NCBI RefSeq assembly: GCF_004010195.1
Contig: NC_057712.1
Location: 20,224,140 to 20,288,139 of the forward strand
Direction of reading: 5' to 3'
DNA: 64,000 nt
DNA from: Chiloscyllium plagiosum
Taxonomy: Eukaryota
Shown here: positions 1 to 64,000 of the stretch, in pieces
Layout: the number at the start of each line of letters is the position of its first letter
How positions within the stretch are numbered: the stretch's first letter is position 1
Position numbers and translations under genes: made by a program
The notes under the pieces: generated by a model
The model's database searches: none
Seen by the model: the letters and a program-made list of their open reading frames with translations, nothing else
What the model was told of the DNA's origin: nothing

Positions 1-517
1 AATCAAATTTGTTTATTGTTCAGATACTATTTTAGGTGTACATTTTAAATCAATTTGGCAACAATCCATGAGATCATCTGCTACCTATTTCTCAAAGCCA
101 GTTCCTTTTAATTGCCTGATGTCAGCTCTTGATCTTCCTTGCCATGAAAATAAATGGATTACAAAATAAAATTTATATCATCTTACTGAGCTGAAGACAG
201 AGCCTAATAATACAGAAACTGTTAACAAACCTTTTTATTTAGTTCCATTTTTAGACAGCAGTGAATAAGCAACAGTTTAAAATAACAGTAGAAGGATACA
301 TGCTCGCCTGAAGAGTATTTCGTGTATCTAGTTTTTCTGAAACATAGTCAACTTCATCCAGTGAACCCAAGCTCCAGAGCTACTCAATATATAATTTAGC
401 TGCTCCTCTAGAGCCCCAGTGATCAGTAACATCTTCCAAAATATAAATGCTTGATAAATCCACAGCTAAACACCTGCTTGTTTTTGTCCAATTTACTTTG
501 ATGTCGGCGAACAGCGC

Positions 518-826
518 AGATTAGATTCCCTACAGTATGGAAACAGGTCCTTTGGCTCAACAAGTCCACACCAACCCTCCAAAGGGCAACCACCCAGACC
601 CATTTCCCCACCCTATATTTACCCCTGACTAATGCACCCAACACTATGTGCAATTTAGCATGGCCAATTCACCTGACCTGCACACCTTTGGATTGTGGGA
701 GGAAACCCATGTAGACATGGGGAGAATGTCTGTGTGGAGTTCGCACAGTCGCCTGAGGCAGGAATTCAACCCAGCTCCCTGGTGCTGTGAGGCAGCAGTG
801 CTAACCACTGAGCCACCGTGCCACCC
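518..826 (-). mobile_element. tRNA-derived shark SINE (HE1/V-SINE type)
   Basis: tRNA-like head GGTGGCTCAGTGGTTAGCACTGCTGCCTCACAGC, central domain, and CR1-like 3' tail ending in AATCT repeats. Confidence 0.85.
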
Positions 827-964
827 AATTTTATTTTCTTCTTGCTCAGCAACCCGCCCTGCTCGCTGTCGCATGCTGGCCCTGGCGCGCCGCTCGCCCT
901 TACCCCTTACATGAGAGGAGGGACACAGACTACAATTATACATCGAAGAATGAGTAGAGAACAA

Positions 965-1345
965 ATTGAGGTATTTGAGATGATAAAAGGTGTGGATAAA
1001 ATAGACGCGGAGAGGATGCTTCCTCTTGTGGGGCATTCTAGGACGAGAGGTCACAGTCTTAGAATAAGGGGTAGCAAGTTTAAAACAGAGTTGAGGAGAA
1101 ACTACTTCTCCCAAAGGGTTGTAAATCTGGGGAATTCGCTATCCCAAAGCATGGTGGATGCTGGGCCAGTGAGTAAATTTAAGGAGGAGTTTAGACAGAT
1201 TTTTAAATGGTAATGGGTTGAAGGGTTATGGGGAGAAGGCAGGAAAATGGGAGTGAGGAGTATATAACCCACGACTGAATGGTGGACCAGACTCAATGGA
1301 CCAAATGGCCTAATTCTGTTCCTATATCTTATGAACTTATGATGA
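965..1345 (+). mobile_element. CR1 LINE 3' fragment
   Basis: IEVFEMIKGVD..TRGHSLR..FSQRVVNL, the CR1 ORF2 C-terminus, followed by 3' UTR. Confidence 0.85.
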
Positions 1346-1807
1346 TCATTTCATAAATATCTTATAAGAAGATACAAAGTTCATACCTTCAAATCTTTTT
1401 TCGCAAACTTCCTTCAGCTGTTAACAAGGCAAAATCAGAAAATGCTGACTTACTACCAAGACAGGAAATAGTCACATTCTCATCCAATTGTCAGGAGAAA
1501 AATAAGGAAGTTTTTCCGAGGTACCTCAAACATTACACCCAACAGCTGTAGGACTTCCAATACTTCTCAATCCACCATAAAGGATCAGACACAGGGAAAC
1601 ATGCAAAGTTACTAACAATTTCCTTGTGACAAACTCCATCTATCAAAAGGCAGGCTTTGAAGTGTTACAACCAGAGTCATCCTTGGTATAGAGGCTCAGG
1701 CCAGGCCAAGCCTAGTGCACAAGCAAATTCCACTACTACAGCCTCAGTACAAACCCCTTGTGAACTTGCGGAGAAACAGAAACAATGTTGTACAGACGAA
1801 AAGATAA

Positions 1808-2018
1808 AGTTGCCATGGTCCCAGACAACCATTGGGCTGCTCTCTGATTTAAGAGAGAGAGAGACACGACTGTTGGTGTGTCTAACCTGATGGTCTCCCC
1901 GCCTCAGGCAAAGGAGGAGGTCAAGAAGGGAAGACCCTCATGATGACCTTAGCCATTTCAGGAACTGAACCCACACTATTGGCATCAACCTCTGCATTGC
2001 AAACCAGCTGTCCAGCCC
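1808..2018 (-). mobile_element. Second, older tRNA-derived SINE family
   Basis: Similar copies at about 20097-20302, 30925-31128 and 63500-63575. Minus strand has a tRNA-like head with a GGGTTCA(A/G)TTCC B-box. Confidence 0.55.
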
Positions 2019-2799
2019 ACCCCTTTTAAGGATGAAAATACCAATAAAAGCCGAGAATGAGGAGACTTCGCCATTGTGGTCTCAGAAAAAATAAGACTGA
2101 AATTTCACTCACAATTCCCTTTAGGGTTTCAACTCACCCTACCAGAAACCGACTAACTGTCATTTTTGTCCAGTTCCAGGAGGGTTCTCTTCATGAGGCC
2201 TAGCAGGTTTTCTTGTGCAATTGTCTTGCCTCACTGACTACCTACCATGCTGCACGACATCCCTCTTGTCCCACACTAGATAGACTCTCTCACCCACCTT
2301 AGGAAGATGTGCTTGCCATTGCTGAGATATCCTGAGACCCTGGTGCAGGTGACATTGTTAAAAGGCAGACGTGCATCAGTCAAGCTCTGGAAGTCTGGAG
2401 CTGTCCTGTAGAGTTGTAGGTGGTATGGCAGACATGAGCAAATTGACATGCCACATTTCAGACAGGAACTGGAGGGTCCTGGTAGATAGGATGGTAAGGG
2501 GACGGAAGTCCTTTTCCCGAAGACTGGCAGAGGAGGCCACAATACCAGACACTGCCAGCCTGGTCCAAGGTTGACACCAGGGTCCACGCAGTCTCAACTG
2601 TCCAGAGAAACACCCAGCAGTTTTGCAAGATGGTCAATGGCCTTCTCCATTTTGCCAGGTCACTCTGCCACCTCACCAGCTCTGCTACTGAACCCACCTC
2701 CTGCCATGGCTGATATTCCACGACTCTCATTATTGCTTGCTTCCCCTCACCTGGCCTCTCTGCTGCCAATTCTTCCCACCTCTAGCCTGTCGAGTCCCA

Positions 2800-4180
2800 A
2801 CAGGATTTCACACGTTTCTATGAAATACCCCCTTATTCTTCTAAATTACAGTGAATACAAGCCCAATTGATCCAGTCTTTCCTCATATGTCAGTCTGGTG
2901 AATCTTCACTGGACTCCCTCAATAATAAGAATGTCCTTCCTCAGACTAGGAGATCAAAACTGCATACAATACTCAAGATGCACCCTCGCTGAAAATGTGT
3001 TGCTGAAAAAGTGCAGCAGGTCAGGCAGCATCCAAGGAGCAGGAAAATCGACGTTTTGGGCATGAGCCCTTCTTCAGGAAAAGTCTTTTCCTCAAGATGC
3101 ACCCTCATCAAGGCCCTGTAAAACTGCAACAAGCCATCCTCACTCTGATACTCAAATCCTCTCACTATGAAGGCCAACATGCCATAAGCTTTCCTGGTGC
3201 ACTTCCATACCAACCTTCCACAACTGTTCCACCATGACACCCAGGTCTCAATGCACCTCACATTTTCCTAAACTCATATAATCTGCCTTCCTGTTTTTGC
3301 GACCAAAGTGGATAACCTCATATTGATTCACATATGCATTTGCCAAGTATTTGCCCACTTTGCCAGTCTGCCCAAGTCACCCTGCAGCCTCTTAGCATCC
3401 TCCTCACAGCTTACACTGTCACCCAGCTTAGTGTCAACTGCAAATTTGGAGATACTGCATTCAATTCTTTTGTCCAAATCATTAATATATATTGTGTTCA
3501 GCTAGTATCCCACACTGAACCCTGCAGCAACCAACACATCACCACTTTCCACTCTAAAAAGCGCCTGTTTATTCTAACTCTCTGCTTCCTGTCTGGCAAC
3601 CTGTTCTCTATCCATGTCAATACATTACCTTGGATGCCATGAGTTTTAATTTTTCCTACTAATCTCTTGTGTGGAACCTTGCCAAAAATGTTTTGAAACT
3701 CCAGGTACACAACATCTACCGATTCATCCCTGTTCACTCTACTGGAAATATCCTCAAAAAAAATTCCAGAAGATTTGTCAAGCATGATTTCTCTTTAGTG
3801 AATCCATGCTGACTAGGACTGCTTTTGTCACCGCTTTCCAAGTGCTCAGTTATTACGTTCTTAATAATTGACTCCAGCATTTTCCCCATGACTGATGTTA
3901 GGTGAACGGGTCTATAACTCCCCATTTTCTCTCTCCTTCTTTTAAAGAGTGGGGTTACATTAGGTACCTTCCAGTCCATTGGAACTCTTCAAGAGTCTAC
4001 AGAATGCTAGAAAATGATCACCAATGTGTCTGCTATTCCTAGAATTATTTCCTTAAGTACACTGGGATGCAGAGCGCCAGGCCCTGGGGACTTACTGAGT
4101 TTTAATCCCAATAATTTCCCCAATACCATTTCCTTCAGTTCCTCCTTCATGCTTGAGCCTCTGTCCCCTAGCATTTCCTG
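2800..4180 (-). mobile_element. CR1 LINE RT fragment (frameshifted)
   Basis: WKVPNVTPLFK, YRPVHLTS, QHGF, KVPHKRL and QGSV motifs spread across broken ORFs. Confidence 0.9.
2988..3090 (-). mobile_element. Penelope-like short element (family A) with a mutated hammerhead core, inserted in a CR1
   Basis: 16-bp TSD CTCAAGATGCACCCTC (2972-2987 / 3091-3106). Minus strand reads CTGAAGA-AGGGC-TCAT-GCCC-AAAACGTC. Confidence 0.75.
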
Positions 4181-4426
4181 AAGGGAAAGAAGATTTAATA
4201 AGGTGACATAATAGTTTTGATCTTCAGGAGGAAAGTATATAATTGTGACATTATGATATGGCCTCTTCAATGGTCTGCATACCAATAACTTAAAATATTG
4301 ACAGGCTCTGCAGATATTTCCAACATTTCTGCTTTCTCCCAATATTTGTTATATGTTAAGTAACATTTTGGCTCACATCTGAAGGCTGTCAGTATTAAAC
4401 ATGACTTCCAACATGCTAATATCATT

Positions 4427-4736
4427 CAAAGTTTGTGCGAAGATTTGTAGCTCGGGTGCTCGTTGTTGTGGTTCTGTTCGCCGAGCTGGGAATTTGTGTT
4501 GCAGACGTTTCGTCCCCTGTCTAGGTGACATCCTCAGAGCTTGGGAGCCTCCTGTGAAGCACTTCTGTGATCTTTCCTCCAGCATTTGTAGCGGCAGATT
4601 CAAACCACTACAAATGCCGGAGGAAAGATCACAGAAGTGCTTCACAGGAGGCTCCCAAGTACTGAGGATGACACCTAGACAGGGGATGAATCGTCTGCAA
4701 CACAAATTCCCAGCTCGGCGAACAGAACCACAACAA
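4427..4736. mobile_element. Palindromic Penelope-like short element (family B) with hammerhead cores
   Basis: Inverted arms of about 130 bp (4462-4593 / about 4605-4737); 11-bp TSD CTAATATCATT. Minus strand reads CTGAGGA-T-GTCACCT-AGAC-AGGGGAC-GAAACGTC. Confidence 0.8.
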
Positions 4737-5460
4737 CTAATATCATTGTACATCATGTTAGAATATTGAGCTCTAGTAATATAATGAAATGTTTACAGTT
4801 AATTTTGTAAAATACACATATTTTACAAGTGTTTTGTTTTAAAGCAGCATGCCACATTGCATTATTTCATTCTGCTCATCAGGCAAATTATTCTTCAAAA
4901 CTATATTTTTATTTGGGAATATCCAACGGGCACAAATCTGAGCAGAGACTGACCAGCAGAGAGCAGCTCTATTTTCCATTATGTAATTTTTTCTAACAAA
5001 ATTCTTACCATATTCTAATTAAAATGGAGATGTATACTGACTTAATACACTCCCCTTTGGAAATACAATACAAGAAACAAACACTTTGCACTCACTTACC
5101 AAGAAAGGATCACAATAAGTGCAATTTGTACACAACAGTGACTGTTCTTCGAAAATCACCTATTGGCTATGAAGCATTTTCTGGTGTCCATATGGATTTG
5201 TTTTGTTAATAAATAAATAGACATGCTTTCTCTTAATATCCTTTCATTTATGTTTATCAGCACAGAACCAGAACTCCTCCATGTCTTATTATGCCTCACT
5301 TGAGGTAGCGCACTGAAAATCAAGCTTGTCACAAAAGTTAAAAGATTTTTTAAAATATGCAGAATTCCGCAATTTAGCTAACTTTCAGATCCAGGTGAAC
5401 AGAAAGCATGGACCAGGTTGGTATACTTAACAAGTATTACTATTTATTGCAAATAAATTA

Positions 5461-5790
5461 GGTGGCACAGTAGTTCAATGGTTAGCATTGCTGCCTCACA
5501 GCATCAGGGACCGGGGTTCAATTCCACCCTTGGGCAATTGTCTGTGTGGAGTTTGCACATTCTCCACATGTCTGTGTAGGTTTCTTCCAGGTGCTCTGGT
5601 GTCCTCCCAAAGTCAAAGATGTGCGGGTTAGGTGGATTGACCATGCTGTCCAGGCATATGTAGGCTAGGTGGGTTAGCCATAGGAAATGTTACAGGGTTG
5701 GGTCAGGTGGATGGGTCTGTGTGAGATGCTGTTTGGTTGGTGTGGACCCGATGGGCCGAATGGCCTGCTTCCGGACTATAGGAATTCTAT
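5461..5790 (+). mobile_element. HE1-type SINE
   Basis: Same head, body and tail as the other copies. Confidence 0.8.
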
Positions 5791-6470
5791 GAAATAGATT
5801 CGACAGGTAAATAATTATGAGCTGTTGGCACAGAGTTGGACCGAAGGGTCTGTTTCCGTGCTGTACATCTCTATGACTCTATAACTCGACTAGATAAAGC
5901 TCTAGCCTCTTATAAACCCCCCTGCCCCCCTTACACACACACACAGAGAAAGAAACAGAAGGGGTAAAATGGGTGTTATGGCTAGAGGTAAACACTGGGA
6001 AGACAATTCAGTGGTTCCTAGTCCACACAGCTTGCTGATCAGAACACAGCTCCTCTATCTTCCTTCTCCAGATGTTTTCACTTGTTTTTAGAAGACACAT
6101 TATGACTGACTCACACATATAAAAAGTGTCTGATATATCAATTAAAATTCATAGCTTTCAGCAACAGAAGGAAAAATAAATGGATTTTTCTCAGGCATAG
6201 TTGTTTTTATTGTAGAGTATGGAGATCTGCTCTGAGTTTGTGGAGATCTGATGGTTTCTCCATCTCTTGTTCACAACCCTGATCTACTTAGTTACCTGGG
6301 AACCAGTCAATAACTGGTCACTAGTCCACAGACAAATTATCTACTTTTTACTGACTGATTCTCCATTTTGGGAAAACCATTTACTGATGCTTGAACTGGT
6401 AGCTGTGTAAACAGTACATACAATGACTGGCAGATTATTTGCTTTCAAAAACTGCAGTAATCTTTCGGAT

Positions 6471-6806
6471 TCATAGAATTCCCATCATGCAGAAAAAGGC
6501 AATTTAGCCCATCGAGTCTGTCAGACTATCTAAACAGCTTCCCACCCAAACCCAGACCCCAACCTAGCCTCATAACCCCACATTTACCACAGCTAGCCTG
6601 CACATTCTTGGAAACTGCGGGGTACTTTAGCATGGACATCCTGCACATCTTTGGACTGTGATAGGAAACCAGAGCACAGGGTGGAAAGACACAGACACAG
6701 AGAGAATGTGCAAACACCACACAGACAGTCACCCAAAGCTGGAAGTGGAGCTAAGTCCCTGGTGCTGTGAGGCAGCAGTGCTAACCACTGCATCATTGGG
6801 CTGCCC
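6471..6806 (-). mobile_element. HE1-type SINE (diverged)
   Basis: Shared head and body motifs. Confidence 0.75.
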
Positions 6807-9177
6807 AGAAATCTTTAGTTTTTAAAAGAATTCTTTAGCAGTTTTTGATCCATAATTAAAAAAAACAGAAAAATAAAAACAAATGGCCATTCGTGTTCAG
6901 ATTAAAACAGGTTAAACCATATCTCTCTCCTCTTTCCATAAAAATCCTCAATTTTAAGTAACTTTTGCCCACTGATCAGCCAGTGGCTAATTTTTTGGCA
7001 GCAGTTCTGCACAAAGCAATTTTGCATTGACTTGTAAAGATCAGATCTAAAATTACTGAACATTTGAAAAGTCCACTGAAATCTATGTATAATTTCAATA
7101 ATGTAGTTACAACTTTCAGGTACACGATAGCCAGAAGTTAATTGCAGAAGGTTTAATTGTAAGTGTACAATAGAAATGAAGTCATCAACAGTTTTATGCA
7201 AATAATAATTTGCAAGAAAACAAAACAAAAATTGTCAGCAACAAACTAAACAGGTTAGGTTTAACTTTTTTCCCTATTCTGAAAATTGAGACTAAAGATT
7301 ATATAGGTAAGATTTTTGAATTTTCAGTAGAACAGAACTGCTGTATACAACAAGAAAACTGTAAAGGGAATGCATGCAAAAGATTTAAACTTAAGAAGCC
7401 ATCATACTGTCACACCCTAAACCGGCTCAGGATCTAAAGTGGATTACATTGAATGAAAGGAACTACTGCTCACAGTCAAAAGTGAAAAAAATAGCTTCCA
7501 AGAGAAGTATTACCTCTTAGTCCATTATTGAATAACTTCTTTCCAATATATGACAGAGGTGTACAGTAGGATGTTGAGATGTTGATCCATTCCACACAGC
7601 CTTTGTGCACTGTTTAGTTAATCAAAGGGACTGTTCCATCACTGCTGCATGAGAAATATGTATGTAAGAACAAATCTTGGGAAGGAAGGGCCATTCAGCC
7701 CATCAAGCCCATACTTCCATTGACCTCACATACTATCTCCAAATACTAAGGTAACCCACTTAGTTAAATTCCTTCAAGAATACATGAAAAACATTTCTCC
7801 GAAAATAATCCATCAAAGAGGCCATATTAATGGGCTATCAATCTTCATTCTTTAACCCATTGGCAAACCTTTGAATTAAATTGACAGTGAATGCCAGGAA
7901 TCACTGCATTTCATCAATATTACATCACCATAGTATTCTGACCATTTATCAATACTTTAATCCAAATATTTCTCCAATTTTTAAATTAATTAAACAGTAT
8001 AAAAGTGTGATTGCTCTGCAAATCCATTATTCTGTATAGAAAACCCATCAAGATTGTGCAGAGTTCCTGCAAGTTAAGAATATATTTTGTTTTGCCACAT
8101 TATTGCAACAAGCATTTAATTGTTTCACAAGCAATTATGGAATGAGTGTCCCTTGAACTAATCAGATATTCAAACATAGCTCAAATATGTGGATTATCAT
8201 TTACAAAGAAATCAACTGTTCAGACATACATTGTAACTGCATTTCCTTATGCAAAGCAGGATTCCACTGAATTTCTACTCAATCATTTCTGCACCTTTTC
8301 TGCATGTAAACCCTAAAACTAAGCAATTATCCAGCAGTCGTTTTAACAGAAGTTTATTTAGATTCATCATTCCATCTCAATTTATCAGTTACCTCTTTCC
8401 TGAGAAGTTCTCACAAATTTCGAAGTAAATTTATTCTTCTTGAATCATGCTATAAGAGATACTTTATCCTTTTGTTCTACTGTTTGCTAATGTCAACATT
8501 CAAAAACTTGTTTATGCAGTGCCTTGAATAGAATAAAAAGTCCCAAGCCATTTCATAGGAAGCAGTGTCAAACAAAGTTTTAAAATAAAAGCACTTAAGA
8601 AACATTGGGACAGATACCTTTACGTTTGGTGAAATAATTAGGCTCCCCTTAAAACCCTGATGGCTGAGGGAGAGGTCAAAAGGCAATGAGAATTCAGGAA
8701 GGAATTCCAGAGTTCAAGCCCGAGCTAGCTGAAAGAATAGACAGCAATGGTGGAGCGACGAACTCAGGGATGCACAAGAGGCCAGAATTGGTGGAAAAAG
8801 TAACCATCCCAAAGTCTCAGGAGGATACAGTAATAGTGAAAGTCATGGCCATGGAAGGATAATGAAACCAAAGACAAGCTGCAGTGTTGCTGAATCAGAA
8901 GTCAATGTAGGCTAGCAAGCTGAAGGAGGATGATTGCTGAATGGGACCTGGTTTAAATCAGATTATGGGCAACAGCTTTTTTGATGATTACAGGCTGAAG
9001 GAAAATCTGCACACAGACCACTATCATCCACCGATAGATACGAAATAAATATGAAATGGATGAAGAAATTAGCAACTGATATCCCAAACATTCCTGGTTT
9101 GCATCCCCACACAGCAACTAATTATGGACGTTATGACTTTATGATTGCTAGGTAACCCACCATTCCTGACAGAGAAC

Positions 9178-9500
9178 TTAGAATCCCTACAGTGTGGAAA
9201 CATGCCCTTCAGCCCAGCAAGTCCACACTGACCCTCTGAAAAGTAACCCACCCGACTCATTCCCTTATTTCTCTACATTTCCCCTGACTAATGCACCTAA
9301 CGCTACGGGCAATTTAGCATGTCCAGTTCAACCTGCACGTCTTTGGATTGTGGGAGGAAACCGGAGCACCCGGAGGAAACCCACACAGACTTGGGGAGAA
9401 CGTGCAAACTCTACACAGACAGTCACCCGAGGCTGGAATCAAATGTGAGTCCCTGGCGCTGTGAGGCTGCAGTGCTAGCCACTGAGCCACTATGCCGCCC
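9178..9500 (-). mobile_element. HE1-type SINE
   Basis: Shared head, body and tail motifs. Confidence 0.85.
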
Positions 9501-11183
9501 CAAACAGAGTGCTGTTATCATCCATCTCTCCTCCACACAACTATTTCTGCCATTATCCATAGGTCTCATTGTTTTACTAACACACTTATGTTGGAATAAA
9601 ACCCATTCTAACTTTAAGGGGTTATATACATTACAGCTGTATCCCTTATGTGCATTTTAAAAATTTATATTGCCACTAAGATGATGAATACTAGTGTTAC
9701 AAGAACAACCTGTTCCTAGTTCACATAATCCAGTGTAAGATATAACTACTCATAAGTAACGTGTGTACAAACTAAAAAAGGTCAAGAACCAGCCTAGTAG
9801 TTGCATGATATCATAACAATAATAAATCCCCAAATAGTCTTCAAACGCATAAATAACGCTAGAAAGATCACAATGGAGCAGACCTTTGAGAGTTAGACAT
9901 CCAAAGTCCAATGTTCCTCTTATACATATCATGTCTCATTACACATATGCTGCATCCATTTGAAGGTTGGATTTTAGTGCCGTACTTTCTGACAGTTGGA
10001 ATGAGGAAAGTTTTCCGACCGTCTCTTGTCATCCCTCACATTTGTTTTGCGGTTTGAGGAGGTCATGGAGCTTGAACTGCACAGTATGATAGCATCAGAT
10101 CAGCTGCCCACGAATATAGCACACGCCTGCATGAAGAGCTGTTGATGGTTGCGTATGAGGTGCACACTGATGGAATGTAAGCCCCTGCAGTCAATAAATA
10201 TTCTTGGTTGTTCTGGCAATATTCAAACAGTTTAATGTACAGTCAATGACATCCTATATCTGTAGAAAGCCAGCTAACCCCGTGAGACTGTGTGTTTTCT
10301 ACACATTCTGACTGGTGTTGTGCCTGACAAATCTTGAATACATCTCTGGCAGCATTCTGGAATTTTGGGCAGTGGTGACCTTGATAGCCACTGCTAATGT
10401 GGAGTTGGTAGACAGCTTCTAGGTGACCTTCTAGGAAGCTGTTGATCACCTTGATTCTCTTCCAAGGTCTGTTTTAAGGAAACGTGCGCTTGCTAACCTT
10501 TGCTGACCCCGAATGCACAATACCACAACTTTTAGAATTTTTATCCTTGGTTTCATATCCTTCCATATGTAAGAATCATTCTAATTTGATTGCAAAAAAC
10601 TCCCACATGCAGAAAATAACCCATCCCTGTGAAAGAAATATGATAAAACTCTTTTCCACTAGCAGACAATAAAGGAGCTGTAAGCACAGGAATTTACTGG
10701 CATGTATTCCAAGCTGCTTAGTTGGCCACAGTGCCTTTATGTTGTGTTCACTGGAGAATTTCAGGAAGTCTGGAAAACCCTTGGACAAACATAATTGTTA
10801 AGATGCTTGCATGCATGGCTGCACAGCAGCTGGAAATGTACCATGCAGACTTTAATTTAGGTTAAATATGGTAGTGTGCAGTGAAAAACTGGCCATGCAC
10901 AACCTCAAACTCTTATGTGAAAAACTGCTGTAGACCCAACATTGAACTGGGGTGCATGGAAATGGTGCTCTGACAATCCACCTCTCCTGAAGGAGTGGTG
11001 CATCTACATGCTCCATTGCAATGTGAAAATCAACAGACTAAATGTGGCTTCCCAACATACTCATTCCAAATTCCCAATGTCAATTTTAACCTACTATCCA
11101 CTTCCAGCAAATTAAATTCCCACATGTTATTTCTGCGTCAGTTTTAATAGTTTTAATTGTTTTGCAGTAACTAAGGCTAATTA

Positions 11184-11332
11184 CACACCAGGTTATAGTC
11201 CAACTGGTTTATTTGGTGGTTGTCTACCTGATGTACAAGCAGCGCTTTGAAAGCTAGTGTCTCCAAATAAACCACTGGTGTGGTGTGATTTTTAACTTTG
11301 TCCACCCCAGTCCAACACTGGCTCCTCCAAAT
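11184..11332 (+). mobile_element. Degenerate Penelope-like short element (family D)
   Basis: Imperfect inverted arms; TSD TAAGGCTAATTA / TAAGACTAATTA; degenerate core CTGATGT..AAGC-AGC-GCTT..GAAAGCTA. Confidence 0.6.
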
Positions 11333-11828
11333 TAAGACTAATTATGTCATTAAAAAATGTGATTGAACTGTAATTGACAGGCAAAGATACTGACTACTGA
11401 CTATTAGTACACAGACTTCACACTCTTCAATACATTTGAATAGGAAGTCAGACAGAAAGATGATCATTTCTTGAAGCATCGCAGACAGCAACTTCAGGAT
11501 CTCTATGTTTAACTGATCATATTAAGTTGTTTTTCACTTTATGTATACATGCTAATGATCACTCTTAGCTTCTCCTTTATCCTTACAGTAACATTTAGTC
11601 TGTGACACTATATAACAACGAAGTTTACAGATTTTGAATTGGAGCCTGATTGTCTGGAATTAATACTTTAAATGAAGTATTCAGAGTATCTTCAGATAAC
11701 ATTGATTTGGGTTTTCAGAGGACGCCTCTGCATGACACAAATATTATGCATTTTTGGAGGTCAGTCAGCACCTGAGCCTCAAATATTCCCCTACATTATA
11801 ATCTGCATTTGTCAAGTGTCTGCTAGAC

Positions 11829-12160
11829 AGGTGGTAGCACAGTGGCTACATGATAAGCACTGCTACCTTACAGCCCCAGGGAACCTGATTCAAAGCCAGC
11901 CTTGGGTGACTGTCTGTGTGGAGTTTACACATTCTGTGTCTAAGTAGGTCTCCTCCCTCAGTGCAAACATGTCCAGGTTAGGTGGATTGACAATGCTAAA
12001 TTGCCCATAGTGTGCAGGCAAGGTGCAGTAGCCATAGGAAATGTGCGAAATCCAAGGGATAGGGTAGGGGATGTGGTGGGACTGGATGGGATGCTCTTCA
12101 GAGGGTTGGGAAGGACTTGATGGGCTGAATGGCTTGCTTTCGCACTGTAGGGATTCTATG
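11829..12160 (+). mobile_element. HE1-type SINE (diverged)
   Basis: Shared head, body and tail motifs. Confidence 0.75.
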
Positions 12161-12306
12161 CTTCTAACAATTGCTTATTTTTTGAAGTTATGTAAAACAA
12201 GATAATCCAGGACAGACTTGTCAGTCCATTCACAGTAATGCAGACATTAAAAAAAATGGCAATTTCTATTTTTTTCTTACAGGGTAGAGAGAACCTTGTC
12301 TTTAAT

Positions 12307-13513
12307 ACTCCCCAGGTAAAGCAATTCTCTTTATCAAGAAAGATTCATAGTTTTAGAAGGCATTTGATTGACATTGAATCGGCATCTCCAAATCAGGAAT
12401 AAAATGTACTTTAGACATCCAGGATCAATATGGTGAGCAATTCAGATTTATATCAGTGAGTTTTTAAAACTGTTGCTTTCAGGATAAATTTAAGGTAACT
12501 GCAGTATCTTTAGCATCAGGAACATTTAGGATTGTGTCAAATTCGGCCTACTGCTGAATTCACTCTCTTAGAAACCAACGCCATTTGCAAATGTAACTAA
12601 TTTAAATCTTTCAGGCTCTCTGTTACACACATGATAGCTCCAGCACTTTTGTATGAAGACACCATTAACAGAGTAGCTGTAATAGGGGAAATTGCATAAT
12701 TCCACTTCTGAACTTGCAAAATGTGCGAATCTTGAAATGTCCTTATTGAAATACAGAACTTGCCAGTAGGCTTCAGCTCAAGCCTGTGCCTGGGTTGATT
12801 TTTCTCCCCTTTCAAATTCTGAAGTGCTGCAGCATTGGCTGAAATCTTGCATACAGTTTTCAGTCACAGCAATTTTCCTAATTAGGGACTTTACAGAAAT
12901 TCATAACTGCACTAAAACCTAAATACACTTGCGCATCCTCACAATCTCCTATTTAACCTACTATTCCAGTGAAAATTACCTTATTTACTTCTGCAAACGA
13001 CCAAGAAGGAATTTCTACAACATATTTTACAGTAACTGTTCTTCCTACATTCCCTCTCCCATTAGCCATCAATGGGTTTTCTTGAATGGCTCATTTGAGA
13101 TCAGACAGCTGAACTATAACAATTTCCCTCTGTGTCAGTGACCCTGAAGTACTGCATTTCAATACGCTCAAGAAGACATGAGACTGTCATTTGGCCTACT
13201 AACCTTTCTGCTTCAACAGGCAACATACACAACATACAATTTTCTGGACTTCATCTAATTTACTTGACTTGCAGCAAGTGTGAGAAGAGCGGATAAAGAC
13301 AGGCAAAATGGAGCCTTGAAAAGCTCTTTTTAAATTAAAATAAAAGAGCCCCTTAGGATAAGTCAATGCAAATTTGCAATCTGTATCATTTAATTCAGAC
13401 CAGTTTCACTCCCCAGGTAAAGCAATTCTCTTTATCAAGAAAGATTCATAGTTTTAGAAGGCAATTGACTGACATTGAATCGGCATCTCCAAATCAGGAA
13501 TAAAATGTACTTT
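12307..13513 (+). repeat. 106-bp direct repeat pair (12307-12412 and 13408-13513)
   Basis: ACTCCCCAGGTAAAG...AATAAAATGTACTTT occurs twice, with 2 mismatches, 1101 bp apart. Confidence 0.95.
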
Positions 13514-15992
13514 TTGAACAACATTGCACTTGAAGGGGCACAAACGGGAAACTAAACGTTACTGCAAGATGGCAAATGAGATATGATAAAGTATTAAGGT
13601 AATCAATTTTCTTACTATTTATGCCTGATGCTGGAGTATAGTACATGAATGGTAGGAGCTACGTGATCCATTACTTTAATGCAAATGCCTAAAAAGAGGT
13701 ACTTTCGGTCTGTTTGATTGTGGGGTCAGAGTGAAACCCAAAATACAAGATATTTCCTGCAACAATTTACAACTTCTTTGGACCCATCTTTTGTGAGTTA
13801 TAGCCTCACTTTTCCCTTCACCATCATAATGTTGCTCAGTTGATTTCTCCAGCTCTCCATCTCATCACAGACATTCCTTTTTTGCTGTTTTCCCATCTCG
13901 ATGCTCCACAGAAAGTGAAAATCATCTAATTATGATTTTTTTAAAAATCCTTTCCATGGGTTGTGAACATCAACAATAAAGCCAGCATTAAATGTTGATC
14001 CCCAACTGCCCTTGAGAAGGTGGAAGTGAGACACATCTTGAACTTTTGGAGTTCATCTGGTCTACATTCACCTATTATGCCATTTGGAAGAGAGTTTCAG
14101 GACATTTTACCCGCTAACATTGAAGGAATGACAATATAGTTCTTCTGATGATACGAATGACTGGAGCTTACAGATGGTGCCCCCGTGTGTTTATTACACG
14201 TATCCTTCAAGATGGTATAGGTCATGGATTTGGAAGGTGCTGTCAAATGAAACTTTTACAAGATGATCTAAAGCAACTCACCAAAGGCGGATCTATGACA
14301 GTAGAAGGTAGTGAATTGGTACAGGGGGAGTTGATCAATTAAGTGGCAACTTCTTCCTAGACTATGTTGAGCTTCTAGATTCACTCATCCAGGGAAATGA
14401 AATACATTTCATCACACTATTGAATTGTGTTTTGTTGATGATGGACAGGCTTTTGAGGGTCAGGAGGGAAAGTATCCCTACAGAGCTCCCAGCCTTTGAC
14501 AAGATTTTATGGTCAAGGTATTTAAAAAGCTGGCCCAATTCAGTTCCTGCTCAATTATATCCTAGGGATGTTGTCGGGTGGGGGGTGGGCAGGGGTAATT
14601 CAAAGGCAGTTCAATTCTCTCCAGTTGGAAATGATCACTGCCTGGCATTTGTGTTGGACAAATGCTACTTGCCTGATGTAGTCCAGATCTTGTTGCAGAT
14701 AGGCACGGTTTGCTTCAGTTTGCATCAGGTGTGATTGGTACTGAACACTGCAATCTTCAGGGAACATCCTCACTTTGATCTAATGATAGAGATAAGGCAA
14801 TTGATGAAGCAGCTAAAGATATATCTGAATCTTGGACACTACCCTGAATATCTCTGCAGGAGTTCCTAAGACTAACCTGATTGGCCCCCAACTATTACTA
14901 CCATCCACAGTCTTCAGTATGACCACAACCAATGGAGAGATTCCCCACTAATTCTCATTGACTTAAAGTCTGTCAAGATCTTGATGTCAAGGGGAGTCAC
15001 TCTAACTTCATCTGTGGAACTCAGATTTTGTATCCATGTTTCAACCAAGGCTGTAATCAGGTAATTGACCTGTAACATTGACTCTCTAAACTATAACCAC
15101 AGATAATGTTTGACCTGCTGCTGTTTCCAGAATTTTCCATGTTAATTACACAATTTGTTTTTAAGTAATGAGCGCTGACACATTTAAAATTAAAACAAAT
15201 GCTTTTAGCATTACATTCGAAACTTCAGTCCTAAAGCATTAAGTTAGCGCATTCTCTTTCCTGTCATTCTTTTCACACTTTTCCAAAAACTGTTGCTTTA
15301 CTTTCCACACTCCAGCAGTGGCATTTAACACAGACTGATCATATTAATAGATTATCTTGAATAGATGTTCTCCATCATGGCCTGTAAGGACCTGTGAGAA
15401 AGTTTCAAGAGGAGTGCTAAAAGAAATACACAAAGAAATGCATGTTTTAATTGTTGTCTGAATCTGCCATCTTCCAGATCAATAATCTTTGTATAACTTG
15501 ATCTTGATGTTGCCACTCGGTTATATCACCTGTCCAACCAGTGCAGTTTTATAGGGGTCTCAGGTCAGAGGCTGTCATTGTGTCTCAGGCATTGCCAGAT
15601 GAGGCGTAGGGTGCACGACGAAGGTACACAAAGACTTGTTCAACATTCAGATTATCAACAGCAACTTCAAAGAATACTGGATTTCCACAATTCAACATGT
15701 TTTGACAAAGACAAATATAGGTCTTGTCAGAATTATCACACAGCACCAGCAACATGTTTCACATTAATAAGTAAAACAAAATAATACATATTTGATGTGC
15801 ATACCAAATTTTATGTAGAAAAAACATTACATAAACTTCTGTTGTACTATAGCAGATTAGTGGAACTTTTCAAAACAAGAAAGGGCCCTTAGAAAGAAAA
15901 TGTCTGAAACACCTGATTTGGAAACCTTGAATTCAGACTGTTAATACTTCAATTTATGCACATGAAATTTTGTATTTCTAACATGTTGAATG

Positions 15993-16128
15993 GTTCTAAG
16001 AAAGGGCTACTCTACCCGAAACGTTACTTCTGATTTCTCTGCACAGATGCTGCCAGACCTGCTGAGTTTTTCCAGCAAATTCTGCTTTTGTTTCCGATTT
16101 AAAGCATTTGCAGTTTTTCGGTTTTTAC
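15993..16128 (+). mobile_element. Degenerate Penelope-like short element (family C)
   Basis: GTTCTAAGAAAGGG..CCCGAAACGTTA..CAGATGCTGCCAGACCTGCTGAG. Similar copies at 38615-38820 (palindromic), 39415-39530, 41198-41245 and 57153-57245. Confidence 0.6.
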
Positions 16129-19100
16129 TTGAATGGCTTTATCTTTGGTTCTGATCCAATTCAGCATCTCCTTTAAAATAATGACAATTTCATGCCAATC
16201 TAAATCCTTGTACTTTACTGTATTCCTGGTAGCAATACTGACACAGAATTAATGTTCTGAAAAAAAACTAGGGTAACTGATTCAAGATTCTCAGACTACA
16301 TACAAAAGACTGGGTATATGGTCACAAAATCTCTTAATTAGTTCACTGTGGTGCAATTACCTTGGGATTGCACAAAACAGGAAGTCAAGAAGTAAAATCA
16401 AGGTAAACAAAAAAAAAGCAGCAAGGAAGGAGTAGCAGTTATAAAAAAATGCACAGAAAACAGCAAATTGATACTTAAATGCAACTGTTAAGGATAGCAT
16501 GAAAGAGGTCAGAAATATGTGCCGTATAAACAATAAGTTGTAACAAAATATAAATTTCTCCTTCCATGCAAACAGAATAAATTTTAGTGTCCACACTTTG
16601 TGTCTATTTTCATTCATACAGTGAAATGAAGAGAGAAAGGTAATCATAATAGGGTAGTGGTTAATAATCAGATGATAATCAGCACAAGTATTGGGTTACA
16701 CCATAATAATACTTCTGTCTGTCAAAGGTTACACCTGTTATGTCTGTAATTAGGCACTGAAATGTCCCTAAAATGCAGATTAATGTGAAACCGGAGAGTA
16801 ATTCTAAATGCCTACCTCAAATTTCAAGCCATTCCATTCCTCTCAAGCAGAATGAACCAATACGACATATCACATTATTTTACTGCAGTACTTGCATCTA
16901 GTTTGTTCAGGGAAGGACTCATTGAAATATTTATTCTTGGGTATTCAAAACAAAACCAATTTTGTGCAAGCACTCTATTACACTGCATGCCATCGAATTT
17001 ACTGAAAGTTGGGGATAGGTGGGGTGTGGGGGTTGCAATAAGTTTGGTGAGGGAGAAAATGTAGGTCCAGGATATCACAGGTGATCAGGGTATGTGACTG
17101 AGTAAGGCTTAAGGTGTGCAAGCATCTCAGTTAAAGATTTGGCATATTTGACATCTTGTGCCAAGGAGTATGATAATAAAGTATGTGGCTTCAATGAAAT
17201 GGCATACCATTTATGTGACTCCTTTCAAGAAGTGTATTTGTAATTTAATTTTAGCTTTGTCTGCATAAAACCTATTATAGCTTCTCAATCTTCACATACA
17301 CTTTTAGTATTGTACACACATTACTATGGACATAAAGTTCAACTAGAATAAATTATCTTATGTTCATCATATTTCAGTGTCTGTAGGTATAGACTTTAAA
17401 TATCAAACAGCTAGGGTCTTAGCATGAAAATCCAAAACCTGACAATCTAACTCACTTAATTCTGGTGCTAGTGGAAGAGTTACTTCTAATGTTCCAGACT
17501 AAAAGTTCCCAATTCCTCTTTGCAATAGAAAGACATAGAGATAGCAAGTAAAGCAGTGTGAAATGAAAATCAGCTAGAAAATTAGCTAAACAAATGAACA
17601 AAAGGAGAGCAAAGACAAGAGACTGGAAGAGAAATGAAATGACCCATTTCCATGTTTAACATTAGCTCAAACATTAAATACTATCTTCAATATATTCTGT
17701 TAGACAGTCTTAGTACCTAGCACCTCCTTTCAATGCAAGTTGTGTACACTAGCTCTGACCTGAATAAAGCTTTTAAGTTTAAAGTTCAGACAAGTTGCTA
17801 TTGTGTCAGTGAGAAAATTTGCAGGGTTACTTGTATTTGTTTAAAATTACTGTACAAGGATAATGTTTAAACCCTACAATTTCCAATAATTAACTCAATT
17901 GCAAGCTTACATGAAGGCTATCATATCAAGCAGCGACTTGTGAGTACTGAGAACTCTGTTTTGGATTTTGTCAAAATAACCAGTTACCTTTGTCAGTCCC
18001 CTTAGTACAGCTCCAATAACATACCATAACGTTTATTATTCCCTAATTAGGTATTTTTACAGAAATTCTAACAGTGCCAAAGCACAAACATTTAATGTTT
18101 GACAAGCAACACATTTTTGGTTCATGGAGTGGAATTTTCCCTGTGCATAATGCCTGAAGAAAACTTTCCAATGGACACCACGGTTGCTGTTGTACCAAGT
18201 TATTCTTAATGTCTGCTATTTCTAATTGGCATTTCAGCAAAAAGGGAAATAATAATTCACTGTACTTCCGACTATAACTCTATGATTATGATCATCAAAA
18301 GAGAGATAGAAGAAGCAAAGAAAAACAAGTGCTGAAGAAAATCTCACAGAAGTGCCTTTCAGAATTTTGTTTGGATTGCAGTATCCACAGAGATCCTGCT
18401 TCAGCTTTCCGTAGGCCAGGCTGTTGGCAATTCAAGAGTTAGAAATACATTTACAGTGCTACCACTGGTGCCATCTCCGAAGCACACATTTTGTTCATAA
18501 AATGCACTTCGCATTATAAATTACTTGCTTCTGTAAATCTTATGCCAGTAAAGATCCATCTTTTCCTGGGGCTCAGAATGTGCTGCTAGTAGTCTGACCT
18601 TAGTCTGTGACATGTCTGAGCCATGACGTAAAATTGTATTATAATGCATGTATTAGACACTCGGCTGTCTCGCCACCTGTTCACACACAGGCTTGAATTT
18701 TATTTAAAACAGTAGAACATGACACTAATCAATCTCCTGTGGTATCACTCACAGCGAGTTGGAAAGCATACTGTTTAACAATAATGTGAGATGTTCTTAA
18801 AAAATGACAGAAAAAATTATGAGGTTAATAAAATGACTTTTGTTTATATATTGCCTTTCATTGCCTCAAAATATTACAATGAAATACTTGGAAGGGTAGT
18901 CATGATTGTAATATATGATATGCAAATTTTCCCTATCAGCAACATATCTATAAATAGTAATGAGTTAATGGTCAGACAATCTGTTTTGTGATTTTGCTTG
19001 AAGGATAAATAATAGTAAGGATATTCTCCTGTTCTTCAATCACAGGATGTTTGTATCCAGGTGGGGTGTTCGTTTAACATCTGATATTAGAGCAAATGTT

Positions 19101-22049
19101 ACAAAGGTGAACCCTGTACTTTCAATTTTTAAATATTATTGACAGAAGAACAACACTGGGAATGGGAATAGATTGCTCAAGCCCTTGAATCTTCTCAGTT
19201 AGATCATCACTGAAATGTTGGTCAATGCTATCTACCTAAATTAACTTAATATCACTCATTTAAGAAAAATCCATCCCATTGTTGTGTACTGCCATACCTT
19301 CTTGCAGCCATTGGGAAGGCATAGGCTTTTGATATATTGTAGTTTATTTATTTGTGCCAGACATCACTGGCAAGAGAGCTTTTATTGTTCATCTGTAATT
19401 GCTCTCAGGTAGGTGGTGGTGGGCTAACTTCATTTGCTGCTGCAGTCTAGGCAGTGAAGTTAATCCTACAGTGTAGTTAAGCAACAAGTTCCTGAATTTG
19501 GATTCAGCCACAATAAAGGAATATTTCTGAGTAAGAATGGTGTGTGACTTGGAGAGGAACATGGAGATGTCTTCTGTCCTTGTCCTTTTACTTGGATATG
19601 GACTTGAAATGCCACAGAACAAGATTTAGAAATTGGAATTCGGCCAGATAGCTATTTTCCTGCTACACAAACACAAAGGGCCAAATGTTTTTTTTCTGTT
19701 GCAGAGATTTTTAGTATTTCATGCGGTTGGGGTCAAGGGTTTAGATCTGGTGTTGAAGGAGCTACTATAGTGTGTCTTGTAGATGGTACACACAGATCAG
19801 AGTTGTGCATGTGAAGGAGGGAATGAATGCTTTAAGGTGCATGATGGGATGCTGTTTTGTACTAGATAGTTTTTAACCTCTAATGTTTTTGGAACAGTAC
19901 CATCTAGGTACATAGGATGCATTCAGTAGCATCCCTGACTTCTAACCCTAAAGATGTCGAGAAGACTTTGGGGAGTCAAGAGATGAGTCATGCTTCAGAA
20001 CACCGAACCTCTGAAATGCTCGAGTAGCCACAATATTTAAGTCATTGCTCCTGTTAAGACAGAGTGGCACCTGGGATGTTAATGGCAGGGGCTAAAGGTA
20101 AAATCACCATAGTCCTACCAGACCATAAGGTTGTTCTCACATTAGATAAATGATTGGTGGTGATTTAATCTGAAGGTCACTTCACTTCAGGCCAGTATAG
20201 AGATTCAGATCAAAAATCCTTCACTCTAATCTCAGCCAATGTGGGAATTGAACATGTGCTGATGGTATTACTCTGCAATGCAAACAGGCTAACTGAGCTA
20301 AACATGCCCCCAAATATCAGGTGGAGGTGCTTAGATTTTCCCTGCTTTTTGATGGTCATTTTCATTGGCTTTCAGTAAGTAGAATTTTGTTTAAGATGGA
20401 ATTTTGCAAAGATTAATTTGAAGAGCAACAGCAACTAACATAAACAGTACAGCATCATACTTAATTGATCCATTTGATTGCCACTCTCCTGAGTCACCAC
20501 TTATGAAAGAAACAAAAACTATTTACAATCCAGATTAGATTCTTGATGTATTAGGATTTTCATAAACATTTACACTCTAAAAGGTGTTTTGATTAAACCA
20601 CCATATGTAAACCACCTAAGAGCACTGAGATCAACTCGGTCTAACTCAACTCTGTCATGTCGAACCAAGCTCATAGAAGCTGCCATTTACACTTTCCTAG
20701 CAGCACAATTCTGAGCCTCAGTATCACAGTGAATATTGGGACAATCACTGGATATACTCCCATGAGCACATTATCAGAGATGCAGAGACTGTCCCCAAGA
20801 TTTAGAACATCACTGTTATGAATGATGCAAGACACGTTTATTAGTTAATGCACAGTGGTACTTTGAGCTTTCAAATCAGTCAGACCATGTGTCTATATAT
20901 GGAGCGCACAAGCCTTCTCTGGCAAAATTGAGAATGTGTTACTTAATGTAGTTATACTAGCAAGCACTAACAAGACAATGTTAATATTTACAAGATTGAA
21001 AATCATCAGGTCTCTCCCTGTAAAAAATTAAACCTTTTTGAAACTTCACACTCTGGTCATCTATTGACATTGTGTTAAATATAAAATTCTCTTCATCTTC
21101 TAAATTCTCCCATAATCACATCCTTACCTTATACTTGCCTCATGAAGTATGACATCTCTTCCCATTCTGTCTTCTTACTCCAGACTCTTTTTCAATCACA
21201 TCAGTGGCAAGACTGACAGCAACCTTAGTCACAAACTCCTAAATTGAATTCCCTTTCTTTAAAAATCTTATAGAATCATACAGCACGGAAACAGACTCTT
21301 TGCGCCAACCAAGCACTCACTCTAACCTTTCTCCTCCATGAGTCCTTGTCTACATCCATTTAAAAATGCATGATTTCACTTTTGACTTCCTGCCCTGACT
21401 TGCACCTTCAGAATAAAATATAAGCTACTTGAAGATAGTACCATCCCTTGTGAATATTTAGGGGAGAATTTTATTTTTTTTAAAGAGAGGTTTGCTTTTC
21501 AACAGTGTGAATACATTTTAAACTTCAAACTCATGCTAAAGATTTAACTGTAGTCTATCCAATGTTCAAAATTAATTACCTCTCCCTGAAGAGGATTTTA
21601 CATAACAAGCTATATATCTAAATGTACACTCATTTCATGAAAATACATTTGTTCATGTCAAAACATAGCCCATAGATACTGACAACTCCATATATGGATC
21701 ATGATGCACAAGCCATATAGGAACCTCTCTAAACAAGAAGCAAGTGGCGTTAAAGTCTGGTTATTTTCCATGAATTGATCACTTGTATAAAACGAAACAT
21801 GTGACAAAATCAGGATGATATCAAAAATAGCAATGCTATTTTCTGTAATGTTTAGAAAGACAGGAATGAAATCTACCACATATGCCCGATTTTAGCAAGG
21901 ATTTAGCAGCTGGCATCCTGGATCATTAAGTACCTCTGCAAATTAAAGCTAAAAATGGAATCAATTCTACAACGTCTAGGCATTTCCGTAAATAAGCACT
22001 CTGTGCATTCTGACGAAATGGAAGTCTTTGGCTTAAGAGAAATGTACGA

Positions 22050-23500
22050 AGTAGCAATCTGGTTACCACTGATGCACCGCCACCTCTTATGATTTGGCAA
22101 ACATTACAACGGGAACACGGTTAAGTGCCAACGTCGGGCGACAAATAAGGACCCAGAGAGAAAATAAAAAATCACGGCAAGCAGTTCCTTTGTGCCAAAT
22201 TCGCCTACGTCCGTCCGACTGTCATCTTAACTAAGTACATGTACTGTATTGGTACTAATGTGATACATGTGCGATTTTGACTGGCGAGATGCGATCCCGG
22301 TGCAGGGAGACAAAGCAATGGGTGCAGAACCTCCTTCGTTGTCCGCCTGGTTTCAAAATAAAAGCTTGCCACATTCCTGACCATTTCGGAGGTAAAGTTG
22401 GCAAACGCATAAACCGTAACGAGAGCGGATCCGGAGTTGTGGATCATTTCAGATTCCACTCCGCGCACAAACATACACACACTAGACCCACCTTTGTCTC
22501 TTTAGTTGGGGGTTCAGTTGCAAAACCTGTCGAAACAGAAGCTGTTCAATAAAGCCCTGTTCTTTCTCCGCTCCCGGAGACTCTGCTCAAATTCGAGTGT
22601 TGTGTATTTTTGTGCGTGAGACTGTGTGTTTGCTTCGCTCCTCTATTGTCTACATAGGTGGCACCGGCTGCACCCGGCAGTAGAAACGCGACACAGATTG
22701 CACTCCATGGACGGCTAGCTGCGTCACTGCCAGCATCGCCAGCCAGCCCACCTCCTGGGCTGCGCTTGCTGCACCAGCGGCCAATGAAACCCCAGCCACA
22801 ATCGAATCGGGAGAACGTGTATCTGTCTGTCTGTCTGTGTGGAGGGTGGGGGAGAAGCAATGTGTACAATGGCAGTGGAAGACCGGGTGAACCGGTCAGC
22901 GGGACAGTAACAATGGAACGCCGGGTGAACCGTTGCTAAGTGGGGTTACAGTGGTAATGGAACGCCGGGTGAACCGTTGCTAAGTGGGGGGTACAGTGGT
23001 AATGGAACGCCAGGTGAACCGTTGCTAAGTGGGGATACAGTGGTAATGGATCTCCGGGTGAACCGTTGCTAAGTGGGGGGTACAGTGGTAATGGAACGCC
23101 AGGTGAACCGTTGCTAAGTGGGGATACAGGAGTAATGGATCTCCGGGTGAACCGTTGCTAAGTGGGGATACAGTGGTAATGGAACGCCGGGTGAACCGTT
23201 GCTCAGCAGCGGCCGGTATATCGAGCCCCTTGTTGCCGTATGCCTCTTGTATTGAGGTGATAGCGACTCGACCTGGCCTTATAGCCTTGTTGTCGAAGTT
23301 GCATTGGTGGGATGAAGGGCTTGGTTCCATCTGTCCCCCTATGAGAGTCTTGGCACTGATTCCCTTCCCCCGCGAGGTTAAGTACTGCACGCGGGTTTTA
23401 ATGCGGTTGCAAAAACTAAAACAGAGGGACACATCCATTGCAATATTTAGGAAACGCCACTGGGGCTCTTTTACGCAGTGAGTGAAAGGGAAAGTTTAAT
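22050..23500. promoter_or_regulatory. CpG island, probable promoter of the neighbouring gene (RNF144A expected from human synteny)
   Basis: Abrupt rise in GC and CpG content in AT-rich DNA; CCAAT at 22781; CRE-like TGCGTCA at about 22720. No coding exon recognised, so gene identity is inference only. Confidence 0.6.
22904..23203 (+). repeat. Minisatellite/VNTR, about 7 copies of a 44-45 bp unit
   Basis: Unit ACAGTGGTAATGGAACGCCGGGTGAACCGTTGCTAAGTGGGGAT, with variants, in tandem. Confidence 0.95.
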
Positions 23501-23760
23501 TTTATTCTTTCATCGGACATTACCGGCTCTGGCAAAGGCAGCGTTTCGTTGCTCGTCTCTAACTGCCTTTCAGAAATGAAGATGGATTATGGGACCGCCA
23601 CTTTTACTTTATCCAAATGATGCAGGGATATACACAATACTGTCATGTGCCATTATTAGAATTCTGAAGTAGCCAAAGTATTTGCGTTTATGGCCACTGG
23701 GTGATTCAGCCCTGTTAATACCATTAAGTGTCGAGGGTAGATGTTTAGATTGGTTCTAGT

Positions 23761-25172
23761 TACAGAGTCATAGAGAGGTATCGCACGGAAAACAGACCCT
23801 TCGGTCCAACTTGTCCACGCCGACCAGATATCCCAACCCAATCTAGTCCCACTTGCCAGCACCTGGCCATATCCCTCAAAACCCTTCCTATTCATATACC
23901 CTTCCAGATACCTTTTAAATGTTGCAATTGTACTAACCTTCACTACTTCCTCTGGCAGCTCATTCTATACACGTTCCAACGTTGGCATGAAAAAGTTGCC
24001 CTTGGGTCTTGTTGATATCTTTCCCTCCTCACCCTAAACCAATGCCCTCTAGTTCTGGACTCCCCCACCCCAGGGAAAAGACTTTGTCTACTTATCCTAT
24101 CCATGCCCCTCGTGATTTTATAAACCTCTATAAGGTCAACCCTCAGCTTCTAATGCTCCAGGGAAAACAACCCTAGCCTATTACACCACGCCCTTTAGCT
24201 CAAATCATCCAACTCTGTAGGGTTCCATTACCACTGCATCCCCACTACACCTCCAATTTGGTGTCATCTGCAAACTTACTAACTGTACCTCTTATGCTCA
24301 CATTCAAATAATTTATATAAATGATGAAATGTAGTAGACCCAGCACCGATCCTTGTGGCACTCCACTGGTCACAGGCCTCCAGTCTGAAAAATAACTCTC
24401 CGCCACCACTCTCTGCCTTTTACCTTTGAGCCAGTTCTGTATCCAAATAGCTACTTCTCCCTGTATTCCGTGTGATGTAACCTTGCTAACCAGTCTCCCA
24501 TGGGGAACCTTGTCGAACACCTTACTGAAGTTCATTTAGATCACGTCTATCGCTTTGCCTTCATCAATCCTCTTTGTTACTTCAAAAAACTCGATCAAGT
24601 TTGTGAAACATGATTTCCCACGCACAAAGCCATGTTGACTATCCCTAATCAGTCCTTGTCTTTCCAAATACATGTAAATCCTGTCCCTCAGGATTCCCTC
24701 CAACAACTTGCCCACCACCAATGTCAGGCTCACTGGTCTATAGTTCCCTGGCTTGTCCTTACCACCTTTCTTCAACAGTGGCACCACGTTAGCCAACCTC
24801 CAGTCTTCCAGCACCTCACCTGTGACTATCTATGATACAAATATCTCAGCAAGAGACCCAGCAATCACTTCCCTAGCTTCCCAACAGAGGTCTAGGGTAC
24901 ACCTGATCAGGTCATGGGGATTTATCCACCTTTAACCGTTTCAAGACATCCAGCATTTCCTCCTCTGCAATATGGATATTTTGCAAGATGTCACCATCTA
25001 TTTCCCAACATTCTATATCTTCCAGGTCCTTTTCCATAGTAAATACTGATGCAAAATACTTGTTTAGTATCTCCCCTACCTCCTGCGGCTCCACACAAAG
25101 GCCGCCTTGCTGAACTTTCAGGGGCCCTATTCTCTCCCTAATTACCCTTTTGTCCTTGATGTATTTGTAAAA
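23761..25172 (-). mobile_element. CR1 LINE fragment with internal deletion
   Basis: RT motifs NYRPVSLT, VPQGSVLG and KFADDTK; 3' tail CTCTATGACTC; deletion junction at about 24217-24246. Confidence 0.92.
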
Positions 25173-26727
25173 ACAGTTGGAGTAAAAATGTAGTTGGAGA
25201 TGGTTATTGCCTGCTACGTAAGCAGTGGAAACGTTACTTGCTGTTTATTAGCCCAAATTTGAATGTTGTCCATGTCTTGCTGCTTTGAAACACAAACTGT
25301 TTCAGTATGTGGAAAATTTCAAACTGTATTGAATACTCTGCAATTATCAGCAAACATTGCCATTTCTGATCTTTTGGTGCAGGGACGATCATTAATGAAG
25401 CTGAAGATTTTTGGGCTTGGGAGACTATCCTTGTTACTAGATCCCAGATGAGTCCCTAATTATGATCAGACCCTGGGTGAAATTTCCCAAATTATCATTA
25501 TTCTAGATGGGATACCCCAAATTATTAAGTTCTTGGGTGAGGAGTGATGTACTGGCTTCCCTTCTTTATTCACCTGTCTCCTCAGTTGACTGTAACAAGG
25601 TTGATTTACAAAGGCTGCCCTTTCTCCCAGACTGAAAAGGAGCCAGATTAATCATAAATTTGAAAAACTGTGTTTATTCGATCCTCCTAGATGCAAGAAA
25701 AAAATCATAATGCAACATCCATTCACACAGATTCGAATGGATGAGTAAGTCCAAAACAGACACTTAAAAGATCAGTCCCTGTGTCATTTGTGAAGAATTT
25801 ATCGTGGAACATTAATAGTCAAGTAGTCAATTTTGGGATTCTTGGCTTTGCAGTTTAGTTGAAACCCTTTTGTCCTGTTTCATTTTGATAGTGGCTACAC
25901 TTAGCGTGAGACAATCCATTTCTTGTCCTGTTTCCTTTTGACTGGCTTGTTAATCAACAGACTTCTAGGAGTCTGAGAGGGAAAATGACTTACCTGCAAT
26001 TGAGGGATGCCTAATGAGTGGTTTTTCAAATGTGACCTTCACAGTGCACTAGCATTCAAACCAGACTCCTGCACAAGAGTACCTCAGCCCACAAGGATAC
26101 CTTTTTCCACTAGCACACATGTTCTTGTTAATTTTTGAAAGGGGAGAAATTGAAATGTCTTTCACCCAGTCTACAGGTATTATTAGTTTGAGACAATTTC
26201 CAGGATGTTATGGTTCAGTTTGTAATGCATTTCTCCCTTTTCTCCCATCTCTTTTGAAGCTGCTTTCACACTTGACCAAGAGTGACATTCCAGGAGCTTT
26301 GCAGATAACCACTGAATTTACAACTGTAGTCCTTTGACTGTAGTAGTCCTCTTTTAAAAAGGTATATGCTGGAATTAAAAGTTTGCTTTGTCCATAAATG
26401 ATCTAGGGTTATGATCTATGCTTATGAGACTGAGACTTATAATCACTGTGAGATCTATGACACCAACCAGTGGAGAGTTTTCCTCAAGTCAAATTGACTT
26501 CGAATTTGTTAGGATTCTTTGATGCCAAAATCAATCAAATACATGTGTAGGCAAGGGCAATCACTCTCCTTTGGAACCTTGCTCTTTCCAGAATTGCAAA
26601 GGGTACAGTGCTATCTACAGCAGATAGACATTGATGATCTTTGTGGTTTTGGAACTGTCTTGATGTTGACTCTTAACAGGAGTTGATATGAAAAAAATCA
26701 AAGACTAGAAGTTCTTCTCTGTTTTCA

Positions 26728-26940
26728 AGGAGAAAGTGAGGTCTGCAGATGCTGGAGATCAAAGTTGAAACTTTATTGCTGGAACAGCACAGCAGGTCAG
26801 GCAACATCCAGGGAACAGGAGATTCGACGTTTCGGGCACAGGCCCTTCTTCAGGAAGGGCCTGTGCCCGAAACGTCGAATCTCCTGTTCCCTGGATGCTG
26901 CCTGACCTGCTGTGCTGTTCCAGCAATAAAGTTTCAACTT
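26728..26940. mobile_element. Palindromic Penelope-like short element (family A) with an intact minus-strand hammerhead core
   Basis: Near-perfect inverted arms of about 87 bp centred at about 26850; TSD (CTT)CTCTGTTTTCA at 26714-26727 / 26938-26951. Confidence 0.85.
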
Positions 26941-29656
26941 CTCTGTTTTCACCCCAGTCGTTTGCAATCTGAATTCAAAATAAATATTTAGCCTTAAGGA
27001 TCTTGTGTGCCAGTACAATATACCCCAAAATCTCAATCCCTCTGACCATACTCTGAGCATTAAATACTCTGATAAAACAAGTCATTTGGCTCAACTCATC
27101 GATACCAATGTGTACACTCCATGTGATCCAACATCACCCTAAGGATCACTCCTTAACCTTCACTTTTCTATAGGTCCCACTCACAAAGTACACTACACTT
27201 GCTTAGGGGACGTCTTCAAAGTGCAGCAGGAAACCCAAGTTATTGTTATGGTGTTTTATTGAAGTTTTGAATACATATTGAGATTTGCACTGCACTTTTT
27301 GTTTCTACGAATGCATTTTGAATCACATTAGTATAATTCACATTAAAGGATGCATAGTTTCCTCAAAATGCATGTTCTTAATAATGGAATGGTGCAGGTT
27401 AGATGGGATCAGATAAATTCTGCAGGTCGCGCAACATCGAGGGCCGAAGGGCCTGTATTGCACTGTAAAGTTCTAAATTAATGTTATGCCTAATGCACAC
27501 CTGTGGAGAAAATTCAAGCTTATCTTGCTCAAGGATTACTTAGGATTCCCAGTATATCTAGCAAGGTGAAGGAAACATTAAAATAAAAGCATACGCTAAA
27601 ATTGGAAGCAGAATGCTGGAACCACTTGGCTCTAAGGTAAGTTTATGTTCTCTTGCTTCTTTGCCATGATTTCATTGAGACTATTTTCAGTGTATAGTTC
27701 TATGACTCACGTTACAATAATACATTGGAAATGTACTTAATATTAAATAAATAAAAAGACAAGTGTTGCCTTATTGGAAAATAAATTTACGCAAAACAAC
27801 ATTGAATACAAATGTCGGCATTACACACTTTTTCACTTTATTCAAACTTTTTAAGTTATTAATTGATACAAAACATTGCAAGTTGATGCCAGCATTATTT
27901 ACACAAAATAACATATACTTAAATGGTATTGCACTGAATGTTGCATAAGTTATATACAATTAAAAATTACGAACTCTTACACTTAACTAAACATCAGAGC
28001 TTAGCATGTGTTTGTGAGGAAATCTATTTGGACTGAGATTAGTTTTAATAATGTAGTAAAATAGATGACAAGTTTCAGTATAAGGCTAGGTGGTCACAAT
28101 GAATAATTATAGAGGCAGATGGGGAAATTAATAGAAGTTGCTTAGTAAAGAGTGAAAGAGTTGGATGGAAAAGCAAAGTAAACTATTTTGATTAGAGAGC
28201 ATTGAAAAGGGGTAAACAAATACTGTAAGGGGCAAAATGACCATTAAAAAAAGGAGGAAGAGAAAAATTAGCAACAGCTAAGACAAACAAACCAATGAGT
28301 AAGTGAAACTAAGACCAAAAGGTAATGTTTTATTCTTTCAGGGTGTGATTGGTTCTAACCTAAAATAAAAATGTCAGTGAAAGTGCATCATTGAAAGTTA
28401 GAGATAATTTGAGAGGAGTTGTATGGTACTCCACAGGAGACAAAGGCAGGTGAATATAAAAGAAAATAAGAGGAAAGATATAAACTTCTGTTAATTGTCT
28501 TTTTGGTTAAACATTTTGCTTCGTATCAAGTTGGTTAGTAATAAATTAAATATCAGCTCCTCTTATTTTGCACTGCCAAGATTGGAAATAAACCACTGTT
28601 TTCTGTGTTTGCTGTAACACATAAATGTTTTCTGCAATTGCTGCCTATTATCAGAATGTCACAGAAATGGAAATAGAATCTTGTAGAAACTGGAATTGTG
28701 AGGCTGTATAGTGCCTTAAGCAAAAAATGTAAACCATTGTTGAAACAGTAACTTCTGTGACATAAATAAATGAAGATGAAATTCTGATAAATTCTGACAA
28801 GTGAGATATTTCTATTCAAAAAGTAAACAATATTAAAGTGAATATTCACTCCGAACTGACATAACAGACTATGAATACTTTGAAGTATTGTACGTCGTGT
28901 ATGTATTACAATTCAAACATTCATTAATGAAAGCGTTTTAAAAACGGTGAAGTAAAAAATTAGTTTTCCATGTTAATCATAAATCCAATGTTGATCATGT
29001 AAAGTAAAAATCAATATTTGATCTTTTGTGTCAAAAAATAGAATATTGAACAGTATAGCACATGAACAGGCCCTTTAGCCCACCATGTCTGTACTGACCA
29101 TGATGCTGTTCTAAAGTAATACTGTCTGCCTACACACAGTTTGTACCGCCTCCCCCAAAGAAAATTCCCTAATATCTATTTCTTTAGCCAATTATTTTAA
29201 ATCTGTGCTCTCTTCCTGATCATTTCACAAGTGGGTACAGTTTCTTCAGAGCCATCATGCATTATACCAGAGTGCACTGTACTTGGGGCCTACTGAGGAG
29301 CTCCTGCAACAATTGCCAGGGTCTGTAATGATTGACCTCCAGGAATCACGATTCCTTTGTGCCAAGTATGAGTTCAACCAATGGAGAACTCTGTTCCTCT
29401 AATTTTTGCTGCCAGTGTGCAACCTCTGAGGTTCATCCACAGCAGCAACTTCCAGAAAGCAGAAGTCAATGAGAGACTTTTGAACATTTTTCAAAAAAAT
29501 TGAGTCATTACTGTTATATTTTCATCGGTCATATTGTAACCTGTTTGAATCAAGTAAAAACACCAACCATTCAAAATACACCCAGCCTCCCAAAATTTAC
29601 CTGTCCATAATGCAACTGGTAATTATTTTTACATGCGGTAATGCATGTCAACAATG

Positions 29657-29662
29657 TTTATT
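29657..29662 (-). terminator. RSAD2: Candidate poly(A) signal for RSAD2
   Basis: AATAAA on the minus strand about 300 nt after the stop codon. Confidence 0.5.
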
Positions 29663-29957
29663 TTCTGGGTGCATCAAATCTTTTCTTAAACTCTAGCGTT
29701 GCAGCTTCACGTTACAATTCAGCCGATAAAAATCTTTCAGGTATGTGAATTGTATGGACATCGCATTGAATGCCAGATTATTTTCAATTGTTAATATCAT
29801 CCTAAATACTGCACTGTTTGTTTTAAGAAAAGAATTACAATGCTGACAGCTGAGGACAATAATACTTTGACAGGGTTCAAAGTCATTTTCTGAATCCATA
29901 AAATGTGTATTGCTTGAATATTTCATAATTGAGACAGGCAAGAATATAGAGCAACAG

Positions 29958-30122
29958 TTACCATTCCAAACGCATATCTGCTTTGCTCCATGTGTATTTA
30001 CCTCCACGTTTAAAAAACATTTTCTCATCAAACCCACTAAATTTAATTGCATTCTCGACACCTACATCCAAAATAGATTTTGATGGATCTTTTCTGCCTT
30101 GGGTACAATCTAGGAAGCGCAT
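29958..30122 (-). CDS. RSAD2: Viperin coding exon 6 (with stop)
   Basis: [54 protein letters not shown], ending in the conserved Trp. Acceptor TTTTTCAG|. Joined CDS is 1044 nt = 347 aa + stop. Confidence 0.97.
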
Positions 30123-31807
30123 CTGAAAAATATTTACATGAAGATAAAAATGATGAATCATAAAATTCTTCAATAAACTATACAGTACACATCATCTCTA
30201 AGGTATGTTGGTTACTTCACCATTGAGGTACATGCATTGTTCATTCCAGAGATGATAGTCTGGGCATTTCGGACATTGCCTGTTTTATATCACTGCTGAA
30301 CTAGGTTCCAGTGAATGGGTGCCACTGCTTTTGTTCCTCCAACAAGTAAAAACTGTGAAATTATTAGTTTTCACAATTTATTTTGAAACAACATCAAATT
30401 TTAAGATGCCCCAATTTGTTCAATTGTGTATGTGTGCATACATTATTTGCCCGGTTCTCAATGAATTTATTGTGTTCTGAAAATATGAATAAATTTCAAG
30501 ACGTTTCTATATTTGGAGAGTTGGCAGAAAACCCAGTCAGATATGGTCTGTACAAGGACATTGGTGTAAAATTTTGCAATATTGAGTCTTTATTTGCATA
30601 TCTGGAAACTGATATACAAGCAAAGTAATTGAGCTTCATTGTGATGTCATATGTACAGGATCATGATAGTATTATTTCATTGCAATGTGACAACACAAAT
30701 GCATACAAAGAACCTAGGACTACAATGCTTCTGGTTCTCAGATACTAAACCAGTCTAAATGCAGCAAGACCTGGATAACTGTGAAGTCATTCATTTTAGA
30801 AGACAGCACTGGTTATTTCCTAACTATTATTGTACGCCTCTTGGAGTATGTGGGACCTGAACCCTGGCCTCCTAGCCTACAGATAAGAACATTACCACTT
30901 CACTACAAGGGTCATGAAGGTAACATCATCATATGGCTTCTCCCTCTAAAGAGAGAGGAGTGAGAGACAACTGGTGGTGGTTTAACCTGAGGGTTATGAT
31001 ACTTTAGATGGAGAGCACGTTTGCGAAGGTGGGTGCATCATGGTAAACTCAGCTGGTACAGAAATTGAAGCCACACTATTAGTGTCACTCTACGTCACAA
31101 ATCAGCCTTCCAGCCAATTGAGCTAACCAAGCCAAAATGCAAGTCAAGCAAACAGTATTGCATGGCTGAAGCACGCATGAACCACAACTGTTCAGGCAGG
31201 CACCTCACTACCACTTCCTCAAGGGCAATTACAGAACAGTAATAAATACCTAGTCAATGACATCTAAATTCTGTAACTGCATGACAAAACGTAGTGCATA
31301 TAAAATGTCAGTACTACAGATTCTGCGATCTATTTCAATTTTTCAGTGTCCATGTAACTTTAGAAGGCAATACAAACATTACAATTCTGAATGCAATTTT
31401 GATCTTCAGTTTATCTCTGCCATTTCAACAGTTTTAGTATTTTTCTAGTGCAAACAGAATTTGAAGTATTAGTGAATATTTGTGTTTCATAGATTTGTTA
31501 TGTGTATAATAATGAATATAGTTCTGGGAACAATTCACCTATCATTCTCTCTTCACTAATGTTACCATGTTCCCTCACTTAATTTGCTCACATTTGTCAA
31601 ATGCAGAAATCATCATAAATTAAACATGTTACAGTAGAGGATTAAGTAATCTTCTCTATTTAAAATAAATGATGTTCGCGCAACACTTTTGCATTTGGAA
31701 TTGGCGATCATCCTTTTACTTCCTCTAAATAGATTTCTAGAAATTATTATCCGACACAATCATGCATTACAGAAGGAAATAATTTACTACACAATTGTTT
31801 AGAGAGA

Positions 31808-32121
31808 GATTAGATTACTTACAGTGTGGAAACAGGCCCTTCGGCCCAACAAGCCCACACCGATCCTCCGAAGAGCAACCCAGCCAGACCCATTCCCCTA
31901 CATTTACCCCTTCACCGAACACCACAGGCAATTTAGCATGGTCAATTCACCTAACCTGCACATTTTTGGACCGTGGGAGGAAACCGGAACATCCTGAGCA
32001 AACCCATGCAGATATGGGGAGAATATCCATCTCCACACAGACAGTTGCCTGAGGCAGGAGTTGAACCCGGGTCTCTGGCACTGTGAGGCAGCAGTGCTAA
32101 CCATTGTGTCCCCATGCTGCC
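31808..32121 (-). mobile_element. HE1-type SINE in RSAD2 intron 5
   Basis: Shared motifs with TAATC tail. Confidence 0.85.
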
Positions 32122-32422
32122 CGAATTTCTGTGCTGGTTCTTTGAAACAGCTATCCAGCTAGTCCCATTTCTCTGCTCTTTCCACGTAGTGGTCATGTTT
32201 TAAGTGAATGTCCAATTCTCTTCAGAATATTACTTTGAATTTTCTTCCAGAACCCACTTTAAGTTAGTTTTCTCATAATGTATAGGTTGGGTGAACGTCT
32301 TTGTGTCGTATTAATGTGTCCACTTATATTAGCATTTTAAAAAATGCAAATTATGATACATAGCAATGAAAACTTAACAAGAGAGCATTGTATTCTATTA
32401 GGTTTAATAGTACAGTACTTAC

Positions 32423-32455
32423 ATATTCATCAAGGATGAGATAGGAATCTCGCAT
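32423..32455 (-). CDS. RSAD2: Viperin coding exon 5 (33-nt microexon)
   Basis: MRDSYLILDEY read by hand (not in the ORF track). Acceptor CTACAG|, donor TAT|GTAAGT. Confidence 0.96.
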
Positions 32456-32730
32456 CTGTAGAGAGATCGCAAGCATATATTACGATCTTTTAGTTGTTCA
32501 TAAGATAAGAATTACCAGTTTTTAAAAATAAATTATGTAGGATTATGTACAAAAGTCAAAACCACACCAATGAAACAAATACAGAACTAAAGAACTAACA
32601 GGATTATTAGCAATATTAGTCAGTATTATTAGCAATAGGGTATGTCCTCAGTATGGACAGGTTGTTAGCTACAACCATCAATAGAAATCAACAACAGAAA
32701 AAGTGACAAGCTTTTTCAACAATTCTTAGC

Positions 32731-33260
32731 TTTAGCATAAGTATGCAGATGACACAAAAATAGGTGGTAAAGCAAGTTGCGAGAAAAATGCAAACAGTTT
32801 ACAGAGAGATATTGAAAGATTATGTAATTTGGCAAAGAGTTGGCAAATCTGGGAGAATGTGAAGTTATTCATTTTTGAAGAGAGAACAATGAACAATATT
32901 ATGTAAATGGAGAAAATCTTGGAAAGCTGCAACAGAAAGAGACTGGAGTACTTGTGCACAGAACAGAGAAAACTAGAACACAGGCGCAGCAAGTAATCAG
33001 CAATGCTAATGGAATGTTAGCCCTTATTTCAAGGAGGTTGGAGTATAAGAGTTGGGAAGTCTTACTGCAACTGCATGGGGTACTGGTGAGACCACATTTG
33101 GAGTACAGTGAGCAGTTTTGGTCCCCTTAAAGGAAGATATTGAATCATTGGAGGCAGTTCAGAGAAGGTTTACTCGGATGATCCCAGTACGGAGGTATGA
33201 TAATAAATTTAGGAGAGGACAGATGAGAGGAGGCTTTTGTGTCGGCATAGACTAGTTGGG
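32731..33260 (+). mobile_element. CR1 LINE fragment in RSAD2 intron 4
   Basis: SKYADDTKIGG ... RPHLEY..QFWSP read on the plus strand. Confidence 0.8.
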
Positions 33261-34927
33261 CAAAATATTTCCGTGCCTCATTTATATTAGCAGGTCCACC
33301 ACTGGGCCATCACCAGTCTTCGACCTTGCCCCATATTTTCTTCTACTGAAGCCCTTGATGCTTTTGCCCAGGCTTGCCTGTTCCAATGTATTATCTGGCA
33401 TCTCATATTCCAGCCTTGGAAAGTCAGCAGTCATCAAAATCTGTGCAGTCAGCTTCATAACTTGCACAAAATACAATCCATCCACTGACCTACACTGACT
33501 CACAGTTAAACAGTGTCTGATTTTGAAATTCTTATTTTCCCATTCCTCCATGACTTAGCATGCTCCTATCTCTAACCATGCGATACTCTGGGATAGCTGT
33601 CACACACATAAGACCAAAGAAGCAGAAGTGGGCCATTCTGCCCATCAAGTCAGCTCAACTACTCAATGAGATCACGGCTGATCTGATAACCCACTTCACT
33701 TTTGTACTTTTTTTCCCCATAACCCTTGATTCCCTTACTGATTAAAACTCTGCTGATTTCAACCATGAATATAATTACTGAACCAGCCTTGACAGTCTTC
33801 AGCAGTAAACAATTCCAAAGATTCACTAGCTTATGAGAGAAGAAATTCTGAGAAGGAATTTAGCCCCTGAAGCTTGGTCTGTCATTCAATAAGAAAATGG
33901 CTAATCTGATTTTGACCTCCACTCTGCACTGTCACCCGTCCTGATAACTTTTCACCTCCTTACTTAAAAGGAGTCCATTTAGTTGTGCCTTAAAAATCTT
34001 CCAGGACTCTGCTTCCACTGCCTTTTTCATAAAACCGCAAGCCTCTGAGAAAATTAAAAGAACACCTAAATTGTACAATGCTAAGGTCATAGTCAAGACA
34101 TGGTGAGTTTTGAGTTTCTGCTTTTTAATATGGCACCTAGCTTCTAATACTGACTTTGCAGAAACTCCTTATTTGTTCTGCCTAGGTCATTGGTACTTAC
34201 ATGGAGCACTGCAACTGGATCCTCCTCCAATTACAAATTCTTGTCCAGTCTCAAGCAGATGTCCTGAACCCTAGCACTGGGCAGGAAATGCAGCTCGATT
34301 CATAGGTTTGCTGCAGAAAACATGTAACCCACCTCTACCTAACATCTCTCATACCATAACTGCTTACCTTTAATTCTAACCTCTTGAGCATCCATGATTT
34401 TAATATATCATTGATGACTGTACCTTTAGCTACACAAGCACTAAGCTCTGGAATTTGCCCCTGAAATTTCTCTGTCACTCTACTTTCATTCTTGGAGCAT
34501 CACTTAAAACCCATCTATTTGACTAAGTATATGGTTATCTGTCCCAATCTCACCCTTTGTATGCCTGTGTTATGTATGGTTTACATTGCTGCTGTGAACC
34601 TGTATGGTGTGCTTTATCATGTTAAGGGTGATACAAGTTCTTAATGTGTTTCTTTGTGTTTATTTGAATTCACAGAAGTATGCAGTCAGACCTTCAAACT
34701 TAGAGATGCATTTTTCTTGACAGTATAGTGATGGACTTGGGTCCCAGATGTGACTGCAGCTGTCACATCCTGCAACATGCTGACTGGTAACTGACAGTAG
34801 TGAAGACAAAAGCTAAATCTGTGACAGCAGATGTGTTGAAATGAATAATTTTCACATAGAATGGAATCTGATCATAAAGGAAAACCGAAGCAGCTTCCCT
34901 CATGTAAGTCTGCTGCTCAAGTGATAT

Positions 34928-35223
34928 GATTACATTACTTACAGTGTGGAAACAGGCCCTTCGGCCCAACAAGTCCACACAGACACTCCGAACAGAACCC
35001 ACCCAGACCCATTCCCCTATATTTACCCCTTCACCTAACAGTACGGGCAATTTAGCACAGCCAATTCACCTAACCTGCACATTTTTGGACTGTGGGAGGA
35101 AACCGGAGGAAACCCATGCAGACACAGGGAGAATGTGCAAACGCCACACAGACAGTTGCCTGGGGCAAGAATTGAACCCGGGTCTCTAGCGCTGTGAGGC
35201 AGCAGTGCTAGCCACTGTGCCAC
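34928..35223 (-). mobile_element. HE1-type SINE in RSAD2 intron 4
   Basis: Shared motifs; head lies about 50 nt from the exon 4 donor. Confidence 0.85.
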
Positions 35224-35270
35224 TCACAAATATATATACATGATTCAGTGTCTATTCCCACATATCTCAC

Positions 35271-35420
35271 CTTCTCATTAGATTCAGGCACAAGGCACTT
35301 GATCTCCTTATGTCTATCCAAAAATCTCTGAAAGTCTTTACTGCTGATAACAAATGTTTCTGCATGTCTCAGAGCTTCTTCTCCAGCATTTTCCCCTTCA
35401 ATCAACAAACATTGGAATAC
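35271..35420 (-). CDS. RSAD2: Viperin coding exon 4 (150 nt)
   Basis: [50 protein letters not shown]. Acceptor ATAG|, donor AAG|GTGAGA. Confidence 0.97.
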
Positions 35421-36867
35421 CTATTTTGAAGAAAATAATTTTAATACTCAAAATACTATACTTGCTATCACAATCATACCTACTCATGTTGTCCAGTTAC
35501 CTGAGAGATCATGCATTTATGCATAATGTATTTTTTAATCGTACTTCCCATGCCAGCTCTTCATGAGGCTGAACTGAGTAAAACTACCTTAATATTGTCA
35601 GTTAGTGATACATTATGAGTGTATGCCGCTGTGCACTTGAATCCAAGATTTAATCCAAAATTGACAAAAAACAAATTTCACACACTTTCATCCTTACAGC
35701 CACAGAGAAAGAGAAATGCCGAAATGCATTCAATCATTTTCAGCAGGACTTGAAAAGACTCAGAAGCAGAAGGAGAATGCAGTGAACCATCCGCCACAAT
35801 ATTATCACCACAATTCAGCATTATCATTCAGAGCACATTGAGGCTAGGATGTACTTATCATTCAGCATTTGATGTTTCCATGATCACCCCCCGCCCCGCC
35901 CGCCACAGCTGACTGCAGAATCTTCTGAAATGACCTATGCCTTGCCATTTTGGTTCAAAATGTATATATTATATGGTGCAGATTTCCATAAAAGCACAAT
36001 AACGTTAATTCTAAGTGAAAGCTTGTTTCCCTTGCTGGTTTCATGAGTTTTTTTTTACTTTTAATAAAATATTTACACATTCTCATTGCTCGATTGGGGA
36101 AACTACCCAAAAATAGACCTCCAGAATGATCACCACTAAATAAACAGAGCACAGCTCAAATTCTAAGACTTGAAGTAACTAGTTTTTCACAAAGCCACTA
36201 ATATTCAAACCTACAATGGAGACAATCCACGCTGAATACTATGGATATAAATAGCTCCATTCTCCAAAGTTAAGCTAATCACATTACCTATATTAAAGGC
36301 ATATTAATTTAGTTTGAAAATTCCACCCAGTCTTCAGCTGAGACAAGAAGAAATCATAACCAGTTGTAACCAAAATGAATACTTAAGAAGGCTAATTTTT
36401 AAAAAAAGGTCTTTCCAACTGCCATGTTTGTTACTGCGACTAATAAAGACAATTTCAGTTTTGAAAATGAGGTGTACAGAATTCGAAATGCTAACTCAGT
36501 TTGTCTCTCCAAAAGTGTGGCTTGACCTGCTGAGTTTCTCCAGCACTTTTGTAAGCCATTGTTCTGATGGCAGCAATGAGATCATTGTTGCTCTCAGGTG
36601 GTGCTCTATACTTAGTCTACCAGATTAAACAGCTAAGAACTCCCTAGAAAGCTGATAGACATATACTGTCAAGACATGTATACAAATAGTTTTTCCAAAT
36701 GTCAAGTGAGCAGAAACAGTGCCTTTGTCTGCTAGTTTAGGATTTTGGGCCAGTCAAAATAGCAATTTTCTCCAGCACAGTCACATTTGAGTTCTTTCCC
36801 TTATCCTCCATGTTCCTACAAATGGTTATAGTTTAGAATAAGAGGGAAGGTGAAGTAACTGAATTAC

Positions 36868-37097
36868 CTTCCACCTTATTGGATTTATCATCCTGATTTG
36901 TTCATTCATATCCTCATGAACATTGAATCTGTTGATGACAGAGTTGATTTTAAAAGCCACTTGGTAATCTTTGCACCAATTTCTGACTTTGAGGAGGTTC
37001 TCGATGTGATTTTTGGTCCCCTGCCCACGGCCAATGAGACGATTGGTGTCCTCTTCAAAACTGTCACATGAAATAGCCAAAATGTCCAGATCCTTAC
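36868..37097 (-). CDS. RSAD2: Viperin coding exon 3 (230 nt)
   Basis: (G)[26 protein letters not shown]...[31 protein letters not shown]. Acceptor TTACAG|, donor AAG|GTAATT. Confidence 0.97.
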
Positions 37098-37448
37098 CTG
37101 TAACATTAATGTTTTATGTTAAATAGTGAGCTCCAGTTATAGTTTAACTGATTAATAACAGTTGTAAATTTTGCGTGCAGCATAACTGTTTAGAAAAAAA
37201 CTACCTGGCATTATGTTGCAAAAAAGATTCTTCGGGACTGTACAATTTTTGCACTGCCATCAAACTGATTGGGAATTTTATTTAGTTTAGACAAGGTTCC
37301 TCATCTATAGTTGGCAGCTCTTTATCTATCTCAGTAAAACTATGAGCCCCCTTAAGTGGGGAATCATTTAGATAGATTCAAAGTTCATTGTATAATATGT
37401 AACAGAGCACTTGGTCTGATATTAATGAATATTTTTATTGGGTTGTAA

Positions 37449-37714
37449 CTGACTGTGTGGAGTTTGCACATTCTCCCCGTGTCTGTGTGGGTTTCCTCCG
37501 GGTGCTCCGGTTTCCTCCCACAGTCCAAAAATGTGCAGGTTAGGTGAATTGGCCATGCTAAATTGCCCATAGGTTTTGGTGAAGGGGTAAATGTAAGGGG
37601 AATGGGTCTGGGTGGGTTGCGCTTCGGTGGGTCGGTGTGGACTTATTGGGCCGAAGGGCCTGTTTCCACATTCTAAGTAATCTAATCTAATCTAATCTAA
37701 TTTAATCTAATCTA
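37449..37714 (+). mobile_element. 5'-truncated HE1-type SINE in RSAD2 intron 2
   Basis: Body plus (TAATC)n tail. Confidence 0.85.
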
Positions 37715-38120
37715 AATGTAGTATAATGAAATTAAGGATTCATTTTCAAACACATTTCAGTTTTCAAACTGTTGAATGAAAGGATTCAAGAAAGACATTT
37801 TGCCCCTAGTTATGTTAACATATCCTTATCAAGTATTCGACCTGAATACATTTTCTCCAGTGTTGAACAAACTAGTATCCTGCTGGGTTTTGTTGTGAGT
37901 TGCCCTTAATACTCAACAAAGAAAATATTAGGTATTGAATGTTACATCCAGTTTCTTAGTCTGTGGCTTAATTACACATCAAACCGAATAATTATGAAAT
38001 GTGCGATATCGCAATATTTCATCTATACATACATATTAGCTTAACTCCTCTCAACAGTGATTAATTAGAATGTTTGGATAGGCACACTCCATTCCCAGAC
38101 CCTGGGTATTGGTATATTAC

Positions 38121-38282
38121 CATAGTTTTTAAACCACTTTTCGGTGATCCGACTCCCATTGCTCACAACGCTGACACTGGCCAGTTTCAACTCCCGCTTA
38201 CAGTACTGAACCAGCTTCCCTAGAAACTCTCCACGATTGACCAGAAAAGGTTCTCCTCCCGAAAAATTAATTTTCTCCATAC
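38121..38282 (-). CDS. RSAD2: Viperin coding exon 2 (162 nt)
   Basis: (G)[53 protein letters not shown], containing the GGEP motif. Acceptor CTAG|, donor G|GTAATA. Confidence 0.97.
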
Positions 38283-38614
38283 CTAGGCAAGAAAGACAAA
38301 TGGAATGGTTTGCATCGAATCATGAGATACCAACAGTTACAGATAGATAATTAACAAAATCTTGCCAAACTTTTGTCGAACAGCATATTTAGAAAATAGG
38401 AATCAGATTTCAGAACATAAACAATATGGTTAAAGTATATGGGCACTGAAGGAATTTCTGTCAATTTGCCTCTGGAAATGTGGTAAGATCACTGACTTGG
38501 TTTATTAATATTATTAATTGGTCTACATAACTATGAGATACTTAACATAGTCAGAAAGATTCATTTTTGTGAGCCTCCCAGTTCAGTAGCTAAACAAAAC
38601 AAAATGGAAATTTA

Positions 38615-38822
38615 AAATAAAACAAAAAGAACTGAGTTTTGCTGGAGATCTGAAATAAAAACAGAAATTGCTGGAGAAACTCAGCAGGTTTGGCAGCATC
38701 CATGGAAAGAGAAACAAAGTTAAAGTTTTGACCTAAGGGCTATTGGACTCCAAACGCTAACACTGTCTTCTCTCCACTGATGCAACTTGACCTGTTGATC
38801 TTCTCCAGCACTTCCTTTTTTG
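38615..38822. mobile_element. Degenerate palindromic family-C element in RSAD2 intron 1
   Basis: GCTGGAGAAACTCAGCAGGTTTGGCAGCATC inverted against GATGCAACTTGACCTGTTGATCTTCTCCAGC. Confidence 0.6.
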
Positions 38823-39414
38823 TATGTTAATGGAATTCCCAACATTCCGTGTCTGCAATGTTTGGAACCGCTATTACTCCATTTCCATATTAAAACACTT
38901 GAAAAATAAACTTTGCAAATGTGTGGTGAGTGGATGCTCCCTGTAACTTCAGCACTGAGCAAAGACTAACATTTCTTGAAGCAATGGTCCATCTACAGCT
39001 GAAATACTTCTGAATATTTTAATCAAGCTATTCAGACTGTAATGTCAGAGTTCTTGTGCAGGTAGGACCTGAATTTGGGCCTCCTGGTCCAGAGGTATCT
39101 CTACCACAATGCACCACTACCCACATTGTAGTAATAATATCACAGACCCAAACATTACATTGTGTGTCAATGGCTGGCTGCAACCGATCGTTTCCTCTAT
39201 TTGGTCGAACACTCTCCACCCTATCTCTTCTCTCCCTATTGCATATCAGTCATTAGCAATGGTATTTTGTACTTTTGCCCATTGTACCTGTTGCACGCTT
39301 CCATGTCAATAAGCGACTTTAATAAGATCCCTATAATCATGCAAAAGAAACAACTGTGACTTGTATCCAAAACATCTCCAGAGAAGTGGATTGTAAAAGG
39401 TGTAAATAACAATT

Positions 39415-39530
39415 TTGAGGGTCACTGGACCCGAAACGCTAACTCTGGTTTCTCTCCACAGATGCTGCTGGACTTGCTGAGCTTTTCCAGCAATTTCTGT
39501 TTTTGTTTCTGATTTCCAGCATCCGCAGGT
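39415..39530 (+). mobile_element. Family-C element in RSAD2 intron 1
   Basis: GAGGGTC-ACTG-GACCC-GAAACGCTAACT followed by the shared family-C body. Confidence 0.6.
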
Positions 39531-39686
39531 CATTTAGGATTTTTAAAATCATTTTTAAAAACCCTTATAGTAGAAGAGCATTCTCTCCCAATTAATTTTG
39601 AACGGGTAATGAGCAGCCACAACATCATTCTGAACCAAGAGAAATTGAACTTTCTCTTGCAAAACCTAATTCCGCTGCTTGCTTAC

Positions 39687-39990
39687 CGGCTGCCTTTAGT
39701 AGCTTTAGTCCCCTTTTGGCTTCTTCCAGGGGCAACACAAATGATGACTTGGCGGTGTGGAAACAGAAGCCGCACTTGTAGTTACATTGGCGAGTGAAAT
39801 GGTAATTGACACTGGTGGGGACCACACTCCGCTCCTGGGTCCCACCGCTGCTTGTTACTCTTCCCAGTCTCCACTCAATGAGCCCACATTTCCTCAAGGC
39901 GACCAGCCTCATCAACCAGCGCGAGATTTCGCCCGCTTTGTCGATGCAAGCTTGCAGCAGGAGTTTAATGCAAATAACCACCACGTACAT
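39687..39990 (-). CDS. RSAD2: Viperin (radical SAM ddhCTP synthase), coding exon 1
   Basis: Translates [12 protein letters not shown]...[45 protein letters not shown], with the CxxxCxxC radical-SAM motif. ATG has A at -3; phase-1 donor G|GTAAGC at 39687/39686. Confidence 0.96.
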
Positions 39991-40063
39991 TTTTTCCTCC
40001 TGACCACAGCGAACTTGGAATGTGTTCCTAACAAGGATGGTACAGATTGTTGATGGTTAGGTG

Positions 40064-40163
40064 TATATATATGTATAGTCTCTGACGTAACCGGAATGAC
40101 GAGTAATCACTCAGACCATGGTTCGTTCAAAGTTTCATTTCATTAGAAGAGAAATCGAAAGCT
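40064..40163 (-). promoter_or_regulatory. RSAD2: RSAD2 proximal promoter: TATA box, CRE/ATF-like site and two ISRE/IRF-E sites
   Basis: TATATATA at about 40064-40072; TGACGTAA at 40083-40090; AGTTTCATTTCA at 40131-40142; GAAATCGAAAGCT at 40151-40163. All lie 70-175 nt upstream of the ATG. Confidence 0.85.
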
Positions 40164-40489
40164 AAAACATATCATAGCTTCCTCGAGTATCCTGTCAACG
40201 CGTCCCTTTTTGTTTAAAGTTCACTCAGCGTCTGAAGTGCTGAACCAGAATCTTCCCCACTCTTACCACATTGTATTGTGTCTTTACAAAGTGGTAAATC
40301 TGTCTGGCCCCATTTTGACTTTCTGTGGCCATTCAGTCTTTGGATGAGACTTCAGCTTCTGGCTCAGAGACAGAAATGCAATCCACTGTGTGGTAGAACC
40401 TATGGCCCTGTTTATTCAAAGAAACTTCTAACTGCCAATGACACGTAAACAACAAGAATTTCCCTGATTTCTTAGGGAGTGTTACTCAA

Positions 40490-41191
40490 CATGAGAGACC
40501 TTGGAGTACAGGTTCATAGCTTCTTGAAAGTGGAGTCGCAGGTAGATAGGATAGTGAAGAAGGTGTTTGGTATGCTTTCCTTTATTGGTCAGAGTATTGA
40601 GTATGGGTGTTGGGAGGTCATGTTGCGGCTGTACAGGACTTTGGTTAGGCCACTGTTGGAATATTGCGTGCAATTCTGGCCTCCTTCCTATCAGAAAGAT
40701 GTTGTGAAACTTGAAAGGGTTCAGAAAAGATTTACAGGGATGTTGCCAGGGTTGGAGGATTTGAGCTATAGGGAGAGGTTAAACAGGCTGGGGCTGTTTT
40801 CCCTGGAGTGTCGGAGGCTGAGGGGTGACCTTATAAAATCGTGAGGGGCATGGACAGGATAAATAGACAAAGTCTTTTCCCTGGGGTGGGGGAGTCTAGA
40901 ACTAGAGGGCATAGGTTTGGGGTGAGAGGGGAAAGATATAAAAGAGACCTATGGGGCAACTTTTACACACAGAGGGTTGTACGTGTATGGAATGAGCTGC
41001 CAGAGGAAGTGGTGTAGGCTGGTACAATTGCAACATTTAAAAGGCATTTGGATGGGTGTATGAATAGGAAGGGTTTGGCGGGATATGGGCCGGGTGCTGG
41101 CAGGTGGGACTAGATTGGGCTGGGATATCTGATTGGCATGGACAAGTTGGACTGAAGGGTCTGTTTCTTTGCTGTACATCTCTATGACTCT
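40490..41191 (+). mobile_element. CR1 LINE 3' fragment
   Basis: RDLGVQVH..LVRPLLEYCVQFW..RRLRGDL; tail CTCTATGACTCT. Confidence 0.92.
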
Positions 41192-43385
41192 AAGTCATAC
41201 CTTTAACTCTGTTTTCTCTCCACTGATTCTGCAAGACCTGCTGAGTTTCTCCAGCACTTTCTCTTTTCAATATTAATAATTGCCTGAAAATGGCAGGGGA
41301 TTGGAGACAACAACCAGAATTTTGCAGAGTTGGCAGAAATTCCATCATTGATAGAACATAGAACAGTAAAGCATAGGAACGTCCCTTCAGCCCAAGATGT
41401 TGTACTGAACATGACACCAAATTAAGCTAATCCCTTCTCCCTGCCCTTAGTCCATATTTCTCCATTCCTTGCATATTCATGTACTTATCTAAAAGTCCCT
41501 AAATGCCCCTATTGTATCTGTCTCCACCACTATCCCTGGCTGTGCATTCCAGACTACTACCACTCTCTTGTAAAACAACTTGCTCCTCACATCTCCTTTG
41601 AATCTTCCCCTTCTAACCTTAAATGAATGCCCCACTAGACATTTCAATTGTGGGATTGTTGCTGCAATCTGAAGACCCACATCTGCAGGGGCCTTACTTT
41701 GTTGGCTGCAATGCTTAAGAATAGAACCTTTTCTCCAAGAACTGTTCCCCCCCCACCCCACCACACACACAGAATAAGACAGAGCGGCCCCACAGATCTG
41801 CAAATAGAGAATGAGGTTGCAATGAGGGCTGTTTGCCGTCAAAGGCTGGTAAATTGGGTCACTGAAGACAGAAAGCACTATTACTATGGGGGCGATCATT
41901 GTCACTTGTGAGGTGATTCCGTGCAGCATTCCATGGGCCAAACAGTTCCCAAACTAAAGTCCCTCCACATTACTGCCAAGAGACTATGAAAGGCCACTAA
42001 GTTTGGCTGCACAATGAAGTGGTAGGCCTTTCTGGACTTGGACAAAATGCCCATGTAGGCAGCAAATGGCCTTTAATTTACCACTTAAGTGGGTCACTTT
42101 AGTTGCCAGCCTATCCATCATCTTTCCATCTGCCAGCGAAATGAAGTTGCAAAAGGAAAGTGTCTGGCATTACACTCAATGTGTTTTTGTCCCATTTTGT
42201 TGACCTTCTTACCAGCCAGCCCATCCCCAAAGGTCTCGTAAAATCCAGTGCATGCTGTTGGTATTTACTATAGCTGAAAGCACATTAGCAGGACACAATA
42301 ATTGATGTATTTGCCCATTCCTCACTTCATTAGCCAGAGACGATACTTGTACTGACGTCTTGAGTGAAGGCCACCTCCTTTGGACCCTGTTTGGCTGATA
42401 TTTGTTTTGTCTGTCAAATTTGCCTGTGAGTGTTACCCCTAATGGAATGTCGATTGTATTCTGATGTCAGTCACAGTATCTGTGAGAAAAAATGTTCTCT
42501 CACAGCTTTAATATTCCTGTTTATTTCCATTCATTCCATGGTTCTCTTTATAATAGTAAATCTCCTGCAGGATTCCTCTCCATGTGATTGTTTGCAACTT
42601 TAGCTTATAGTAAGACATATTAAGGAAGGTCTTGACTTCTGCTCCTCTCTGTCATGGGATTGCATAACCCTGATTTCTCCAGCATTCTTGTCGAAGGGAG
42701 GTACGAATTGAAGCCACAGTCAGATCCGTCAAGATCTTATTGAATAACAGAGCAGACTAGAGGGGCCAATGACCTACTCCTGATTTTCATCCTGTAAGTT
42801 TGCTGGCGTTCTACTATGTATTTTTGTGTTCTCCTTTTGGTTTGCCTTCTAATTGCTCTGTTTCAGTACAAGTGTCACATTTTCTCCAGCATTAAAAGGG
42901 ATCATAGAAAATAGAAAGGCATTGAGGCAGGCACAACAAGCGCATGAAAAAGTGAAGCAATGTCAAAATTGGGAGACGAAATGCATCCAAATCCTTAGAA
43001 GTTGACTCCTGACATTGCCCTCTTTGACCGTCTGCTCTCACTGACCTCTGGGCATGTTCTGAAGAGCTTCATGTGAGTACAAGGATATCTTTCCCCATTT
43101 CCATCCCCTGTACCAAAGCCCATTTGTTGTATGAAAATTATCAAAAGTTACCTTTAATTCAGGTTACTTTTTATGAAATCTCACAATCAAGTACTGAAGC
43201 AATGATTTAAACTTTATTGCATGTAGCAATCAAAATAAGACCTCTCATGGTAAGCAAGTTAGGCCTCATGGCGCAACTTGGCTACTACCCCATTAATGAT
43301 GGACTTTAGCTACGATCGCAACCAACAGTGTCTGCCATGATACGTGTCCAGGGTTCAATCCTTTTGCAGCATTGTTTTTCCATGT

Positions 43386-43688
43386 GGGCAGCACGGTGGC
43401 ACAGTGGTTAGCACTGCTGCCTCACAGCGCCAGAGACCCGGGTTCAATTCTCGCCTCAGGCGACTGACTGTGTGGAGTTTGCACGTTCTCCCCGTGTCTG
43501 CGTGGGTTTCCTCCCACAGTCCCAAGATGTGCAGGTGAGGTGAATTGGCCATGCTAAATTGCCCGTAGTGTTAGGTAAGGGGTAAATGTAGGGGTATGGG
43601 TGGGTTGCGCTTTGGCGGGGCGGTGTGGACTTGTTGGGCCGAAGGGCCTGTTTCCACACTGTAAGTAATCTAATCTAATCTAATCTAA
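43386..43688 (+). mobile_element. HE1-type SINE
   Basis: Full head (GGGCAGCACGGTGGCACAGTGGTTAGC, B-box GGTTCAATTC) and (TAATC)n tail. Confidence 0.9.
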
Positions 43689-44060
43689 TGTTCTGCTGCT
43701 GAGTTGTTCAGATGTTGGATTCTTATACAATTTTCTCTCTTTCGAGTTTGTGGTGTGACACTATTAACGTTCCTTTAGATTCTTTTATTCCCAACATTGA
43801 TTACATTTCTGGAGACCTCAAGTCTGAAACTTATATTGTTATTAGAAGTAGCTTGTTACATTCAGCGTTAGCTTCTATTTGAAATAGCCAGTCCTGCAAT
43901 GAACCCCTTTACTTCAGGACATTCCTTCTGCAGACAATCTTAAATGCCCCTTTGTCACGATGCAGTAGTTTGTGCTGATATTAAGCAGTGTTATCCCCTC
44001 TCTACTAGGAAAGCTTGCTCATGTTGCTTTGACTCCTTCTTCCCAGGTATAGTTAATTAC

Positions 44061-44775
44061 AGTCATAGACTCATGGAGATGTACAGCACGGAAACAGACC
44101 CTTCAGTCCAATGAGTCCATGCCAACCAGATATCATAACCTAATCGAGACCCATTTACCAACACTTGGCCCATGTCCCTCTAAACCCTTCCTATTCATAT
44201 ACTCATCCAGATGCCTTTTAAAGGCTGTAATTGTACTAGCCTCCACCACTTCCTCTGGCAGCTTATTCAATACATGCACCACCCTCTGCGTGAAACATTT
44301 TCCTTCTTAGGTCCCTTTTAAATTTTTCCCCTCTCACCCTAAACCTATGCCCTCTAGTTCTGGACTCCCCCCAAGTCAGGGAAAAGACCTTATCTATTTA
44401 TCCTATCCATACCCCTCATCATTTTATAAACCTCTAGAAGGTCACCTCTCAGCCTCCGACACTCCAGCGAAAACAGCCCCAGCCTAGTCAGCCTCTCCCT
44501 ATAGCTCAAATCCTCCAACCCTGGCACCATCCTTATAAATCTTTTCTGAACTCTTTCAAGTTTCACAACATCTTTCCGATAGGAAGGAGACCAGAATTGC
44601 ATGCAATATTCCAACAGTGGCCTAACCAATGTCCTGTACAGCCACAACATGACCTCCCAACTCCTGTACTCAATACTCTGACCAATAAAAGAAAGCATGC
44701 CAAATGCCTTTTTCATTATCCTATCTACCTGTGACTCTACTTTCAAGGAGCTATGAAACTCCAAGGTCTCTTTGT
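44061..44775 (-). mobile_element. CR1 LINE 3' fragment
   Basis: 149-aa ORF with the CR1 ORF2 C-terminus; inverted relative to the 40490 copy. Confidence 0.92.
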
Positions 44776-45460
44776 TCATCAACGTGTTTTTAATTCCTGT
44801 ACAACAGTTTATCCTTGTTCCTTTTATTTTGGGAAACAATTTATTTCAGAAAGGATTATTGCTGATTCGTTCAAACAATGAACAGTTATTAAGGTTCTGA
44901 AGTTTACATTGTCACACCTTGATCACAGTCCAAAACCTCTGGAGCTCGCTTTCTTCCATTTGTAACATTCCACTATCTTTTGCAGGTGAGATTCAATTTC
45001 CACTGAACTTTGAACATGCCTCAGCTGCAATGTATCTCTACAATCTCCAGTCTAACTTTCAGCTGTGCAGGCTTGCTGTAATTGCAGCCCATCATAATGA
45101 ACTCTGCTGAACTTTTCAGGCCATCAGTTGGCAGTTAGTGTTGGATGGAAGCTGAAATAATTGAAAACAGTGGGTCATTGCCTTCATTACAAGTGTGGGC
45201 TAATTGTGCATCCAGATTTCCACTCTCAGTTTTGGGAGTGGGGTAGGGGCACTGGCTATTGGATGAAGCCCACCGTAGAATCATGATTTGATGCAGTACA
45301 GAAGGAGCCCATTCAGCGTATGTGTCTGTTGACTCCAGAGCTGTCAATTTACTACTATATCCTCAAAACCCTATAAACCTTCCCGATAAATGCAGTGTCT
45401 TGTCAACTTAAAAAAAGTCACAATGTGCTTCCAGCAAAGAAGAGGCAAGTCAGCATATTA

Positions 45461-48120
45461 CATAGAACGTAGAACATAGAACATTACAGCGCAGTACAGG
45501 CCCTTTGGCCCTCGATGTTGCCGTCACCCTGTCATACTAATCTGAAGCCCATCCCATCTATTCCATGTACGTCCATTTGCCTGTCCAATGATGACTTAAA
45601 TGAACTTAAACTTGGCGAATCTACTACTGTTGCAGGCAAAGCATTCCATACCCTTACTACTCTCTGAGTAAAGAAACTACCTCTGACATCTGTCTTATAC
45701 CTATCTCCCCTCACTTTAAAGTTGTGTCCCCTCGTGTTTGCCGTCCCCATACTTGGAAAAAGGCTCTCCTTGTCCACCCTATCTAACCCTCTGATTATCT
45801 TATATGTCTCTGTTAAGTCACCTCTCAACCTTCTTCTAACGAGAACAGCCTCAAGGCCCTCAGCCTTTCCTCGGAAGACATTCCTTCCATACCAGGCAAC
45901 ATCCTAGTAAATCTCCTCTGCACCTTTCCAAAGCTTTCACATCCTTCTTATAATGCGGTGACCAGAACTGTACACAATACTCCAAGTGTGGCCGTACCAG
46001 AGCTTTGTACAGCTGCAGCATAACCTCCTGGTTCCGGAATTCAATCCCTCTATTAATAAAGGCCAAAACACTGTATGCCTTCTTAACAACCCTGTCAATC
46101 TGGGTGGCAACTTTCACGGATCTGTGTACATGGACACCGAGATCTCTCTGCTCATCTGCACTCCCAAGAATCTTACCATTAGCCCAGTATTTTGCATTCT
46201 GATTACTCTGTCCAAAGTGTATCACCTCACACTTGTCCACATTAAGCTCCATTTGCCTCCTTTCAGCCCAGCTCTGCATCCTATCTATGTATCTCTGCAA
46301 CCTACTACATCCTTCGTCACTAACCACAACTCCACCAACCTTTGTGTTGTCCGCAAATTTACTAACCCACCCTTCTGAGCCCTTATCCAGGTCATTTATA
46401 AAAATGACGAACAACAGTAGACCCAATACCAATCCTCGCGGTACGCTGCTAGTAACTGGACACCAAGATGAACATGTTCCATCAACTACAACCCTCTGTT
46501 TTCTTTCAGCAAGCCAATTACTGATCCAAACTGCGATGTCTCCCACAATCTCATTCCTCCGCATTTTGTATAATAGCTTACTGTGGGGAACCTTATCGAA
46601 CACCTTGCTGAAATCCATATACACCACATCAACCGGTTTACTCTCATCTACCTGTTTGGTAACTTTGTCAAAAAACTCAATAAGATTCGTTAGGCACGAC
46701 CTACCCTTCAGAAAACCGTGCTGACTGTCCCTGATCACAATATTCTTTTCTAGATGGTTATAAATCCTATCTCTTATAACCTTTTCCAACACTTTACGAA
46801 CAACTGAAGTGAGACTCACTGCTCTGTAATTACCAGGATTGTCTCTACTACCCTTTTTGAACAAGGGAACCACATTTGCTATCCTCCAGTCCTCCGGCAC
46901 TATTCCAGTAGACAATGATGATTTGAAGATCAATGCCAAAGGCTCGGCAGTCTCTTCCCTTGCTTCCCAGAGGATCCTAGGATAGATCCCATCCGGCCCA
47001 GGGGACTTGTCTATTTTCACATTCTGCAGTATTTCTTGTGAACCTCAATCTCTTCGAGTCTAGATGCAAGTATCTCTGTATCTTCCTCGTCAATATTTTC
47101 ATTTTCTATAGTGAATACTGTCGAAAAATATTTATTTAGTGCTTCCCCTATCTCCTCTGACTCCACACACAACATCCCACTATTATCCTTGATTGGCCCT
47201 AATCTAACTCTTTGAGGAGAAAGTGAGGTCTGCAGATGTTGGAGATCAGAGCTGAAAATGTGTTGCTGGAAAAGCGCAGGTCAGGCAGCATCCAGGGAAC
47301 AGGAGAATCGACGTTTCGGGCATAAGCCCTTCTTCAGGAATGATTCCTGAAGAAGGGCTTATGCCCGAAATGTCTCCTGTTCCCTGGATGCTGCCTGACC
47401 TGCTGCGCTTTTCCAGCAACACATTTTCAGCCCTAATTTAACTCTCATCATTCTTTTATTCCTGACATACCTATGGAAAGCCTTAGGGTTAACCCTGATC
47501 CTATCCGCCTGATCCTATCCGCCAACAACTTCTCATGTCTCCTCCTGGCTCTTCTGAGCTCTCTTTTTAGGTCTTTCCTGACTTCCTTGTAACCCTCAAG
47601 CGCTCTAACTGAGTTTTCACATTTTGTCCTAACATAAGCCTTCTTCTTCTTGACCAGGGATTCCACTTCCTTAGTAAACCACGGCTCACGTGTTCTACAT
47701 CTTCCTCTCTGCCCCCAGCTGTTACTCTTGCTCGGTGGAGTACACCTACCCCTTTCTAAAGTAAACCTGACAGAATTATGATCGCTGTCTCCAAAGTGCT
47801 CACCTACTTCCAAATCTAACACCTGGCCAGGCTCGTTACCCAGTACTAAATCTAAAGTGGCTTCACCCCTTGTAGGCCTGTCTACATACTGTGTCAGGAA
47901 GCCCTCCTGCAAACACTGGACAAAAACTGAGCCATCTATAGTACTCGTAGTGATCCCAGTCAATATTTGGATAGTTGAAGTCCCCCATGACAACTACCCT
48001 GCCTCTCTCACTCCTATCGAGAATCATCTTTGCTATCCTTTCCTCTACATCTCTGGGACTATTCGGAGGCCTATAGAAAACTCCCAGCATGGTGACTTCT
48101 CCTTTCCTGTTTCTAACTAT
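45461..48120 (-). mobile_element. Long CR1 LINE (endonuclease-RT ORF2, disrupted)
   Basis: Endonuclease motifs (GVFYRPPNS, MGDFNYPNIDW, DSDHN); 386-aa RT ORF whose catalytic motif reads FADN; (GTTCTAT)n-type tail. Confidence 0.93.
47212..47429. mobile_element. Palindromic Penelope-like short element (family A) inserted in CR1 ORF2
   Basis: Inverted arms centred at about 47341; 16-bp TSD GCCCTAAT(C/T)TAACTCT at 47196-47211 / 47430-47445. Confidence 0.85.
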
Positions 48121-48278
48121 GCTGCCTCTCTGAAGTGTCACTCCCCCATTTTCTCCCCACCATAGTGTCTGTGAGGAAAATAGAAACATGAATAGGCTTT
48201 TCAGCATGGCAAGTCTGCCCCAACATTCTAGATGATACGGCTGATTGTTTCTTCAATGCCCTTTCCTCACACTATCTT

Positions 48279-48567
48279 CCACAGTGGTTAGCACTGCTGC
48301 CTCACAGCGCCAGAGACCCGGGTTCAATTCCCGCCTCAGGTGTCTGTCTGTGTGGAGTTTGCACATTCTCCCCGTGTCTGCGTGGGTTTCCTCCGGGTGC
48401 TCCGGTTTCCTCCCACAGTCACAAAGATGTGCCGGTCAGGTGAATTGGCCATACTAAATTGCCCGTAGTGTTAGGTAAGGGGTAAATGTAGGGGTATGGG
48501 GTGGGTTTCGCGTCGGTGTGGACTTGTTGGGCCGAAGGGCCTGTTTCCACACTGTAATCTAATCTAA
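48279..48567 (+). mobile_element. HE1-type SINE
   Basis: Shared motifs. Confidence 0.85.
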
Positions 48568-49239
48568 TATCCCTTAATGTCATTAGTCTCCAGAAACCTA
48601 TCAATTTTTCTTTTGAACCTTTCTCAATGACTGATCTTCCACAGCACTCTGGGGCAGAGAGTTCCAAATATTCAATGCCATCTAACCATCCTAATCTCAG
48701 TCTTTAATGCCCTGTCCGTTATCTGAAGATTATGTCCACCTTGATCCTATGTGCTTCAATTTTCTTCATTAACATTTTGTGTGGGACCTTATCTAGTATG
48801 GGTCTTCTGAAGTGCCAACCCACTGCATTTATTAATGCTCCTTTTCTATGCTACATGTAACACGATCAAATAAAGTTTGTCCAACATGATCTCCTTTTCA
48901 TAAATCCATCTGGACTCTGCTCAATTTTGCCATTCTTTTCTCAATGTCCGGTTATCACATTCTTTATAATAAATTCTAATAAATTTGGATGTAATTCTAA
49001 CAGCTTTGTCGTTCACTGCTTTTTCTTCATCATCTTCTTCCCTTCCTAAATATTATGTTTGCTACCTTCCAATTGTCACTAACCTTTCCAGAACATACAG
49101 AATCGTTAATATTCACCAAATCACCCACTACCTCTTATTGCTACTTTCTTCAGCACTCTTGCCCCAGAGATTCATCGACCCACAATCTTGCTAAGTTCTC
49201 CTGATTCTTTACTGATACTAATTTTGTTTTAGTTCCCCA

Positions 49240-49541
49240 GTTTCAAAGATGTTGTGAAACTTGAAAGGGTTCAGAAAAGATTTACAAGGATGTTGCCAAG
49301 GTTGGAGGATCTGAGCTACAGGGAGAGGCTGAACAGGCTCGGGCTGTTTTCCCTGGAGCGTCGGAGGCTGAGGGGTGACCTTATAGAGAGTTACAAAATT
49401 ATGAGGGGCATGGATATGATAAATAGACAAAGTCTTTTCCCTGGGGTCGTGGCAGGTGGGACTAGATTGGGTTGGGATATCTGGTTGGCATGGACGGGTT
49501 GGACCGAAGGGTCTAATTCCATGCTATACATCTCTATGACT
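49240..49541 (+). mobile_element. Internally deleted CR1 3' fragment just upstream of the CMPK2 promoter
   Basis: KLERVQKRFTRMLP..RRLRGDL followed by the tail. Confidence 0.88.
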
Positions 49542-49553
49542 CCATAAGTGGTG

Positions 49554-49966
49554 TTTCCAGGAAATGTGCTGTATCTTTTGTGAACACACACACACACACA
49601 CAAAGTAACCGTTTGTTTCTCTGCTGTTTCCCTGATCTCCACTATAAAGGCTCCCATACCCACCTGGCATGCGTCCACGTCTATCCTTTTGTATCCCGTT
49701 ACATGCCCAGTAGAAAGCTTTTACTGTCTACCTTTACGCTCCTCGTTAGATTTTCTTTTGGGGGTGACGTTTGCTGCGACCCCGGAGAAAAACAAAACAG
49801 AACGAACACAATTTAGAAACATGACCCTGAGCTGATTGCTGGGGTGTTTGTTTACAGTTGGAAAGCAGCACGCCCCATTCCTGGAAAGCAGTAGCTAAAG
49901 AGCCCGCGAAGGGGGCTGGTTTTCGTTTCCTTGCGATGTACCGATCGGGCTTCGCTTTCAGTTTCC
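49554..49966 (+). promoter_or_regulatory. CMPK2: CMPK2 promoter: two GAS palindromes, a CRE half-site and two ISREs at the edge of a CpG island
   Basis: TTTCCAGGAAA at 49554-49564; TGACGT at 49765-49770; TTCCTGGAA at 49878-49886; GGTTTTCGTTTCC at 49918-49930; GCTTTCAGTTTCC at 49954-49966. CpG-rich from about 49660 to 50700. Confidence 0.8.
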
Positions 49967-50060
49967 CGACGCGGTGTTTTGTTTACTGAGGGCTGCGTTT
50001 CGCTTCTGCAGAGGCGGCGGTTTCGGTCCGAGGAAGTGCCCTCAGGGAGCGGGCGGTACC

Positions 50061-50678
50061 ATGAATGTTCGCTGCAGCTTTCAGATGGCTCAGGCACTGG
50101 GCTCGGCGCTGTACAGGGAATGGGCCAAGAGGCTGTTTGCGATCGAGTGCTGCAACAACTCAGAGCCGCTTTACTTCGCCCTGAGCCCGTCCCCTGAGGG
50201 GCCCTGGGACGAGAGCTCCCGTCTGCACCAGGTGCTCAGCCGCGGCGAGAGCTACTCGCTCTGCGTCGCCTCCGAGAACAGGGTTGAAGGCGCCGAGTCC
50301 TATGCCCGGCTGCGGGCTGAACTCACCGCGCTGCCCCCGAGGTGCCGCGTTATGGAGCTGATGGCGTTCTCCCCCGGCAAACAGGGATCTCTGATCAAGG
50401 GATTCCTGGTGCAGGACGATCGCCATCACGAGGGCACAGAGCGTCTCCTGCAGCGTCTGGTCCGTGAGAGCGGGCAGACCACTCTGTGCAGCTACACCAG
50501 GGATGGTGCTGGCAGAATCTGGCAGAGACTCCGGCTCCTCACTGATGGGCAGGACAGGGAGATCTCCAGGAACTGTCTCTCTCTGGCCGCAAGACCAGAG
50601 CTCCATCCCTCGGTGTTGAACATCAAAAACTCAGTTATATTCTTCAAGTACGAAGATGCTTACTGCGTTTTGAAAGAG
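50061..50678 (+). CDS. CMPK2: CMPK2 (UMP-CMP kinase 2, mitochondrial), coding exon 1
   Basis: ACCATGA Kozak context; 206 codons with CMPK2 N-terminal-domain motifs (SYSLCV, GFLVQD, GRIWQRL, LHPSV, YCVLKE). Donor GAG|GTAAGC. Confidence 0.9.
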
Positions 50679-51050
50679 GTAAGCCGACCCGCACCCCCCC
50701 ACTCCCCACCATGATTCTTTAAGGGAGCTGTATTTAACAAGATACATTGGAGAACACTAAGACGCAACTTGTACATTGGTTACATTAGAAACACATAAAT
50801 TAGGACCAGTGTAGGCCATTCAGCTCATTAACTCAATCGATAATATATTTTTTCTCTTCCTGCCAACTTCAAATTTTCCCATCTGATGCTCCATTTGCCA
50901 GAATTTGCCCAGTCACTGAACCTATGTATCAGTCGGCATCTTTGTTATGTCACCTTCACAATGTACTTTCCTACCTATCTTAATGCAGTTTTCAAATTTG
51001 ACTGCCATGCCTTAATCCCCTCATCTAAGTTATTGATACATATTTTAAAA

Positions 51051-51288
51051 GGCGAAAGTGGGGACTGCAGATGTTGGAGATTAGAGTCAGGAGTGTGGCG
51101 CTGGAAAAGCACAGCAGGTCAGGCAGCATCCGAGATGCAGGAGGATCAATGTTTTGGGCAAAAGCCCTTCATCAGTAAAGGGTGATGAACGGCTTTTGCC
51201 CTGATGAAGGAATTTGCCCAAAACGTCAATTCTCCTGCTCTTTGGATGCTGCCTGACCTGCTGTGCTTTTCCAGTATCACACCCACGA
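51051..51288. mobile_element. Older palindromic family-A-like element in CMPK2 intron 1
   Basis: Inverted arms (CTGGAAAAGCACAGCAGGTCAGGCAGCATCC / GGATGCTGCCTGACCTGCTGTGCTTTTCCAG); degenerate CTGATGA cores. Confidence 0.75.
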
Positions 51289-52151
51289 CATTTTTAAAGA
51301 CCTAGCACAGACCCTTATGGGACCTCAATTGTCATATCTGGCCAATCTGAAAAAGACCTACTTATATGTAATCTGTTTTCTGTAAGCCAGGAAATCTTCT
51401 ATTCATGCTAATATGTTATCTCCTACTCCACAAGCTCCTGCTTCGTTCAATAGTTCTTTTATGTAGAGCCTTGTCAAAAGCCTTGTGATAATCCAAGGCT
51501 CCTCCTTATCCATATTTCATTTACTTCTTCAAACAATTCCAATAAACTGATGAAACATGATTTTCCTTTCACTAAACAACACCTTGAGTTTTTCCAAGTG
51601 TCCAATTAGATATTTGGAATCAGATGTGCTATGACACACCTCTGCAGCAGGTGGGACTTTGAATCAGGTCTTCAGGACCAGAGATAGGAACACTACCGCT
51701 GTGCTACAAGACCTATTCAAGTACCCAGTTATAACCTCCTCAATGATTGATTCTAACACTTTCCTATCAGAGAATTCAAGGTCACTTGCCTATAGATTTT
51801 TATTTTGCTAGCTACCTCCCTTCTTGAATAGAGGTTTTATGTTTGCTACTTTCCTTTAAGGCTCCAGGATGAAGTCTCGGCATGCAGGGATTAATTAGTT
51901 CCATTACTTTCTAAATTGTAAGCTGCCAGAGGAAGTGGTGGAGGCTGGTACAATTACAACATTTAAGAGGCATTTGGATGGGTATATGAATAGGAAGGGT
52001 TTGGAGGGATATGGGCCGCGTGCTGGCAGGTGGGACTAGATTGGGTTGGGATATCTGGTTGGCATGGACAAGTTGGACCGAAGGGTCTGTCTCCATGCTG
52101 TACATCTCTATGACTCTATGACTCTAATTAAGCCAGGCAACAGTGTCAAAT

Positions 52152-52355
52152 GAGGAGAAAGTGAGGGCTGCAGATGCTGGAGATCAGAGCTGAAAATGTG
52201 TTGCTGGAAAAGCGCAGCAGGTCAGGCAGCATCCAGGGAACAGGAGAATCGATGTTTCGGGCATAAGCCCTAAAGAAGGGCTTATGCCCGAAACGTCGAT
52301 TCTCCGGTTCCCTGGATGCTGCCTGACCTGCTGCGCTTTTCCAGCAACACATTTT
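52152..52355. mobile_element. Palindromic family-A element in CMPK2 intron 1, central ribozyme core deleted
   Basis: Inverted arms of about 80 bp; 14-bp TSD CAACAGTGTCAAAT at 52138-52151 / 52356-52369. Confidence 0.85.
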
Positions 52356-53884
52356 CAACAGTGTCAAATCCCAAACTTATGTCTCTGACTCATTTCATGC
52401 AGAGTGATTCTACTTTGCATCCATTGCCTCCTCATTCAGCCAATGTGCAACATGCTGTCCCTGCAGGTGGACACTGGAACGTGTCACTAATTTTACCAGC
52501 ACTGGTGGAACAAACCAGAACAAACTGGTGGGCCCACTGGCCAAACAAGGGCTGCAGTTTCATTGAGACTGACAAATGACAGCTGCTAAGGCTGCAAGGA
52601 GAGGGAGAGAGAACCTTTGCCTTGTGCCTTAGTGAAGAACACCTGGGGAATTTATAATGGGAATCCTCCAGTGATGGTGTCATTGAAGTATTTGGATGCC
52701 CACTCACTGCCCATTGGATGAGTCCCTCCTTGGCCCATGAGTTCTATGTTCTAGGGCGGCTTTCCTGACACAGCTCACAATCCTGCCTGGAAGCGGGAAG
52801 TGGGTGTTTGTGGGCTGAAGTGGGAAATGGGAGAATTGGTGGTGATGTTGAGTTGGCACATTCTGCTGCTAACTGCTTGTTAAAATTATCACTAAAAGTC
52901 CAATTAATTGACTGCCCATCTGCTGTAAACAAGCACCCACACTGCTTTCATTCACACCACACTGGGAGGCTTGGAATATGCTCACAGATGTGGATTACAT
53001 TCAGCAACCCAATGCATTAAAAAAAAACAAGAAAATTATTTGCTTAAGTAACATCCAAATTTTTTAACTTTTCATTTACTGCAAAAATCTTTCCCTGTAC
53101 GTGCGTGAGAAAAAAAAGCAATAAAATTATTAAAGCAACTAAAGCCATAAAATAAATACACAAAACGCATAAAATGATAAAAACTCAAAGACGATAAAAC
53201 TGCTAAATGCCATGCAAAGGCAAATCCCCATCAGCTTTTAATTCACTCTGCCCATTACTTGATCCTAAGCATTCTCATTGTCTCAGAAACACACATACAT
53301 ACACACAAGGACTCTCGCATGCACCCAGATATAGACCCACAAGTACAGCAAAGGGCAAATCAATAGAGAGTCAGGCATGCATGGACAAAGACAAACATGC
53401 CCTTGCCCACAGTCAGACATGCATGTGTGCACAGACAGAGACAATACCAGAAATGTGACAGAAAGTATGTGCTGATCACCAAGCCCCAAGACTCATCAGT
53501 CTCACCCGGAGCATAATACTTGGGACTCAATGATAAAAATAGCTAATTTTTTTTAATATAACTGTTATCAAAGATAACTGGAACATCACCAGGTTTCTTT
53601 AACAAACTCAAAATAATTCATTTATTATGAACAAAAATTAATCTTAAAGTAAACAGCAGCTACTCATTAACATCTAAGCTATGAACCATAATTAAAATTA
53701 TATCCCATTTAATCCCACATACAAACACACATGTAAACAAGTCTTTGCAGATATGAAGACAAAAAGAGAAATAAACCACTGTCATGGTCAAACGTTTGTA
53801 ATCAAAAGGTAACTTAATTATCTTAATAGGTCCATGAATGTGCTCTTGAAAATACTGAATTGCTGTAGCTGTAGATTGATGACA

Positions 53885-55140
53885 CAGTTGAAGTTTTAAA
53901 TTGGAGAAAGGCCAATTTTGATGGTATTACGCAAGAACTTTCAAAAGCTGATTGGGGACAGATGTTCGCAGGTAAAGGAACAGCTGGAAAATGGGAAGCC
54001 TTCAGAAATGAGATAACGAGAGTCCAGAGATAGTATATTCCTGTTAGGGTGAAAGGAAAGGCTAGTAGGATAGGGAATGCTGGATGACTAAAGAAATCAC
54101 ATCTACTGCTCTGCCCTCATCAATCTTCTTTGTCACTTCTGAAAAAAAATTAATCAATTTTGTGAGACATGATTTCCCACGCACAAAGCCATGTTGACTA
54201 TCCCGAATCAGTCATTGCCTTTCCAAATACATGTACATCCTGTCCCTCCGGATTCCCTCCAACAACTTGCTCACCACCGAGGTCAGACTCACCGGTCTAT
54301 AGTTCCTTGGCTTGTCTTTACCACCCTTCTTAAACAGTGGCACCATGTTGGCCAACCTCCAATCTTCCGGCACCTCACCTGTGACCATCGATGATGCAAA
54401 TATCTCAGCAAGAGGCCCAGCAATCACTTCTCTAGCTTCCCACAGAGTTCTCGGGTACACCTGATCAGGTCCTGGGGATTTATCCACCTTTAACCATTTC
54501 AAGACATCCAGCAGTTCCTCCTCTTTAATCTGGACATTTTGCAAGATGTCACCATCTATTTCCCTACAGTCTAAATCTTGCGTATCCTTTTCCATAGTAA
54601 ATAATGACGCAAAATATTCATTTAGTATCTCCCCCATTTTCTGTGGCTCCACACAAAGGCCGCCTTGCTGATCTTTGAGGGGCCCAATTCTCTCCCTAAT
54701 TACCCTTTTGTCCTTAATATATTTGTAAAACCCCTTTGGATTCTCCTTAATTCTATTTGCCAAAGCTATCTCATGTCCCCTTTTTGCCCTCCTGATTTCC
54801 CTCTTAAGTATACTACTACTTCCTTTATACTCTTCTAAGGATTCACTTGATCTCTCCTGTCTGTACCTGACATATGCTTCCTTCTTTTTCTTAACCAAAC
54901 CCTCAATTTCTTTAGTCATCCAGCATTCCCTATACCTACCAGNNNNNNNNNNNNNNNNNNNNNNNNNNNNNNNNNNNNNNNNNNNNNNNNNNNNNNNNNN
55001 NNNNNNNNNNNNNNNNNNNNNNNNNNNNNNNNNNTAGGTACATCCACATACTGAATCAGAAAATTGTCTTGTACACACTTAAGAAATTCCTCTCCATCTA
55101 AAACTTTAACACAATGGCAGTCCCAGTCGATGTTTGGACA
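53885..55140. mobile_element. Rearranged CR1 (plus-strand piece 53885-54097; minus-strand pieces 54098-54942 and 55035-55140) spanning an assembly gap
   Basis: CR1 ORF2 motifs in both orientations; 92 N at 54943-55034. Confidence 0.85.
54943..55034. other. Assembly gap
   Basis: Run of 92 N. Confidence 1.
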
Positions 55141-55964
55141 TTGATGATGTCAGTTGTACTGCTTCCTGCTGTAATCCAAAATTAAGAAATTGAATCAGTT
55201 TTGCTTTCAATTTCCATCCTTCTCTTAACTTCACTTGGTTTATCTCTAATCCTTCCCTCTCCTTTCTCAATTTTGTTGTTTCCATTTTTTGGGAATAAGC
55301 TTACACCCTGCTTCCTGCAACAATTACATTCTATTTTACTAGTTCCTCCAATTCTATTCCTGCTGTGATATTACCACCTGCCACAGAGGAGCATCTGACA
55401 TGTTCTCCTTTTTCATCAACTGAGTATTCCCTTCCAGTTTAGTTGACAGGGCCCTCAGCCAAGTCCAACCTATTTCTGCCTCAATTCTACCCTCAACCAT
55501 TCCCCTTCCACCCAGAACAATGATCGGGTTTTTGCTTGTCCTTACTTTCCACTTAGCAGTCTTTGCATTCTTTCCTCATGCTCCCACATTTCTGGCACTT
55601 CCAGCAGAGTGCCTCCAGCAGAAGTACCTTCTGTAATCCTCCACTGTTAGCTCTGCATGAAGATCGTTTCCTCCAAGGCAGTCTGGCCTACTCCTGAACC
55701 ACTCCGACACCTCCAACCGTATAACTAGGAAAATAGAGAGGACTTTAAATAAAACATGTGAGTGGGGGTGGGGGTGGGGATGGGGGTGGGAGTCAAGGGA
55801 TCAAGTTTGGGAACATGTGGTACATCAAACAGTGGAGTCAAGGCCAAAGCGAAAGATATTATTAAGGTAAGTGATAAACAGATCATGGTAGGAAGGGATA
55901 TAGAAACAATTATTATGGTAAATCAACAAGTAAAGCTAGAATTTATAGAAAAGAATTAAATGAT

Positions 55965-57320
55965 AAAACTGATGGCTCTGTTTCTGAATGCACAGATGAA
56001 TTGAGAATGCAAATAGAAATAAGTGAGTATGAACCTATAGCCATTATAGAGGAATAGCTGTGAATGAATGGATTGGGATCTGAAACTTGAAGGCTACAGG
56101 ACATTTAGGAAGGACAGGGAAGCAAGGAAAAAGTGGAAGGGTGGTTATGTTACTTAATAATGGTACCGGCACAGTAGAGAGGGATGACTTAAGTTCAGGA
56201 ACTCAAAACAAGAAAACAGTTTAGGTAGAGATACTAATTGATAAAGGCAAGAAGTTGCTTGTGAGAATAGTGCACAGACCAGTTAACAGCAACTGGATGG
56301 AGGGTGGAACACAAAGGAAGAAAACATTAGAGTTTGTCAGAAAGTTATGACTAAATTCATGAGAGATTTTAATCTACATATTGATCAAAAAAAGTCAAAT
56401 GGGCAAAGGTAGCCTCGATGAGGAGTTCATGGAATATTTCCATCATATTTAGTTTTTGAGAACAACATGTTCTGGAGCTAACCTGGCAGCAAGCTGTACT
56501 GCACCTGGCATTGTGCAATGAAATAGGATTAATTAATTGAAGGTAAAGGTGCTCCTGTGTAGCAGCAACCATGAAATGTTTGAATTTTACATTCATTTTG
56601 GGGGAGAGAGGAATGGGTCCGAGACTATTTTTTAAAAAATAATTAAATAGGGCAGTTATTAAGATAGGAAACAGCTGGCTAAAGTGAATTGGCAAACTAG
56701 GCCGAAGGATATGCAGTGCCAGACACTTAAAGAAATATTTCAGAATATACAGAATCGTAACATTTCAAAGAGTAAGAAAAATTCAGAGGGACACACCCAC
56801 CAACCACAGTTAACTAGAAATATTAAAAACAGTATTAAACTTAAAAAGAAATGCATATCATTTTCCAAAGGTTGGTGGCAGGTAAGATTGGACAGAATAT
56901 AACAAACAAGAAAGCATAACAAAAAAATTAATGAGGGGAAAATTAAGGTATGAAAAAGCTAGACAGAAATATAAATTCAGATAGGAACTGAACATTAGGA
57001 ATTTTTATAAATATTTTAAAAAGAAAAGACCATGGAAAATTAGTAATGTAAAATAAGGAATGGAAGATCTGTGAACAAATATTTTGCATCTGTCTTTAAT
57101 ATAGAGCATACCATCAATATCCCAGAAACACTCAGGAAAATACAGTCAACAGAGTTCTGAAGGAAGGTCACTGGACTCGAAACCTTAACTCCATCTTTTC
57201 TCCAGAGATACTGCCAGACTTGCTGAGATTCTTCAGCATCTGAAGTTCTTTTATCACAATCACCATAGAATTTCTACTGAGTAAATTGTTGGAGCTATGA
57301 GCTAACAAGTGCCTGGGTCC
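55965..57320 (+). mobile_element. Old degenerate CR1 (endonuclease region)
   Basis: Remnants EGYRTFRKDR, DFNLHID, KYFASVF. Confidence 0.65.
57153..57245 (+). mobile_element. Family-C element in CMPK2 intron 1
   Basis: AGTT-CTGAAGG-AAGGTC-ACTG-GACTC-GAAACCTT-AACT, a degenerate hammerhead core. Confidence 0.6.
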
Positions 57321-58037
57321 TGGATGCTAACTTGATGCTCACAGCATCCCTCCCTTGCCATGCTGTGCAATGCCTTTACTTGTCTTTGGTTTTAGTACTT
57401 TGAATTGTCAGCAGCACCTTAAAGATTTAAAGTACTTTTCTCTTGCCTTGGAGTTTAGTGCAGACAAAAAGCCAGTCAGCAGTCATCAGTTAAAGAGATG
57501 GACATGATACTGAATGGCGCAATCCTACTGCAATCTCACATCTGCTCCAGGTGCCTGCTGCATATGTGGCAGGTGCAGTGAATGAGCTTTGACCAAGTGG
57601 CCATGTTTCAAAGACTAAGGGAACACAGTCAAGTCTGGGGAAGCATTTTTCAGCCAGAGGGTCCCGGTACAGTAAGTCAAGGGCAGCCTCCAGTATCAAT
57701 CTATGGGTACGGTCAGATGGCTTGTTGGCTAGCAATACCTCTGCAGTTTGGGGAGTGTCACACAGTTAGCTTTCTGAGCCCTGTGTCATGCAGTAGGATT
57801 TACTGTGGACTCCACCAACATAAGATAATGGGCTCCTTTAAAGGGTTCGGTAAAAGCATAATTTTTTAAATGATTGATTAATGCGTATTTTTATGCTAAA
57901 CATTATATTGAAAATGATAATGGAGGTTAGGCATTAACATTCAGATACCAAATGTTGAGAAAAATAACAATGATTTATCGACTATTCTGAAACTCCTCTT
58001 AAGTTGAATGTTTTGTTTGCATTTTCATTCACCAAAG

Positions 58038-58152
58038 TGTGTTGAAACAATTCCTAAAGCCAAGGAAATTCTGCAATTAGCGGATCAATATGACAGGACT
58101 CCTAGAAAGGGCCTACATCCAGTAATTGTGATAGAAGGACTCGATGCAACAG
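58038..58152 (+). CDS. CMPK2: CMPK2 exon 2 (115 nt)
   Basis: CVETIPKAKEILQLADQYDRTPRKGLHPVIVIEGLDAT(G), the first half of the P-loop. Acceptor AAAG|, donor CAG|GTAAGA. Confidence 0.95.
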
Positions 58153-58278
58153 GTAAGAAACATCAAGATTTTTATATTCTACTCAACTGGAATACTGGAA
58201 TACCACATATTTATTTTTATTGTGATATATGCTGTGGATTCAGTTTGTTAATTAGTATTGTCTTAAAATCCCTAAAAC

Positions 58279-58529
58279 TATTAGATTAGATTACCTACAG
58301 TGTGGAAACAGGCCCTTCGGCCCAACACGTCCATACCGACCCTCCGAAGAGTAACCCACCCAGACCCCTTTCCCTCCGAATAATGCGCCTAACACTATGG
58401 GGCAATTTAACATGGCTAATTCACTTGACCTGCACGTCTTTGGACTGTGGGAGGAAACCAGAGCACCCGGAGGAAACCCACGCAGACATGGGGAGAATGT
58501 GCCAACTCCCCACAGACAGTCACCCAAGG
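58279..58529 (-). mobile_element. 5'-truncated HE1-type SINE in CMPK2 intron 2
   Basis: Shared body and tail. Confidence 0.85.
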
Positions 58530-59619
58530 CACCCAATGGGCAGACCAGGCAGTCAACCATTTAAGGAGCTACTTCCATTAATGTAGTGTAACTAAACCTT
58601 CTGAAATTTAAGTCTTAAATCTCATCAGACTGATATTGACTATCCTAGCAGTGTTGTGGAGTGATTAAATCAATAAAATAGATTTAAATAATTTCCTTAA
58701 GAATAACAAATTAGTAAATTAAGTCATCATGCTTTTTAAAAGTTTAATCTATTTTCAAGTCAACCTGTTCAGAGATGTTATTACACACTATTGGAGCAGG
58801 TGGGACTTGAACCCAGGGTTTGCCCAGTCCAGGGGTAGGGACAACAGAGCCCTTATCATGTTTTTTGTTTAGGTTAGATCATTAATACATTGTAGATGAA
58901 ATGTTATTCATTTCAGATCACTGAGACCATTCAGTTCCTCATAATATACAGGTGAGGGCAGAAAAAGTTTCTAGTCTGTTCTTCAAAATATACTGAATTT
59001 TCTTAGGGAACCTCACTCAAGAGTCACTTTTATATTTAATTTCTAATCAATCTGTTCAGAGATATTATTGCATATTTCTGGAGTAGGTGGGACTTGAACC
59101 CAGGTCTCCTTGCCCTGAAGTAGAGGGCATCACAAGTGAATGTCATTCACTCCTCACCCACTACCTTTAGCGGCTTTTGTGGCATAGTGAGAACAGCCCT
59201 ACTGCTGGGCCACTAGGTCTGAATTCAAGTCTCACTCTCTCCAGATATGTGTTGTAGCATATCTGTAACACGGTGATAAGCAAATATGACCTTTCTGGGA
59301 TTAGGAGATAGAGTGAGGACCCAGGCTGACCTGTTTTCGTTCTGTAGCCACTTGTTGTGACAGCTATCATATACCAACTATAACATCACATTGACAATCT
59401 GACTTGGGGCCTCTGACCTATACATTGTAGTTAACTAGAAAACATTTAATCATTAGATTAAGAGCAAGTAGAATGTTCAGTAGGATATTTCCTTTTCTTA
59501 TTGCTGTGAAACTTTAGTTATCCATATCCTGGACACTTTACATGAACATTAAGCAATGAAAAGGATCTGTTATATAACGCATTACGGCATAATTTTTAGT
59601 CCTTTGTATTTATCTATAG

Positions 59620-59821
59620 GTAAAAGTACATTGACTGAAGCTTTAAGAGACTCCCTCCAAGCAACGCTTCTAAAATCCCCACCAGACTGCATTAGCCACT
59701 TGAGAAAAACATTTGATGCAAAGCCACCTCTTATACGACGGGCTTTTTATGCATTGGGCAATTACATTACTGGCTCCATCATAGCAAGAGAATCTGAAAA
59801 GTCTCCGGTAATTGTGGATCG
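59620..59821 (+). CDS. CMPK2: CMPK2 exon 3 (202 nt)
   Basis: (G)KSTLTEALRDSLQATLLKSPPDCISHLRKTFDAKPPLIRRAFYALGNYITGSIIARESEKSPVIVD(R). Completes the EGLDATGKST P-loop and the DR motif of the thymidylate-kinase fold. Confidence 0.96.
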
Positions 59822-62689
59822 GTAGGTGTAGCCTTTAGAAGTACTTGGTTAGCAGTCATTGGTGAATAACATTCACAGCTTCTTCACTTGGTCTGTTGTT
59901 ATATAATTTTCTTTGGTAGACAAAAATGGTCAGTGGCAAGTAACTTTCTTTTATGACATGGATGCCCGACTGGTAAGCAACTTTCAGTTGTGTCCAGTGA
60001 AAAACTAACACTGTCTAATAATATTTTCTCCAATTAAAAACTAATGTATGTACAATTTTCAATATTAAATTCCTTGAGTGCTGAAGCACAATTGACTGAC
60101 CCGATATTTTTACAGCTGTAGTAAGTAGTAAGGCAGTTTATAATGAAATCCCTTTTCCAACGTTAGTGCAGAAATGCAAATGCTGCAACTTTAAGAAATC
60201 AATGAGGATGATAAATTACTGTAAACTGGAACCAAGGGATTTTACTTAAAATTCACAAACCTAAAGCTGCTTTCATATTGAAAAACAAACCTTGAGGCAG
60301 CAACTAATTGCACAATTTCCCACATTTAGTTATGGATAGTGCAGCCCCTCTTCATATTGACCAACTACACTTGGGCTCACCATTCCGTTTTTGCTAACTA
60401 GCCCTGGCATTTTAGCTGGCGCATCAATTAAGGTTACAAAATTCCTAATGTTGTGTCACAGAAGAGAACAGCCACTCAAACACCTCATTCTGTTAGAACA
60501 TCACTGCTGTAATATATTACTGCAATCAAGAAATGTGCTTGCTTCAGCAAGCTGTGATGAAGTAGTTACTTGGTGATACAGAATTTGAGCACTGCTGAAA
60601 AAGAAACATGTTTCTGTTGTTGCTACTTTTCACCTTGCTCTATCAGGGCAGGCACAAGGATGTATTTTCACAGGAAGCCAGAATTTATATTGCATGAGTT
60701 TATTTGGTAAAGCAACTGATTGGATGAAGCATTGCCATGAAGAATGCAACTATCATTCCACCATGCTTTTGTTTAATTACAAAAAAAGAGCAATTCTCGA
60801 GCAATTCAATGAACATTTCCTTATGAGTACTGATCTCTATATACAAATGTATGTAGCTTCTGCTAAGTGTGAGCTGTATTGCAAACCTGACTGATAATCA
60901 TAAATTAGTTATAAACCAAGGAACCACTTCTAATTTTAGATACTGTGTTCTGAATTTTGTAAGTCCAGGCTGTTTGAATTCAGTCAGTAGTCTGCCTATT
61001 GGGAAGAATTGAAGGACACGTTATTTACGATGATTTGCCATTCATTGGGACATGCAGCCTATGTAGCCGACATTGCACAAACACCAAAATTCACATTGTA
61101 CTTTACTCTTCTGTGTGGTAGGCAGAACATTTGTTTGGCTTGATGGTAAGTTCTTGTTAGTGTAAAATATCATTTCAGTTGTTACTGCCCAGCAGCAGTG
61201 TGAAATGGCTAGCTTCACCCGCTGCTTACATTATTGAGACACCTTTTACCTTTTCAGGGTAACTTGAATTTCAAAAATTAATGCCTTAGAACTATTTGTG
61301 GTGAGCACAATACACAGCAAGCAATGATCTGATTGGGGATCCATTATCACATGGAATAGCTTGGCTGAACATTATTTTGGCATCAAGCTTGCGCAGTGTG
61401 CAAATGGCTTTGCTCTATTTACAAAAGGTTTCCGATAAAGCCAATATTATACTGTGTGGAACTGTATAAAACCCATCTATCTGAAAAGATATTCTGCCTA
61501 CCAAAGAAATAAGCCAGAGTTTCACAAAGTGGGGAACTCCACATTTGGAGTCATGAGCACTGAGGTAGAAATGCCTATTTCCCCCTCCTTCCCTTTCATA
61601 TGACTTCTTCTGCTCCCTCTCACTACTCTGAGGGATTGTGACAATTTTCAAGCCTTGAAATAGGGTTACAGTGGGAAATGTTTGGAACACTGACGTGAAA
61701 GCTCCCATGACACTATTTCATAGGAAAACCGATAAATGATCTCTCTGGAGCTTTTAAGGACACACACAGGGAATACTTTAATTGAAAGTAAGACAGGATA
61801 CAATTGCAAAGTACTTTGTATGAGTCTTCACAATAGAGGATGAAAATAAAAGGAGATATGAGGAAAAGTATAATAAATCAAGCTGAGAAAATCACTGTAT
61901 TAATATATGAAACACGATCATGGAGGAACCAATGAGATGAAAGACAGATAAATCTCAAGGCTTTTATAACTTCCATTACAGGATATTAAGAATGAATGAG
62001 GAAATTGAAAGATCTCCATTTGTGATCTTCCAGAACTCTCATTCCAGAATTTGGCCCTCGCCTTGGAAAATTGCCAATATTTTTCAATAATTTAGGAACG
62101 TAAGAACATAAATGGTTGCCTTGTCTTTTATTAAGAAATGTTTAAAATACCAAGGGATTATGACAGCATAGTTGGAGACAAACTGTGTCTATTGGCATAA
62201 GAATCTTGAATCAGAAAATAAAATTGAAGGTGATTTAAGGCAAAAGAGTCAAATGCAACATGAGGAATGTTTTATGCAGCAAGTTGTGTTGATTCTCATT
62301 GCACTGCATGGTGGGTGGTGGGAGTAGATTCAATCATTGCTTTCTGAAGGGAGTTAGCTCAAGTGCACAAAAGTTAAGAAAAATTGCAAGGTTATGGGGC
62401 AAAGTGAGGGAAGAGTGATTACCTACTTCATTTGCAGCAAGTTAGCATGGACCTGGTGGGCCCAATGCCCTCATTCTCTGTTGTAACTGTTTTATTCCAT
62501 TAATCTAACATCTGTTGTGGGGAAGTTTCAGAAGTGTATTATAAGGAGGACCGAATGACAGATAAACATGAACTGATCAGAGGAAGTCAGTATGAATGAT
62601 CAGTCATCTCAAATGATTCGAATGGAAGTTTCTGATGTAAGTAACTTGGAGGTGAAGTGAGTGTTTGTGGATGTTACTGATGTGTGTTT

Positions 62690-63174
62690 TGAAGATCTGG
62701 ACCCCCGGGGTCTCTCGATCCCGCAATTGGTCAATAAGTACACCTGCAAATGACTCTTTGTCAATCAAATGAGCAATCATTTATTCTTTGATACGGCTGA
62801 GTTGGTAGCCTCTGATCATCCCAGAAGTATGAGTACTCCTGGACCACCAAAAGAATGCGACGACTTGCAGAGTTTGCTTGGGTTTATATCCACCGTTCAT
62901 AGTCAGACATGGAGCATGATCGCATAGTAACAATCAATCAAATTGCACGAGGCCCTCATGCATTTTTGCTTTAGCCTACCATGATTTCTTGTAAACAAAT
63001 TGTATTTGTCCTGCCGAGTGGTTAGGGTTAAGCCGTTACTTCTGCAATTAATCGGATCTACATCAGTCTGTGGTTTCTTATTTCTGTATGGTTCAGTGCA
63101 GTTTAACAATGCAGAAGCCATTTTGTACAGCTTCTTCAGCCATTTGTCCTACCTCCCAGATGCCCACATTCTCA
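62690..63174 (-). mobile_element. Putative solo LTR (ERV-like), antisense in CMPK2 intron 3, interrupting an old CR1
   Basis: Minus strand runs TGAGA...TCTTCA (485 bp) with TATAAA at 62883-62888 followed by AATAAA at 62780-62785; flanks GTTT / CTTT. Confidence 0.6.
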
Positions 63175-63861
63175 CTTTTAGAAAAAAAATCAATACGGTT
63201 CCACTTAAGAGGTTTAACAAAATTGCAAGTAAGTGGGATTGGAAACAACCTGCTGACCTATGTAAATGAATTGATTAATAGGTAGGAGATTGAAAATAAA
63301 ATAGTGGGTACACAGACTCAAACTAGCAGACTGTGACTATTGGTTCCCCCAGGGGATTGTGCTCACACTTCTGATTATCTCTGTAATTATAATGACCCTT
63401 AAATTAAAGAATCCTTCTTCGGTTCCCTGCCCAATATTGGATCCAACTCACAGCGTCATAGACTCGACTTTAGTTTGCTCAATGAGGTAGGTCCTGAATC
63501 TATCCCCAAGCAAATTGAGAACCAAACATGTGCTGTTGGCACTGAATCAGCCAAGCAGCCAACTGAGCTACCCAGACTCCACAAAATCTATATTACTGTG
63601 GAAACCTACGTTCTTTGTGTGTACTTGGCAGCAGTTATTCCCTTTACTGACTAACCTCAAGAAAGACAACAAGGAAGCTGGACCTTAACTTAGTGTAAAG
63701 TAAGCCTTTTAGAATTTTGATTTGAGCAACAAGACTGGTTTTGGTATGTTTAGACATTCGTAAATTATTGTTTTGTTTCCATGAGGTATCACAGCCTAAT
63801 TCACTGTTTATACATTCTGTATGTCTTCATAAGGTTTTGAATACATTTTGTTATATTCTAG

Positions 63862-64000
63862 ATTCTGGCATAGCACTGCAGCCTATGCTATTGCAACAGA
63901 AGTCAGTGGAAAACTAGAGAACCTGCCACCACCACATCATGAATTATACCAGTGGCCCCAGGATCTAATTCGACCGGATTTGGTGCTGTTGCTCACAGTT
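63862..64000 (+). CDS. CMPK2: CMPK2 exon 4 (partial, runs off the window)
   Basis: Acceptor TTCTAG| then (R)FWHSTAAYAIATEVSGKLENLPPPHHELYQWPQDLIRPDLVLLLTV. Confidence 0.95.

What the first reader, a model, noticed from the sequence alone, without database searches (positions are those of the whole stretch)
2972..57245. Multiple families of TSD-flanked, hammerhead-ribozyme-bearing short retroelements across the viperin-CMPK2 locus
Seen: at least 11 insertions of 100-310 bp in four sequence families. A: 2988, 26728, 47212, 51051, 52152. B: 4427. C: 15993, 38615, 39415, 57153. D: 11184. Intact or degenerate copies of the hammerhead layout CUGANGA - stem II hairpin - GAAA - palindromic ACGU/AGCU - NUH are present; five have clear 11-16 bp TSDs. 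Several have an asymmetric tail-to-tail palindromic form with one longer arm. Established: minimal type I hammerheads with a palindromic stem III, active as dimers, occur in the terminal repeats of Penelope-like elements, which also make inverted insertions; non-autonomous hammerhead retroelements are known as retrozymes. Inference: these are shark PLE-derived non-autonomous ribozyme elements, apparently very abundant and likely annotated only as unknown repeats or MITEs.
Basis: partly seen in the sequence, partly recalled or inferred. Interest (0 to 1): 0.75.

Follow-up and report, generated by a model that had tools for sequence, protein, structure and literature searches.

The report
Truncated, inverted shark Penelope retrotransposon stubs
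These short hairpin-like repeats are real insertions carrying a miniature self-cutting-RNA motif; one family is the cut-off end of a protein-coding Penelope-type jumping gene and the others likely are too, so they are ordinary stubs, probably built afresh at each landing site, rather than a new self-spreading ribozyme element.

Summary
All 11 insertions exist, plus two decayed C copies. Five have 11-16 bp target-site duplications beyond chance, and two have empty sites in paralogous LINEs. Only 3 hammerhead cores are intact (0 in 12 shuffles). Family B is the ORF-end/ORF-start junction of an autonomous Penelope/Poseidon-type shark element. It encodes residues 1-54 of an RT protein (89%) and the C-terminus of an RT+GIY-YIG protein. 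Start and stop codons both lie inside the hammerhead. Arms are head-to-head, not tail-to-tail. All 7 two-armed copies have exactly one 36-58 nt tail and a different centre. This is the published Penelope 'inverted truncated copy plus tail' pattern. The hairpin is predicted to bury the ribozyme, and no copy is a tandem, so these are not retrozymes. I did not find the parents of A/C/D. A and C are related. One open oddity: 13 of 14 A/C arms start within about 7 nt of the hammerhead's front edge. This scan has noted the same thing many times on other shark DNA (165 matching notes, at least 14 genomes).

The parts
2988..3090 (-). Family A single arm without tail; hammerhead C3 at 3077, N17 at 3050, G12 mutated; inserted in a LINE fragment; TSD 2972-2987 / 3091-3106 (16 bp)
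   Evidence: empty site in paralogous LINE copies at 45980 and 33103
4427..4736 (.). Family B head-to-head insertion. Long arm on - (about 4594-4427, 36-nt tail, intact core C3 4537). Short arm on + (about 4590-4736, C3 4662, ATG 4668, stop 4676-4678). TSD 4416-4426 / 4737-4747 (11 bp)
   Evidence: both junctions present in organism B contigs and the left junction in organism C
11184..11332 (+). Family D: long arm on + (C3 11228, degenerate core, AGCU helix III, internal deletion), short inverted arm 11184-11216; TSD 11172-11183 / 11333-11344 (12 bp, 1 mismatch)
15994..16128 (+). Family C single arm with tail, degenerate core; possible 8-10 bp TSD
26728..26937 (.). Family A head-to-head insertion; long arm on - with intact core (C3 26853) and 37-nt tail; TSD 26714-26727 / 26938-26951 (14 bp)
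36483..36549 (+).
38612..38828 (.). Old family C head-to-head insertion in viperin intron 1; arms diverged; 43-nt tail on the left arm; TSD within chance
39412..39545 (+). Family C single arm in viperin intron 1; starts at stem II (CUGANGA absent); no TSD
41191..41277 (+).
47212..47429 (.). Family A head-to-head insertion in a LINE fragment; long arm on - with intact core (C3 47337) and 41-nt tail; TSD 47196-47211 / 47430-47445 (16 bp, 1 mismatch)
   Evidence: empty site in paralogous LINE copies at 25124-25139 and 54682-54697
51050..51289 (.). Older family A head-to-head insertion in the first intron of the putative CMPK2 gene; extra partial hammerhead copy in the centre; 36-nt tail
52152..52355 (.). 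Family A head-to-head insertion; the tailed arm lacks CUGANGA, the tail-less arm has it (one change); TSD 52138-52151 / 52356-52369 (14 bp)
57150..57245 (+). Family C single arm with a 5-bp helix I and degenerate core; no convincing TSD

Best explanation
These are real, target-duplicating insertions of the last 90-170 bases of Penelope-like retrotransposons (shown for family B, likely for A, C and D), likely written into the genome by the element's own RT/GIY-YIG protein and cut short at the 5' side, with the minimal hammerhead riding along as part of that end and predicted to be inactive in the hairpin copies. Shown: insertion with 11-16 bp TSDs; two fixed 3' ends about 36-43 nt apart in A, B and C; head-to-head arms; one tail per two-armed copy; a different centre in each copy; B equals the junction where one ORF unit ends and the next begins. 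Inferred from in vitro work on the anole Poseidon element: the protein nicks both strands 11-16 bp apart and primes reverse transcription from both nicks. One priming is at the distal start site (tailed arm) and one at the proximal site (tail-less arm), on uncleaved RNA. The two short cDNAs are joined at their truncated ends through 1-5 nt of microhomology. Single-arm copies would be events in which only one nick was extended.
For: B long arm translates to residues 1-54 of shark RT protein P0002 (89% identity, E 1e-23). Another B frame matches the last 28 residues of P0014, which carries RT and a GIY-YIG-type C-terminus (71%). Other genomic B copies continue upstream of 4590 with agreement 0.80-0.83 in 3 of 3 DNA runs, and these letters read as the residues after the endonuclease in P0014 (read by eye). 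The ATG inside the hammerhead aligns with the start of two distant homologues, with conserved KRL and PEL motifs. ORF start at stem II, internal RT start sites defining a tail, and extension of both strands are reported for anole PAc (PMC11167929). The inverted truncated copy and one-sided 30-40 bp tail are described in PMC8557442, and with 8-10 bp TSDs in PMC3846280. 7 of 7 two-armed copies have exactly one tail and 7 different centres. In A52152, B4427 and C38615 neither arm contains the other (read by eye). A26728 arms differ at 1 of 81 positions but at 8-11 from A47212 and A52152 arms. Other genomic copies show varied fold-back joints (table 5c, 12 of 159 rows shown).
Against: No coding parent was found for A/C, and D was not searched. 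Loose ends just 5' of the A hammerhead agree only 0.32-0.34 in 413-503 contigs per DNA run. So most listed A copies stop at one place, which random truncation does not explain. The ends of A51051 and C38615 are decayed and their arms differ (16 of 78 for A51). Clade placement of B rests on motifs and nearest hits, not on a tree with named references. No empty orthologous site was seen for B; organisms B and C share the insertion.
Confidence: 0.8

Rival explanations
1. Families A and C are a SINE-like non-autonomous PLE partner. A short RNA that begins a few bases before the hammerhead (own start site, or the 5' end of the parent mRNA) is the usual template and is mobilised in trans. The fixed 5' end is then the end of the template, not an abortive stop.
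For: 13 of 14 mappable A/C arms start within about -7 to +7 of C3 (offsets read by eye, two decayed fragments left out). Genome-wide loose ends lose agreement a few letters upstream of the A core. No coding parent was found.
Against: 3' ends, tail and inversion are the same as in coding family B. 5' ends still scatter over about 12 nt. No Pol III-type head precedes the core in the arms read. Unchecked earlier notes on this genome report a GIY-YIG remnant upstream of family A. RT stalling at the folded or protein-bound hammerhead would give the same pattern.
Confidence: 0.3
2. Retrozymes in the published sense: tandem hammerhead repeats that self-cleave as dimers, circularise, and are reverse transcribed from circular RNA.
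For: Type I hammerhead layout with palindromic helix III and long TSDs. Family RNA exists (2498 reads laid from about 2 in 100 of one poly(A) run). Non-LTR retrozymes are reported in one chondrichthyan genome (bioRxiv 2026.07.22.740005).
Against: 0 of 13 copies is a full head-to-tail tandem. Only 3 cores are intact. No arm begins at the base after the cleavage site; most keep sequence 5' of it, which cleavage would remove. The hairpin buries stem II. B is coding.
Confidence: 0.07
3. The second arm is made by fold-back of the first cDNA (self-priming) rather than by a second priming on RNA.
For: Near-identical arms with 1-5 nt centres in A26728, A47212 and A52152. Self-priming was proposed for head-to-head PLE inversions in PMC3846280.
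Against: In 3 of 7 copies the tail-less arm has 5' sequence that the tailed arm lacks, and vice versa, so neither can be a copy of the other. A 1-nt loop (A47212) cannot fold. Later small deletions could mimic both points.
Confidence: 0.2
4. MITEs or other DNA-transposon derivatives with terminal inverted repeats.
For: Long inverted arms, short length, high copy number.
Against: TSD length varies from 11 to 16 bp with unrelated sequences. The arms are asymmetric, single-arm copies carry TSDs, and B encodes pieces of an RT protein.
Confidence: 0.02

Closest known systems
EN+ Penelope-like element insertions with inverted 5'-truncated pLTR, one-sided tail and TSD (Adineta Pen2/Pen2a, PMC3846280, passages read; general scheme PMC8557442, passages read)
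   Same: Head-to-head inverted truncated copy, 30-40 bp tail on one arm, variable-length TSD, pLTR plus tail covering the first codons of the ORF.
   Different: Here the whole insertion is only 100-310 bp and TSDs are 11-16 bp rather than 8-10. A/C copies stop at a narrow zone at the hammerhead's front edge.
Poseidon element PAc of Anolis carolinensis (PMC11167929, main text parts 1-2 of 4 read)
   Same: ORF starts at hammerhead stem II; two 3' ends inside the ORF define the tail; the short B arm ends in an AC-rich run; sequence 5' of the cleavage site is retained.
   Different: B ends about 69 and 105 nt after the ATG, against start sites reported at 111-118 nt. In B the upstream ORF runs into the hammerhead and stops 8 nt after the next ATG, leaving no untranslated gap.
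Minimal hammerheads (min-HHR) of metazoan PLE repeats (PMC4209133, parts 1-2 of 4 read)
   Same: Core, unpaired base between 9 and 10.1, G10.1-C11.1, palindromic 15.2-16.2, short helix I; mostly single motifs from truncated copies, some pairs on opposite strands 100-700 bp apart.
   Different: Stem II is 4-5 bp in A/C rather than 7-8. Sharks are not named in the parts read.
Metazoan non-LTR retrozymes (PMC7229834, passages read; bioRxiv 10.64898/2026.07.22.740005, parts 1-3 of 5 read, supplements closed)
   Same: Short, non-coding-looking, type I hammerhead, PLE-related, long TSDs.
   Different: Retrozymes are head-to-tail tandem repeats, mostly with canonical hammerheads, and give circular RNA. 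These copies are single or head-to-head, have minimal hammerheads, and B is a coding-element fragment.

Membership tests
EN+ Penelope-like element (family B) | Linked to an ORF with PLE-type RT and C-terminal GIY-YIG endonuclease | tested here: met
   P0002 N-terminus and P0014 C-terminus both map into B. RVT_1 hits. Pfam GIY-YIG is only weak, E 0.024 on relative P0119; a recalled GIY-YIG pattern matched 30 of 121 proteins and DKG 97 of 121.
EN+ Penelope-like element (families A, C, D) | Linked to an RT/GIY-YIG ORF | tested here: inconclusive
EN+ Penelope-like element (all) | Inverted 5'-truncated copy, head-to-head, with a 30-40 bp tail at one end | tested here: met
   7 of 7 two-armed copies; overhang 36-43 nt in A, B and C, and 58 by the aligner in the deleted D copy.
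EN+ Penelope-like element (all) | Variable-length TSD from endonuclease-primed insertion | tested here: met
   5 of 13 clear, 1 probable; empty sites in paralogous LINEs for 2 of the 4 A copies whose flanks were searched.
Penelope/Poseidon clade (family B) | [quoted passage not shown] | tested here: met
   P0014 linker read by eye shows no cysteine motif (criterion); ATG at stem II. No tree with named references was built.
Minimal type I hammerhead | CUGANGA, stem II, GAAA, palindromic helix III, NUH, short helix I | tested here: met
   3 intact cores against 0 in 12 shuffles. At four places where the B copy breaks the motif (4538, 4660, 4671, 4691), the commonest letter among other copies fits it.
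Minimal type I hammerhead | Compensatory changes in the stems | tested here: inconclusive
   Between families, helix I pair 1 is C-G (A, D), U-A (C) or A-U (B), and helix III is ACGU or AGCU. In A the loop varies while the stem is kept in 8 of 9 arms. Read by eye, with no phylogenetic control.
Minimal type I hammerhead | Self-cleavage (dimer or protein-assisted) | not testable with these tools
   Needs a bench assay.
Non-LTR retrozyme | Head-to-tail tandem units, each with a complete hammerhead | tested here: not met
   0 of 13 copies; only a partial duplication in the A51051 centre.
Non-LTR retrozyme | No protein-coding content | tested here: not met
   Fails for B; undecided for A/C/D.
Non-LTR retrozyme | Circular RNA intermediates | not testable with these tools
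   The one RNA run laid is a poly(A) single-cell library.
MITE | Symmetric TIRs and a fixed short TSD | tested here: not met
   Asymmetric arms and 11-16 bp variable TSDs.

The most novel reading that the evidence does not exclude
Shark genomes hold a very large fossil record of PLE double priming: each hairpin is one event in which both nicked strands primed reverse transcription, always one at the distal and one at the proximal start site. In families A/C the template is a dedicated short RNA headed by an uncleaved hammerhead, a promoterless SINE-like passenger. The hammerhead would then act as an RT stop or protein-binding signal rather than a cutter. In family B the ribozyme is also dual-coded with the stop and start codons of consecutive ORF units.
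Probability: 0.25. Interest if true: 0.55.

Novelty: new member of a known kind. Interest (0 to 1): 0.27.

Why it matters
As a discovery it is modest: hammerheads in PLE ends, truncated solo copies, inverted copies and tails are all in print. Its use is as data on an open mechanism. The strict one-tail-per-hairpin rule, the non-nested arms and the narrow 5' stop zone bear on how PLE inverted insertions form and what the hammerhead does. Recognising these stubs also keeps them from being annotated as MITEs, miRNA hairpins or exons.

Tried and rejected
Rfam: no hammerhead family among 15 matches; the best were miRNA models matching the palindromes, far below their gathering scores. Search for an A-family coding parent: word-index search, 0 of 3 candidates. 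Profile search gave 6 hits, none with RT; two are shark gene models containing an element-like piece and four look like repeats or chance. The metagenome pattern scan gave 17 loci, all 19-30 bp matches with no PLE protein. The run search listed no RNA holder for the unique stretch used; this is not evidence either way. RNA reads showed no pile of ends at predicted cleavage sites 3050, 4504 or 4695, only 8 molecules at 4591; the library type cannot test cleavage. Only 2900-4900 was laid, so C, D and the other A sites have no cross-species test. CMPK2 is supported only by a thymidylate-kinase-like lead (score 0.85), a P-loop and recalled synteny; Pfam and PDB searches gave nothing for it. A motif scan for the gene at 1-23000 found nothing. 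MITE and retrozyme readings were rejected as above. Seven literature searches listed no paper on shark PLE stubs; Repbase/Dfam could not be checked, and bioRxiv supplements were closed.
Full report
Observation. All 11 listed insertions are in the sequence, and two more decayed C fragments lie near 36500 and 41200. Five have target-site duplications above anything in 400 random window pairs (scores 11-16 against a random maximum of 10). D is probable and the rest are within chance. For A47212 and A2988, both flanks align to adjacent positions in other LINE copies of the window, overlapping by one copy of the 16-bp target, which is an empty site. A strict minimal-hammerhead scan finds 3 intact cores against 0 in 12 shuffles. 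Rfam does not detect them. A and C align along about 80 nt and form one group. The host region holds viperin exons on the minus strand (E 1e-24 to solved viperin). CMPK2 on the plus strand is likely but only weakly supported by my calls (12, 69). The named protein hits point to a bamboo-shark-like host; this is an inference.

Anatomy. In every two-armed copy the hammerhead-sense 5' ends meet at the centre and the 3' ends face the TSDs. This is head-to-head in the terms of PMC3846280, not tail-to-tail. A arms end either about 58-62 nt or about 96-98 nt after the cleavage position (55 in one arm with a 5-nt deletion). B arms end at 41 or 77 nt. All 7 two-armed copies pair one long end with one short end, and all 7 centres differ. 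If each arm chose its end freely, 7 of 7 mixed pairs would have a chance of about 1 in 128 (my arithmetic). In A52152, B4427 and C38615 the tail-less arm holds 5' sequence that the tailed arm lacks, so neither arm can be a plain copy of the other (read by eye). The two arms of A26728 share subfamily letters: 1 difference in 81, against 8-11 to A47212 and A52152.

Family B is part of a coding element. A 40-residue frame starting at the ATG inside the B hammerhead found one protein, P0002, a shark RT protein. B covers its residues 1-54 at 89%. A different frame of B matches the last 28 residues of P0014, an RT protein with a GIY-YIG-type C-terminus; its stop codon falls at 4676-4678, 8 nt after the ATG at 4668. 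Contigs of other B copies in three DNA runs continue upstream with agreement 0.80-0.83, and the letters read as the residues following the endonuclease. Two distant homologues start at the same methionine and keep KRL, which in B is encoded by the GAAAC core. This is the layout of anole Poseidon PAc (PMC11167929). There the ORF starts at stem II, reverse transcription starts at two internal sites that define the tail, both DNA strands are nicked and extended, and uncleaved RNA is the main template. At four places where this B copy breaks the hammerhead, the commonest letter among other copies fits it. The motif therefore belongs to the family and has decayed locally.

Families A, C and D share the same architecture, but I could not link them to an ORF (D not searched). 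Unchecked earlier notes on this genome say a GIY-YIG remnant lies upstream of some A copies. What sets A/C apart is the 5' end: 13 of 14 mappable arms begin within about 7 nt of C3, and none begins at the base after the cleavage site. Among the loose ends listed (24 of 3642 rows shown), those just upstream of the A core lose agreement after a few letters. Either RT stalls at the folded motif or a short RNA begins there; my data cannot separate these.

Ribozyme function. A transcript through a two-armed copy carries one sense hammerhead preceded by its own antisense. Folding gives a near-perfect hairpin with stem II pair probability 0.0 in all 6 folds of 4 A/B copies, and 0.0 in the D fold. The single-arm A2988 keeps stem II at 0.86-1.0 but has lost G12. 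No copy is a tandem, so the dimer geometry described in PMC4209133 and the retrozyme definition are not met. Family RNA is present: 2498 reads were laid from about 2 in 100 of one poly(A) run, only 22 of them 99% alike or better, so they come from other loci. B reads are mostly hammerhead-sense if the usual library orientation holds (180 against 25 on one arm, 43 against 8 on the other); A reads are about 60% sense. More than 50,000 contigs were laid on 2900-4900 in each of three DNA runs, most of the depth on A and B. This shows high abundance but is not a copy number.

Mechanism. Shown: insertion with TSD, two fixed 3' ends, head-to-head arms, unique centres, B equal to a coding junction. 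Inferred: staggered nicks, priming from both, one start site per arm, early termination, microhomology joining. Rivals are a dedicated short A/C template (0.3, compatible with the rest), fold-back copying (0.2), retrozymes (0.07) and MITEs (0.02).

Novelty. The kind is known from PMC3846280, PMC8557442, PMC4209133 and PMC11167929. My seven searches listed no paper on these shark families, but repeat databases could not be checked. The scan has recorded the same finding many times (165 notes in at least 14 genomes). I consulted those notes after the B-to-ORF link was found; they supplied one paper and the idea of comparing centre junctions. Verdict: real, a new member of a known kind, interest 0.27.

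Noticed in passing
window 4662-4695 (+) and 4537-4504 (-): In family B the ATG of the next ORF unit and the stop of the previous one lie 8 nt apart inside hammerhead stem II, so the repeat unit seems to have no untranslated gap; the conserved KRL is encoded by the catalytic GAAAC.
   Followed up: partly
window 39440-39462 (+), also 16025-16047: In family C a branch-point-like word overlaps the cleavage site and is followed by a pyrimidine tract, CAG and then ATG, like a 3' splice site about 20 nt after the hammerhead; family A has GG instead of AG there. Read by eye.
   Followed up: no
proteins P0123 and P0125: Gene models from a bamboo shark and a horn shark contain translated A/C-like pieces starting at that ATG; probably annotation artefacts or exonisation. 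This suggests the group is shared across shark orders.
   Followed up: partly
After sharks, the nearest listed relatives of the B-family RT are mostly from parasitic flatworms (best 50% identity over 94%). This may reflect annotation bias; horizontal transfer was not tested.
   Followed up: no
window 38612-38828: The two arms of this C copy look like different subfamilies, or are simply old.
   Followed up: no
window 3071-3097: The 5' junction of A2988 has a 10-nt filler forming a small palindrome, and the TSD start resembles the hammerhead core, suggesting microhomology at the 5' joint.
   Followed up: no
window 38612-39545 and 51050-52355: Long self-complementary inserts lie in first introns of viperin and the putative CMPK2, two interferon-induced genes (recalled); they would form double-stranded RNA in pre-mRNA and could be ADAR targets.
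   Followed up: no
window 22901-23211: A 44-45 bp minisatellite of about 7 units next to a GC-rich stretch.
   Followed up: no
window 45860-47044 (-) and many shorter pieces: LINE reverse-transcriptase fragments (RVT_1) and several SINE-like repeat families (D6, D7, D12, D14) make up much of the window.
   Followed up: no
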